Under the pieces are notes generated by a model that searched no databases, was not told where the DNA came from, and saw only the letters and a program-made list of their open reading frames with translations. From the NCBI RefSeq assembly GCF_004010195.1, contig NC_057718.1, positions 47,367,535 to 47,431,534 of the forward strand: a stretch of 64,000 nucleotides of DNA, written 5' to 3'. Of the stretch, positions 1 through 64,000 are shown piece by piece. Source of the stretch: Chiloscyllium plagiosum. Its lineage: Eukaryota. Both the position numbers and the translations under genes were made by a program. Numbering within the stretch: position 1 is the stretch's first letter; every line of letters begins with the position of its first letter.

Positions 1-765
1 AATTGTGTACCTGAACCTTAGGTCTCTGTTCTACAACACTACCAGGGTCCTACCATTAATTGTACAAATCCTGACCTTGGTTGCATTACCAAAATGCCAT
101 GACTTCACATTTATCCAAATTAAACTCCATCTGCCACTCCTTAGTCCATTGGCCCAATTGAACAAGATCTCTTTGTAATCATAGATAACTTTCTTCACTA
201 TCCACTACACCACCAATTTTGGTGTCATCTGCAAATTTACTAACCATGCCTCCTATACTCTCATCCAAACCATTTATATAAATGACAAAAAAAAAAGTGG
301 ACCCAGGACCGATCCCTGTGGAATACCACTGGTCACAGGCTGAAAAACAGCCTTCCGCCACCACCCCTTGTCTCCTAATAAGTATCCCATTGGCATGCTC
401 ACCCTGAATCCCATATGATCCAACGTTACTAATTAGTAAACTATGCAGAACTTTGTCAAAGGCTTTACTAAAGTCCAAGTAAACAACATCTACCATCTGC
501 CCTCAATCTTTTTGGTTACTTCATTAAAAAACTCAATCAAGTTTGGGAGACATGATTTTCCTTGCACAAAGCCATAGTGATGATCCTTAATCAATCGTTA
601 CTTCTCCAAATGCATGTCAATCCTATCTTTCAGAATCACCTTCAATAAATTGCCCACCAACGGCAGACTGACAGGTCTATAGTTTCCAGGCTTCTCTTTG
701 CAGACTTTCTTTAAACAACAGCACAACATTAGCCACACTCCAGTCCTCTGGTACCTCACCAGTAT
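1..765 (-). mobile_element. CR1-clade (HER1-like) LINE fragment, reverse transcriptase region, decayed
   Basis: ORF 179..496(-) has DVVYLDFSKAFDKV and SKFADDTKIGG RT motifs; flanks continue as frameshifted CR1 ORF2. Confidence 0.92.
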
Positions 766-1705
766 GTGTAAACAGGAGAGTAGTTTGAATTTTGCAAATC
801 TAACTGTTGCTCAAACAATAAAATTATGGTCCTACAGTTTATTTCTGTACTAGCAACTTATTTATTGTCAGGTCTGCAAAACACAACAAAATTCCAAATT
901 TCCTCTTCTCTTTAGAGTGGTATTGTCATCCTGTAAGTGGTGGCCTGATTTATAGATAAATAAGTACAAACTGTAACAGATTGCTGACATGATCACATCA
1001 CACAAAGTTCATCCAAACTAATTTACTAATCTTCTGTAAAAATGGAAAGAGAAAATTAAACATTCTATCAGATATTCTTCAGCTGTTAGTACAAATGTCC
1101 CAATATATAATTATATCATGGTGATTTTATTCAAACAACTTAGATCAACTTACTGGAAGAATCCATTTGCAAACAGTACTATTAATTTTACCCATAAGCA
1201 CTCACAGCAATAAATCAACATCACTCGATCCTGCAGTGCTATGCAAAATCCAACAACAGGAAGGTGACATAACACTAGCATGCAGACGTGAATGACAGTT
1301 AATTAAAATGTCTGCCAGTAAATAGCTGTGAAATCAACAGACTGCTGCAGTTCATTGCACTTGGCATTCAAAACAAATATCAATAGAAATGAGTTCTCCA
1401 GCAGTCTATAACACTACGGATTGATACTTATCTAGAACAATTTATGACCATAATATACACTTCAACAGATTCCTAATAGTTTAAAAATATCAATACCAAA
1501 GACTGAGTTTACTGAATAATCTGGAGATAATGTTCTGTTGTTTAAATGACAGTTTGGGCTATTTTATCATACCAAATGTAAAACTTTCTGATGATAGTGG
1601 ATACCACCTTCATACAGAATCACAGTAAAAACAGTGAAAGGTCAAGATTGCAGTTTCTCTTTCTCTCTCTAATGTTTTAAATTCACTTCTTTTGAATATT
1701 GTTTT

Positions 1706-2042
1706 GGAAGATGGTGGTGTAGTAAGTAATGTTACTGGATGAGTAATCCAAACCCGCAGTCTATTGCTCTGGGGACATGGGTCAAAATTAAGAAATTTTG
1801 GAATTTAAAACAAAACTAGCATAAAGGCAACTATGTAACTGCTGTTGATTATCATAAAATCCAATTTAGTTCACTAATATGCCTTAGGGTAAGAAATCTG
1901 TCATCCTTACCTGGTCTGGCCTTCATGTGACTCCAGAGGCAGTACAATGTGATTGACTCTTAACTGCTCCCTGGACAGTTGGGGATGTGCAATTGGTACT
2001 GACTTAGCCTGGAGTGTCCACATTCCATGACTGAATTTTAAA
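1706..2042 (+). mobile_element. tRNA-derived SINE (family B), 3' tail shared with a CR1/L2-like LINE
   Basis: tRNA-like head GGTGGTGTAGTAAG...GGGTCAAA; core CCTTACCTGGTCTGGCC...GTGACTCCAGA; similar copies at ~26.15-26.49 kb (-) and ~31.67-31.97 kb (+). Confidence 0.8.
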
Positions 2043-2404
2043 AATCTGCTCTGCTGGGAACATTGACAGACTACAGACTTAACATAACTGTTATAGTGAA
2101 AGTGGTATACACTCAAACCATGGCCCTTGCTTACATTACAGAAGCCCCACTGCAAGTAGCAATTGTCACGGCTGTGACAGGAAGACCCTGAATAACACCG
2201 AACCTAGACAAAAGAAGTACTGTCAATCACCTCCGCATAGACAATGAAACTGTCTTGCTATCACTGGCTCTATGTAAACCTCCCTTGGCAACATACAAGT
2301 CTTCAATAAGAGTAAATGTCAACTTTATAATAATTACAGCTGAAAACCATAGCTGCATGCAATTGAATAGAGATTGATTTTAATATGTTCAAAGGGTGTG
2401 ACCA

Positions 2405-2665
2405 TTACTAGCTAAGTCAGCATTAACTCCCTATTCCCAATTGCCCTTAAGATACTGGTTAGCCTCCTCCTTTAACTTTTGCAGGCACATCCAGTGATAG
2501 TAGGAACAGAATTCCAACATGGTGTCTTAGCAACAGTGAAGGAGGGACAATATAGTTCCAGGTCAGGATGCATGTGATATGGAGGGGAGCTTGCAGAGTG
2601 ATGCCACCTGCTGCTCTTGTTCCTCTAATGGTTAGAAATTATGAATTAGGAAAGTGCAGTCCAGA
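2405..2665 (-). mobile_element. 3' end of CR1/L2-like LINE (family C), decayed
   Basis: Collinear similarity to the 3' ends at 40190-40520 and 53210-53520. Confidence 0.7.
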
Positions 2666-2959
2666 AGAAGAAAGAGTGGGGAGGAACAAGTAGTTGGCTC
2701 CAAATATAATCACTTTTAGTCAAATGCACAGAAACAGAAAAGCAAAGCTGGCAGTCCAAGAATGCAAAGGTTAAATGATATCACCTTATTTATCAGGGGC
2801 TTTCTCGAATTAGAGACCTTGGCAGGAAGAGTTACATGTTCCTGGGCAAGTCTTCCCTGGAATTGGGATAACTGACATAGGTAATAGAGTAGATCAGTAA
2901 TGTAGAGGGTACTAAGAGGACTATTGTTGAGATCCATGTGGGGACAAACAGTACAATGT

Positions 2960-3720
2960 AAAAATAGCTCAGGATTCATAGCTATGGAAAGATGGAATAA
3001 CATCATTGGGCATGTTGTTCTGTTATTGTTTCAGATCTCCTATTGACCAAGCATGATTTTACCAATTAGAACAGCAGAATTAAGAATTTCATAAACTATA
3101 TTACATAGCAGGACAAAGCAGAAGAAAAAAAACTGGGAAATGGAATCAGTTTGTTGAAAGATTGGAGCTTTTCAGTAAGGATGGGATTCACTTGAGCAAG
3201 TCAACTCAAATGTTTCAATGCTATTGCTAAGGAAACATTCAGAACATCTTTAAACTTATCAGACTGGCAAGGGAGAAAAATCAAAGAGCAGCATTACCTA
3301 AAGTAATGAAGCACATCATTGGACCCAGCAGGAAAGAATTTAATCAAGGGACAAAATTGCATCATCAGGCTATTTTATTAAATGCTTCTATACAGATATT
3401 GAAAGTTAGATTTAAGTTGACAGAAGATTATACAGTGCAACTGTAAAACCTTGAATTAATAGCCTCACTAGGCTGTGGCTAGGCTCAAATTTTGAATTTC
3501 AATATGTTGTTTGGAAAGGATAGGGTAGTTAATAGGGGGAAAAAGGGGAGCTGTCGTCAATGTTATAAGGATGTAACATATAATGGAACAAGGCATCATA
3601 CCAAGTGGAATGAACATTGTGGTAGTTTTCACTGAATATTTTTAATGCTAAAGAACCTCCAAGATGATCAGGAGAAGCCTTAAGCTAGTTTAGCTCATGT
3701 TCATTATATTTTAGTAAAGG
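2960..3720 (+). mobile_element. Very old CR1 5' remnant (ORF1 esterase tail plus endonuclease start)
   Basis: KDGIHLS at ~3177-3197 (SGNH-like DGxH); LFGKDRV..GKKG at ~3506-3560 (RKDR..GGGV-like); many stops. Confidence 0.45.
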
Positions 3721-3879
3721 AGTTGAAGCCAGCACAAGGGATGACCAGCCAGAAGAGCATTAAGTAGTTGATCACACTTAAAATATCTGCAATAGTTTCT
3801 ATAGTGGCCTGCACATCATTGTGGTGATTGGTGGTTCAAGGGACACCCTCAAATAGTAAGCAATCATTTGGAAATGAAC

Positions 3880-4030
3880 TTGAGAACATTCAATAGTAAA
3901 GCACAGGAACAGGTCCTTCAGCCCACATGTATGTGCCAACCGTGATGCCATTCTAAACTAATCCCACCTGACAACACATGATCCATTTGCTCCTATTCCC
4001 TATCTGTTCAAGTGTTTATCTACTCACATC
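3880..4030 (-). mobile_element. CR1 LINE 3' tail fragment
   Basis: AGCACAGGAACAGGTCCTTCAGCCCAC...CCATTCTAAACTAATCCCA resembles the other CR1 tails in the window. Confidence 0.7.
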
Positions 4031-4262
4031 ATTAATGCAAATTTGAAACACTACCTAAAGGGATCCTCATCATGCAATGATCATTCCGATGTAGAGGACT
4101 TTTGAAACTATTCAGTTCCTTTTGGGCGGTACCTTGCAGTTCCTGCCAGGTTGGATTTGATGGTGGGACCAGGAGCACACGAGGCCAATGGACTAATGAG
4201 TTCCCAGCTCTAATCAATGCTAGGGACAAGGAAGAATCGGATACAGTTACCCACTTTTGCAT

Positions 4263-6373
4263 AAAAGTTAAAGTTCTAAATTGGAGAAAGGCCAATTTTG
4301 ACAGTATTAGGCAAGAACTTTCACAAGCTGATTGGGGGCAGATGTTTGCAGGTAAAAGGACAGCTGGAAAATGAGAAGCCTTCAGAAATGAGATAACTAG
4401 AATCCAGAGAAAGTACATTCCTGTTAGGGTAAAAGAAAAGACTGGTTTAGGGAATGCTGGATAACTGAAGAAATTGAGGGTTTGGTTAAGAAAAAGAAGA
4501 CAGCATATGTAAGGTATAGACAGGAGAGATCGAGTGAATCCTTAGAAGAGTATAAAGGCAGTAGGAGTACACTTATGAAGGAAATCAGGAGGGCAAAAAG
4601 GGGACATGAAATAGCTTTAGCAAATAGAGTTAAGGAGAATACAAATGGTTTTTACAAATACATTAAGGAAAAAAGGATAACTAGGGAGAGAATAGGGCCC
4701 CTCAAAGACCAGCTTTGTGGCCTTTGTGTGGAGCCGCAGAAAATGGGGGAAATACTAAATAAGTATTTTGCATTAGTATTTACTGTGAAAAAGGATGTGG
4801 AAGATATAGAAAGTAACGAAATAGATGGTGACACCTTTCAAAATGCCCAAATTACAGAGGAGGAAGTGCTGGATGCCTTGAAATGCATAAAGGTGGATAA
4901 ATCCCTAGGACCTGATCAGGTGTACCCTAGATCTCTGTGGGAAGCTAGAGAAATGATTGCTGGGCCTCTTGTTGAGATATTTGTATCATCAATAGTCATA
5001 GGTGAGGTGCCAGAAGACGGGAGATTGGCTAATGTGGTGCCACTGTTTAAGAAGGGTGGTAAGGACAAGCCAGGAAATTATAGGCCAGTGAGTCTGATGT
5101 TGGTGGTGGGCAAGATGTTGGAGGGAATCCTGAGGGACAGGATGTACATGTATTTGGAAAGGCAAGGACTGATTAGGGATAGTCAATATGGCTTTGTGCG
5201 TGGGAAGTCATGTCTCACAGACTTGATAGAGTTTTTTGAAGAAGTAACAAAGAGGATTGATGAGGGCAGACTGGTAGATGTGATCTATATGGACTTCAGT
5301 AAGATGTTTGACAAGGTTCCCAATGGGAGACTGGTTAACAAGGTTATATCTCACGGAATACAAGAACTAGTCATTTGGATACAGAACTGGCTCAAAGGGA
5401 GAAGCCAGAAGGTAGTGGTGCAGTGTTGTTTTTCAGACTGGAGGCCTGTGACCAGTGGAGTGTCACAAGAATCAGTGCTGGGCCCTCTGCTTTTTGTCGT
5501 CATTTACATAAATGATTTGGATGTGAGCATAAGAGGTACAGTTAGTAAGTTTGCAGATGACACCAAAGTTGGAGGTGTAATGGACAGCTAAGAAGGTTAC
5601 CTTAGATTACAACAGGATCTTGATCAGATGGGCCAATAGGCTGAGAANNNNNNNNNNNNNNNNNNNNNNNNNNNNNNNNNGCATAAGAGGTACAGTTAGT
5701 AAGTTTGCAGATGACACCAAAATTGGAGGTGTAATGGACAGCTAAGAAGGTTACCTTAGATTACAACAGGATCTTCATCAGATGGGCCAATAGGCTGAGA
5801 AATGGCAGATGGAGTTTAATTCAGATAAATGCGAGGTGCTGCATTTTGGGAAAACAAATCTTAGCAGGACTTAGAGACTTAATGTTAAGGTCCTAGGGAG
5901 TGTTGCTGAACAAAGAGACCTTGGAGTGCAGGTTCATAGCTCCTTGAAAGTGGATTCGCAGGTAAATAGGATAGTGAAGAAGGCGTTTGGTATGCTTTCC
6001 CGTATAGAGGTTTACAAAATTATGAGGGGCATGGATAGGATAAATAGACAAAGTCATTTCCCTGGGGTGGGGGAGTCCAGAACTAGAGGGCATAAGTTTA
6101 GGGTGAGAGGGGAAAGATATAAAAGAGACCTAAGAGGCAACTTTTTCACGCAGAGGGTGGTATGTGTATGGAATAAGCTGCCAGAGGAAGTGGTGGAGGC
6201 TGGTACAATTGCAACATTTAAAAGGCATTTGGATGGATATATGAATAGGAAGGGTTTGGAGGGATATGGCCTGGGTGCTGGCAGGTGGGACTAGATTGGG
6301 TTGGGATATCTGGTCAGCATGGACAAGTTGGACCGAAGGGTCTGTTTCCATGGTGTACATCTCTATGACTCTA
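4263..6373 (+). mobile_element. 5'-truncated HER1/CR1 LINE with decayed ORF2 (RT) and intact 3' tail
   Basis: 369-aa ORF 4482..5591 with PGNYRPVSL, QYGFVRGKSCLT, DVIYMDFSKMFDKV, FADD; premature stop at 5589-5591; apparent internal deletion at ~6000; tail GGACCGAAGGGTCTGTTTCC...CTCTATGACTCTA. Confidence 0.95.
5648..5680. other. Assembly gap (33 N) with a duplicated overlap on both sides
   Basis: 5527-5647 is repeated at 5681-5801 with 2 differences. Confidence 0.95.
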
Positions 6374-7009
6374 AGTGCCCACATGTGAACAAATTGAAGA
6401 CAGGAGCGGACAGGCCTCCTACTTTGAACAATCCTGAGCAGGAACCTGGAGGGGAATTTCCAGTACCTCATTGGGAATACTGTCACATCTCCAATGCTTA
6501 CTCCCCCACCAGAGTTACTTTGCCAACAGCTACAGCCCCAGGCCATCTTCCAGAGGCTCCTTTCCACAATGATGATCTGGCAGCTGCGACCATCATTTTC
6601 TTTTTCTGGAACTCATGAAGGGAACATTTCCATAAAGTTTAAGCAGTATCTCCTATCCACTTTTTTTTGTCTGATAATTTTGCCTATGAAACTTCTGGAT
6701 TCAAATACTATTGCAATTACCAGTAAAACCAAAACATTTGTTTTAAATTATTCACTTATTACATGATTCATCTTTTTTTCCTGTTGCAGAAGTTACATTT
6801 TATTAGCTAAGAACGTGAGTCAAACTGTTTATTCTTTGTACAGCAATAATCTTAAATTTACTACAATGAGTTGACACCCCGTAACCACGTTTACTTCACC
6901 TATGGACATTAGATGTTAAATGTTTAAGAACATGAGTAAACCATGCTGGAAATATTTCCTGTGGTTTTGGTTTGCAAATTATGAAATGGATTTTGAAATA
7001 CTGTAGAAT

Positions 7010-8357
7010 GTGCTGTGCAAAAAGAGATTTACAAGGATGGTGCTCGAAGTGTCAGAGGTTACAATAATTGGGAAGAAATTGAACAGGCTTAAAGGTCTTT
7101 TCTCTGAGAAAGGGGAACTGAGAACTGAACTGAAATAAGTCTTTAATTATAAAAGGATTAAGTAAGGAATGGATTAAGTGATTACCGGGGGATTTTAGTC
7201 TACATTTAGATTGGGAAAATCAAATGAGGACAGATAGCTTAGATGAGGAATTCATAAAAGGTTTTCAGGAGAGATTCTTACAACAGCATATTCCAGTATG
7301 ACCAGACAGCAGGCTTTACTAGACTCAGTATTGACCAAGAAGATAGTTTTAATTCATCATCTCAGTGAAGATGCCTCTAGGCAACACTTACCAGAACATA
7401 TGCTTTTTGAAGGAGAGAAGAGTGTGTTTAAAACTAAAATTTTAAACTTAAAGGACAATTATGAGGGCATGAAAATCAAGCTAGCAAAATTGACCTAAGC
7501 AATTTAAGCTAAGGGGTCACTCAATAGAGTTAGTAGTGGATGTTTAAGGAAACATTTGTATAAGGATAGAATTGATGCATTTCAACAAGAAAGACAAATT
7601 CCAAGGAATGAACCCCTTATCTGTGTTTAATTAAAGGAACTTAAAGATAATATTAAACTTAAAGAAAATGGAAAATTGCATAAAGATGCATGGCAAGTCA
7701 GAAGATTGGGCAGAATATCTTTTAAAAACTAAACAATGAATAAGGGAGGAAAATTGGAACAAAAGAGAAAGCTATATAAAGATATAAAAACATTAAGACT
7801 GCAAACAGCTGTTCAATAAAGACAGCTAACAAAGTGACCATTGATCCCATAGAATGAGTTTGCAGAATCAATAATGGTAAATAAGCAGATGGCAGTTGAA
7901 GTTAAAAGATATTTTGCTTTGGCTTTCACTATACAGGATACAAGAACCATCTCAGAAATTGCTGTCAGTCAGGAGTTGGAAGGAGAGAGGAACCCATGAT
8001 TACTACAAACACCAGAAGAGTAATACTTGGCAGATTATTGGAACTCAGTGTGGTGCTGGAAAAGCACAACTGGTCAGGGAGCATTAGAGGAGCAGGAGAG
8101 TCAACATTTCGAGCATTAGCCCTTCATCAGGAATGAGCCATTCTGCAGTCCTCACTTTCTCCTAGATTGTTGGAACTACAACTTGTCAAGCCCCTGGGTG
8201 TGATTGGTTTCATCATGGGTCTTAAAAAAAATTGACCTGTGAGATAGTTGATGTGCGGGTCTTAATTTTACAAACATCATTAGATTTGGGGAGGTTCCCT
8301 AAGATTGGAAGGTAGCTTCTGTAAATCCTTCGTTCAAAAAGGGATACAGAAAGCAAG
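7010..8357 (+). mobile_element. Old CR1 LINE fragments (endonuclease C-terminus to RT N-terminus)
   Basis: ITGGF (GDF-like) at ~7181, TRQQALLDSVLT (PTR..AxLDLVL-like), and a KIGR..VNPSFKKG-like stretch; heavily frameshifted; interrupted by a mini-PLE at 8046-8163. Confidence 0.75.
8046..8163 (-). mobile_element. Mini Penelope-derived element (family A) with minimal hammerhead ribozyme motif, partly inverted
   Basis: Minus strand CTGATGA-A-GGGC-TAAT-GCTC-GAAA-TGTT (core at 8124-8130); TSD AGATTATTGGAACT 8032-8045 / AGATTGTTGGAACT 8164-8177. Confidence 0.85.
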
Positions 8358-8915
8358 ATCATAAGATACAGAAGCAAGATTAGGCCATTCAGCCTAACTT
8401 GTCTGCTGTGCCATTAAATCATTTGATAGGTTTCTGAATCCTAATCTCCTGCCTTCTTCCCATAACTTTTGATTCCCTTATCAAGAGCTTATCTCTGTCT
8501 TAAATACTAAGCATGAAACTATTGGGAACTATTTGAAATAAAAGATCCGAAACAGGGTGGACATGGAAAGGATGTTTTCTCTGATGGGAGAATGTAGAAC
8601 TAGGGGCAACTTTAAAAATAAGGGGTTGCCATTTATAAAGGGTTGCCCATTTCTGACAGATCGAAATAAGGAGAATTTTTATTTCTGACGGTTGACAGCT
8701 CTTTTTCTCATAAGGCAGTGGAGACGGATTCTCTGAATATTTTTAAGGTGGAGATAGACAGATTTTTGATTACCTGGGGGGAGAAAGCGTCAAAGCTTAT
8801 TGGGGCTAAGCAGGAATGTGGAATTGAGTTTAACATAGATCAGCTGTGATTTTATTGAATTGTGGAACAAACTTGCAGAGCCAAGTGGCTGGCCTGCCAC
8901 TCATTTTAAAATGTA
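8358..8915. mobile_element. CR1 3'-end fragments (minus-strand tail ~8358-8510, plus-strand 3' end ~8530-8915)
   Basis: Typical CR1 3' sequences (GGCCATTCAGCC..., AGAACTAGGGGC..., TTTAAGGTGGAGATAGACAGATTTTTGATT). Confidence 0.75.
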
Positions 8916-9199
8916 TACAGAGGTTCCACTCACTGAGGTGGGATGGGGGGATGGATGCAGAAGTGGGATCACAACTATAAAATAGTCACCTATAAATCCA
9001 ATTGGAATTCAGGGGAAATTTCTTTACACAAAGTAGAATGAAACTCATTACCACAAGAGGTAATTGAGTGACCAGCATTGATGCATTTAAGGGGGAAATA
9101 GGCCATTATGGTAAAAGCAATAGAAGGATATATTGATGGGGTCAGAAATAGTAGGTGGGAGTCCAATCATTTGGAGCACTAACATTGACCTATTACGTC

Positions 9200-9405
9200 A
9201 AACAAAAATGGAAACTGCTGGAGAAACTCAGCAGGTTTAGTATTCGTGAACTAAAAACAGAGTTAATGTTTCAAATAGTTCTGAGGAAGGGTCACTGGAC
9301 TGGAAATATTAACTGTTTTCTCTGCACAGATGCTGCCAGGCCTGCTGAGTTTTTCCAGTAATTTCTGTTTTTCTTTGTTTGAGGTCTCCAGCATCCACAG
9401 TTGTT
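9200..9405. mobile_element. Penelope-type terminal repeat (family B), inverted arrangement, degenerate hammerhead
   Basis: CTGAGGA-A-GGGTC-ACTG-GACTG-GAAA-TATTAAC at ~9281-9313; arms CTGGAGAAACTCAGCAGG / CCTGCTGAGTTTTTCCAG are inverted; same family as 27.4, 28.4 and 60.1 kb. Confidence 0.75.
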
Positions 9406-11933
9406 TTATTTTATTTACCCATTGAGTCAAGTTGCATTGTTTTTATGTTCTAAATTATTTGTAGTCTTTACTGTAACATTACCTGACATGTACCACAAAT
9501 TGATTATGTGTCCAGGGATTTAAAGTCTCTAAGCTGTGCATTTTCTTACTCATCAGCAAACAAGTGCATTACCAAAATGATGTCATCGTGTAGTGATGTT
9601 ACTGCATTATTCCATCATTATCACACCATAACTGGTGGTTTGAGTGGAACTCAAATGATGCTGTTGATACAATACACAATGTAGTTTGACCAGGTTAGTT
9701 TACAGGAGAGCAAAGGATTTGCTGAACATTCTTCCTTTGGCTCTTTGTTGAACTTATAGCTAATCTCATTCCTATATTCTGTTCCCAAAAAGCCATTTGT
9801 CTGCAGAGTTATTTTTCGTTCAACCTCTTTTTGCAAAAAAGAACACATGCTCCAACAACAAAATGATTAAAACAATTTCTCATAACCTCTCTTCTCTCAA
9901 TGACTACTTCAACATAAAAGGTCCCTAGTCAGTAACTTTCCAACTGGAGGAATAAGTCATTTTATTTACCTTGTAGAAATTGTCCATAACATTGTATGAC
10001 TCCACGGAATCTCTTCTTTTTTGTTTTTTGGGGAAATACTCCCAATAGCTCCACCTTTTCAACATAAAAGACTTTTTAAATGCTGGGTGTTGTTCAAATT
10101 AAAATTACCCTTTTATTGGTTTGAATGTCTTGGTATATTTCTTTGTTGCTATGCTCTAGGTTCCCTTTTATAAAACCCAGTCCAAATGTAACTTCATGGA
10201 AAGCATTTTGGAAATGCTCTGGCCATATCACTCAACTGTCTCGCATCTCCAAAAGGAAACTCCTATCTCTAGCGTGCTTTTATTACTACATTATCTTTAT
10301 CTACTACATCTCCATGGTAATTTTTTCCATTAAGTCTTCTCTGCGCTTTTTAAAAAAGAATGCAACTGCTAGTCTCCAATTCTATTTCTCTATTGTGTTT
10401 TCTCTGAATCTGTAGGTTGAAATTTACACTCCTCATGTTGTGAGCTTGGAGGAAGGATCGGCTGGGAAAGTAGAAGGGAACTGCATTGGGAAGACTGCAC
10501 AATGCATTCCTGCCACTACAGAACTTACTTTGATACAGGTTGGGTTGTGGTTTAACTGTCCATTCTATATAGGTAGACAGCCAATTAACATTGGAAGGTT
10601 CCAATTTAGGGTGATGCTGTAGCCTAACAGGTGAAGTGGCCTGCTCAATGGAGGCAAGCTCCCTGTGAGTACCAGCTCAATGGAGGCAAGCTCCCTGTGG
10701 CATATCATGGGACCAAAGCTGGTGTTTCCATGCAATAATGACAGGATTACAGGCAGGAAAGATCACACTTGCCACCCACCTATTTTACTACAGGAGTTTC
10801 CCCTCTGCTCCACAAGGCCTAATGGCCCTAATTCCGACAACCAAAAACCTGTAACTCCATCTCTGACAGTATCTCCATTTTGCTCTTATAGTATCTGAAC
10901 TGTTGCAAACCACCATCTTTCAAAGGGCTATTAGGGTTGGACAATAAAAGCTGCCCAGCCAATTATGTCCACATCCCCTTAACAAACTGCCTCAGAAGTG
11001 ACCACTTCCTCCGGTGGAATTGTTGAGGTGCCAAAACTGTTGGCCATCAATTAGAAGGCCACCTCCACCATGATTGGGCCTCTGGTCTCACTGCTAGTAA
11101 GTCACAGTCCTGAAGCCTATGTGAAAATTCAGTGCTATATTACAACATTCAATTCCATTTTAAATCTCTGCCAGAATGTACCAGCTAATGCAAACAGGAT
11201 TTTTTTTCTCAATTGCAAAATCATGAGGCAAAAAAATCATAAATGGTCTGATAAAGGGTACGATTAAAAATGTTCGCTTATTTGTCTCCATCCAATCCCA
11301 AATCAAATTTCACACATTTTAAAAATTTTATTTTCAATTACTAGTATCGATGCATTCCATTTCTATTTTAATACCATATGCTTATTCCATTGTCACAGAT
11401 ATTCCAGGTAACTACAATAATCACATTTGCTTCTCTCATTTATTGCATACACACAAGCACAGAAGGATTAGAACAATGGCCAGTTGTAAATGCTATTCAA
11501 TCAGCTGTCAGGAAAATCTTTGACAATAAAGTTTATTTAGCTGTGACAGTTTTAGTCTAACCACAAATGAAATAGGAACTTTAATTTGTGTGGCAGATTT
11601 GTCATGTATACAACAGGTTTTATCAAATCCTAATATGAAACACAAAGCCCTGGATTGAATTAATTTAAAATACAATCACAAAGTTCATTTTGACCTTCAA
11701 ACTCGGTTACTAACTGACAATGACTCAGTAAATTGTACTTTTCCTCTCCCACCATTACTCATAAAAAGATAATGACTACAGTTTATGGAATTTCCTGTAC
11801 CGAACACATCAGCAATTTAAAAGATTGGCAATAGCAAAGGCACTAATACTCATCCCCTGTAAGATCATATTTAACTAGAAGAAATTAACCCTTGGTCCTA
11901 CTTTGCTGGGTTAATGTTAACCCACAATAATGC

Positions 11934-12237
11934 ATTAGATTAGATTCCCTACAATGTGGAAACAGGGCATTTGGCCCAACAAGTCAACACCTGCCCTCTG
12001 ATGAGTAAACCACCCAGACCCATTCCCCTATCCTACATTTACCCCCAACTAAGGCATCTAACACTATAGGCAATTTTGCATTGCCAATTCACCTGGCTTG
12101 GACGTCTTTTGGATTATGGGAGGGAACCCATGCAGACACAGGAGAATGTGCAAACTCCACACAGACAGTCACCTGAGGTGGGGATCAAACCTGGGTCCCT
12201 AGCAATGTGAGGCAGCAGTGCTAATCAGTGAGCACCA
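11934..12237 (-). mobile_element. HE1 V-SINE, moderately diverged
   Basis: ATTAG-type tail; V-domain GTGCAAACTCCACACAGACAG; tRNA-like head GCAGCAGTGCTAATCAGTGAGC. Confidence 0.92.
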
Positions 12238-12619
12238 GCTTTGTGTTATTTTTGTAAACTAACAATCAAGATCTTAAAAGACATTTCAAAAAACATTCAA
12301 ATTGGAATGACTGCTTCACTGATAATGGCATTTGATCATAATTATGAATTATGATTTCTCCTTTCTTCTGTTGATCTTGAATTAGGAATGCACTGTATAT
12401 TACATTTAATTATATTAAGTTCTTCATCTCCTGGACATTAGTTTACTATATTCCCCACCACTGACAAATGGTAATTCCTTGCTTACAGTATACCTCTGAA
12501 ATATGTGATGCAATTATTCTGTAATAACAATGGCAACATAGCTTTTTTATTCTGACATTTCATAGTCCAGTCAAACTGATCACTCCAGGATTATTGATTT
12601 ACAAGTTTATCTTCAATCA

Positions 12620-13660
12620 GATGAAAACCGTCATTTTGTCAAAGCTTTTTATCTTGCATTCATCAGGACACTTTACAAGATTACAAATTGAAGGGGAGGA
12701 GACAAACATTTATACTGTGTGACAGAAGAGTGCTGATTGGTTGTCACGTGGACTCTGATTGGCAGAAGCATTGCCATGGCGAATGCACCCATTAGTGCTA
12801 ATATACAGTGAATAGTGAGGCTTTGCCAAATTTTAAAACAGGTAGCTGGATTCTGATTGTTCAGTGCTTTGCTCTGAAAAACAAACCAGTGCACGGTTGT
12901 CACCTACTTTGTTGACTTTATATGTGTACAGTACATGTACATGTTCCCTAAGTCTGCAAAGAACAGGGACTTGTGTATTTATATTCGTAGCTTCCAGTAC
13001 ATGCTTGTGTACCACATTGAGAGCCTGACTGACAATCCTAAATTTCCTGAAGGGCTTTCACCCGAAATGTTGATTTTCCTGCTCCTCAGAGGCTGCCTGA
13101 CCTGCTGTGCTTTTTCCAGCACCACACTCTCGATTCTAATCTCCAGCATTTGCACTCCTCACTTTCACCCTGACAATCCTAAATTGTTGGTCAGAATAAT
13201 TCCCCTCACATTCAGGATTATCCAACAAATGTTTTCCAATTAGAGAAACATGTCTAATGTTAGATACAGTATGATGAGTTTTGCAAGCGTGGGTTGATTG
13301 GCTATGGTCAGTACCTTGCTTGTTAAGAACAGCAGAGGGACATGCTGTTCGATACAACTTGCCAGTACAATGTATATACTGTGATGGAATCACACCAGAA
13401 CTAAAATTCACATACCACATTGCTTATTTGTGCGATAGGCAGAACATCTTTTTGGCTTGATGGCAGCATCTTATTGGTGGCAAACACCATCTGTGTCACT
13501 GGTACATTATAGCAGCTTGAAACAGCTAGCTGCATCCGTTACTCAATCATTTGAGATCATTTATCCTTCCAGGATAATCTGAGGCAGACTCACTTTTCAG
13601 AACCAAGAGTGAATTGCCACAGGGCATTCCATGAGTTTACATGCTTTACAGTGAGAAATT
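12620..13660 (-). mobile_element. Penelope-like element 3' part (GIY-YIG endonuclease plus 3' repeat), decayed
   Basis: Minus ORFs give SLIGKHLLDNPEC..YSDQQFRIV and HVLEATNINTQVPVLCR (PLE endonuclease C-terminus); degenerate GTC-CTGATGA...GAC hammerhead at ~12636-12669. Confidence 0.8.
13045..13169 (+). mobile_element. Mini Penelope-derived element (family A) nested in the older PLE
   Basis: Perfect 16-bp TSD CTGACAATCCTAAATT at 13029-13044 and 13170-13185; hammerhead core partly deleted (CTGA-AGGGC..CCCGAAA). Confidence 0.88.
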
Positions 13661-13699
13661 TGATCATGATAGCCATACATTCTCCATAGTGTCAGCCAG

Positions 13700-14350
13700 G
13701 GACAATGGTAGCACTCTTGCCTCAGATGTAAAGGACAGAAGTTTAACCACTGCGGGACTTGTACTCAACAATTTAGGCCCTTGTACCATTACAGTACTAA
13801 GGAAGTACAGTACCATTACAGCACTGTTAAAAGGTACCATCTCTCAGATGAAACTTTAAACTGATGCCCTCTCTGTCCTCTAGTGGGCACACGATTATTT
13901 TGAAAATCAGCTTGAGTTTGTTCCTGGCGTTCTCCCAAAAATTATGAAATCAATATCACTAAAACAGATTATCGAACCATTACATTGTTGTTTATGGGAG
14001 CTTGCTGTGTGCACATTGGCTGTCATGTTTCTTACAAAAGTTAACTTCAAAATGACATCATTGATTTTAAAGCATTTTTGATAGAAATCATAGAATCCCT
14101 GCAGTGTAGAAACAGGCTATTCAGCCCATCAAGTCCACACTGACCCTCCAAAGAGCATCCCACCCAAATGCACCCCTTTACCCTATCCCTGCATTTCTCA
14201 TAGCTAATTCACCTCACCGACACATCCCTGGACACTTTGGGCAGATTCGCATGACTAATCCATCTAACCTGCACATCTTTGGACTGTGGGAGGAAACTAG
14301 AGCACCTGGAGGAGAATCTTCTGAAGTTGTGAAAAGACTAATAGAAAGGT
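13700..14350 (+). mobile_element. Deu-domain SINE (SacSINE1/AmnSINE1-like), interrupted by HE1
   Basis: Head GGTAGCACTCTTGCCTC; Deu-like core ATCACTAAAACAGATTATC...GGGAGCTTGCTGTGTGCACATTGGCTG; tail resumes CTGAAGTTGTGAAAAG after the HE1. Confidence 0.75.
14081..14315 (-). mobile_element. HE1 SINE 3' half
   Basis: ATCATAGAATCCCT tail; AAGTCCACACTGACC; CTAACCTGCACATCTTTGGACTGTGGGAGGAAAC. Confidence 0.88.
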
Positions 14351-14854
14351 AGATATTTTAATATTCCTACAACTACAATACCACAATACAAAAAATGATA
14401 TCACAAGGTTCTGTATATTGAGTGAGGTGGGAAAATTAGAAAATTAGAAAACGACACAGTTATTGCATTCAGTGTTTAACTTTCTACAGAATAGAAAGTA
14501 AAAGCTGAACTGAATAAATTAAGTATTTCCTTATGAAGCATGTAGTTATAAGTCCTACAATTATAGTATAATTATTAGTATTGTAATGATGTTATGTAAA
14601 AATGAAAATATAATGTGACACAATAATCAAACATCAGCTAGAAATATTCATGTCTTTGTCAGAGGATATGAAGTATTATAAAAAGAGGTAGAAAGTGGAA
14701 TCTTAAATACTGGAACATTCTTGAGGCACATCAGCAAGTATATTACTTGGCATTCCATCATTTACCCAAGTACAACCCTTTCCCACCAACATCCCATTTT
14801 CAAATCATTTAATTGTGTTAACTGAACGAATATTTTCACAACATACATGTCAGC

Positions 14855-15310
14855 GATTGCTTAGTTGGTAGCATTATGGTCTTTAAGTCAAAAGGTTATG
14901 GGTTCAAGTCCCACTCCAAGGATTAAACACAAAATTCAAGCTGAAAATTGAATGCATTATAGAGGGAATGTTGGACTGACAGAGCTACTGTCTTTTAGAT
15001 GACATCCTAAACCAAACCATGTCTCTCTTCTAGGGTGGATGTTAAAGCTCCTGTCACACTTTTGAAGAATTGCACGGGAATTACGTCTGATGTCCTGTTG
15101 ATTCGTATTCCCTCAAATCAAATTAATCAAAATAAATTTCTGATTATTATCACTTTATTGCTTATGGGTGATGTTGTTTGCAATTTGATACAATATCTCA
15201 CACTGCAACTGTGACTGCACTCCAAAAGTACTCACTGATCTGTAAAACCAACATGGGACATCCCAGGGTTGTGAAAGATATTATATAAATGGCAGTCTCT
15301 CTTCCTTTCT
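14855..15310 (+). mobile_element. Full-length, old Deu-domain SINE (SacSINE1-like)
   Basis: A-box-like TTGCTTAGTTGG and B-box GGTTCAAGTCC; Deu-like body; tail GGGACATCCCAGGGTTGTGAAAGATATTATATAAATG. Confidence 0.78.
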
Positions 15311-16211
15311 TATAATTGCACTATGCTTTGACATGGAAACTTATGGACTATCTGTTAAATTCTCCAAAGCACATATGGTGTCATCACTGGGAGTTTCCAA
15401 TAACTAGGATGACTAAATATGTGGAAAACAAAACTGAATCACTCAGAAGCAACATTGCCACTATATTTTGGAAGCCCTCACAGATAATCAAGTCAGAATT
15501 CAGTATCCACCAGCAAATCAGTCACCAGTTACATGTACTAGACAAATTCACATAGATATATTACTATCTTTTTTTATCATGGCAGCTTTCAATTCTGGAT
15601 TTACTCAGAATTCCACATATTCATCTACCCACAATAACATCTGATTCCCTGACCTAACAATTATCTATCCACCTCACCTCCTTAAAATTATTCTAGGACG
15701 TCCATCTCTACCATCTTCCAAGGTAGAAAGTTTCAAAGTTGAGCAATCGTAGAAAAAGAAATTCCCTCTTTCTTTGTCCTGAAAGGACAATTACTAATTT
15801 TTAAACATTGGTCCCTAGCTCTGGACTCAACCACAAAAGGAAAACATCCTGGCCCACATTCACTTTTATCAAGACAAATTAGGATCTTACATACATCAAT
15901 TAAGTCACCCTTCATTTTTCTAAACTCCAGTAGAAACAAACCCAGTCTGTCTGACCTATCTTCATAAAACAACCTGCTCTTCCAGGTATCACTCCAGTAA
16001 ACCTCTAAATCTCTTCCAATGTATTTATAAACTTCCAGAAATAAGGAGATCAAAACATAAACATTATTCAAGATGTAGTCTCACCAATGCCTTGTATAAT
16101 TAGTTTTCTGTTCAATTCCTCGTGTAATAAATGATAGCCCCATAGCCTTCTTCATTGCTTGCTGTACCTTGATACTATCCTTTTGTGACTCATATACTAG
16201 ATCACCTTGAC

Positions 16212-16411
16212 TAAAGTGATCCAAAGTGGAGGTCAAGACCCCAAGTCGGATTGCGAGTTTAGACTTTGGGGTAATGATCGCCATGTCAACTGTGCCGGTG
16301 ACCCCGGCACTCTCAGGTTCTCATCCTCCTTCTCTCTATTCTCACCTAGGATCTGTGATCATTTTCAAGCTTTGAAACAGGGTCACAGAAAGACAAGTTT
16401 GAGAACCACTG
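16212..16411. mobile_element. hAT/Charlie-like non-autonomous DNA transposon remnant
   Basis: Right end AAGTTTGAGAACCACTG (reverse complement CAGTGGTTCTCAAACTT, typical Charlie TIR); left end degenerate; interrupts the CR1; no clear TSD. Confidence 0.6.
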
Positions 16412-16544
16412 ATACAGATCTCTCTACACTGGATTTCTGCAGGCACTCTCTGCTTTGTTAAACCATGTGAACAGCTTCACATTTTCCCATGTTAAATTCC
16501 AACTGCCACGATTTCACCCACTAGCTCAAACTAAACTATTTATA

Positions 16545-16669
16545 TCTGATAAAGGGCTTATGCCCGAAACGTCAACTCTCCTGCTCCTCGGATGCTGCCT
16601 GACCTGCTGTACTTTTCCAGCACCACACTCTCAACTCTGATCTCCAGCATCTGCAGTTCTCACTTTCTC
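16545..16669 (+). mobile_element. Mini Penelope-derived element (family A) with hammerhead motif (G8>A)
   Basis: CTGATAA-A-GGGC-TTAT-GCCC-GAAA-CGTC; TSD-like CTATTTATATCTGA 16536-16549 / CTATCTATATCTGA 16670-16683. Confidence 0.88.
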
Positions 16670-17164
16670 CTATCTATATCTGACTGCAATGTCCTCTTCA
16701 CAACATACATTCTTACCTATTTTGTGTTACCTATAAATTTAGTGACCATGCTTTCTTCATCTAACTCATTGATACAAGTTGTAAAAAACTGAGACCCCAA
16801 CACAGACTCCTGTAGGATTTCACTCATCAACATCCTGCTGAGCAGAAAAAGACCCAGTTATGGACATTCTCTGTATCTTTCCAGTCAGTTGGTCAATCTT
16901 CACTCCCTGATGATATATTCACACCGTACTTTATGCAATAACCTTTTATAACCAGAGGAAGTGGTGGAGACCAGTACAATTGCAACATTTAAGAGGCATC
17001 TGGATGGGTATATGAATAGGAAGGGTATGGGGGAATATGAGCCAGGTGCTCTATAATGACTACATGACCTTGTCAGATGCCTTCAGGAAATCCAGTACAG
17101 TACATTGACAGGCTCCCCTTTTAGTTCAACACAAGCTACTCTTTCATTTGTTTTTAATTTAACT

Positions 17165-17281
17165 TATTTTTCTAATCAACCTGTTCAGAGATGTTATTAC
17201 ACACCTCCGGAACAGGTGGGACTTGAACTCAGGCCTGTTGGTGCAGGGATTGAGGCACTACCACTGCACGACAAGAGGACC
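17165..17281 (-). mobile_element. Short (~115 bp) tRNA-derived SINE
   Basis: Minus strand GTGCAGTGGTAGTG...GAGTTCAAGTCCCACC...TCTGAACAGGTTGATTAGAAA; related copies at 44274 and 44567. Confidence 0.7.
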
Positions 17282-18140
17282 AAGTTACTCCTTCAAAGAA
17301 ATTAAATAAATTGACTAAAAGTGATTTCCCTTTCACAAAACCATGCTGACGATTCCCGATTACCTTGAGATACACCCCAGCCCTCAAGCACCCAGCTATA
17401 ACCTCTTTAATGATCTATAGTATTGTAAAGCCCGCCCACTTGTCAGATGTGCTATCCTCAACGTCTCCGCCATGTGTACACATACGGGCAGTACAACTTA
17501 TGAACTTTGGAACTAACTGTAGCCAGTAAACGATTGGGGAACTTCAACGCTTTTTACAAGAAACCTCCTCCAATGTCATCTGACCACTGACGTTGCTCTT
17601 CTGACTAAGCAGATCTGGGGCCGTTGGGTTACTTTATAATGGGGAGGGGTCTGTTCACAAACCCCTAAAATAACAACTCTACAGCCAGAAGGCACTGGTG
17701 AAAATAATAACTTGCCACATTTTCTTTCCCGGGGGGAAAGTAAGTGAGAGAAAAAGGAAAAGCCCGCTTAAGAACCTGGCGCACAGTGATCTGTCAAGAG
17801 TGAAGGCTCATTCAAAACTAACAAGTTATCGCGAAGCAGAAAGACCTGATTAAAACAAGAGCCTCCTTACCCACCGAGTACTAGATGGAGCAATCACTCC
17901 CTGAGTTCATGATTCCCGCTTGTGGACGGATCCCACACACAAAACACGAACCCGTCCAGATCCCAGACCCAGTTGGACTCTCGGCTATTTTTTCGACTCA
18001 GGCGGAAAACAATAAAAAGTACGAAAGTGTGGCCATCACTATTGATCAACCCCCGGTTGGCCCGGGCTTCCCCGACTCCCTGTCACCAGGCTCTGGTGCT
18101 GGGGTAGGGGGTCGAGTTGCTGGCACTGGGGGGCACTTAC

Positions 18141-18248
18141 CTAACGCCCTGCCCCGGGACGGAGGCTAATCTCAGCTGCGGAAGAAGCGGCGGCCTCTCT
18201 ATATCCAGCAGTCGAGTCTCTCCAGCTTTTCGAATACTTGCGGAACAC
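18141..18248 (-). other. ATF3: Putative non-coding exon 1 of an ATF3/JDP2-family gene
   Basis: Starts ~30 nt downstream of the TATA box; contains no ATG; ends at consensus donor TTAG|GTAAGT (exon end 18141). Gene identity inferred only from promoter architecture. Confidence 0.55.
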
Positions 18249-18256
18249 CGCTCGGG

Positions 18257-18412
18257 GTTGCATCACTGCCTTTATATACAGTGAGTGCGAGCCTCTGGTA
18301 TTTACAAGCCCAGTCCCCTGACGTCATTCTATTTATAGAGAAGGGAAGCTTTCTCGTTGGTGATGCAACCAACCCCAATCCAAGGAAACTGAGCTGCCCG
18401 CACCATAAGAGG
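18257..18412 (-). promoter_or_regulatory. ATF3: TATA promoter with MEF2, CRE, FOX and two C/EBP-ATF (CARE/AARE) sites, ATF3-like
   Basis: Minus strand: CTATAAATAG (18329-18338), AA, TGACGTCA (18319-18326), GGGGACTGG, GTAAATA (18299-18305), TATATAAA (18271-18278), TGATGCAAC (18257-18265); second TGATGCAAC at 18361-18369; CArG-like CCATAAGAGG at 18403-18412. Confidence 0.65.
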
Positions 18413-19406
18413 ATCACATCAGTTTGATTAAAGTCAGCGATGGCATAGTAATGAAGAAATGTGGCCCCGAGCAGCGAAATGACCGTAGATAGCAGGCATC
18501 TGATGTGGAAACGAGCTGAACACTGAGCTTTAGGCTGCTTATTTAAAACAGACAAGAGATTTCCAGGACACTGTTGTTTTCGAAAATATGTATCTCATTT
18601 TGTGAACAATTATAGACTCCTTCGTGCTGACTGCGCGGCTTTTCTTTGACACAGATACATTTTCTAATGTATCATTTCTTGTGTTTTATGAAGCGGGGCA
18701 AATCGAAACCTGACAAGCCACTTCAGAAATAGGAATTCAAAGCATGTAGCTTTTTTTTCCATTTCCTAGAATTGAAAGCTCTGGCAAAATCCCGGATATC
18801 TAACCGGGATATTTATTCTCCAGAAGTTACGACCTGTAACTGAAATTGTGGAACAAAAACAAAATCAGCCCAACAGAATGTAACAATCATTATAACATTA
18901 CTTTAGCAAATCCTTATATTACAGTATAACGCCCAGATAGTACAGATTGTTGATTACACAAAAAAAGGCTTTGATCAAAGGATCTCAAAAAGTTGGTTCG
19001 ATTATTTTTCAAACTGCCAACCTGAAATAACCAGTACTCCAATATAAAACTCAGTACGAATTCAGTATATAATTCGTACTCCAAAATAAAATTAATTTAA
19101 AACAGCATCAACGCAGAACTGTTTCTAGGTATTTCTTGGAGAAAATTAGACTTCAGAAACTCCGTAATTACCATGATCACTGAGTATCGCTGATTTTGAC
19201 CTTTACACTGATTCGAACCTCCCTATCCGCTTATTCATACCTTAAAAACATGCAAACGCATGTTAAAACTGATGACTGACTGTATATTGCTGGCATCTGA
19301 TGGTCTGTTATGTATTATGTGATCATTGAATTGACTTGTTTTTTATGACTACGAATGGTGGAATTTGTTTCCACGGCGTTATCCCCTCAATCACTGCTCT
19401 TTATAG

Positions 19407-19534
19407 CGCGTTTATTCATTGAATAGATCGGAGTCCCACATAAATTCACCAGACTCTGAGAGAGATCACAACTCTTCTGTAGTAGTCAACAAAGTTTGAA
19501 AAGGGAATTTGATGACCTGGGTTCCTTTACAAAG
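19407..19534 (+). ncRNA. Candidate exon of a divergent non-coding transcript
   Basis: Acceptor CTGCTCTTTATAG| and perfect donor AAG|GTAAGT; stops in all three frames; lies inside the CpG-rich region. Confidence 0.35.
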
Positions 19535-21779
19535 GTAAGTAATGTTTAATTATGCCTCGTCGAATGTCAGATTTTGAGGAATTTACCCGATATTGGTGAA
19601 ATTAGTCATTCACGCTTTGGAATTACGTAAGAAATGCTTGAAAAAAAACGGAAGTCGAAACGTTCGTCTTTCGGGATTATTGTACATTCACTTCTTCAAA
19701 CGTTTGTTAGCAGTTCAATATGTAATCGACTATTCTGATCTTTTAGGGACGTGTTTATTGATGTACATTTTGTACAATGTTTCCCTTACTTAATAGCAGT
19801 TCCAAATTTCCTGGTATAAAGTGGACATTAAATAGCGTAGTTATAAATAGAGGTTTAAATTTACATAGAGAGGCATAGAGAGAACATTAGAGGCGACAAC
19901 GCAAGACTCATAGGTATTAACATTGGTGCTTCCTACGAGGAAACGGTTGTTATTTTCCTGTTCAAGTCTGTTTGACACAGTAGCCTAAATTGTAATTTTA
20001 ATGACTTTTGAATATTTACAATTTAAGTTTTATATTTGTGTTCTGATTATTGAATGGTAAGTTCTTGGTTGATTGTCAGTCAGTTGCACATAAGGCAGGA
20101 GAAGTTCATTGTTGGTTTTCTAATCAGGATAAACCACAATCCCCAATATAGGCAACTTGGATTTAGGGTCCGGTGTTGAGTGCACCTTGCGTCTATTAAA
20201 TTACAGTCGCAATGCTTTTAAGCTATAGAAATCCTTTGAGACAGACATCAAATGAACTTTGTCACAACTTTAAGTATAATAGCAAAGTGGAAAAAACAAA
20301 TTTAGAACTTTTTTTGTGGAATATAAGTTAGAAGATTTCGCAACACTAGTAACTCCCACCCCCACCTTTCAAATGTTTCAGTTAAGAGTTCAGTGTTAAA
20401 TGGATGAGCAGCTGCACACACACAATTCCCGCCCTGCTCCCCTTTTGCAGTCTTTTCATTGCCCCTCAAAAATAATTTGGTTTTCACCACAATTTTCAAC
20501 CAATTATAACACACAGGTGAGTTTCTCTGAGTAATGGCCAACTATTCTTCTGACTTTATTTTGATCTGTTTCGTAAGTTTACTAGTCTCCCATTTGAGCG
20601 TAGACATTTCGACAAAACATTGAGATTTTCTCAAACATTTCTTCCAAATGATTTTGTCTTGATTTTGTTTCCTCTGCTTTCACAAATCCCTTTAAAATAT
20701 TAATGTCTGTAAATGTCTCAATATTCCCAGTGCAAGCAGTTCTAAGAAGTTCAATATGTAGAAATATATATGGTTGTTTTAGAGTATTCACATAGTTTTG
20801 TTGTTGGGACAGAATTTCAGAAGGACTCCAAAAAACTAAATTTTTAATTACCATTTGTTGGAAGGCGCTTTCCAGAAATGCAACTGAGAATCCTATGTTA
20901 TTGAGTATTATTTATATTCTTCAGTTGTCCATAGGTTGTCAATCAAATGTGTGTCTAAAGAGACCACGCTTATTGATTTCACTTAAATAGCCATAGAATT
21001 CCTTATCCTCACTTTATCAGAACTTTAAAGTCACATTTATTATGCATTTTGAAGGTGTGTGTTACTTTGTGGAGACATCATATTCACTAAATGTTCATTA
21101 AGAGACAATTACTTACAGTAAACTGTTAATATTATTGGATAGAATATCTTTTACTTTATAATGTAGAAGATACATGCTAAAGCCAAAGCATTCAAAGTGG
21201 CAGAGTCATTTTTCAATAAACGAGATATTAACAACCATACAAAGCATATCACCATTGCTTGTGCATCTTTGATCTGAAGTGCAAGTTTAGATTCATTACA
21301 AGCCAACAATTCTTCTAAAAGTACTGCTGGGTGATGTTACCCAAACACAGCTACTTACGATTTTCATGGTTGAAGATTTGTCAACGCATTACTATGTGAA
21401 CCACCCTGCTAAAAGATATTGGATAATGTAGTGGGTCAATGCTTAGCAATTCCTCATCGATCAGTTACCTGAAAAGGAGAGTAAGGTAATGCCTACGTAG
21501 TTTCAACAATCAGATTTTTTTCACTTGTCTTTGAAGAGGGAGACAATCGCTGCATCTCCAAGGTTCTGAGGCAATTCCACTTTCCTCCAACTTGCTGTAA
21601 ACAGATCTGTAAACATATCCAGGATTTGCATCCTTGTTTTTGGAATGCCATCTATCCCAAGAGTGTTGTCTGACTTTAATTATGCCGCTGTAGTCTTGAT
21701 TTTTTTTTGCTGACTGGGGATTCCTCCAATGCAGACTTCACTTTCTAGGAGATATGTGGAATTCATGTTTCACACCATT

Positions 21780-22105
21780 AGAGCAAGTGTGAACCTATCT
21801 ATGGACAGTTTGTGATATCTGAAGAAGCTTGTGTAAAAAAACAAAGTAAAAGCTACAATTTTAAAGAAGGTGCAGGGCCAGAGGGAACTACGTGTATAAA
21901 TGCATAAATCATTTAAGAAAATGGAGCAGGTTTAGACAGCAGTTTACAAAACACGTAAATCCTGGGCTTTATAAAAAGGGCCAAAGAGTACAAAAGCAAG
22001 GAAATTACAATAAACCTGTATAACACGTTGGTTCAGCCTCAACTGGAATAAACTTGGAACCACACTTTACGGAAGCTGTGAAGACATTAAAGAAAGTGCA
22101 GAGAG
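21780..22105 (+). mobile_element. Old CR1 fragment
   Basis: GAGTACAAAAGCAAGGAAATT...CTGTATAACACGTTGGTTCAGCCTCAACTGGAATA (LYxTLVRPxLEY-like). Confidence 0.7.
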
Positions 22106-23132
22106 TAGGGGAAGGAGGGGGATCCCTGAGACCACAGGCTAGATTTTCTGTGTCCTCACCTCAGCAAATTACCCTGCTACTGTGTAACTTATTGAATGTT
22201 TATCATAACATCATGAACAAGTTTCCCACAGCTTTCCAAAAAATGTTCATGATAAGTGGTATGTCTTTTTCTGCTGTTGTATTGAAGCCATGGTATACTT
22301 GTATGAATGTGAAATTTTTACTTCATCCATCATCCATTCTTGCGACTTTCCTGATCAAAATTTTCTAAAGGTAAATTTTCTAAAGTTGTCCACATTTGTA
22401 CGTATATCTACCTACTGTGGGATGGGAGCAGAAAATTTTTGTACCTGCTCTACATTAAAAGCATGAAGCCTACAGTCCCAGTGGTCTGGAAAGAGGTAAA
22501 ACTATTTTACACATAAGGACTTGATGAATAGAAGTATGAGAAATCTGGCCATTCTAAAACACAGGACAGACATTCTAGAAGACTTGAAAATGATTCTTGA
22601 ATTTTGAAAAGCAGACATCTTAGAGAAAGGACTAATCCTCTAGGATTTCTAGATTACAGATATGATTGATCTTCTATTGAATCAGTTTCATGAACAAACA
22701 AAGAAGCCATTCAACCCAATAATTTAGTCTTAATCCTGGGTTTCAGAAAATGAATGAACAGTGTGTTAACTCATTCCATTAACTTTGATTAATCATTTAA
22801 TACTCACTCACCTGAATTGAAATGCCTAGGCTTTCCCAAAGCTTCCATTTAATATTTCATAATTTCTAATGTATTAGAACTACTGATGCATTGGAGATTT
22901 TAATATTATTTCTAAAGTAAAATTTCCCAAGGCATTTTTGAAAAAAAAGTTCCATGAGCATTCAACGTTCAATGAAGGAGGGACTTTCCAACAGTATGTG
23001 TTTGATTTACAGTAGGTAAAATATGATCAGGTTATTAATTTGATTAACTATGAATAGATTTGGCTATTAAAATAAAATGGCAAATACTTCCTCCAGTGCT
23101 GTGTTACATTATGAACAGAAAATAATGTCAAT

Positions 23133-23567
23133 GGTTGGCACAATGGTTAGCACTGCTGCCTCCCACCGCCAGGGACCCAGGTTCAATTCCCGCCTTGGGC
23201 CATTGTCTGTGTTGAGTTTACATATTCTCTCCGTGTCTGTGTGGGTTTCCTCCAGGTCCTCCCTCTATCTAAAGACGTGCAGATCAGGTGAATTGGTCAT
23301 GCTAAATTGCCCATAGTTTTAGGTGCATTAGTCAGGGGTAAATGAGCATGAAGCCTACAGTCCCAGTGGTCTGGAAAGAGGTGATACTATTTTACACATA
23401 AGGACTTGATGAATTGGTCATGCTAAATTGCCCATAGTTTTAGGTGCATTAGTCAGGGGTAAATGTAGGGGAATGGGTCTGGGTGGGTTATTCTTTGGAG
23501 GGCCGATGTGGACTTGTTGGGCCAAATGGCCTGTTTCCTCACTGTAAGGAATCTAATCTAATCTAAT
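23133..23567 (+). mobile_element. HE1 SINE with an internal 56-bp duplication and a 70-bp templated insert
   Basis: A-box TGGCACAATGG, B-box GGTTCAATTCC, V-domain, (ATCTA)n tail; 23289-23344 equals 23410-23465. Confidence 0.92.
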
Positions 23568-25085
23568 AGGAAATAGGAGTTGGAGTACACATTTGGCTCT
23601 TTGAGTCTACTCTGCTATTTAATATGATCATGTCCAATCATCCAACTCAGTACCTTGGACCAACTTTCTCACATTCTTTAATCCCACGAACTATATCTAA
23701 CTCCTTCTTGAAAACATTCAATGTTTTCACCTTAATGGCTTTCTGTGGTAGAGAATTCCATAGCCTCACCACTCCCTGGGTGACAAAATCTCTCCTATCT
23801 CAGTCCTAAATGACCCATCACATATCCTTGCACTCTGGCCCCTGGTTCTGGACTCCCTGGTCATCAGAAACATCTTTCCTGCATTTACCTTGTCTAGTTC
23901 TGTTAGAATTTTATAGTTCTCTATTAGAACCGCCCCTTATTCTTCTAAAATCCTAACTGATCCAATCTCTCTTCATAAGTCAATCCTGCTATCACTGGAA
24001 TCAACCTGGTAAAATGTTGTTACACTTCTTCTGTAGCCAGAACATCCTACCTTGGATAAGGAGACTAAAACTGCACACAGTACTCCAGGTGTGTCTCACC
24101 AATGCTCTGTGCAATTGCAGCAAGACATTGTTGCTCCTGTACTTGAATCCTGTTACTCTGAAGGCCAACATGCATTTGCTTTCTTCACTGCCAGGGTTCA
24201 GGTGGAAAGGTTGCGGCTTTACGTGCACATTTACTTTCAGCGATGGTGTACAAGCACACTCAGGTCTCATTGCACCTTCCCCTATCTCAATCTATTGCTA
24301 TTCAGATATCTTTCTGATTTTGCTGTCAAAGCGAATAATTTCACATTATACTTGATCTGCCATATATTTGGCCGGGATGGGACCGTTCGCCGCTGCCGAT
24401 TAGCCACTACCCTTTCACCGCCGAGAATGCTTCGCCACCGCCCATTGGCTGCTGAGGATGATTCGTCACCGCAAGTGTTAGTAACTCATTTTTATGTATA
24501 AACCAATAAAATTATATTTATTTCACCTCTTTTTATCAATATGTACTATGTTGATGTATAAATAAAGGGGACTGAGAAGTATGAAAGAATAGGCGTGAGG
24601 GAAAACAATATTTCCAGTGGCAAATAGTCTCCAGAGGTAAAATGACCCCAGTGGAGAAATGCTGGTGGCGAACCGGCAGTGGCTAAACGGCAGCAGCAAA
24701 TGTGCTGTGGCGAATCATTACCAACCCGTATTTGTCCATTCATTCAACTTGTCCAAATCAAAATTTCTGCATCCTCCTTACAGTTCATCCTCCCACTCAG
24801 CTTCATGTCATCTGCAAGCTTGGAGATATTACATTCATTTCCTTTATCTAAAATCAGCCACTGATCCCTGTCGTACCCCACTAGTCACTACCCACTATTT
24901 GGAAAAAGACTTGTTTATTCCTATTTCTTGGTGTCCTCCCTGCCAAACAAATGTCAGCATACTACCACTAATCTCATGTGCCTTAATTTTGCACACTAAT
25001 CCTTTGCATAGCACTTTATCAATAGCTTCCGAAAGTTCAAGTAACCACACTCACTGGCTCCCCGTTGTCATCTATACTAGTTACA
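23568..25085 (-). mobile_element. CR1 LINE 3' fragment interrupted by a MITE
   Basis: ORF 24001..24270(-) has FKYRSNNVLLQLHRALVR; TGTCATCTGCAAGCTT (KLADD on minus strand) at ~24.81 kb. Confidence 0.85.
24373..24728. mobile_element. Non-autonomous DNA transposon (MULE/foldback-like MITE) with modular TIRs
   Basis: Ends CGGGATGG / CCAACCCG; TTCGCCRC-type units every 14-17 bp mirrored at both ends; AT-rich core; TSD TATTTGGC/TATTTGTC. Confidence 0.8.
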
Positions 25086-25149
25086 GTCTCCATATATTAT
25101 GCAGGTTACCTGTATATCCAAGAATGCTCAAAAAGCTTCCAATATCAAT

Positions 25150-25720
25150 CATAAGAACATAATGTAGACCTAGTAGACAAATCAGCCCCTCGAGCCTGAT
25201 CTGCCATTTGATATAATTATAACTGATCTTATCTCAGCCTCAACTCCACTTTCCTGCCTACAACCCTTCAACCCATTACTAATTAAAAAATTGTCTATTC
25301 CCTATCATCTGTGTTTAAATTTGCTACCCTTTACCCTTAAACTATAATCTCTCATTCTAGAGTGCCCCACATACGGAAACATTCTTTCTATGTCTACTTT
25401 GTCAATCCCCTGTTACAGCTTATATACTTCTTTTAGATCTCCCCTGATCCTCCTAAACTCCACAGAATGTAGGCCTAAACTGTTTAACCTTGTTCATAAG
25501 CCAAACCTCTCATCTCTGGAATCAATTTCATGAACCTTCTCTGAACTATCCCCAATACAATTACATCCCTCTTCATGTAAGGGGACCAAAATGCACACAA
25601 TACTCCAGCTATGGTCTCACTGATGCCTTGTACAATTTCAGCAACACTTTCTTACTTGTACATTATATTTCTTTCACAATAAATGCCAAAATTCCATTTG
25701 CCTTCCTTGTTACATCTGTA
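25150..25720 (-). mobile_element. CR1 LINE 3' fragment
   Basis: CATAAGAACATA tail; AAGGGGACCAAAATGCACACAATACTCCAG (LEYCVHFGP on minus strand). Confidence 0.82.
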
Positions 25721-26144
25721 CCTCATTTCAAGTTTGTAAATTAATTTTACAGAATAATGTTTGACTCAGATCTTCCAATAGGAAAATAGTCAGTGCAACA
25801 ACACAGACCAGGAATTGCATATTGGACTATGTGGAAATCTGGACACAGCTGACTCCCCTGGTGTTAACTTGGAAGCTTCTGACAGACCTGGAATCCTCCG
25901 CAAAAAAGTCCCCAACTCTGAGTCTGAGTCAGAGTCAAAGGGCTCTGATTGACTTATCCAGGAAAGTTTACAGGAATTAGAACTGTTCTAACTCCTAGAT
26001 AACTATTAAACTACACTAAACCCTATAGAGACCCAAATCTACCATTCTAGATCCAACCCAAGCCTTCTGCCAGAACCAGCACATCCCACCCTGACCTCAC
26101 CAGACCCAAACCCAGATCCAATATTGCAATTATATTATAATTTT

Positions 26145-26487
26145 GTTCTTTTGTTCATGAGTTGAGGGCATCTCTGGCTAAGTCAGCACTTATTGTCCAA
26201 CCCTAGTTACCCAGGGGGCAGTTAAGGGTCAATTGTATTGCTGTGGATCTGGAGTCACATGTAAGCCAGACCAGGTAAGGATGACAGATTTCCTTCTCTC
26301 AGAGACATTAATGAACTAGATGAGTTTCTAGTACAATTGGAAATGGTTCAATGGTCACCAACAGGCTAGCATTATATTCAAGATTTCTACTGAACTAAAT
26401 TAAAACTTCATCTGGCATGGTGCAATTTGAACCCAAGTCCCTACAACAGTAGCTGAGAGTCTGAATTACCACATCACTGCCTCCTCA
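26145..26487 (-). mobile_element. tRNA-derived SINE family B
   Basis: CTGGAGTCACATGTAAGCCAGACCAGGTAAGGATGACAGATTTCC is the reverse complement of the core at 1895-1935. Confidence 0.82.
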
Positions 26488-26589
26488 AAATATTATGATA
26501 TACAATAGAATATAAATATAAAATAAAATAATTATAGTATTATTCAAAATGATTCCTGGATGGTTTCCCAAATTCTACTCTCTTTAAAG

Positions 26590-27055
26590 CTGAGATCATC
26601 CAAAACTCTCTAGGGCAGGCCTTAACTTGCAAATCTCAATCCCCTATCATCCTCGTGTTTGCTGACTAACATCAGTTCTTGGTAAAGCAAGAAATTGATT
26701 TTAAAATTCTCATCCTTAATTTGAAATCCCTCCAAGACATCACTCCCCTTTCTATCTCTGTAGTCTCCTCCAATTCAACAATCTGCTGACAATCCTGCAG
26801 CCCTATAATTCTGTGCTTTTTGTGCATCCATAGTTTTAATTGTTCCTTGATTAGTGGCTGAGACTTCAGTTGCCTTGGTCTCAAGCTTTGGTCCTCTGTC
26901 CCTATTCTTCTCCACCTCAATACCATGCTTTCCTCCTTTAAAGGTATTGCTTAAGGCCCACCTTTCTGACCAAATATTTAGTCTTCCTTTCATGACTTGG
27001 TATGAAGAATATTGGGATGCTTCATTACTTTCAAGATGCTATATAAATATATGTT
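26590..27055 (+). mobile_element. L2-clade LINE 3' end
   Basis: CCCCTATCATCCTCGTGTTTGCTGAC...TTTTAAAATTCTCATCCTT...CCCTCCA pattern and GCTATATAAAT-type tail. Confidence 0.7.
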
Positions 27056-27367
27056 CTCATTGATTTGTTTATCTGGATCAATCTAGGCTATCCAAATTAG
27101 CAGTCAAATTAAACATGGTGAAATAAACTATTCAGAAGTTGTTTTGCCAAAAGTCTGAACCTGAGGGAATTTGTTCACTCACAATACGAGTAGTTGAGAT
27201 AGATGTTTTGGCAGAGAGAAACATTTGCAAGAGAACATTTAAAAATGCAGTCAATGAGAAAAAAGGCAGAAAACTGCAGGGGAAGTTCTGCTTTGGAGGA
27301 GAGAAAGAATATTCATTTAAGCTCAGGCAACGAATGTTAATTAATTGAATTTGATAAATTATCTGCT

Positions 27368-28460
27368 AAAAATAAAAGCAAAGTACAGCAGATGCTGGGA
27401 ATCTGAAACAAAAATAGAATGTGCCGGAAAAATTCAGACTGGAAACATCTATAGTGAGAAAAACAGAGTGAATGTTTCGAGTCCAGTGACCCTTTGTAAG
27501 AACTAAAAATAGTCAGGAAATGATGGTATTTACACTGTTGATGGGAGTGAGTAAAGTGGTGACCAGAGAGAAAGGGAAGAAGAGAGAAAAGAAAAGGCTA
27601 GGCAAATAAAGGGAGAACTAATGATAAGCTGAGAGACATAAATGTTGGGTCAGATGCTAATAAGTAGTGCAAATGTTTGAAGTTGTAAATAGTTTAGCTG
27701 TGCAAGGAGCAACCCATACAACACAGGACCTAGGGGTGTGGGGGAGTGTAATGAACATAGAGGTAGCTATGCATGCTCTAAAATATTACACTCAATGCGA
27801 AGTCCTACAGCCCGTAAGATACCAAGGCAGAAAAGATGAGACATTGTTTCTTCAGGCTGAGCCTTGCTGGAACATTGCAGCAAGCCTGAGACAGAAATGT
27901 TGACATGGGAATGTGATGATTTGATGCAGTGACAGGTAACTGAAAGATTGGGGCGTTTTCACAGGTGGAGTTTAGGTGATAGGCAAAGTGATCACCCAGT
28001 CTACGTTTCGTCCTCCCAGTGTAGAAGAGACGCAGTGAGTATAGTAAATTATACTGATGGAAGTGCAGGTAAATCGCTGCTTCACCTGGAAGGTATGTCT
28101 CGGGCCTTAGATAGCGAGGAGGGAGGAGGTAAGTGGGTAAGTGTTGCACCTTCTGCAATTGCATGAGAAGGTGCCGTGAGGATGAGAGGTGGTGTTGGGA
28201 ATGTACCAGAATGTTTTGGTGGAAAGGATCTTTATAGAATGCTGACAAGAGAGAGGAGGGGAACATGAGTCTAGTTGTGGTATCTTGCTGGAGGTGGTGG
28301 AAACAACAGCTTTTTACCCTATGGGTACCGAGGCTGGTGGAGTGGAAAGTGAAGACCCAAGGCACAAAGGGTTACTGGACTCTAAATATAAATTCTGCTT
28401 TTCTCTCTACAGGTACAGCCAGACCTCCTGAATTTCTCCAACACTTCCGGTTTTTGTTGT
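27368..28460 (-). mobile_element. Penelope-like element (family B), 5'-truncated, with a 3' repeat and an inverted terminal copy
   Basis: ORF 27805..28365(-) has LFYTGRTKRRLGDHFAYHL (GIY-YIG); terminal repeat ~27370-27505(-) and inverted copy ~28365-28460(+). Confidence 0.85.
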
Positions 28461-28639
28461 TACTAATTTGCCTCACTGCGGTCTAAAGCAGATAAATGAT
28501 GTGAATCGAATCACAACTGATTCAATGCTGTGTTGGTTCACTTTCAGAGGAATGCAAAAAAAATCTGATCTAGATCTTGTGCAGGTTACATTATTACACC
28601 CCCAGGTTTCACTACTGCACAAGTCAACATCAGGGAAGA

Positions 28640-28833
28640 TGTACAAAGTTAAAAATCACACAACACCAGCTTTTGCTATAAATTCTATATCTTACAATCT
28701 TATACTCCACAACCACCTGATGAAGGAGCAGCACTCCGAAAGCTAGTGCTTCCGATTAAACCTGTTGGACTATAACCTGGTGTTGTATGATTTTTAACTT
28801 TGTACACCCCAGTCCAACACTGGCATCTCCAAA
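28640..28833 (+). mobile_element. Penelope terminal repeat (family C) with an intact minimal hammerhead core
   Basis: CAC-CTGATGA-A-GGAG-CAGCA-CTCC-GAAA-GCTA-GTG at 28714-28748; short inverted copy at 28640-28669. Confidence 0.85.
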
Positions 28834-30554
28834 TTGGAGAAGGTGAATTAACACTCATGAAAGTGAAACGCTCAGCTTGCTTATGCGAGTCACTGACCCA
28901 GCTAGACCGAGTCAACCTTTTTCTTTAAAAAAAGTGATTGGTTCAGAATTTCAATTTGCAAGTCAATATTTCCATCAGATTTGGGACATTTCAGTATGGC
29001 TTAACATTAGTTAGGCCTTTTCGGTGTCATACCTGGTCAATAAAAAAATCATTAATATAAATTAGTTCATCAACTTTATGATATAGTTATTCATGGGGAA
29101 CCAAAATCTCAACTTCAAGTTGCTTTTACGTAAGATTTTAGACTTCAGAAGAACAAAACGGGCACAGCTGGAAACAGTTATAAATTGAAGAAACATTTCA
29201 CTAACTTGACATTTGTGGAGATCACAGAGTGGCATGGAGAATTAATATTGGAGGTACCAACAAAGAAATCAGAGACTTCATACAATCCAATTCATGCTAG
29301 TGAAACCTGTGTTTAGCAAACATGGTTAATGTCTCATTGTAACTTCTCCATACAAGGCAGTTCCAGACAGTATCACTGCCCAAAGGTTCCTGAAGCAGGA
29401 AGTGTGTGTGCATGCCATGCTGTTTCACTTCTGGCATTCTGTGAAGAATTCTGTAAAACAAAAACCTTAATTTTAAATAACTGCAATTGAAGGATAGTTC
29501 TACTTGCATTATATTTGGTGCTGGAAACAATCAAAAGCTATCTGATACAGAACAATATAATCATTCGTAGCAGAAGTATTAATCGCATGACTAGCAACGT
29601 GTTAATTATGTGATTGAACAAAAATTGATGACATGCAAGGAAAACGAAAGCTGCCCTGATACTTTCATAACTACAAAACAATCCAAATATAAATCAAAAC
29701 AATTATAGAAATCTTACCTTCTAAAAGACCGTGTTGTGAGACATGAACAAAAAAAATGTCAATGCTGGAAATTGGTAATAAAAACAGAAATGTCTGAAAA
29801 TACCTAACAGGTTGGCCAACACCCAAGAAGAGATGAATCGTGTTAGAGGGCAAAATCTTCTTCGTGCTGCCAGGATGAGCTGGAAAGTAGGATTGGGAAA
29901 GCAGTGAGAAATATTAGCATTGGGTAGGTGGCTGAGCTGTTTCTTTTCCTGGGCGATCTTCCCAAAGGCACACCATCACCATCAGAGGCTAAACACCTCT
30001 CAATAGTAAATAACCAATCTGTCTATTGAGCTGCTCCGAAGGAGAGACATACCAGAATCAAAAGGAGAACTCTGGTCTCCACAGTTGCTGCCAGCCCTGC
30101 TGAATTTCTCTGGAACTTTCCACAGTATGAGTGACTGTCCATTGTGAGCAGATTTGGGAAACTGCCAATGGGCCCAAGCCTCCACTGAAGGCCAATTAGC
30201 CCTGTCAGAGCCACAAACATCAGCAAATTAGAGTTGCTGCTGCCAGCTAATATGTGTAAGTATGTCAAATGTCCTTGCAGTCCCCATCCTGCTGTACCAT
30301 ACCATACTCCTGCCACTGCAGTTGCTGTCTTTCCAAAGGTGTAGGCCTGCCATCTCAGGACCTAACCCCTGTTCCCCATCCTTAATTGGACAACAAACTT
30401 GGATGTGGTGTCTAAATTTGTCATTTCCAGGAAGCTATTCCAGGTGGACATTCATACAGCCAGCATGGAATTGGGACCAGAAATGATTCCAAATTATAAT
30501 CATATCCAAGAAGCCTGATATTTTAGATTGACAACCTTTTGTCCAAACCGTGTT

Positions 30555-31075
30555 GTAATGTTGCCATTGACCACAAACTGGACTGGATCAGCCATATAAA
30601 CACAGTGACTACAAGAGCAGGTCAGAGGTTGGGAATTGTGTGCTTATCTCCTGACCTTTTCAAAGACTTTTCACTATCTAAAAGGCACAAAACATGAGCA
30701 TGATGGGGTACTTTTCACTTGATTGAATCTCTGTGATCCTAATAACATAAAATTTTCACACTGTGCAGGTAAAAGCAGTTCATTTGATCAGCACCTCATC
30801 TACCATGTTAAATATTCACTCCCTTCACCTGTGCCAAACAGTGGAACTAATGAGTACTGCCTGCCAGTTGTACAGCAGCAACTCACTCAGGTTTCTGCAA
30901 CAGCACCTTCAAAATCTAAAAGGCAAAGGCAGTAGAGGCACAGAATCACTGTAACCTGCATCCAAGCCACATGCCCTCCTGCAGTGCTTCAAGAAGGCAG
31001 TTGACCTTCTCAAAAGCAATTAGATATGAACAACAAACATCAGCCTTGCTGGTGACACTCAGCGCCCACAAACAA
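30555..31075 (+). mobile_element. CR1/L2-like LINE family C 3' fragment
   Basis: ACCACAAACTGGACTGGATCAGCCATATAAACACAGTGACTACAAGAGCAGGTCAGAGG matches the reverse complement of ~40.73-40.79 kb; tail GCAATTAGATATG... Confidence 0.78.
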
Positions 31076-31199
31076 ATTTATAAATTATTAAATACTTGCA
31101 TTGGAATAATTATACAGAGTGAAAGCATCACTGCAATATATGTGAAGTGCAGATAGTTGTCCTGCAGGTGATTTGTTTGTCATTGTGCTCATAAACGAT

Positions 31200-31570
31200 G
31201 GCTGTAGCATAGCTGGTGTTCGGATGCTGACTTTCAATGCAGAAACTGCAGATGATTTTGTTCAATGCCCTCAAGCAACTCTGAGATCTTGCCAGCTGGC
31301 AGGCAACAAGGTCACGAATAACTATGGTGATGATGATCGGCATCCAACCTGATAGGAGGACAACTCCTTCCTTTTGGGAGATCCAGTTTGGCTTTAGACC
31401 ATGCGGATTAAATTTAAGAGGTACCAACCTTGCAGAAAAACCTGTTACCCCCAACTGAGGTACGTGATTATTAGAATAAGCCACTCGCACGAAGTTTGTG
31501 CGCTGCCTGCATCAGAAGCAATAAGTGCAAGATTGGACAAGATAGTCCTCTTGGCTGATTTCAATGTTGT
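31200..31570 (+). mobile_element. Possible old RTE-clade LINE endonuclease remnant
   Basis: DKIVLLADFN (GDFN-like) and YVIIR in ORF 31401..31667; motif order looks rearranged. Confidence 0.35.
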
Positions 31571-31671
31571 CCAGTTTTGCACTCTAGATGTGCCGTCACC
31601 CAGCATTGCCATCCCTCACCCTAATGACTACCACCCACAAAGACCAAATGTATGTAACACAATGTAGGTAG

Positions 31672-31970
31672 AAGAGGCAATGACCTAATAGTATTATTGC
31701 TGGACTGTTAGTCCAGAGGCCCACATATGTTCAGAGGGCCTGGGTTTGAATCCTGCCATGGCAGATGGTGGGATGTGAATTCAACAGAAATTTGGAATTA
31801 AGAGTCTACTGATGCCCATGAATCCATTGCCGATTATTGGGAAAAACCTATCTGGTTTAGTCTGTATGTTCTCCAATCCTACAGCAATATGATTGTCTCT
31901 TAACTGCCTTCTGGCCAAATAGGGATGGATGATAAATGCTGCCCAAGCCAGTAAACACATTTTTAAAAAA
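31672..31970 (+). mobile_element. tRNA-derived SINE family B
   Basis: GGACTGTTAGTCCAGAGG..., B-box GGTTTGAATCC, tail AGGGATGGATGATAAATGCTGCCC. Confidence 0.8.
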
Positions 31971-33379
31971 TGACAATGGAGTATGGGAAAGAAAATTGGG
32001 CAGGATAGGAAATAGACTGACAATTTACTAATGATGATTCTAAGCTCCTGTCAAGATTACTTTTATTTCCACAATATTTTGGCTCCTGGATTCCATTCCA
32101 TAAGTTACATCAGGAACAAGTTCCGGAACTTTGATTCACTCCCTTCCTTTGTTCCTGAAGCTAGGTTACAGCACTATGTTGATTGAGTTCTGGTACTTTT
32201 CCCGAATGAACTCCTATATGAGTGCAGGCAAGTGAGTTATAACACATCAGTGAACTGCAGAGGATATACCATAATTGAAGCAGACCCGAACTCAATCAAC
32301 AGCCACACATATAGATTTTCCAGTCATTGATTGCGATCCAACCTTCTCATCATTAACCTGGAATCACTGAGGCCAAGAATATTTGTGCAAATATTGAGCT
32401 AAACCAGGACAATTCAGGACTTAGCCTAGTTTATGTGACTTTGGTATTTACTACTTGTTGAGTCACTGGTGAGCTTGAACTTCATGTTTATTGCTAGAAT
32501 AGACCACAAAAATATATGATTAGACACTAATGCTATGATGGAATGCCCTCCTGTTCAGTTGCCAAAGCTTCAGCAGTCGCCCAGAAAAGCCACACAATTG
32601 GGCTTTCTGCTGATTCGAATATTGCTGCTAGTTATGAGGGAATTATGTAACAATGCTACAAATATTAAATTGAGCATAGGGATCTGAACAAATTCAAGAA
32701 TATGATTTTTGAGGTAAAATATTAAAAGCAATAACTTTTCACTAAGTTTATTAAGAGGAAGCATTTGCCAACCACATTCCCCTCATTTAACAAAAGCAGG
32801 ACATTTCTGAAAATGAGTCACCAAGACAAAATTCATTTGTTTTATTTTAAATAAAATGTATCAAGTCCTTCCAGATGAATCAGTCGATGAGGAGAGGGTG
32901 AATAGTGGTGGGGGTTGGGGAGAGGGGTGGATTATGAATTTTGCAGATGTGGTTTGTGGGCTTTGCTATGTGAAGAGTCCAAAATGATCATTGAAGGAGG
33001 AAAGGGCGGCAGGAGTCCAAAACTCATATTTACCACATCAATACTCCCAGCCTTCATCACTCATAAAGACACTATTAGCAAATGAGACTCACACATGAAA
33101 GATATTTTGGCTAACTGAAAAGATAATTTAAGACTGATACTTCCTAGCAATCAGTTTTTTGATGCCTTTGTTCAACATAGTGTACCATGACTTCTTGAAA
33201 ACACGGCAAAAAGGCTTCCATAGTACAATTAAGAACAGTTATTTGCATGGTAGGTTGTTAACTCTGTTATGAGAGAAGTAAAATTGGCATAGCATTGGGA
33301 GCAAGAATCTCAGTTCTGAACTTTGTGGGAAGGCATTAACTTAATTCAAATCAAAGTATAAATATTCTCAAAACTATTA

Positions 33380-36300
33380 TAGTGTGAAATTAGGCCATTC
33401 AGCCCATCACATCTGCACTTGGTCTCTCAGCATTCTAACTTTAGTGCAAATTTCCTGCATTTTCTAATGCCTTCTTGAATGCCTCAACTGAAGCTGCCTC
33501 TATCATACTTCCAGGTAGTGCATTCCAGACCCTAACTATTTAGAGTCATAAACTCAGAAGAGTACAGCACGGAAACAGACCCTTCGGTCCAATAGAGTCA
33601 TAGAGAGAGAGATGTACAGCGTGGAAACAGACCCTTTGGTCCAACCCATCCATGCCGACCAGATATCCCAACCCAATCTAGTCACCGCCCCGCCAAAGCA
33701 CAACCCACCCAGACCCATTCCCCTGCATTTACCCCTTCACCTAACACTATGGGCAATTTAGCATGGCCAATTTCACCTAACCTGCACATCTTTGTACTGA
33801 ATTTTTATCTGAATTAAACCCAATCTGCCAATTCTCAGCCCATTGGCCCATCTGGTCAAGATCCTATTGTAATCGGAGGTAACCCTCTTCGCTGTTCACT
33901 ATACCTCCAATTTTGGCATCATCTGCAAACTAACTGTACCCCTTATGCTCGCATCCAAATCATTTATGTAAATGGCAAAAAGTAGAGGACCCAGCACCGA
34001 TTCTTGTAGCATCCATGCCTACCAGATCTCCCAACCTAATCTAATCCTATTTGCCAGCACTTGGCCCATATCCCTCTAAACCCTTCCTATTCATATACCA
34101 CCATTCAGACGCTGTGATTGCACCAGCCTCCATCACTTCCTCTGGCAACACATTCCATACATGCACCACCTTCTGCATGAACAAGTTGCTGCTTAGGTCT
34201 CTTATTTCTTTCCCCTCTCACGCTAAACTTATGCCCCCTAGTTCCCCCCAACCCAGGGAAATAACCTTGTCTATTTACCCTATCCATGCCCCTCATGATT
34301 TTATAAACCTCTATAAGGGCACGTCTCAGTCTCTGATGCTCCAGGGAAAACAGCCACAGCCTGTTCAGCCTCTCCTTGTAGCTCAAATCCTCCAATCCTA
34401 GAACATCCTTGTAAATCTTTTCTGAATCCTTTCAAGCTTCACAATATCCTTCCGATAGAAAGGAGACCAGATTTGCATGCAATATTCCAAAAGTAGTCTA
34501 ACTAATGTCCTGTACAGCCGCAGCATGACCTCCCAACTCTTGTTGTGTGATATCATGTTTCCTCACCTCACATTTGCTTCTTTTGAAAAATAATTTAAAA
34601 CTGTGCCCTCTGGCTCTTGGTCTGTTTATATGTGGGAATGGTTTTCCCTGTCCACTCTGTCATGATTTTGAAAACTTCTTTCAAATTTCCTCTTAGGCTT
34701 CTCCTCTCCAAGTTAAAACATTTCAACTTGTCCAATATTTCCTCATAAATGATGTTCTCAAGCTTGGAACCAATCTTATAAGCCTTTTCAGCACTCTGCC
34801 CAATACATTCACACCCTGTCTATAGTGTGTTTCCCAGAAGAGTACCCAATAATATTCCACCTGAGATATAACCGATATCTTATGAAAATTCACAATAAAC
34901 TCACTGCTCCTGTACTCTGTGGCCCTAATTGTGAAGCTTAGAATTCTATTTGCTTTGGTAATAGCTCTCTCCATCTATCCTGTCACCTGTTGTGACTTAT
35001 GTCTTTCTGCAACCAGTTCCCTCTGTTCCTGCACACCCTGTAGAATTACACCCTTAAGTTTATTCTGTCTTCGTTCTTTGTACCAAAGTACATCACCTCA
35101 CATTTCTCCGCATTGAATCTCATTTGCCACCTATCTAATCCACCAACTTGTCAATGCTTTTTTGAAGTTCTACACTGTCTTCCTCACAGTTTACAATTCT
35201 CTCAGGTTTTGTGTCATTTGCAAACCTTGAAAATGTCCCCTGCACACCAAGATCTAAATCATTTAGATATTTCAGGAAAAGTAAGGTTCCCCATTCTGAC
35301 TTCCATGGCAACTCCATTTCCAAACTTCCTCTATCCCAAAAAATACCCATTAAAAATGATTCTCTGCTTCCTATCCCTCAGCTAATATGATGTCCATATT
35401 GATGCTGTCCTTTTGATCCAGGATATAACTTTCCTCATAATCTGTTGTGTAAGACTGTATTGAATGCCTTTTGGAAATCCATGTTTCCTACTTTGACAGC
35501 TTTCCCCTCATTAATCCTTTCCATTACCTCGTGAAAATCTCTAGCAAATTAGTTGAACAGAATTTTTCCCTTAACAAATTCATACTGACCCTTCAACATT
35601 TTTCTATGTGACTATTAATTTGTTTTTGACTAATTGTTTCTAGAAGTTTCCCTACTCTACCACAGCGGTTCAACGGCTGGTCCATACTTACTGGACTCAT
35701 CTCTACAATCTTTTTTGAAATAGGGTGTAACTTTGCAATTCTCCAATCTGCTGGCATCACCACAATGTCTGGGGAAGATTGAAAAATAATTGCCAGTGTG
35801 TCTGCAATTTCCACTCTCACTTTCTTTAATATCCTTGGATGCATCTCATTCAGTTCTAGAGCTGGATAACTTTAAGTACCAACAGCTTATCCAATACGTC
35901 CTCCTTTTCAATTTTAAGTCTTTTGAGTGACTGAGTTTCCTCCTCTATCACTGTGGCCTGGGCAGCCTCGATGTCATGGATAAAGACAGATGTAAAGTAT
36001 TCATTTAACACCTGAACACCTCTAAGTATAAATTCCATTTTTGGTTCTTAATCAGCCCTATTCTTCCTTTTAAAAAACTCTTTTACTGTTGATGCATACT
36101 TAGGACACTTTGAGATTTCCTTTTATGTTAGCTTCCAGTCTTTTTTCATAATCTTTCTTTGCTTCTCATATATACTTCAGTTCCCTTCTGAAACGTTGTA
36201 TTTAGCATTACTCTGTGTTACTACTTGTCAGTTGTTATAAGCACATTTTTTTCTTCTTTAAACTTAATTTCAATTGCCTTTGTCATGCAGGGAAATCTGG

Positions 36301-36410
36301 ATCTGTTTATCCCACTTTCCTATTGTGAGTAAATATACCTTTACAGTGCCCAAACCATTTCCTCTTTGAAAGTAACCCATTATTCAGCTACTGTTTCTCC
36401 TGCCGGGCTT
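33380..36410 (-). mobile_element. Old ~2-kb CR1 LINE carrying a younger ~1-kb composite HER1/HE1 insert (33541-34540)
   Basis: Minus ORFs: MHPRILKKVRVEIADTLAIIFQSS, SRFANDTK, LSYKERLNRLWLFSLEHQRLR. Confidence 0.88.
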
Positions 36411-37679
36411 TTCGCATGTACCTCAAGTTTATCCCAAGCATACAATCATTTCTGAACCGTGACCATATTGTTTCTGTGACCAAATTGAGAGTTTCGAATA
36501 CAAGAACAAACCAATTGTGTCCTTACCCACCTTGTATACATATAAATAAATGGTAAAAATTAGCAGAAATTATCCCCGAGAGGAATTCCTAGCCAACTTT
36601 TGTACTACATTATTCAGAGCCACTGAGACAGTACACCTGCCAAAGGTCATCCACCTCAACACAAAGATGGAAACTTGAATCCTCCTATTCCATGCATCTC
36701 TATAACTTACTGGATAAACTTATTGACCCTACTAGGAAGTCTCAGTATATTTATTAATGTTGCTTATTCTGCGAAAGGAAAAGAATAATTTAATAAACTA
36801 TGGGCAGAATGTTACAGCCACCTCCCCCCCCCCCCCAGCAGGGTTGAAGGCAAGGGCTCATGAAATGCAGCTCTTGGCCTTCCGTTGCCTACCACCTAGC
36901 CTAACCTGCCTCCCACTGGGGAGCCTACCTGCCCTTTGACTACCAAAGCCATTTTATGTGGCCAATTCTGCTCAGGCTGCCTTTTAACCGACTGCCCAAG
37001 CCCAGATAAGTACCCACATCTTTTACTGACAATGTGCTATTGGGCAAAGAGATAGGAAAGGACTTATGTTAGGATTTCTGTATGCCCATTGGAGGCAGTC
37101 TGACTCTATAGACCAGTCAAACCCAGCTCCATGGTACTCACCCTCTTCATTAGGGTTTAACAACCAGACTCGATCAATACGCCATCAATCTACATTTACT
37201 CCTCTACTTTGGTGTCTGGCTGTATTCCCAGCAGTGGCCAGTATTTGAAAATGGCGCCACTGGGGACAAACCTGATAGGCTAACAGTTCTCAAAGGAGAA
37301 TCCTCTTCCCCAGATGTGGATGTGATTTTTGCCCCTTCACTAATTAATGTCTCACTGTGTTAAGTAGCTGTGGGGCAGCTGCTATCAGTGGGGATGTGTT
37401 GTTTGCTCATTCTTCAGTTTTCTACCCTGCTGCCAAAATTATCCTGATCCATGTTACAATGAAATGATTTACAGATTTGTGTTTTATATACTGGGTTTCT
37501 TTCACATTAGTCAGAACTGAGTAATTTATGAAACGTTAGCTGTCAATGTTTGTACAATGATTCAGAATAAACAAGTTTCTGAATCACAACTAGTGTCAAT
37601 ATAGACCAAATAATATGATACCAAAAACAGTTCAAATAATGTGAAACAATAAACCAGACTCTTTAGCTACTAACTTAAT

Positions 37680-38430
37680 AGAATTAAATAAAGTTAACAG
37701 CACATACAGGTCATTCAGCTCAACTGATATATGATAATGTTTGTATTTCACACTCGCTTCCTTCCACCATACTTCATTTCAACCAGTCAGCATAATGTGC
37801 TGTTTCTTTCTTCTTTATGTACGTAACCAACTTCCTCTTAAGTACATTTATGCTGTTCTCTTCAACCAGATCATGTGGCACCATGTTCCATATTCTAATC
37901 TCTCTTTGGCGAAAAAAGTTTTTTTTTTAAAGTTACTTATTTCTCAAGGATTTTAAAGGTTGTGAACGCTCATTTTGGACTCCCCACAAGTGAAAGTGTT
38001 TTCTATCTGTATCCTGTCAAACTCCTTCATAACTTTAAAGACATATTACCACTCAGCATTCTCTATTGCAGACAAAAATCTCCTATCCTCCCTAATCGTT
38101 TGTTAGTTTTCTGGTATCACTCTTGTAAATCTTTATTGCACGTTTTTGCGTGCCTGTATATTCTTTTTAATTGAACAGAGACCTGAATTGTACTAAGTAC
38201 TTTCAAATGTGGTTTAAACGAGGTTCTTTGCATGTTTAACGTTATTTCTCAACTTTTCATTCTTTGTTCATAAGAATTGTATTCCTATGCTTTGTTTACA
38301 TTTTCTTTAGTGTTTTTAATGTCGATTCCAGCTTTAATGATCTGTAAAACTGTGCCTCAAGACCTCTTTGTCCCTATAGTCCATTTAGACTCTTAAGAGG
38401 AAAATATCATTCTTGTAGCACCACTTCATG
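37680..38430 (-). mobile_element. Very old CR1 3' fragment
   Basis: GGTCATTCAGCTCAAC tail-like start; TTTTGGACTCCCCACAAGTGAAA; CTGAATTGTACTAAGTAC. Confidence 0.6.
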
Positions 38431-38795
38431 CAGCGGGTGTGCAGAGGTGTGTTGATTCCCTGGGCGAGTTAGCTCTGTGAGCTGCTACCTCTATGACCTA
38501 TAAAATATTTTACAATGACATCAATGTATACAGTAAGTGGCCTTTGACACTCTTCATCCCCAGGAATAAATGTAATACTGTTTAGTGTCATTTGAAGTAG
38601 CAGTAAATGAACAAACATTGCCTCCTCATTTTGCAAGGAATGATCTCATTTCTCCTACCCGATTGCATCTAAATTGAAAGGTAAACGTTAATAATTGTAA
38701 AATAGTTAGTACGGGGGCAAGGAAACAAAAAGAGGAAGTATATGAAAAACATTGTGATAGAGCAGCATCTAAGCAGGAATGTCTTCTCTGGAATA

Positions 38796-39113
38796 TAGAT
38801 TAGATTAGATTACATTAGTGTGGAAACAGGCCCTTCGGCCCAACAAGTCCACACCGACCCGCCGAAGCGCAACCCACCCATACCCCTAAATTTACCCCTA
38901 TACCTAACACTACGGGCAATTTAGCATGGCCAATTCACCTGACCTGCACATCTTTGGACTGTGGGAGGAAACCGGAGCACCCGGAGGAAACCCACGCAGA
39001 CACGGGGAGAACGTGCAAACTCCACACAGTCAGTCGCCTGAGGCGGGAATTGAACCCGGGTCTCAGGCGCTGTGAGGCAGCAGTGCTAACCACTGTGCCA
39101 CCGTGCCGCCCAC
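38796..39113 (-). mobile_element. Full-length, young HE1 V-SINE
   Basis: Minus strand GGGCGGCACGGTGGCACAGTGGTTAGC (A-box), GGTTCAATTCC (B-box), V-domain, (AATCT)n tail; CpGs retained. Confidence 0.97.
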
Positions 39114-40189
39114 AAATATGATGGATAAATCCACCAAACTATGAATCCAACACTCAGCTCCGATAAAGACACAATAGAGTGTTTTGATACACTGTCAAAG
39201 AGATAAAATACACGTCAAATGTAGTTGAGAATAAATTTCTATAGTAGTTCACCAATGTGTCTACTGTAATTTTGGTGAAAGGACCATGGAAATCCCAGAG
39301 AAGTGGCAGAAATGTTTGTGTCGCTTTTTTTGTCCTGTAGCTCTTCTATCAATGTTACAAAAAACAAGCTGAAGAACGCTGACAGAAATTCACCAAATGC
39401 GAACATGAGAAATAGGTGCAAACAGTCCCTCAAAAATAGATTCCAAAACTTGCCTGATGACTAGCCTTAGGCTAATTGGCCTGTATTTTCCTACTTTTGC
39501 TGTATATTAGTCTAGAAGGGTGTGAAAGGGTTACTACTTGACTGAATATGATAAGCATAACAAACTGTGAAGATAGTATGAGAACTTGTTGGGACAGTAA
39601 AGTAGGATCTCACAGGACACAGACCTAAGATAGGTCCACCCAACAGTGTGTGCAGTAATGAAAAGCCTATTCTTATAACTTCTAAATGGTTGCTTACTCT
39701 TCAAGACTCTTCTTGTTAGATTAAAAGATGGCTATGCTTGCACACATTAGACCCTTAGAAAATATGGATGAGGGCACACCACAGTTTTCTCTCCCTCTTC
39801 TTTCTCACATTTTTCTAATCTGCAGAGACCATTTCCGAATCTCAGAATTTTGGAATGCAGTGCATCTACTATCTCTTCAGTTATCTACTTTAGACTCTTG
39901 GGATGTGGAGCTGATTGGATTTTAATCCCTTGAGTTTATCTAGTACTTTTATTCTTCTGATATAAATTGGTTCAATTTCTCCTATGTTTGTTTCCAAGAA
40001 ATCAAAATTAACTTAGCTATTCTCTTCATTTTTATTTACTTGCAAAGCTTTTAAAATCTGCATTTATATTCTTCGCTAGTTTAATCTCATATTTGTTATT
40101 ATAACTGTGCAAACATTGACCAAATCTCAGACAAAATTTTGTTTATAGTTGTAGTCACTTAATCATAAAAAGACATATGTAGCTCAAGG

Positions 40190-41760
40190 AATTTTTTTAT
40201 TCACTCATAGCACTTGGACAATGCTGGCTGGCTAGGAATTTTTATTGTCCATCCCTAGTTGCCCCTGAGAAGGTAGTGGTGAGCTGCCTTCTTGAATCAT
40301 TACAGTCCAGGTGCTGAAAGTTGACTATAATGTCCTTACGGAGGAAATTCCAGGATTTTGGCACAGCAACTGTAAGCAACAGTGATACATTTCCAAGTCA
40401 GGATGATGAGTGGCTTGGAGGGCAACTCACCGGTGGTGGTGTTCCCATGTATCCAGTGTCCTTATCCTTCTAGAGAAAAGTGGTCATAGGTCTGGAAGGT
40501 GATGTCTAAGGATCTTTGGTGAATTTCTGCAGTGCATCTTGTAGACAGTACACACTGCTAATACTGGAGGGCTGCTTTATCCTGGGTGATACCAAGCTTC
40601 TTGACTGTTGTTGAAGCTGCAGCCATCCAGTGGGGAGCATTCCATTATACTTCTGACTTGTGCCTTATGGATGGTGGACAGGCTTCAAGAGGTCTGGTGG
40701 TGAGTTACTTGCTGCATTATTCCTAACCCTCTAACTTGCTCTTGTAGCCAGTGTGTTTATGTGGTGAGTCTAGTTATGTCTCTGGTCAACAGTAACCCCA
40801 GGGTGTTGATAGTGGGGGTAACACCATTGAATGTCAAGATGTCTCTTATTGGAGATTATAATTGCCTGGCTTTTGTGTGGCATGAATGTGACTTATTATT
40901 TGTCGCCTAAGCCTGGATATTTTCCAGATCTTCTTGCATTTGAACATGGACTGCTTCAGTATCTGAGGAGCCACGAATGGTGCTGAACATTGTGCAATCA
41001 TTGGCAAAATCCCCACTTCTGATTTTATGATGGACAGAAGGTCATTGATGAAGCAGCTGATGGTGGTTGGGCTGAGGACATTACCCTGAGAACTCCTGTA
41101 GAGATGTCTCAGAGCTCATGTGACTGATCTCGAACAATCACAACCATTTTCCCACATGCTAGTTACGCCACAAGCCAATGGAGAGTTTGCTCCCTGATAT
41201 CCATTGATTCCAGCTTTGCTAGGAGTCCATGATGCCACACTCAGTGAAATGCAGCCTTGATGTCAAGGGCTGTCACTCTCCCCTCACCTCTGGAATTCAT
41301 CTCCTTTGTCCATGTTTGAACCAAGGCTGTAATGAGGTCAAGAGCTGAGTGGCCCTGGTGGAACTGAAACTAGGCGGCACTGAGCAGATTATTGCTGAGT
41401 AGGTGCTGCTTGGTAGCACTGTAGATGGCAGCTTCCATCACTTTATTGATGGTCAAGAGTAAACTGATGGGTTGATAATTGGCCAGGTTGGATTTGTCCT
41501 ACTTTGTGTATACATGGACAATTTTCCAATGTGTAGAGGTCAGTATCATAAATGTACTGAAAAAGGTTGGCTAGGGGAGTGGCAAGTTCTGGAGCACATA
41601 TCTTCAGTACTGTTGTCTTAGAATATTGTCAGGACCCTTGGCCTTTGCAGTATCCAATGCCTCTGACCATTTCTTGACATCACGTGGAGTGAATAGAATT
41701 GGGTAAAGACTGGTATCTGTAATTGTGGGGACTGCAATGTTGCACAATGGCAGATGGAAA
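40190..41760 (-). mobile_element. CR1/L2-like LINE family C, RT region to 3' end
   Basis: Minus strand RVTALDIKAAFH*VWHHGLLAKLESM at ~41.19-41.28 kb; tail GGGCAACTAGGGATGGACAATAAA. Confidence 0.88.
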
Positions 41761-42024
41761 TGTGAAATATTTCATTGTTGATATGTTTGTGATTCGAATT
41801 CTTTGATAGTGCTCTTTTGGATTCCACAGAATTTGAATTTGAAATTAAGTGCACCTAAGTAAGAACACCAGGAAAAACACGTTCTTTGTTTGCATTCAGG
41901 TTTCCTACTGATAATATACAATGTTAATTGGATTGAATATAATTAAGCCAGCCTCAACATTTTCAATTGTCCCCAAATTCCATACACCCTAACAGTTACA
42001 ACAGCCAGCTAAATAACTTCGAAG

Positions 42025-42316
42025 ACTGTTGCCTCACAGCACCAGGGACCCAGGTTTGATTCCAGCCTTGGCTGACTGTCTGTGTGGAGTTTGCACATTC
42101 TCCCAGTGGGTTTCCTCCGGGTGCTCCAGTTCCCTCCCACAATCCAAAGGTCGTGTAGGTTAGGTGAATTGGCTATGCTAAATTGCCTATCGTGTTCAGG
42201 GATGTGTAGGTTAGGTGCATTAGTTGGGGTAAATGTAGAGTGGATACTCTTCGGAGGGTCGGTGTGGACTTGTTGGACCGAAGGGCCTGTACCCACACTA
42301 TTCTATTCTATTCTAC
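42025..42316 (+). mobile_element. HE1 SINE, 5' end slightly truncated
   Basis: GCCTCACAGCACCAGGGACCCAGGTTTGATTCC; V-domain; (TTCTA)n tail. Confidence 0.92.
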
Positions 42317-42623
42317 TCATACTTGTTGGATGGTTGGATTTAAAACAATGAAATACAAGCATAATATTATGAAGACAGTAGAACCAGAGGCAGGGAGGAA
42401 GCTGTGGGACAATTTATAACAAGTTGAGATTATTGTTTGTTCCATCACTAAATTAGTTAATAAAACTAACACTTTCAGGGAGTTTGGCATCAGGTGTATG
42501 ATGTTACAGCTCTGTGTGGCTGCTCATGAAAGCAGGAGATCACAGAATTACTCTTTAAGTTCATAGTCTATGTGCAAACTCCCATTAGAAGTCCATTGGA
42601 GATACAGTAGTCTTCACAGAATT

Positions 42624-42919
42624 ATCATAGAATCCCCTACTATGTGGAACCAGCCCTTCGGCCCAACAAGCCCTCTGAAGAGTAACCTAACCAGACCCAT
42701 TTCCCTCCCCTATTATCCTATATTTACCCCTGACCAATGCATCTAACCTACAATTTAGCATGGCCAATTCACCTAACCTGCAAATCTTTGGACTGTGGGA
42801 GGAAACCGGATCGCCCAGGGAAAACCCACGCAGACACGGGGAGAATGCGCAAACTCCACACAGGCAACTGCCAGAGGCTGGAATCGAACTGGGTCCCTGG
42901 TGCTGTGAGACAACAGTGC
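42624..42919 (-). mobile_element. HE1 SINE
   Basis: V-domain and tail as in other copies; inverted relative to the 42025 copy ~300 bp away. Confidence 0.92.
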
Positions 42920-43389
42920 AAATCAAAATCTAGTAATTCTAATTAAAGCAAAACAATCAGAAGCATTGATTACAAGTACTAGATTTGTAGAGTGTCCGTT
43001 TGTTTGGCATGAACAGTCAGACGTTCAACATCTATATTGTAGACAAATGTCATCTTTATGTTTGGCATCTTTTCTCATTGCTTCCCACTTACATCGTCTC
43101 TTCTGATGTTGCCGCTTTATTTTAACACTGCTCCACATTGTAAGGAGAGTTTGCCACAGTGTGCTCATAATTGAAACAAACAGTCACAACAATGGAAAGT
43201 AGGACCCCAAGAGTAGTCCAAGTGGGGAAAAGATGAGCATGACAAAAGGAGCTGTGAAGGAAGGAAGGAGCCGGAGGCGTGATAAGAAGGGGGAAGAGAA
43301 ACAGAAATAAGAACTATTCTCAGATGGCAGAAGAAAACATTAATTGGATAGGTGGACAGCACAATCTGAAGAGAGGAGGAGAATTAATC

Positions 43390-44140
43390 AAGTTCAAACC
43401 CATCGTCCTAAAATAAGTGGCTGCAGAGATAAAAAAATGCAATGGCTGTAATTTTCCTAAAAACTCTAGATTTCAGAACGGTCCAGGCAGAGTGGAAAAC
43501 CACAAATGCATCACCTCGATTTAAGAAATCAGGTAAATGGAAAGCAGAAGACTATGAGCCAGTTAACCTAACATCAGAAAAATGCTGAAATCCATTATTA
43601 AGTAAATAATCGCAGAGAACTTAGAAAATCAAAATATAACCAGGAAGACTCAGCAAAATTTTGTGAAAGGAAATTATGAATAACATGTTGTCAGCTTTGG
43701 TATGCAGGTAGGCACTCTCATTTGAGTCATCAGACATTTACAGTAACAGCTTGGAGTTGGTGCAGAACATAACCTACCTTTATCCTGCTGCTGATCTTGA
43801 CAGCATCTAGTGTTGCTCCATTGCAGGTGATAGAACTGCACGTGTGCTCTTGTGATGAAGAAATGATGCCTATTTTCCGCAGCATTAAGAGTCAGTCAAT
43901 GCTTATGAGATCAAAGGCCTTACTGAGGTCTATGAAATGTTATTGCCAATGTACAGGGTTATGTGAGACCATATCTGGAGAATTAAAAACAGTTTCCATC
44001 TCTTCTATTTGAGAAGGGATATACCTGCAATGAAGATATTTCAGAGATAGCTCTCTGAGATAATTCCTAGGAGGAAGGGGTTGTCTTATGAAGAGGGTTG
44101 AGTAAGCTGAACCTATACTCTTTGGGGTTTAGCAGAATGA
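43390..44140 (+). mobile_element. Old CR1 fragments
   Basis: GAAGACTATGAGCCAGTTAACCTAACATC (NYRPVSLTS-like); GGGTTGTCTTATGAAGAG (GLSYEE). Confidence 0.65.
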
Positions 44141-44273
44141 GAGGTTGTACTAACCCGTACTTGGCCCATGGGGAAATACTAATTAATCTCCTTGTGTAAC
44201 TCATTGAGTATGAGGGCCCTTGATGATAGGGAATGGCCTGCCCAGCTGGAACTCATTACCTGAACGCTTTACC

Positions 44274-44345
44274 TTGTGGCATAGTGGTGCTGACCCTACC
44301 TCTGAACCAGAAGATCCAGGTACAAGACTCATATGCTCCATAAAG
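44274..44345 (+). mobile_element. Short tRNA-derived SINE, partial copy
   Basis: TTGTGGCATAGTGGTG...CCAGGTACAAGACTC resembles 44567-44670 and 17165-17281. Confidence 0.55.
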
Positions 44346-44566
44346 AAAAGCAGACCTCCTCCCCTCCCCCCACCCTTCATTTTTGATGGTTCGCATTATC
44401 CATAATAGACTTTGTTTGTAAGTATTCAATTGGCTACATGGAAGATTACTGATGGTGGTCATTAATTAAAAACAAACAAAATATCACAAATGATTTAATG
44501 GTGAGAAAGTCATTCGGTTGTGTGTGATAACTCTTCTAATATAACAAACAAAGCAGTCCCAGATGG

Positions 44567-44670
44567 CTCTTGAGGCATAGTGGTAGTGTTCCTGCCTTTG
44601 AACCACAAGTCCAGGTTCAAGTTTCACTTGGCCCAGAGGTGTGTCTCTGAGTAGGTTCATCAGAAGATAA
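44567..44670 (+). mobile_element. Short tRNA-derived SINE
   Basis: GGCATAGTGGTAGTG...GGTTCAAGTTTC...AGAGGTGTGT..TCTGAGTAGGTTCATCAGAA. Confidence 0.65.
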
Positions 44671-45664
44671 GCAGACCCAGCAATGGATCTATAAGGACAT
44701 CAAGGGTTATGAGGTGCTGGCAGACAAGTGCAGTTAAGGCCACAATCAGGACTGCCATGATCGTATGGAATGGCCAATCAGGCTTGGGGGGGGTCAAAGG
44801 GCCTACTCCTATTGCTTATGTTCTTGTAAATTGTGTGGTTTGGAGGAAAGAGTGAACTAATGAAATGTTCAGAGACAGAATGCTCTATAAATTGGTGGTG
44901 GGTGGTGCTATATTCCAAGAGGACCAGGAGATCAAAGTGTTTTAACAGCAAGAGCTTTATTATGAAGATATTTACTCTGCAAGGAGCAAGGTAAGATTAA
45001 ACTGTTTTTCTCCAAAATGACTGATGACATTATCATGACATCACATGATGGGATTCTTAAAGTGATAGTCCACCATACTTACCAATACACAATATGCGAG
45101 TATTGGATTGGGAGAGCTAGGAATGAAAATGAACAGATTACAAGAACAGTCTAAAATTAATGTTGAGGAGGAGGTCAAAGGGAACATATCTCTTTAAGGA
45201 AGGACATTACTGACTGCTGAGGTCAATTTTGGGAACACGGTGATCCAACTGGCTTACTAAAAATCAAAAATGCAATTTATTTTTACTATTCATTTTACAT
45301 TAAAAATGTATTGATTATAAATTTTAAAATAATCTAGAATTGGCTGGATAGGATCACCATAATGTAAAAGTTCTCAAATTTCTCATGAAATTTATCAAGA
45401 ATGCCCAAAAACTGTGGCACAAACTGATACATTCCATCAGAAACTGATGAAACCTGTTGACTATAGTCCTCCCTAGAATGATTCTATGGCCTATTATTTG
45501 TGGTCTAAATTTCCTAGCTGTTTCTAAGCAATTGTTAGAAAGTAAATTAAACATGTTTTCTTGTAGTTATATTATTTGTTGCTCTTGCAATAAAGAACTT
45601 TTAAAACAAAGACAATAAAATCTCAAGTGTCAGATAAAGAATAGTTTACAAATATGAAAATATT

Positions 45665-45789
45665 AGGAGAAAGTGAGGACTGCAGATGCTGGAGATCAGA
45701 GCTGAAATATGTGTTGCTGGAAAAGCGCAGCAGGTCAGGCAGCATCCAAGGAGCAGGAGAATCAACGTCTCGGGCATAAGCGCTTCCTC
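45665..45789 (-). mobile_element. Mini Penelope-derived element (family A)
   Basis: Perfect 14-bp TSD AATATGAAAATATT at 45651-45664 and 45790-45803; truncated within the hammerhead core. Confidence 0.9.
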
Positions 45790-45819
45790 AATATGAAAAT
45801 ATTGTACCCTAGTTAGATA

Positions 45820-47730
45820 GAAGCATAGAAAATAGGAGTCGGCTGGGCAATTTGGCCCTTCAAGCCTGCTCTGCCATTCATTATGACCATGACTGATTTT
45901 CCAACTCGATAGCCTGTTCCTATTTTTCCACCAAATCCGTTGATCCCTTTAGCCTCATATGCTATATCCAATTCCTTCTTGAAATCCTACAATATGTTGA
46001 CCTCGACTGCCTTCTAGGGTAGCAAATTCCACAGGTTCATCACTCTCTAGGTGAAGAACTTTCTCCTCATCTCAGTCTTAAGTAGTTTACCCCATATCCT
46101 TAGACTGTGACTGTTCTAGGCATTACCCATCAGGAATATCCTTCCTGCATCTGCCTTATCTAGTCCTGTTAGAATTTTATAGGTTTCTATAATATCCTCC
46201 CTCATGCTCCTGAACGCCAGCAAATATAATCCTCACCATTTCAACTCCTCCTCATTTGTCAGTCCCATCATCCCAGGAATTTGTCGGGTAAACCTTCATT
46301 GCACTCACTCCATAGTAAAAGCATCTTCCTCAGATAAGGAGACCAAAACTGAATATAATATTCCAAGACATTCCCACTCCTGAATTTGAATCCCCTTGCT
46401 GTAATAGTCACATGCTTTCCTTACCACCTGTGACACCTGCGTGATTACCTTCAGCAACAGGTTTATTAGGGCATCCAGATCTTGTTGCACATTCCCCTCT
46501 CTCAATTCTTAGCCAGTCAGATAATGATTTGATTTTCTGTTTTTGCCACCAAAGTAGATAGCTGTACATTTATCCACATTATACCACATTTGCCATCTAC
46601 TTACTCTGCTTGTCCAAATCACATTGAAGCATCTCTGCAACCTCCTCGGAGCTCAACCTCCCCTCTAGCTTTGTGTCACCTGCAAATCTGGAGATATTTC
46701 AGGTAGTTGCCTCGTACAAATTATTAATATATTTTGTGAATAGTTGGTGACCTAGCAATGATCCCTGCAGTACCCCGCTCATTACTGTCTCTCATTCGGA
46801 AAAAACCTGTTTATTCATAAACTTTGTTTCCTATCTGCCAACCAGTTCTCTATTCATTTCAATCCTCTACCATTAATCTCACGCACTTTATACTTGAATT
46901 TTACACAGTATTCCATTATGTGGGACTTGGTCAAAATCCTTCTGAAAGTTGAAATAAACCACATCCACTCTACTTGTTATATCCTTGAAGAATCCCAGTA
47001 GATTTGTTAAACATGATTTCCCTTTCATAAATCCATGCTGGCTCTATCTGATTCAGCCACTGTTTTCCAAATGCTGAGCCATTTATTCTTTTATAATGGA
47101 CTTTAGCAGTTTCCTCACTGCTGACAGGTTTATATTTTTGGGTTTTTCTCTGCTTCTCTCCTTAAATAAGGGGGTTAAATGAGCTACTCTCCAATCTGTA
47201 GAAACGACTCCAGAGTCTTTTGAATTTTGGAAAGTGACAAAGCTTTTCACTGTACTTAGGAACACATAACTACAATAAATCAAATCAAAGTGATCACCAA
47301 TGCATCCACTATTTCTAATGCCACTTTGTTAAGTACTCTGGGATGTAGATTATCAGAGATTTGTTGGCCTCCAATCCCATCAATTTCAAAATTCTATTTC
47401 CTTGCTAATACCGATTTCCTTCAGTACTTCCCTTTCACTAAACCATGTGTTCCCCAACATTTCTGGCATCTTAATTGTATGCTCATTTGCGAACACAGTA
47501 CCAAATTATGTATTTAGTTGGTCAGCATTTCTTTGTTCCCTGTATTTTGACTGTAAAGGACTTGTGTTTGGCTTCACCAATCGTTTTCTTTTTACATAAT
47601 AATATTAGAAAATTTTACAGTCCGTGTTTGTGTTCCCCTCAAGATTACTGTCATACTTTATTTTCCCTTAATTACTCAACTCCTATATCCTCCTTGACTA
47701 AATTCTAAACTGTTTCCCAATCCTTGGGTA
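45820..47730 (-). mobile_element. CR1 LINE fragment (RT plus 3' end)
   Basis: ORF 47083..47283(-) has GVVSTDWRVAHLTPLFKERSREKP; TTTCATAAATCCATGCTG (QHGFMK on minus strand); AAGCATAGAAAATAGGAG tail. Confidence 0.88.
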
Positions 47731-48794
47731 TGTTATTTGATTTTCTTTTAAATAAAATACCTTTGTTCATTGCAGAATCTAAATCACTCAAAAATATACT
47801 CAAAAAATAAAATGTCAAAGAAGAAACATCTGATTCATGAATCTTTTGCCTTACCACAACATATTCCATGTCATATTGCACCCAATTTCCTCTCAGTCAG
47901 TGGACTAGACAAGAATTGTTTGCTCACTAATAGATTCCATTCCACTGAACTGTGCTAGTTGTACTATTGGTTCTTATCAAAACACTTTATAAATCATGAC
48001 TTTTGCTGATAATTTCCCATAGCTTCATGGTAAGTTCTTTTAAGTTACTTGAAATGATTTCAAGTGTTATCATATTGACCTTTATACTTTAGATTCGGGA
48101 GTTTGACTCCCTGTTTTTATCTATGAATTCCAACACCCATCTAAATCTCTTTAATTACTTCCAGCCTCTAACTTGCAGAACATTTGCACTCCTCCATTTC
48201 TCGTCTTTTAAAAACTCCAATTTTAATTACCAGTTGTAGTCATACTTTCACATGCCATAGCCCTCCATAACTCCCTCATTAAACAACTCCTCCTTTCTGC
48301 TTCTTTTTCCTTCTTTAAATTAAACCTGGGTGCATAATCAGGCCGTTTGGTCATCCATCCTGGCACTTTTTTTGTCACTCGGTGTAAAATTATGTTATGG
48401 AAAATGTTATGTTCGCGTTACAAAATTTCTTGTGTTGCATGTGTTCTTGTTGAGCCAGTTTGCTGAATTAGCATTTCCAATCCACTCCTTGTACTCCAGT
48501 GGTAAATTCAGTTTTCTTGTTGCTGATCTGATTCTAAGAAGCTGGATTTAGTCATGGAAGCCAACAGCTTAAATCACAGGGATGACAGCCCCCTGGGGTA
48601 TGAATTAACTCGGGTCCAAGTATTGTGAACTTCACTTAGCTCTGCGTAAAGCTTTATAACAAAATAATTAAGAAGGATGATGTCACAGGCGAAATGTATG
48701 GATTCCCTTGAATGTCCATAATCAGCACGTTTGGTATGGAAGAGATGTGAGTTTTCTTATCTTTAGTGTGTGCAGCCCAGTTAAATAATCACAG

Positions 48795-48873
48795 CAGTCG
48801 AGAGTGTGGTGCTGGAAAAGCACAGCAGGTCAGGCAGCATCCGAGGAGCAGGAGAAACAACATTTCAGGCATA
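48795..48873 (-). mobile_element. Mini Penelope-derived element (family A), partial
   Basis: GAGAGTGTGGTGCTGGAAAAGCACAGCAGGTCAGGCAGCATCCGAGGAGCAGGAG. Confidence 0.85.
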
Positions 48874-50349
48874 ATACCAGCACCAAACGTTTGTGATTTT
48901 GAGGACAAAGAGTTTTTTTTGTCACTTATTTAATCCAGAATTAAAACACAATACCTCATACATGCACAGTTACACAAAAAAAGTTTGGCTACAGGTAAAG
49001 GTAAAACTGTTACAGTCTTTGGTTAACTCAGAAAACAGAATAGAAAATAAAGACTATGATGATTTTAATGCTTTGAAGTGAAACAAGGGACTTCTAAAGT
49101 GAAGGATTTCCAGCCAAAAGTGAGTTTTTTTTTATATAGCTGAATTTCTCGAAGTTTGGTTCTGATGTAAATGATTTTTTTTTAACAGATTGGGAGACTC
49201 CTTCTCTCCATTGAGGCTTCCTGCTTATGACGTATTGCTGTTAATTACCTTGAATATCCTGCAGCTAGTTTTATGATCTTCAGCAAGGGAGGGAGTCTGC
49301 TCTTGGCTTTGACCTCAAAACAATAGAATTAACAGAGGTCAGGAATCCTGGTCTTAAGGAAAGGGAAAAAGTAAATGAGTTGTGTCACAAAGACAAGTCT
49401 CTGCAGATCTTAATCTTCTGGTAAAGGTGTGGGTGCAGAATGATCATTACATATTAGGAGAATCAAAAATGAATGAATGAAAGTGTTAATCAAAGTTATT
49501 TTAAACAATAGCTGCATTTTCGTAAAAGACAAAGCCTTCCTTTCAACAGGCAGCCAGAGAACTCTGTATTGCTGTCAGTCAGCTATTCTCACTGACCAAA
49601 AAACACCAGACGTGTATGACTGCTTTGTGTTTTTGTATGTCCTAATGTAAACCTGAACCTTTCACTTAGATGGTGTAACCATTTTAAAAGTATTTTGAAG
49701 GCTATGAAAAGACTTGTATGATGCCACAGAAACACCAGGCAGTTAAAATAAATAAGAAAGGAACAATGGGCAGACTGGAAATGGTCTGAAGAAACAATTA
49801 TGTCAAGACACTTAGCAACAAGAACTTAAAGCAAAGCTGGAGATAAATACGTCGTAATCAACTTTCCATGCCATTGTTTTGACATGCTCACTGCTGTGAT
49901 GTTCCAAAGCTGAAGATCAATTTTAGCTTCTTGGTGTCAGATGCAAAATATTCTTGTTCTTATTGTGCTGCGAAAGAATATTTAGAGTTTGCTGAAATAG
50001 TTTCTTATTTAAGAAACATCTTACTGTGTCTTTATTTTCAAAGCTTCAAGAGAGAGCAAGATAATGGCGTTATATTGCTTCCTGTGATGTTGCATTCTGT
50101 CTCCTCACAGTCAGACCAAAGCTGTTATATAATGGGAAGATTCTGCAGAAGTTTCTTCCAGCACCATGTGAGGATGTCATGGTTAATGTCAGGACATTGC
50201 AAAAAAGAGGTTTTTACAATCCTAGAATGATACAGAAAGAGATTATACTTTTCATTCAAATGTTATGATTAATATTGAACTTGCTATCAAAGCACTGTGT
50301 GCAAATAAAAATTATATACTAAACATTATTAACTGCAAATCCAACTGGA

Positions 50350-50538
50350 CCATGGGACTGCTGTCTTATTAGAGACAGATGACTTGTGGTGGTTTAGCCT
50401 GAGAGTCAAAGGGAGACATTGAGAAAGAGTCTTCCCCCCCCCCCCCCCCCCCATGGTCACCCCTGCCAATGTGGGAATTAAACCCACATTGTTGGTTTCA
50501 CTGCATTGAAAACCAGCTATCCAAGCTAACCAACCCCC
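50350..50538 (-). mobile_element. tRNA-derived SINE (further family) with an expanded poly-C run
   Basis: Minus strand GGGGTTGGTTAGCTT...GTGGGTTTAATTCCCAC (B-box-like)...AAACCACCAC. Confidence 0.6.
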
Positions 50539-50554
50539 TATAAATACAATGGTG

Positions 50555-50609
50555 ACACAGCTAGTTCAGCCAGTAGCACATCAGACTTTTGATCTCAGGG
50601 TCGTGGGTT
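50555..50609 (+). pseudogene. Truncated tRNA-Lys-derived sequence
   Basis: GCTAGTTCAGCCAGTAGCACATCAGACTTTTGATCTCAGGGTCGTGGGTT aligns by eye to vertebrate tRNA-Lys; ends at the T-loop. Confidence 0.7.
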
Positions 50610-50710
50610 ATTGGCAGTATTGCTATGGCGACAACACAAAAGCAATCAACATCAACCCCAAAAGTTCTTGGACAGGCTACAGGGTAAATGCTCAAATTAG
50701 TACTAGAAAT

Positions 50711-50928
50711 GGACAAAGAGAAAATGAGAACTGCAGATGCTGGAGATCAGAGTCAAGAGTGTAGTGCTGGAAAAGCACAGCAGGCCAGGCAGCAACCGAG
50801 GAGCAGGAGAATCGATGTTTCTGCCATAAGCCCTTCATTAGAAATTCAGGGCTTATGCCCGAAACATCGATTCTCCTGCTCTTCGGATTCTGCCCGACCT
50901 GCTGTGCTTTTCCAGCACCACACTCTCC
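50711..50928. mobile_element. Fold-back (palindromic) family-A mini-PLE
   Basis: ~79-bp inverted arms ~50756-50834 / ~50848-50926 meeting in the hammerhead region; flanking ACTAGAAAT at 50702-50710 and 50929-50937. Confidence 0.88.
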
Positions 50929-51439
50929 ACTAGAAATCTTGGTCCTGATTCAAATAATTGCAACCAATATACTAATAATCAATATGTTGACAAATTCAGT
51001 ATGCTTTCTCTGAGCTGAACTTTTAGATCATATCCTCTTAGTGATAAAGACCACCTTCTAACATATCCATAACAGTGGACATCTGCACTGCTCCCTTACT
51101 GCTGCTGAAACTCCAGCTCCAAGCTTCATTGTTCTGATGTTCTTCTGGTCCAATTCCTGATTTTCCATGTTAGCCAAAGAAGAGGATAAATTCAGCCCGT
51201 CCAACATTTTACAGCACACATCCTATACAGCACAAAGACGTACTGAACGACTGACATCAGCTTCTGCTTCCCAATACCGATCATTTCAAATTCTGATCCT
51301 CTGTATAACCTCCTCCAGCTCTCTGAATCCTCTCATCTTCTCCCATTTCTTCAGTCCTCTGACTCCAGCCTTTAATGTTCGCTTCCACAGCACTTCAATT
51401 TTTTGGATACCCTTCTCTATTTCTCCATCGTCTCTTCCT

Positions 51440-52980
51440 CAAGCGGACACCCCCCCCCCCCCCTCCCGGAACCCATGTCACTGGACTTTTGAGCTACCCT
51501 GGTAATCTCAGCTTCGAGATGCCTTTTGAGTTTCATGCGCCTTGGTAAAGTTTCTCTCTGTAATGCCAGTCGTTTATTGGAAGTTTTATCATCTTTACAC
51601 TTGTATAAGAATAGCGTTGAACGCACCCGTTTTTAAAACAAAACCCATAACAATAAAAACCCTGGACGAAATTACAAATGTTTCCAATCCTCTTGGGATT
51701 TCCTTGTTTTATAACTGTTCACGTGATTACATGTTGGGAGTTTGATACAATGTATTCAACGACAGTATTTTCCCGCACCGTTTGTACCCCAGACCTCTAC
51801 GACTCTGCTGATAAATGGACAGTAATTATTGTGATGATTTTAGATCTGAAATTGATAAACTCCTGCAGTTCTTCATGTCATGTTGGGTTCCCGGAACAGA
51901 ATGCGTCGGCTGATTTGAGGGAATTGTTATCGAGTAATCGAATGAACTGATTTACAATGTAAATCAAATGACCAATGCAATCACAATATTTACAGTCAAG
52001 AACCCTTGAGCTACAGTGAAACAACACCCTTTCCGCAAGTGTGCACCGAGCTACTTCTGGTAAAACCGATTACTCATTCTGCACCTAGCCCTTGTTTAAT
52101 GTCAAAGCCGAACAAAGCTGATGTCATTTATTCCAGTGAAGATATTAGGAGACCGTTTTTTTTTTAAAAAAGTTAATTATATTGATCTCGCAGAGCAGAC
52201 CGGGAACCGGTGTGGTCACCGTTTAAACGAAAAATAACCGGGGGGAATAAAGTACTGGAAATAAAAGACTCGCGGCAGACACACCGTTTATTGTAATTGG
52301 ACACTTCGAATCCGTGCAAATAAACACAGAATTCAGAGGCAGAAAAGTCAAACAATGAAGGGTAAAGAATTATACTCAGTTTTCAAAAAGTCAGATTTAA
52401 CGTGGAATACATACAATTGCCACATTTACAATAATTCATCCATGTTCATGGACAAGTGGGGCAGGAAAGTCAGTACTATTAATATTTTGATAGTTATACA
52501 GAATAATTCAGATCATTCTGTAATTGTCTGCAAAACCTCAGAGGTATTTTTGTTTTCAGAAGTATGAACTGTTGCCGGACAGATTGCATCAGAAGGTGCT
52601 GACTCATTGTGTTTATGTTTCCACGTGATACTGACTTCAGTCCTGAAACCACTCAACGTCAAATGATCCGCTGATAACTAATATTCATCACGTCATTTAA
52701 AAAACACATTGATTGTTAGGGATATCCAAACATTGTTTTAATCGAACTTTAGGATCATATTGAAACGGTGGAAGTATCCTTCAGTTTTGATTGGGATTTA
52801 GCGACTGTTCACTCTTGTGATTATTTTGTTATTAAAATTACATTTTGAATGTTACAGAGACAGGCTGGAAAAAAAAACAAGAGGATTATTGGTGTACAAA
52901 CATTGAAGGGGCGGCTCATGTTAGAGACTCGAGATTTTTACTGACTTTGATGCATCCAAAGTGAGAGTGATGTCCGAGTA
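51440..52980. promoter_or_regulatory. Second CpG-enriched, repeat-free region; candidate enhancer or alternative promoter
   Basis: CpG retained; cluster of ATTGCATCA 52583-52591, TGACTCA 52600-52606, CACGTG 52622-52627, TGACTTCA 52632-52639, ACGTCA 52656-52661, TCACGTCA 52688-52695. Confidence 0.65.
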
Positions 52981-53209
52981 AAGGCTTTTCTTATCAAGCA
53001 AAAACGCTCTCAATGTCTTTATGAACCTAAACTCTTTACAAAAGATGATGAGAGTAGTTATCCATTCATTGGAAACATCTCTGAAGACTGGGAATGTAGT
53101 TCTGATATGTTCAGAAATGTTTATAAAATAACTTCTGTGTATTCTCTAGCTCATTGACTGCCTATCAACATAAAATGCTGTATTTTTAGGTTGTCAATGT
53201 TCTGTCTTT

Positions 53210-53800
53210 TATTTAGTCGTAGGATGCTGGCATTATGGCTGGCCAGCATTTATTGTCCTTTCTAGTTGTCTCTGAGAAGATGGTGGTGAGTGTCCTTCTT
53301 GAATCGCTGCAGTCCATGTGATGTAGGTTGACCCACATTGCCCTGGGAGAGGGAATTTCAGGATTTTGACCCAATGACAATGAAGGAATGGTGATAAATT
53401 TTCAAGTTAGGATGGTGTATGGCTTGGAGGGGAACTTGCAAGGTGGAGGTGTTCCCATGTATCTGCTGCCCTTGTCCTTCGAAATGGAAGTGATCATGGG
53501 TCTGGAAGATGTGCCTAAGGATCTTTGGTGAATTTTGGCAGTGTATCTTGTGGATGGTACACACTGCTGCTACTGAGCATCAGTGGTGGAGGGAGTGGAT
53601 GTTTGTGGATGTGGAGTCAATCAAGTAGGCTGCTTTGTCCTGGATGATGTCAAGCTCTAGAGTGTTGTTGGAGCTGCACACATCCAGGCCAAGTGGGGAG
53701 AATCCCATCACACTTCTGACTTGTGATGGAGTCCACTACGCTGCCAAGTAACATCCGTACCACAAAATACCAAGCAATGACCATCTCCAATATTAGACAA
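53210..53800 (-). mobile_element. CR1/L2-like LINE family C 3' end, with a short inverted piece at ~53725-53800
   Basis: Collinear with 40190-40660; tail GGCCAGCATTTATTGTCC. Confidence 0.88.
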
Positions 53801-54039
53801 TTAGAGAGACTGTCTCATGGTATATAACAAATCATCAGTTCTGTGTATTGGCAGAATTACACTGCTGTGCAAACAAGTTAACTCTCTTTTCTTGAAATCT
53901 TCTACTTAGTATATACTAGCAATCCAGCAATGGCAGCACTAACAGTATGCACAAATGTTGGTATGGTCACAATTTGAGATTCAAATTGCACCAATGGTGG
54001 CAAAACAGATCACACAAAACACAACAGAATCAGTCAATG

Positions 54040-54410
54040 ATCTCCAAGGATATGACTTTGAAGTGAGATACAAGCCAGATGCTGGGATTATTCTGTCTGA
54101 CAGGCTGAGCAGATTGCCCTGCCAGACCCAGACAAAGACCAGATATTCCTCTTGGTCTACACATTGATGCTGTTGATGCAAACTTAGAATATCACAACAA
54201 GTCATCATTAACCTTGTCGTTGTTTGGGTCTGGCTGGGCAATCAGCTCAGCCTGTCAGACAGCATAATCCCAGCACCTGGTTTATATCTCATTTCAAAAT
54301 CTTTAAAGGCAAACAATCCTAAGACTAAAAGCATTACCACAAGATATTATGTCCATGCTACACAAGGAACACTTAAGTATATATACAGCAACACATAAGG
54401 TAGCTAGAAC
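54040..54410 (+). mobile_element. Gypsy LTR-retrotransposon pol remnant (RNase H end, integrase Zn-finger start)
   Basis: LQGYDFEVRYKPDAGIILSDRLSRLP (RNase H C-terminal motif); KALPQDIMSMLHKEHLSI (LH..HLG-like). Confidence 0.8.
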
Positions 54411-54540
54411 ACCTGCTTCCATCTCTACTCCCTAACCTCACACCCAAGTTTCTGTCTTAAATTGGGTTTGTTTTCAGTACAGCCAGCTCATTTCACCCTC
54501 TCATCGTTCCCATTATAACCTATCTACATTCTCTTATACA

Positions 54541-55148
54541 GACGTAGAATTATACAGCATGGAAATAGACCCTTTGGTCCAACTCGTCTGCGCCAACCAG
54601 ATATCTAAACTGATCTAGTCCCATTTGCCAGCATTTGGCACATATACCTCTAAACCCTTCCTATTCATATACCCATCCAGATGTCTTTCAAATGTTGTAA
54701 TTGTATCGACCTCCACCTCCTCCTCTGGCAGCTCGTTCTATACACACACCACTCTCCAGATGAAAAGGTTTCCTCTCAGGTCCCTTTTAAATTGTTCCCC
54801 ATTCACTTTAACTTATGCCCTCTAGTTTTGGACTCCCCTATCTTGGGAAAAAGGCCTTGGCTATTCACCCTATTCATGCTCAAATGATTTTATCAACATC
54901 TATAAAAGATATCCGTCAGTCTCCGACGCTCCAGGGGAAAAACTCTATTCAGTCTCTCTTTATGGATAAAACCCTCCAATCCCAGCAACATCCTTGTAAA
55001 TTTATTTCTGAAATCTTCAAGTTTAATAACATCTTTCCTATAGCAGGGAGACCAGAACTGAATAGAATTTTCTAAATGTAGCCTCACCAATGTCTTGCAC
55101 AGCACAACTTGACATTCCAACTCCTATACTCAATGGTTTAGCGCAATG
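54541..55148 (-). mobile_element. HER1/CR1 LINE 3' part (continues at ~58284)
   Basis: ORF 54893..55120(-) has LVRLHLENSIQFWSPCYRKDVIKLE; tail CAGCATGGAAATAGACCCTTTGGTCCAAC. Confidence 0.9.
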
Positions 55149-56965
55149 ACCTCTACAGCGCTGAAGCCAGGCGCCAACTCAAAGACACCTCCTCCTATTA
55201 CCCCCTTGACTACAACCTCAACTCCCATCATCAAACCATCATTTCCCAGACTGTACACAATCTCATCATCTCAGAGGATCGCCCACTCACAGCTTCCAAC
55301 CTCATGGTTCGAGAACTCCACACCGCCCAATTCTACATCCTACCGAAGATCCACAAGCCTGACTACCCAGCTGACCCATCGTCTCGCCCTGCTCCTGCCC
55401 AACCAATATGTCCACATACCTCAATATGTCCTATCCCCCCGGTCCAGGAACTCCTCATACGTTCGGGACACCACCCATGCCTTCCACCTCTTCCAAGACA
55501 TTTGTTTCACTGGCCCCCAATGCCTCATCTTCACCACGGACCTCCAGTCCTGAAGCACTTCTAGCCGCCATGATGAAGGCCTCCAAGCCCTCTCTTTCTT
55601 CCTCTCCCAATGTCGTTTGGCTAAACTGGTCCTCACCCTCAATAATTTCTCCTTCGAATCCTCCCACTTCCTCCAGAACAAAGGGGTAGCCATGGGCACC
55701 TGCATGGGACCCAGTATGCCTGTCTGTTTGTCGGTTATGTAGAATGGTCCATCTTCCGCAGTTTCACCGGCACCACTCCCCACCTTTTCCTCTGCTACAT
55801 TGATGATGTTTCAGTGCCACCTCGTGCTCCCACGAGGAGGTTGACAGTTCATCAACTTCACCAACACATTCCACCCGGCCTTAAGTTCACCTGGACCATC
55901 TCAGACACCTCCCTCCCCTTCCTGGACCTGTCCACCTCCATCAATGGTGACCAACTCAACACTGACATCTTCTACAAACCCACCAACTCCCACAGCTACC
56001 TGGATTACATCTCCTCCCACCCTACCTCCTGTAAAAATGCTATCCCTTATTCCCAATTCCTCCACCATACCTGCTCCCAGGAGGACCAGTTCCACCACAG
56101 AACACACCAGATGGCCTCCTCCTTTAAAAAACGCAATTTCCTCTCCCTCATGGTTGATGATGCCCTCCAGCACTCCCGCACCTCCACCCTCAAACCCCAC
56201 CTCTCCAATCACAACAAAGACAGAACCCCCAGTCCTCATTTTCCACCCCATCAACCTCCATATATATCGCATCATCATCCCCCATTTCCACCACCTACAA
56301 ATGGACCTCCTCACCAGAGATATATTTCCCTCCTCACCCCTATCCACTTTCCGTAAAGACTATTCCCTCCACAACTCCCTCGTCAGGTCCACACCCACCA
56401 CAAACTCACCATCCTCTCCTGGCACCTTCGCCTGTCATCACAGGAATTGCAAAACCTGTGCCCACACCTTTTCCCCCTCACCTCCATCCAAGGTCCCAAA
56501 GGAGCCTTCCATATCCATCAAAGTTTTACCTGCACTTCCACTCATCATTTACTGTATCCATTGCTCACAATACAGTCTCCTCTACACTGGGGAGACAGGA
56601 TGCCAATCGCAGAGTGCTTCACAGAACATCTCCAGGACACCGCACCAACCAACCCCACCGCTCTGTGGCCGAACACTTCAACTCTTCCTCCCACACCACC
56701 AAGGATATGTAGGTCCTGGGCCTCCTCCATCACCACTCCCTAACCACCCAAAACCTGGAGAAAGAATGCCTCATTCCGCCTCTGGACCCTCCAACCACAT
56801 GGCATCAATGTGGACTTCACCAGTTTCCTCATTTCCCCTCCCCTCACCTTATCCCAGTTCCAACCCTCCAACTCAGCACTGCCCTCATGACCTATCCTAC
56901 CTATCCATCTTCCGTCCCACCCATCTGCTCCACCCTCCTCTCCGACCTGTCACCGTACCCCCACC
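55149..56965 (+). mobile_element. Penelope-like element (RT, Cys-rich linker, GIY-YIG; Neptune-like), frameshifted
   Basis: FYILPKIHKP, KGVAMGT, YIDD, LKFTWTISDTSLPFLDL, YKPTNSHSYLDY..SHP..CKNAIPYSQF, CHHRNCKTC, IIYCIHC..LLYTGETG across frames. Confidence 0.93.
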
Positions 56966-56967
56966 CC

Positions 56968-57690
56968 CATCTGGTACTACTCCAGTGGACAGTGAGGACG
57001 CAAAGATCATCACTAAAGGCACAGAACTCTCTTCCATCACTTCCCACAGTAACTGTGAGTATATCGCGTCTGGTCCAGGGGACTTATCTATTCTCATGTT
57101 TTTCAAACTTTCCAGCACATGCTCCTTCTTAACATCAACCTGTTCCAGTGTTTCACACCGTCCTCAGAAATGACAAGGTCCCTCTCACTATTGAATACTA
57201 AAGCAAAGTATTCATTAAGCACTTCTCCTACCTCCTCCGACTCCAAGCAAACGTTCCCTCCACTATCCCTGATAAGCCCCACCCTCACTCTGGCCAGCTT
57301 CTTGTTCCTCACATAGGTGTAGGAAGCCTTAGGGTTTTCCTTAATCCTAGTGGTCATGCCCCCTTCTAGCTCTCTTAAGTCCATTCTTTAGTTCCTTCCT
57401 GGCTACCTTGTAACCTTCGAGAGCCCAGTCTGATCTTTGCTTCCTCACCTTAAGTATGTTTCCTTCTTCCTCTTGACTTGAATTTCCACATCTCTTGTCA
57501 TCCAAGGTTCCTTCACCCTACCATCCTTTCCTTGCCTCAGTGGGACAAATCTATTCAGCACTTGCAGCAAGTGCTCCCTAAATAACCTCCACATTTCTGT
57601 CATACATTTCCCTGAGAATATCTGTTCTCTATTTATGCTCCACAGTTCCTGCCTAATAGTACTGTTATTCCCCCTCCCCAAATTAAAACC
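56968..57690 (-). mobile_element. CR1 LINE internal fragment
   Basis: Minus ORFs: IKENPKASYTYVRNKK, LNEYFALVF, IDKSPGPDAIY. Confidence 0.9.
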
Positions 57691-57711
57691 TGTGCCCACC
57701 CCCCCTCCCCC

Positions 57712-58013
57712 NNNNNNNNNNNNNNNNNNNNNNNNNNNNNNNNNNNNNNNNNNNNNNNNNNNNNNNNNNNNNNNNNNNNNNNNNNNNNNNNNNNNNNNNN
57801 NNNNNNNNNNNNNNNNNNNNNNNNNNNNNNNNNNNNNNNNNNNNNNNNNNNNNNNNNNNNNNNNNNNNNNNNNNNNNNNNNNNNNNNNNNNNNNNNNNNN
57901 NNNNNNNNNNNNNNNNNNNNNNNNNNNNNNNNNNNNNNNNNNNNNNNNNNNNNNNNNNNNNNNNNNNNNNNNNNNNNNNNNNNNNNNNNNNNNNNNNNNN
58001 NNNNNNNNNNNNN
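57712..58013. other. Assembly gap (302 N)
   Basis: Run of N. Confidence 1.
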
Positions 58014-58290
58014 TTCGACTGGGACAACACTACTATTATAGGACAAGCCAAACAGAGAACAGCCATGGAATTCCTGGAGGCATGGCACTCATCCACTGAT
58101 TCAATCAACAAGCACATTGACCTGGACCCAATATACCGGCCACTGCAGCAGACAGCTGGAACTGACAACCGGAAGCAGCAGGTACAAATCACTATAAATG
58201 CCGGAGGAAAGATCCCAGAAGCGCTTCACAGGAGGCTCCCAAGCACTGAGGATGTCACCTAGACAGGGGACGAAACATCTGCAAACACAA
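58014..58290 (+). mobile_element. Penelope/Poseidon-like element 3' end (GIY-YIG C-terminus plus hammerhead)
   Basis: FDWDNTTIIGQAKQRTAMEFLEAWHSSTDSINKHIDLDPIY; GCA-CTGAGGA-T-GTCACCT-AGAC-AGGGGAC-GAAA-CATC-TGC at 58243-58282. Confidence 0.88.
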
Positions 58291-59905
58291 AGTACCAAAT
58301 ATGTTCTTCATCACCATGTCTACCTGTGACTTCATATTCGAGAAACTATGCACCTGCATCCCACGGTCTCTTTGTTTGGCAACACTATTATTAACTGTAA
58401 AAGTCTCATTACTGATGAAGGGCTTATGCCTGAGAAGTCAATTCTCCTGCTCCTCGGATGCTGCCTGAATGTGGTGCTGGAAAAGCATAATCAATCTTCG
58501 ACTTTGATCTCCAGCATCTGCAGTCCTCACTTTCTCCTGTAAAAGTCATGCCTTGGTTTGCCATACCAAAATGCAACACCTCACATTTATCTAAATTAAA
58601 CTCCATTTGCCATTCCCTGGCCCACTTACCCACCTGATCATGATCCAGTTGTACTCTGAGATAACCTTCTTCACTGTGCACTACCCCACTAATTTTGGTG
58701 TCATATGCAAACTTAATAACCATACCTCCTATGTTTACATGCAAATCATTTAAATAAATGATGAAAAGCAGAGGATCCAGCACCAGTACTTGCTGCTTTT
58801 CCTCAAAGCCTTTCTTAAATAATGGTACTGTATTAGCCACCTTCCATTGTTGTCAATGATACAAATGTTTCAGGAAGGGGTCAGCAATCTCTTCCCTAGC
58901 TTCTCACAAAGGTCTGGAATACACATGAGAAAGCCCTGTGGATTTATCTACCTTTATGCATTTTAAGACCTCCAGCACTCCCTCTTCTGCAACATGGATA
59001 CTTTTCAAGACATCACTACTGATTTTCCCACATTCCCTAGCTTCCATGTCCTTCTCCATAGTAAATACTGACATGAAATATTCAATTAATATCTCACCCA
59101 TCTCCTGTGGTTCCACTCATCGCCTCATTGATTTGTAAGGGACCCTCTTCTCTCCCTAATGACTGTTTTGCCCTATAACGTATTTAAAGAATGTATTTGA
59201 GTTCTCTTTTACCCTATTTGTCAAAGCTCTCTCATGTCCCTTTTATGCCCCCCCCGATTTCCCTCTTCAGTTTACTCATACTGCCTTTATACTCATCTAG
59301 GGATTCAATCAGTCTGTCCTGATATATGCCTCCTTCTTCTTTTTCTTAACCAGAGCCTCAATTTGTCTCGTCATACAGCATTCCTACACTTATCAGCATT
59401 GCCCTTCACACTAACAGGAACATACTGTCTCTGAAATTTCATTATCTCATTTTCGAAGGTCTCCCACTTACCAATCATCCCTTTTCATGCAAAAAGGCTC
59501 TCCCAATCAACTTTTTTGAAAGTTCCTGCCTAGTACTGTCAAAATGAGCCTCAGTCCAAGTTTGAATTTTAACGTTTAGATAAGGTCTATCCTTTTCTAT
59601 AACTATTTAAAAACTAATAGAATTATGATCACTTGCCTCAAAGTGCTCCACTTCAGTCGGTTGCCTTGCTTTATTTCCCAAGAGAAGGTCAGATTTTGCT
59701 CCTTCTCTAGTAGGTACATTCACATATTGAATAAGAAAATTTTCTTGTACGCACTTAACAAATTCCTTTCCATTCAAGCCCTTAACACTATGGCAGTCCT
59801 GGTCTATGTTTGGAAGGTTAAAAATCCCCGACCATTACAACCCTAATATTCTTACAGATATCTGGGATTTTCTTACATATTTGTTTCTGTTTCCCACTGA
59901 CTATT
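58284..59905 (-). mobile_element. HER1/CR1 LINE upstream part (continuation of 54541-55148)
   Basis: Minus ORFs: IKFAYDTKISG, WQMEFNLDKCEVLHFG, EVLKCIKVDKS. Confidence 0.9.
58406..58536 (+). mobile_element. Mini Penelope-derived element (family A) with a small internal inversion
   Basis: CTGATGA-A-GGGC-TTAT-GCCT-GAGA; TSD CTGTAAAAGTC at 58395-58405 and 58537-58547. Confidence 0.88.
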
Positions 59906-59924
59906 GGGTCTTCTTCATTGGGGT

Positions 59925-60180
59925 ATGATCAACAATCCCTTTGTCTGCCTACACTTTTTATCTCTTTCTGTGTGGGCTTCCTCTCCAAGTACCTGCTCAA
60001 TCCTCATTCCCCCACCCCACATGCCCCCCTCACCCCAACCCACTCCTCAGCATAAATATCATCTTTTCCTAGCTGCCATTAGTTCTGAAGAAGGGTCACT
60101 GGATTCAAAACATTAACTGTTTTCTCTACACAGATGCTGCCACACCTGCTGAGTTTTTCCAGCCATCTCAGTTTCTGGTT
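59925..60180 (+). mobile_element. Penelope family-B 3' region and terminal repeat, degenerate hammerhead
   Basis: CTGAAGA-A-GGGTC-ACTG-GATTC-AAAA-CATTAAC...CAGATGCTGCC..CCTGCTGAGTTTTTCCAG. Confidence 0.8.
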
Positions 60181-60475
60181 GTGGCTAGCATGTGTGTCTT
60201 TGTATTCACCAGGGATGATTCAGAATATTCAAAGACATGTGAGGCATACCAAAACTTCCAACTCCAGCAGTGGAGGGAGCCTCTACATGTTCCACACAAT
60301 GTTCCATTCACTCCCTGATTGAGAACAGGAACTGGCCTACTTATAGTGCATGGGGAAGATTACATCATTGTGACACATTACTTCTCTAAATTTCTCATTG
60401 TTCAGTGTCTTAGTGATACAACAAGACGCAATATGTGCTATTTTCACTTTATTTGGAGACCAAATCACATCGGCC
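60181..60475 (+). mobile_element. Gypsy integrase remnant (continuation of 54040-54410)
   Basis: Across frameshifts: YSPGM (YWPGM-like), KTCEAYQ (CxxC decayed), REPLH, GEDYIIVTHYFSKF. Confidence 0.78.
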
Positions 60476-60613
60476 ATGATTGTAAAGTACAGTGATACCT
60501 TGTAGTGCTATTAAATACCTCAGCCCATACTGTCCATTTTTAAATACTTAAACAGACTTCTTAAAGTGTCTTGGTCTCTCACCAAGTAAAATCTTTGGAA
60601 GTGTCATAATGAA

Positions 60614-60935
60614 ATTAGATTAGATTAGATTAGATTACAGTGTAGAAACAGGCCCTTCGGCCCAACAAGTCCACACCGACCCGCCGAAGCGAAACCCACC
60701 CATAACCCTACATTTACCCCTTACCTAACACTACGGGCAATTTAGTGTGGCCAATTCACCTGACCCTCCACATCTTTGTGATGTGGGAGGAAACCGGAGC
60801 ACCCGGAGGAAACCCACGCAGACACGGGGAGAACGTGCAAACTCCACACAGTCAGTCGCCTGAGGCGGGAATTGAACCCGGGTCTCTGGCGCTGTGAGGC
60901 AGCAGTGCTAACCACTGTGCCACCGTGCCGCCCAC
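60614..60935 (-). mobile_element. Full-length, young HE1 V-SINE
   Basis: Nearly identical to 38796-39113; intact A and B boxes; (AATCT)n tail. Confidence 0.97.
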
Positions 60936-61679
60936 AAAATAGGTCATAAAGAAAGAGGTCATGTTTGATCCTAGGTGTGTATTGAATTGGCTGTTCTTGT
61001 CTGTGTCAGCAATTAGTCTGTATCCTGCACAATGGGGTGAATTAATTGCTTTATTTCAGTCACTGATCATTAGCCAGTGATATTTGCTGGGTAGTGAATG
61101 GACAGAAATGTGACTGCCAAGGCGGAATTGTGTTTGAGTCTTGGTAGGGGTTAAGATGATGGAGATTGAGACGGAAACCAGACACGATCACACCCAGTTC
61201 CAGGTTTCATCATGATATGTTTGCTACCTAGCAGAAAACACCCAGAGAGCTGCCAGGTAATTAATTTCATTGTTGAAATTGGTAATTAATTGAATCATCA
61301 ATTTCGAATTCCAGCTTGAAGAGACAATGGTCAGGTTTCCTGGCCTGTGTGGAATTTGTCAAAGTAAACAAAATGATAACCCAATAAGGAGCTATTGTTC
61401 AGTAAAATCAACAGGCTGTAATGTCTTTAAGCTGTGAAACTGCATATCTGCTGGCCCGCCCTTGTTAAATACCTGTGCTCACAGCTGCTTGTTGAGGGAC
61501 CAGATATAATTGTCTCCCAGATAATCTCTAGTCATTGCTAGTCATTTTATTTTGTTTGAAAGCTGAAATTTACCTGTCAACCAGCAAAATCTGGTGTCTG
61601 AACAACTGCTCTGAGCACAAATCTTTCATTCAGTTTCACAGTTTAAAGACTCCACAGTCTGAGTGTACTTACTCCACAT

Positions 61680-61938
61680 GGTTAAAAATCACCTAACACC
61701 AGGTTATAGTCCAACAGGTTTATTTGGTTTGGAGATACCAGTGTTGGACTGGGGTGTACAAAGTTAAAAATCACACAACACCAGGTTATAGTCCAACAGG
61801 TTTATTTGGAAGCACTAGCTTTCGGAGCAACGCTCCTTCAACAGCTAGTGCTTCCAAATAAACCTGTTGGACTATAACCTAGTGTTGTGTGATTTTTAAC
61901 TTTATACACCCCAGTCCAACACCGGCACCTCCAAATAA
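61680..61938. mobile_element. Fold-back Penelope family-C terminal repeat
   Basis: 93-bp inverted arms 61728-61820 / 61843-61935; extra partial direct copy at 61680-61727; TSD-like TTACTCCACAT 61669-61679 / TTATTCCACAT 61939-61949. Confidence 0.88.
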
Positions 61939-64000
61939 TTATTCCACATAGACAGCAATTAAAGAATGTGTCTCACCACCACTCTTTTGAGCACAGTTAG
62001 GGATGAGCAACAAATACTAGTCTATACCAGTGATGAAGGAACGAATAAAAAATAACTTGAAATTTGCAATATATGTTCACAGGTGAAGCACAAAAGCAAT
62101 TTGTGTCTCCAGATGTCTGCCTCAGCATGACTTAGCACCTGGGAAAGAAAAAGGAAATAAAACATATTACTAGGCGATTCTTTAGGAAGAAGTGGTTGAG
62201 TGTGACAAAAGACAAGTGCTCTATTCATTCCTTTCCAAGAAAGCTTTCTCAATAAAATTAAAGCAGCAAAATGACTTTTTACTATCCAGCTGAATTTTTG
62301 ATATGGACAAGTTAGCCTGAAATGTTGTTTTTAAAAAACACAGGTACTCAATGAAGCACTGTGCAGGAAAGCAGACAAGGCAGCTTTTTGGTCTTAAACA
62401 AAATATGTTTGCTTTCACTTTGGCTGTGTATTAAATCAGCATCTAGTAAGTCAGTCTTTATCTGAAAGCACTGAAATATTTGACCATTAGATGTAAATCA
62501 ATGGAACACTCTCTCATTTTATTCCACTTTTAATCCAAAGACTGCTTTTAAACAAAAGGTAAAAAGAATTAGTTGGTCAATGATTTATAAAACGAACGTT
62601 CACCTTGAATATGCTGATTGTGGGTTGAGAGTTAAATGCTTGTCTGTTTATAAATGTCTGGAATATGGTATAGAATGATTCCCAGTAGATACAATGATAC
62701 ATACTTGTTAATAATGACATTTTTAGAAGTTCATTCTTGGTATGAGTCTTGCGAGCAAGGTCACCATTCATTGTGCACCTCTATCTTTAGCAGGTAGTGA
62801 TGGGCTGTCTTTGTGAATTGCTGAGTTTTCATATAAATGAAGATGTTGCTAGTCCATTTTTAGAGGGCAATTAAAATTTAAAATAAAAAAAATAAGTGTG
62901 TGTGTGTCTGGGATTAGAGGCAAATATATGCAAAATTAAGTGAGGACTCCTTCCCTAACATAATCCAGTTAGATTTTTACTACAAGCCAGTTATCTGTTT
63001 TCCAATTTTAAAACATTGAATTACAATTCTAAATTGCTGTAGTGAGATTTCCTAAGATGTTAGACCAAGCCTGTCATACACAAATTAAGTTTACAAATAA
63101 AAATTAACAACAGTTTGTGTATTCTATAGTGATTCATTGAGTAAAATGTTTTGATGTATTACTGTGACGTAATTGCATTTTATTAATAAGTGCACTTGCT
63201 TTGTATTTTCATTTCACCAGTTTCACTGGTTCTCCTAATGATATCTCAATGTTAATTAATAGCTGTGATTGCTCTGTCGACCATCACTACCAACAAAAAC
63301 AAGGATGGCAGGTGCAAATCATGCACCACCTGATTTGGAAATAGATGATAATGTTTTCATGGCCATTTGCTGAAGACCCTAGAACTGCCACCAAATGAAA
63401 GCATCATGCCCATGTGAATTTCAGCTGTGCTGTCCTAGCTGTCCAACTCTCTTGAACAAATTTTTTAAAAGCCCTGATGTGCTGAAGTTCAATTATTAGT
63501 CAGAAGAAAATCTATGGAGATGAAAACTGCCCTTTTTTTATTGCAGAGTTTGCTTTCACCAAAGCATTTCAAGACAGCAAATCTTGTTTAGTTTGGTTCA
63601 GTAATTCGTTTAAATAGTTTATGGTTACATTGGGAGTGATTTCTTATAATTTACAAAAAGCTGCTTGTTTATCTGTAATGAATTTATGTCGCATTAGTTG
63701 AAAGATGTATACTTTATGAAGTTTCAAGGGCAAAATGTGTTTTGTTTAGTTTATGATATGAAATTAGCCTTGTTTTGTCCATGTACATAACATATTAATG
63801 CATATATGAATTTAACATTATCAATCTGAATGTTAAGATTTTTTTTTAAAAATCCAATTGAAGATGTATGAAAAGTAATCAATCCATTATAGAATTTCAT
63901 TATTATTTCTAAGTCTTTTCTGTACTTTTTCTGCTTGGCAAATATTTCTACATCCAACCTCCTATTGTAAAAGATTTATTAATGTTCCAGTTTATAAAAT

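Follow-up and report, generated by a model that had tools for sequence, protein, structure and literature searches.

A short hammerhead-bearing repeat in Chiloscyllium plagiosum resembles the end module of a Penelope-like element, with 5' ends clustered at the ribozyme core

The window analysed here (64,000 nt of Chiloscyllium plagiosum contig NC_057718.1) carries a short hammerhead-bearing unit at seven loci, together with a broken body and an older remnant of Penelope-like elements (PLEs). BLASTN across the 64-kb window recovered all seven loci, which could be aligned as one family, and the consensus proposed in the earlier note agreed with this alignment. Simple copies lie at 13045..13169 (plus strand, from a core with 3 nt deleted to the shared 3' end, site B), at 16546..16670 (plus strand) and at 45665..45789 (minus strand, from core position +2 to site B). 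In the second of these the core starts at 16546, the predicted cut falls after 16573, an earlier 3' end (site A) lies at 16636 and a tail occupies 16637-16670. The copy at 58406..58537 (plus strand) runs from 6 nt upstream of the core to site B and holds an internal inverted piece (58467-58485); a tailless copy at 48796..48874 (minus strand) runs from loop II to site A and is followed by a 9-nt inverted piece (48877-48885). The 8046 locus comprises a minus-strand arm (8047..8137) from 7 nt upstream of the core to site A, the sole arm with all invariant core bases, and an inverted plus-strand partner (8143..8163) that contains part of the 34-nt tail and ends at site B. At the 50711 locus a fold-back insertion has a left arm (50717..50845, minus strand) from 4 nt upstream of the core to site B and a right arm (50848..50931, plus strand) from stem II to site A, without the tail.

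BLASTN and alignment placed the two 3' ends 34 nt apart, the interval between them (16637-16670) being the Penelope 'tail'. Site B ends five arms and one tail piece, and site A ends three arms (48795, the 8046 left arm and the 50848 plus arm). The earlier note had described seven copies of one unit, four of them running from the core to a common other end. The seven loci do form one family and five arms take that course (13045, 16545, 45665, the 50711 minus arm and 58406), but a second 3' end exists and inverted pieces are present at 4/7 loci (8046, 50711, 58406 and 48795). Varied fold-back junctions were also seen among the joints listed from other contigs, with 50754, 50784 and 50790 joined to 50848-50850. 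Most PLE insertions are 5'-truncated, and their tail is given as 30-40 bp in PMC8557442 and PMC11167929 and as 34-37 bp in PMC2377424. An optional 30-40 bp tail and an inverted 5'-truncated arm beside the direct arm, both traits of EN+ PLE insertions, are present here, and two 3' ends with inverted pieces are the described insertion pattern of PLEs.

Target-site duplications (TSDs) of 11–16 bp had been reported at five copies, and flank comparison found all five again. Three are perfect: 16 bp for the 13045 copy (13029-13044 / 13170-13185), 14 bp for the 45665 copy (45651-45664 / 45790-45803) and 11 bp for the 58406 copy (58395-58405 / 58537-58547). The 8046 locus (8032-8045 / 8164-8177) and the 16545 copy (16536/16670, overlapping the first core letters) each have a 14-bp TSD with one mismatch. 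The weakest of the five was equalled by 1/296 random 125-bp spans. At the 50711 locus the flank match was just 9 bp, a score reached by 7/296 random spans, and the same comparison found no TSD at the 48795 locus.

The family alignment revealed a minimal type-I hammerhead layout in the end module of the unit, with a stem II of 4 bp and a helix I of just 2 bp before a mismatch. Inspection of the alignment by eye found every invariant core base kept in 1/8 arms, that of the 8046 locus. The bare core pattern alone was not above chance (2 matches vs 1.47 expected), and an Rfam search gave no hammerhead match at E<=5; we make the hammerhead call because the layout is common to the unit family and three other families in the window. 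Minimum-energy folds contained stem II in 6/9 stretches and the full hammerhead in none, and folding energy was below that of shuffles for one of the nine, 16540-16672 (z -2.41). A helix between the tail and the segment following the cut site was kept in 90.5% of cells across two families; its covariation was weak (score reached by 26/500 shuffles). Rfam matches to mir-302 and mir-505, below gathering scores and located on fold-back junctions, were rejected.

In the alignment, the 5' ends of all eight arms fall between -7 and +13 relative to the core. Every arm begins 16-35 nt upstream of the cut site and none at the cut site itself, and the letters upstream of the core differ from those of the 3' end. 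Consensus sequences of the loose ends before 50848 share the core and 6-8 nt upstream of it and then diverge between runs, in 4/4 runs (513, 329, 97 and 354 records). Given these arm starts and the point at which loose-end agreement ends, the 5' boundary is non-random but not made by cleavage; the proposal of a boundary associated with the ribozyme is supported, and the proposal that ribozyme cutting creates it is not. The earlier note had set against itself the outcome that breakpoints are random and copies are truncated PLE ends; the breakpoints proved non-random, whereas the copies do resemble PLE ends. In the sister family, 2/4 ends in the window extend well upstream of the core, and sister-family arms at 9277 and 61844 start at their own cores. 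The one mapped PLE start site, that of D. virilis, is not at the core but upstream of helix I by 46 nt and an intron of 75 nt. Since that intron ends at helix I, we considered whether the boundary arose at a splice acceptor; we rejected this, as the AG is retained in the sister copy at 9277 and is absent near -7 from the single upstream record of the unit family.

The candidate kind of partner for the unit is a broken Neptune-type PLE body at 55113..56970 (plus strand), in which an RT part, a CX4CxxC linker and a GIY-YIG with CxxC can be read as motifs, and whose 3' end is missing. Its frame at 55845-57173 has the trait by which PMC8557442 defines Neptune, a CX2-5CxxC linker before a C-terminal GIY-YIG with an internal CxxC, and an Atlas lead for this body had GIY-YIG on 21% of members (score 0.94). 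An older remnant at 27376..28371 (minus strand) has a body homologous to the 55-kb body, ends in a hammerhead-bearing module homologous to the unit, and has an inverted arm at about 28365-28460. The order of an RT and GIY-YIG ORF followed by a hammerhead module is seen in this sister module; for the unit family itself one joint class, 50845-55160, hints at it. In that contig class (X5, depth 63.6), known from one run, the inverted unit arm at 50845 is joined to the body at 55160 with 29 letters between them, in an orientation that we infer. The 55-kb body is cut short at about 56970, ahead of its end module, and no intact long element of the unit's own family was seen; no joint from about 56970 to the unit occurred among the 15 of 2762 joints or the 12 of 441 spacer rows listed. 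Body sequence is abundant in its own right: depth bins in X1, which are summed depth and not copy number, were 21,666-453,519 for the body vs 1,067,006 and 499,338 for the unit. Pfam found nothing in six PLE-body frames or the 58014 frame, two word-index searches with body pieces returned nothing, and unit patterns had 0 matches in viral, metagenome and prokaryote collections. An open antisense frame of the unit had no relatives, and thus gives no link between unit and body. Homology to the ORF-linked end, the tail and the inverted arms back the PLE origin suggested for the unit, and its mobilisation by a PLE RT/GIY-YIG enzyme, also suggested earlier, is likewise supported.

We think it probable that each copy is the 3' end module of a Neptune-type PLE, inserted in short form by target priming. 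The missing intact long element, the single record class behind the direct link, the empty searches with the body, the D. virilis start site and the sister ends upstream of the core weigh against this. Directly observed are the anatomy, the TSDs, the two 3' ends, the inversions, the clustered 5' ends and the homology to the ORF-linked end. In the proposed mechanism the GIY-YIG endonuclease of the element would nick AT-rich DNA, and the RT would prime at the nick and start inside the RNA, downstream of the hammerhead, at either of two sites separated by 34 nt. Copying would then proceed for about 95-135 nt in the direction of the RNA's 5' end, across the hammerhead in its uncleaved state, and in most cases end no more than about 8 nt upstream of the core. 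Joining of this short cDNA to the target, often together with another arm in inverted orientation, and subsequent repair would leave a TSD of 11-16 bp. TPRT with two internal start sites and an uncleaved template is established for a Poseidon element (PMC11167929), and by analogy the unit family may behave likewise. As the cause of the RT stop we lean slightly towards a template 5' end lying near the core; our second guess would be a structural or protein block. More tentatively, what these PLEs produce most often may be a finished 'strong-stop' insertion, for which RT starts in the end module and halts at a fixed point on the front edge of the hammerhead, which stays uncleaved, either because the RNA begins there or because a complex of hammerhead and protein stands in the way. 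In that case the ribozyme would mark a boundary or a start instead of cutting, and a mini-family of its own may spread from some of the stubs.

A self-standing non-autonomous family, in which one or a few masters of ~135 nt, born as PLE stubs, use flanking or internal promoters and are mobilised in trans by PLE protein, seems unlikely to us. Under that account the 5' cluster would be the start of the master; 0/8 arms reach >7 nt upstream of the core, the unit is deeper than the body, rotifer pLTRs alone sufficed for mobilisation in trans (PMC3846280) and the conserved tail-pairing helix means that the complete cis signal may lie within the unit. However, tailed and tailless copies and the unit-body contig fit production from long elements, and the start of sister arms at their own cores suggests a property of the mechanism. 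Among RNA reads on the stretch 95% continue into unlike sequence and no pile-up of starts or ends was listed, the source being a poly(A) single-cell library (about 2% used) ill-suited to the question. The claim that the unit inserts on its own is true of each single insertion event. We prefer PLE ends: the tail of 34 nt, fold-back junctions at varied positions and the joint to a body of Neptune type are better matched by the ends of long PLEs.

A non-LTR retrozyme, in which cleavage at successive hammerheads, circularisation of the RNA and its reverse transcription place the boundary at the ribozyme cut, would account for the type-I layout and long TSDs, and monomers derived from pLTRs, also in one chondrichthyan, are described in bioRxiv 10.64898/2026.07.22.740005. 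Yet 0/7 tandem arrays in the window are the unit, which is therefore not a retrozyme as defined, and no head-to-tail joint was present among the 15 of 2762 joints listed. The 16-35 nt kept before the cut site by all arms, the unlike letters at the two ends, the short helix I and the single intact core also stand against this reading, which is largely refuted and which we regard as highly improbable. The label 'retrozyme-like' is accordingly not supported for ends that lie off the cut site, with no tandem units in the window and a minimal, not canonical, hammerhead. Equally improbable is random 5' truncation of long PLEs, with the cluster at the hammerhead an artefact of viewing only short core-bearing copies. 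Shorter pieces do exist (the tail-only arm at 8143 and inverted pieces of 9-19 nt), most PLE insertions are truncated, and long copies may go unseen because contig assemblies are interrupted at repeats; against this, 8/8 arms reaching stem II end within a 20-nt span, and agreement is lost just upstream of the core in every run.

Dispersed minimal hammerheads from truncated PLEs with a tail and inverted arms are an already known kind. What is useful here is where the 5' ends lie. What the hammerhead does for PLEs is still described as unclear (PMC8557442), and in vitro the process did not require cleavage (PMC11167929). Thousands of insertions crossing the cut site and stopping just before the core would identify uncleaved RNA as the template used in vivo, and would indicate the position of an RNA start or an RT block. 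If the strong-stop proposal is true, roughly 10^5 such fossils in one genome would map the stop at single-base resolution.

Non-LTR retrozymes, as described in PMC7229834 and bioRxiv 10.64898/2026.07.22.740005, share with the unit a type-I hammerhead, a non-coding nature, long TSDs, a relation to PLEs and dispersed monomers, but are defined there by tandem hammerhead units and circular RNA, whereas the unit has no tandem in the window and ends off the cut site. The minimal hammerheads that occur singly in truncated PLEs of metazoans (Cervera and De la Pena 2014, PMC4209133) are alike in their minimal type-I core, extra base after position 9, G10.1-C11.1 pair and palindromic 15.2-16.2, and in occurring as dispersed single motifs and opposite-strand pairs at high copy number; stem II and helix I of the unit are shorter (4 and 2 bp vs 7-8 and 4-5 bp in S. 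mansoni). EN+ PLE insertions (PMC8557442, PMC3846280 and PMC2377424) have in common with the unit an optional tail (34 nt here), inverted arms tailed at one end, TSDs and solo end modules. Unlike in those examples, the commonest product here is just the last ~125 nt, and the TSDs of 11-16 bp are longer than the 8-10 bp of rotifer PLE examples. Poseidon_Ac (PAc; Frangieh et al. 2024, PMC11167929) differs from the unit-linked body, whose Neptune-type linker is known from sequence, in belonging to the Poseidon clade and in an ORF that starts at stem II. It starts 85-92 nt downstream of the cut, the fixed ends of the unit lying 63 and 97 nt downstream (16573 to 16636 and 16670), and is alike in its AT-rich targets and in copying through an uncleaved hammerhead, as we propose for the unit.

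All seven loci of the short unit (8046, 13045, 16545, 45665, 48795, 50711 and 58406) were recovered in the window by BLASTN with three copies as queries, and alignment joined them in one family, as the earlier note had proposed. A flank scan also bore out its five copies with target-site duplications (TSDs) of 11–16 bp: these were perfect at 13045 (16 bp), 45665 (14 bp) and 58406 (11 bp), and of 14 bp with one mismatch at 8046 and 16545. The score of the weakest of the five was reached by 1/296 random spans, that of a 9-bp flank match at 50711 by 7/296, and no TSD was found by the scan at 48795. The flanks of this last copy carry a 7-nt inverted match (48787–48793 vs 48892–48898) in place of a direct repeat, which may be chance. 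The unit loci are genuine, and their kind is already known.

Other repeats in the window include tRNA-like SINE copies (38817–39116, 60639–60938, 11953–12233 and 23136–23562; two 95–97% alike), many CR1/L2-type LINE pieces (RVT_1 at 4428–5591), and an inverted repeat at 54054–54301 (89-nt arms, 88% complementary) that is nearly single-copy in the aligned runs and in which one frame may encode the last part of a Ty3/gypsy RNase H. This SINE and LINE content would suit a cartilaginous fish as host.

The unit motif consists of the core, one extra base, a 4-bp stem II opened by G-C, GAAA, a palindromic stem III and NUH, with a helix I of 2 bp followed by a mismatch. The unit had no hammerhead match in Rfam at E ≤ 5, the bare core pattern occurs in the window at chance level, and by eye only the 8046 arm (an arm being one direct or inverted piece of the unit) keeps all invariant core bases. 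The hammerhead of the earlier note therefore stands as a putative minimal one, assigned on a layout that fits the minimal motif of PMC4209133.

With the first core base as +1, the predicted cut falls after +28. The eight arms reaching stem II or its loop begin at −7, −2, about +1, +2, +13, −4, +8 and −6; 16–35 nt upstream of the predicted cut are retained in 8/8, and 0/8 arms in the window start at the cut. Records of four sequencing runs were aligned to 50650–57100 at 80% likeness. Loose ends before the plus arm showed the core plus 6–8 common letters, then run-specific letters (513, 329, 97 and 354 records; agreement 0.47–0.52), and those at site B, the farther 3' end of the unit, 2–4 common letters and then AT-rich sequence (1102, 453, 175 and 871 records), where the counts for runs X1 and X5 are lower bounds (best 24 of 9913 listed), the consensus carries no fraction of longer copies, and contig breaks in repeats may confound the reading. 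Since arm starts cluster near the core and loose ends agree only 6–8 letters upstream, the 5' boundary of the unit is non-random and falls at the ribozyme's front edge, distinct from the cut. Of the suggestion that the ribozyme sets the boundary, its location at the ribozyme is supported, and its formation by cleavage is not. No description of such a cluster was found in the open-licence literature searched; it makes the role of the hammerhead in Penelope-like elements (PLEs) testable.

Three further hammerhead-bearing end modules occur in the window. Sister arms at 9277 and 61844 likewise begin at their own cores, but the 5' stop is not absolute, because the ends at 60081 and 27500 extend well upstream. 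An older sister family (9212–9412, 28365–28460, 30068–30110 and 60020–60195) has a helix I of 4 bp; its copy at 9277 starts at helix I and is preceded by an inverted arm, and that at 60081 extends at least 55 nt upstream. Another hammerhead-bearing family, about 120 bp long and with arms in inverted orientation, lies at 28640–28833 and 61690–61936. Its 61.7-kb locus folds back on itself almost perfectly and has a sub-threshold mir-302 match in Rfam, and such hairpins could yield small RNAs or false miRNA calls. Directly after an assembly gap, 58014–58290 (+) holds the C-terminal piece of a second GIY-YIG ORF, presumably Poseidon-like, and downstream a hammerhead-like motif of its own whose stem II is longer (about 58245–58280).

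A broken PLE body lies at 55113–56970. One frame carries a CX4CxxC linker and then a GIY-YIG-like pair with CxxC, which, read from sequence, is the Neptune-type arrangement as defined in PMC8557442. Atlas gave a GIY-YIG lead (score 0.94, family on 21% of members), and the body had no match in Pfam or in two protein searches. An older remnant (27376–28371) aligns with it and terminates in a unit-homologous module; its opposite end bears an inverted arm. In X5, one record class (depth 63.6) links unit position 50845, across 29 intervening letters, to body position 55160. We read this joint as an inverted unit arm preceding a truncated body, the orientation being inferred. The rows listed (15 of 2762; 12 of 441) included no joint connecting the 3' break of the body with the unit. 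In X1 the summed depth, which is not copy number, was 1,067,006 and 499,338 in the two unit bins, 21,666–453,519 in eight body bins and 1.25–18.1 in nine bins from 51082 to 53025, showing only that unit and body are both highly repeated, the unit more so. RNA reads of run X21 on the plus-strand body (55186–56913) were biased first-mate-on-plus, about 2–4 to 1, and those on the minus-strand unit arm (50650–50865) in the same way, which means that the two are read in opposite senses. This bias may stem from host read-through or from internal priming.

The unit has two 3' ends, one more than the earlier note describes. Site B, which is position 16670 in the copy at 16545, is the end point of five arms and one tail piece; three arms stop 34 nt earlier, at site A (16636). 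Inverted pieces, also absent from that note, occur at 4/7 loci: a core-bearing arm with an opposite-strand tail piece (8046), two arms with the tail on one (50711), a 19-nt internal inversion (58406) and 9 nt (48795). In the unit and older sister family the tail, the stretch between the two sites, can base-pair with the segment that follows the cut (90.5% of cells vs 30–49% in slid controls; n = 7, covariation weak), and this helix may be a structure bound by the reverse transcriptase (RT).

The copies are probably short target-primed insertions templated by Neptune-type PLE RNA, with an internal start and a stop upstream of the core. AT-rich DNA would be nicked, the RT would start inside the RNA at site A or site B, pass through the uncleaved hammerhead and stop just upstream of the core, at either the RNA 5' end or a block, and the cDNA would be joined to the target, either alone or together with a second arm in inverted orientation. 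The sole mapped PLE start site lies farther upstream than the unit's 5' boundary. Mobilisation by a PLE, as first supposed, is the likeliest reading given the insertion marks and the module ending the older remnant, although the body-unit joint comes from one X5 class. That the unit is instead a self-propagating mini-family seems unlikely. A retrozyme in the defined sense was not borne out: the unit is in none of the 7 tandem arrays in the window, and no arm ends at the cut. According to a 2026 preprint, PLE insertions are mostly 5'-truncated and carry a single terminal repeat, and such insertions can seed retrozymes (bioRxiv 10.64898/2026.07.22.740005).

The proposed target-primed insertion from PLE RNA can be set beside known systems. 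For a purified Poseidon element, PMC11167929 describes the tail as reflecting a pair of RT start sites inside the RNA, with uncleaved RNA serving as the main template. The unit layout agrees with the motif described in PMC4209133, where single minimal hammerheads are scattered, "probably related to truncated PLEs", and opposite-strand pairs also occur. In PMC8557442, PMC3846280 and PMC2377424, insertions of endonuclease-positive PLEs are marked by an optional 30–40 bp tail and an adjoining inverted truncated arm, and the unit loci show both marks, with a tail of 34 nt and inverted arms.

Follow-up and report, generated by a model that had tools for sequence, protein, structure and literature searches.

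The minus strand of the window analysed here, a 64-kb stretch of Chiloscyllium plagiosum DNA, probably carries the canonical (P2) promoter of a cartilaginous-fish ATF3 gene, together with the putative non-coding first exon of this gene. Judged from its letters, the region is a deeply conserved copy of a known and well-studied promoter. A previous sequence-only reading had proposed ATF3 or its paralogue JDP2, and this identification is probably right. We favour ATF3 because the matches that are not explained by consensus words are to ATF3.

In the direction of the minus strand, the module begins with an inverted copy of a predicted C/EBP-ATF response element (CARE, also called AARE). This copy is oriented on the plus strand (18358-18369), reading TTGCATCA at 18368-18361 on the minus strand and TGATGCAAC at 18361-18369 on the plus strand. 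It is followed by a predicted MEF2 consensus site, CTATAAATAG (18338-18329), and 2 nt further by a perfect CRE, TGACGTCA (18326-18319), detected by motif search. Both sites are recorded without a strand and are read here on the minus strand. The 8-mer GGGACTGG (18317-18310, minus), an exact word that human ATF3 also presents just past its CRE, and the heptamer GTAAATA (18305-18299, minus) come next, ahead of a TATA box, TATATAAA (18278-18271, minus), also detected by motif search. The other predicted CARE, TGATGCAAC (18265-18257, minus), lies directly behind this TATA box, 5 nt past TATAAA, as is required of an ATF3 P2 promoter. All of these minus-strand motifs, with the 2-nt spacer between MEF2 and CRE, as well as the oppositely oriented upstream copy of TGATGCAAC, had been pointed out in the sequence-only reading and were recovered at the places it gave. 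The full CRE (18326-18319) and GGGACTGG each occur only once in the 64-kb window. Two exact copies of TGATGCAAC are present, namely the one following the TATA box and the inverted one upstream, and all these sites are located inside 115 bp. The centre of the MEF2 site is 11 bp from that of the CRE, i.e. about one helical turn.

Taken one by one, these words are unremarkable. Of 500 shuffled windows, 121 contained a full CRE, 278 TGATGCAAC and 385 the MEF2 site. Their combination, however, is far beyond chance. MEF2-N2-CRE, CRE-N0-6-GGGACTGG and CRE..TATA-CARE were each obtained in 0 of 500 whole-window shuffles and in 0 of 20,000 local shuffles of 501 bp. For the ordered series MEF2-CRE-TATA-CARE, with motifs picked post hoc, the Markov expectation is 5e-10 per window, and for seven ordered words with generous gaps, a set picked after viewing both the shark and the human sequences, it is about 1e-18 per window. 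Since the motifs were picked after being seen, the shuffle and expectation figures overstate the rarity of the cluster, though not enough to matter. A search of metagenome contigs for the MEF2-CRE-GGGACTGG pattern gave 0 matches.

The human ATF3 promoter sequence, as printed in Table 1 of PMC11272585, was compared with that of the shark by eye and with short probes, the human spacers being counted by hand. The human P2 promoter shares seven elements with the shark, arranged alike in order and in orientation: inverted CARE, MEF2, CRE, GGGACTGG, GTAAA, TATAAA and TGATGCAAC. Three spacers are identical in the two species, i.e. 2 nt between MEF2 and CRE, 23 nt between GTAAAY and TATAAA, and 5 nt between TATAAA and the CARE. 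The other spacers differ: CRE to GGGACTGG is 4 nt in human and 1 nt in shark, GGGACTGG to GTAAA is 9 versus 4 nt, and the inverted site to MEF2 is 90 versus 19 nt. The shark module is thus the more compact one. Its CRE lies 61 nt upstream of the CARE, compared with 69 nt in human, the distance expected for the ATF/CRE of a P2 promoter being about 70 nt. The proposal that motif order and spacing had been conserved since the jawed-vertebrate ancestor thus holds for order, orientation and the 2-, 23- and 5-nt spacers, but not for the remaining distances. The human layout given in the sequence-only reading (a MEF2 site 2 nt before the CRE, GGGACTGG after it, then TATA, 5 nt and TGATGCAAC) agrees with the printed table, and the human promoter moreover has the upstream inverted site, which had not been claimed.

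At the level of individual letters, the likeness is uneven. The human MEF2 site, CTATTAATAG, is a perfect consensus and stands likewise 2 nt ahead of the CRE (PMC11272585), whereas the human CRE at -90 is the variant TTACGTCA and that of the shark is the perfect TGACGTCA. GGGACTGG matches human ATF3 at 8/8 positions, and the shark 9-mer TGATGCAAC is identical to the human -20 site (PMC2673429). At the inverted CARE, the 11-mer TTGCATCACCA of the shark minus strand matches human ATF3 exactly (11/11) at about -200, according to the ChIP-209 primer of PMC2673429 and to PMC11272585. This 11-mer has one match in the window and appeared in 6 of 100 shuffles, 8 of its letters being the CARE itself. 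The heptamer GTAAATA had been labelled a forkhead site. Human ATF3 reads GTAAACG at this place, so only GTAAA and the 23-nt distance to TATAAA are common to the two, which makes forkhead binding doubtful, and we dropped the label of a conserved forkhead site. Colinear likeness to human ATF3 beyond the consensus words is nevertheless present in GGGACTGG, in the 11-mer and in an upstream block described below, as judged by eye and with short probes.

This upstream block, first spotted by eye, is a 17-nt stretch (19420-19436, minus) that agrees at 16/17 positions with human ATF3 at about -920. A 16-nt piece of the human -926/-928 primer (PMC2673429) has one match in the window, at 19436-19421 on the promoter's strand with 1 mismatch, and the 17th base also agrees by eye with the sequence of PMC11272585. 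In the shark the block is placed at about -1190, i.e. about 1.2 kb upstream, versus about -920 in human. When up to 2 mismatches were allowed, 3 of 100 shuffles matched the 16-nt probe. With the human GC content assumed to be 50–65%, 0.003-0.011 such blocks are expected between the upstream regions (1.75 kb versus 2 kb), and 0.17-0.68 when the whole window is counted. The block supports ATF3 without proving it. Another upstream word resembling the human sequence, at 19006-18995, was attributed to chance (37 of 100 shuffles).

Downstream of the TATA box, we can predict a non-coding first exon at 18141-18246 (minus), equivalent to exon A of ATF3. In human ATF3, exon A constitutes the 5' UTR and the start codon is located in exon B (PMC3278981). 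The putative start, at about 18246-18241, was placed with the human CARE numbering of -21/-13 (PMC10055071) and the TATA distance. The putative exon contains no ATG for every start from 18250 to 18240 (length 100-110 nt) and ends at a 5' splice donor, TAG/GTAAGT (18135-18143, minus; boundary 18141/18140), whose last exon base is 18141 and which fits 8/9 consensus positions. As far as its letters go, the putative ATG-free exon of about 105 nt ending in AG/GTAAGT that had been described beforehand is present. This donor is the best within about 770 nt downstream of TATA; donors as good number 50 in the window. About 540 nt inside the putative first intron, two ARE-like words and a half-CRE are found at 17588-17611 (plus).

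The first intron of the gene would exceed 18 kb, running off the left end of the window, whereas human ATF3 spans about 16 kb in all from P2 (PMC2655689). Neither exon B of ATF3 nor exon 2 of JDP2 was seen in the window. By eye, none of 30 acceptor-like sites downstream opens an ATF3- or JDP2-like frame. A bZIP basic-region pattern was absent from the six frames of the window, which gave one unrelated leucine repeat on the plus strand. Pfam was run on 106 of the 108 minus-strand frames of at least 38 aa in 1-18200, two being dropped for crossing an N gap. Only 2 of the 106 showed weak, unrelated matches below the cut-off, a LINE giving RVT_1 and a repeat giving PHD_3. The 18 kb downstream (1-18141) thus yielded no coding exon of ATF3, of JDP2 or of a recognisable host gene, and the identity of the gene is deduced from the likeness of its promoter. 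Among 24 sequencing runs listed, 15 contain part of this sequence and none of these 15 is recorded as RNA; the shares of 0.04-0.36 obtained for runs presumed to be RNA were left out of the evidence.

JDP2, the sister gene of ATF3, has to be considered here. Its stress-inducible TATA/AARE promoter would work by the same mechanism, with a layout that predates the duplication of the two genes. In human JDP2 variant 3, a TATA box is followed within a few bases by a functional ATF4-responsive AARE directly before exon 1, an arrangement conserved in mammals (PMC7714084), and the shark likewise presents TATA and then AARE ahead of its putative exon 1. JDP2 is thus a real rival, and TATA plus CARE cannot separate the two genes. 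Non-coding first exons are also present in mouse Jdp2, with a length of 65-199 nt (PMC2724284). Furthermore, the shark core promoter carries, on this comparison, some JDP2-like letters. A JDP2 mutagenesis primer, whose wild-type letters were inferred from the mutant, has TATATA before the site and CC after it, both as in the shark, whereas human ATF3 has TATAAA and GC; TATATA stands 8 nt from the site in the primer, compared with 7 in the shark, the TATA-to-site spacer of human JDP2 variant 3 being slightly longer than that of the shark (PMC7714084). The upstream region of JDP2 may share the remaining motifs, the comparison with JDP2 covering the TATA/AARE core only. However, it is with ATF3 itself that the 11-mer at the inverted site, GGGACTGG, the spacers of 23 and 5 nt and the 16/17 block agree (JDP2 being compared at the core only), and letters outside the consensus would not usually persist in both paralogues through the gene duplication as well as the separation of the shark and human lineages. 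On balance, we consider a JDP2 promoter unlikely.

The mixture of ATF3-like and JDP2-like letters in the core promoter could also suit a third paralogue of the ATF3/JDP2 type that arose in the genome duplications of early vertebrates and that cartilaginous fish retained while mammals lost it. Sharks do keep paralogues that mammals lost. This would be quite improbable here, as no such gene was seen and the non-consensus matches to human ATF3 better fit direct orthology. Stress genes often contain CRE, MEF2, TATA and CARE motifs, and with no coding exon found within 18 kb downstream, an unrelated stress gene could have converged on these motifs, or the region could be a dead promoter remnant without a gene. 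We give hardly any credit to these two explanations. Convergence leaves unexplained the order, the orientation, the three identical spacers and the non-consensus letters in common, while perfect motifs and retained CpG (observed/expected ratio of 0.79 versus 0.26 for the window) argue against a dead remnant and for an active, unmethylated promoter.

If the region is the ATF3 promoter, its regulation can be proposed by analogy with human. Induction of the human -104/+36 promoter by ER stress and by amino-acid starvation depends on ATF4, and mutation of either the CRE or the CARE lowers this induction, both being needed (PMC10055071). JDP2 binds and represses human ATF3 through both the CRE and the CARE (PMC2673429), and ATF3 represses its own gene (PMC3278981). 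In the shark, ATF4, probably with a C/EBP partner, would occupy the CRE as well as the CARE that follows the TATA box, and would thereby activate the gene under ER stress or amino-acid stress. JDP2 and ATF3 would then take the same two sites, which would place a repressor beside the TATA box, shut the gene off and limit the response to a short pulse. The inverted CARE probably provides a further input for ATF4. CREs are targets of CREB, ATF2 and c-Jun, which could also act here. MEF2 would lie on the same face of the helix as the dimer at the CRE, and may add an input from calcium and the p38/ERK5 (MAPK) pathways as well as damping by class IIa HDACs. A comparable arrangement exists in the promoter of c-JUN, an immediate-early bZIP gene like ATF3, in which a MEF2 site adjoins a CRE-like (ATF/AP-1) site a short way upstream of TATA. 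The c-JUN gene differs in that the order of the MEF2 and CRE-like sites is reversed, no CARE is known behind TATA and the gene is intronless.

In the literature searched, partly available as full text, the human ATF3 promoter elements tested are the CRE (-90), the CARE (-20) and a distal ARE only. This literature, which leaves aside most subscription papers, gave no report of a MEF2 site in the promoter of ATF3 or of JDP2, nor any mention of the inverted CARE and the -920 block of human ATF3. Most classic ATF3 promoter papers are likewise outside this literature, so these three elements may already be known. The same search yielded no study of an ATF3 promoter from a cartilaginous or other fish. 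We propose, with somewhat less than even confidence, that the shark-human comparison exposes functional ATF3 elements beyond the model of CRE plus CARE. These would be a MEF2 site at a fixed distance of 2 nt from the CRE, the two acting as one element, a second, inverted ATF4 site (at about -200 in human), GGGACTGG and the 17-nt block near -920. The same proposal includes that, with the TATA/AARE of JDP2 taken into account, a layout in which an ATF4 site follows TATA and the gene is silenced by the protein that it encodes predates the ATF3/JDP2 duplication.

ATF3 occupies a central position in the responses to stress and injury and in nerve regeneration. Should the region be the shark ATF3 promoter, the wiring of the integrated stress response into ATF3 and the negative feedback of ATF3 would already have been present in the jawed-vertebrate ancestor, some 450 million years ago. 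That an immediate-early promoter is conserved is unsurprising in itself. The value of this one lies in pointing to elements of the human promoter for which no study was found; in practice, it supplies a short list of conserved human-promoter words that can be mutated in existing reporters.

The promoter is located in a CpG-rich stretch of moderate GC content (17500-20000, no strand; CpG observed/expected ratio of 0.79, GC 0.415), compared with a ratio of 0.26 for the window, as expected of an unmethylated promoter. A CpG-rich setting and a non-coding first exon, putative in the shark, are common to this region and to human P2, although the GC content of the shark promoter region is only about 42%. 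Further upstream, at 19000-20000, the CpG ratio reaches 0.89-1.19 at only 35–36% GC. This AT-rich stretch looks unmethylated and would be missed by a GC-based island caller. A second MEF2-type site (19841-19850) and a CArG box (SRF; 20143-20152) lie upstream of the inferred start, at distances of about 1.6 and 1.9 kb, respectively; such sites are common, with 12 and 8 occurrences in the window.

On the minus strand at 52583-52695, a distal cluster, located 34 kb upstream of the promoter, groups TGATGCAAT (C/EBP-ATF), TGAGTCAGCA (NRF2/MARE-type), a CACGTG E-box and two TGACGT half-CREs. It lies within the CpG-rich stretch 51500-52800 (CpG observed/expected ratio of 0.89). Four independent motif classes, picked post hoc, came together within 150 bp in 0 of 300 whole-window shuffles and in 0 of 300 chunkwise shuffles. 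The cluster looks like a candidate ATF4/NRF2 stress enhancer or a distal promoter. Human ATF3 has an ARE (NRF2 site) at -3.5 kb (PMC2800224), an ATF4-bound site at -15 kb without reporter activity (PMC10055071) and its P1 promoter at -43.5 kb (PMC2655689). Assignment of the shark cluster to P1 is unsupported, no donor of 8/9 or better being present there, and the likeness of its distance to that of mouse P1 (34.5 kb) is no evidence for P1.

A full p53 site was not found at up to 2 mismatches, and Rfam gave 0 matches on 12300-64000 (51,701 of the 64,000 bases). A direct repeat of about 25 nt, with copies 32 nt apart, is present at 10643-10700, each copy containing a p53 half-site-like word (10652 and 10684). 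The loose grouping at 49129-49400 of TATATAAA, a C/EBP-ATF-like word, a half-CRE, an NF-kB-like word and a p53 half-site is probably due to chance. Repeat debris makes up much of the window, about 12.6 kb of which is self-matching, and the long frames elsewhere in the window resemble, by eye, LINE debris. Assembly gaps (N) are located at 5648-5680, in the putative first intron and inside a LINE, and at 57712-58013. Decayed LINE fragments with reverse-transcriptase-like frames and several SINE-like families are spread over 4262-6373 (plus), 1-760 (minus) and 55100-59600.
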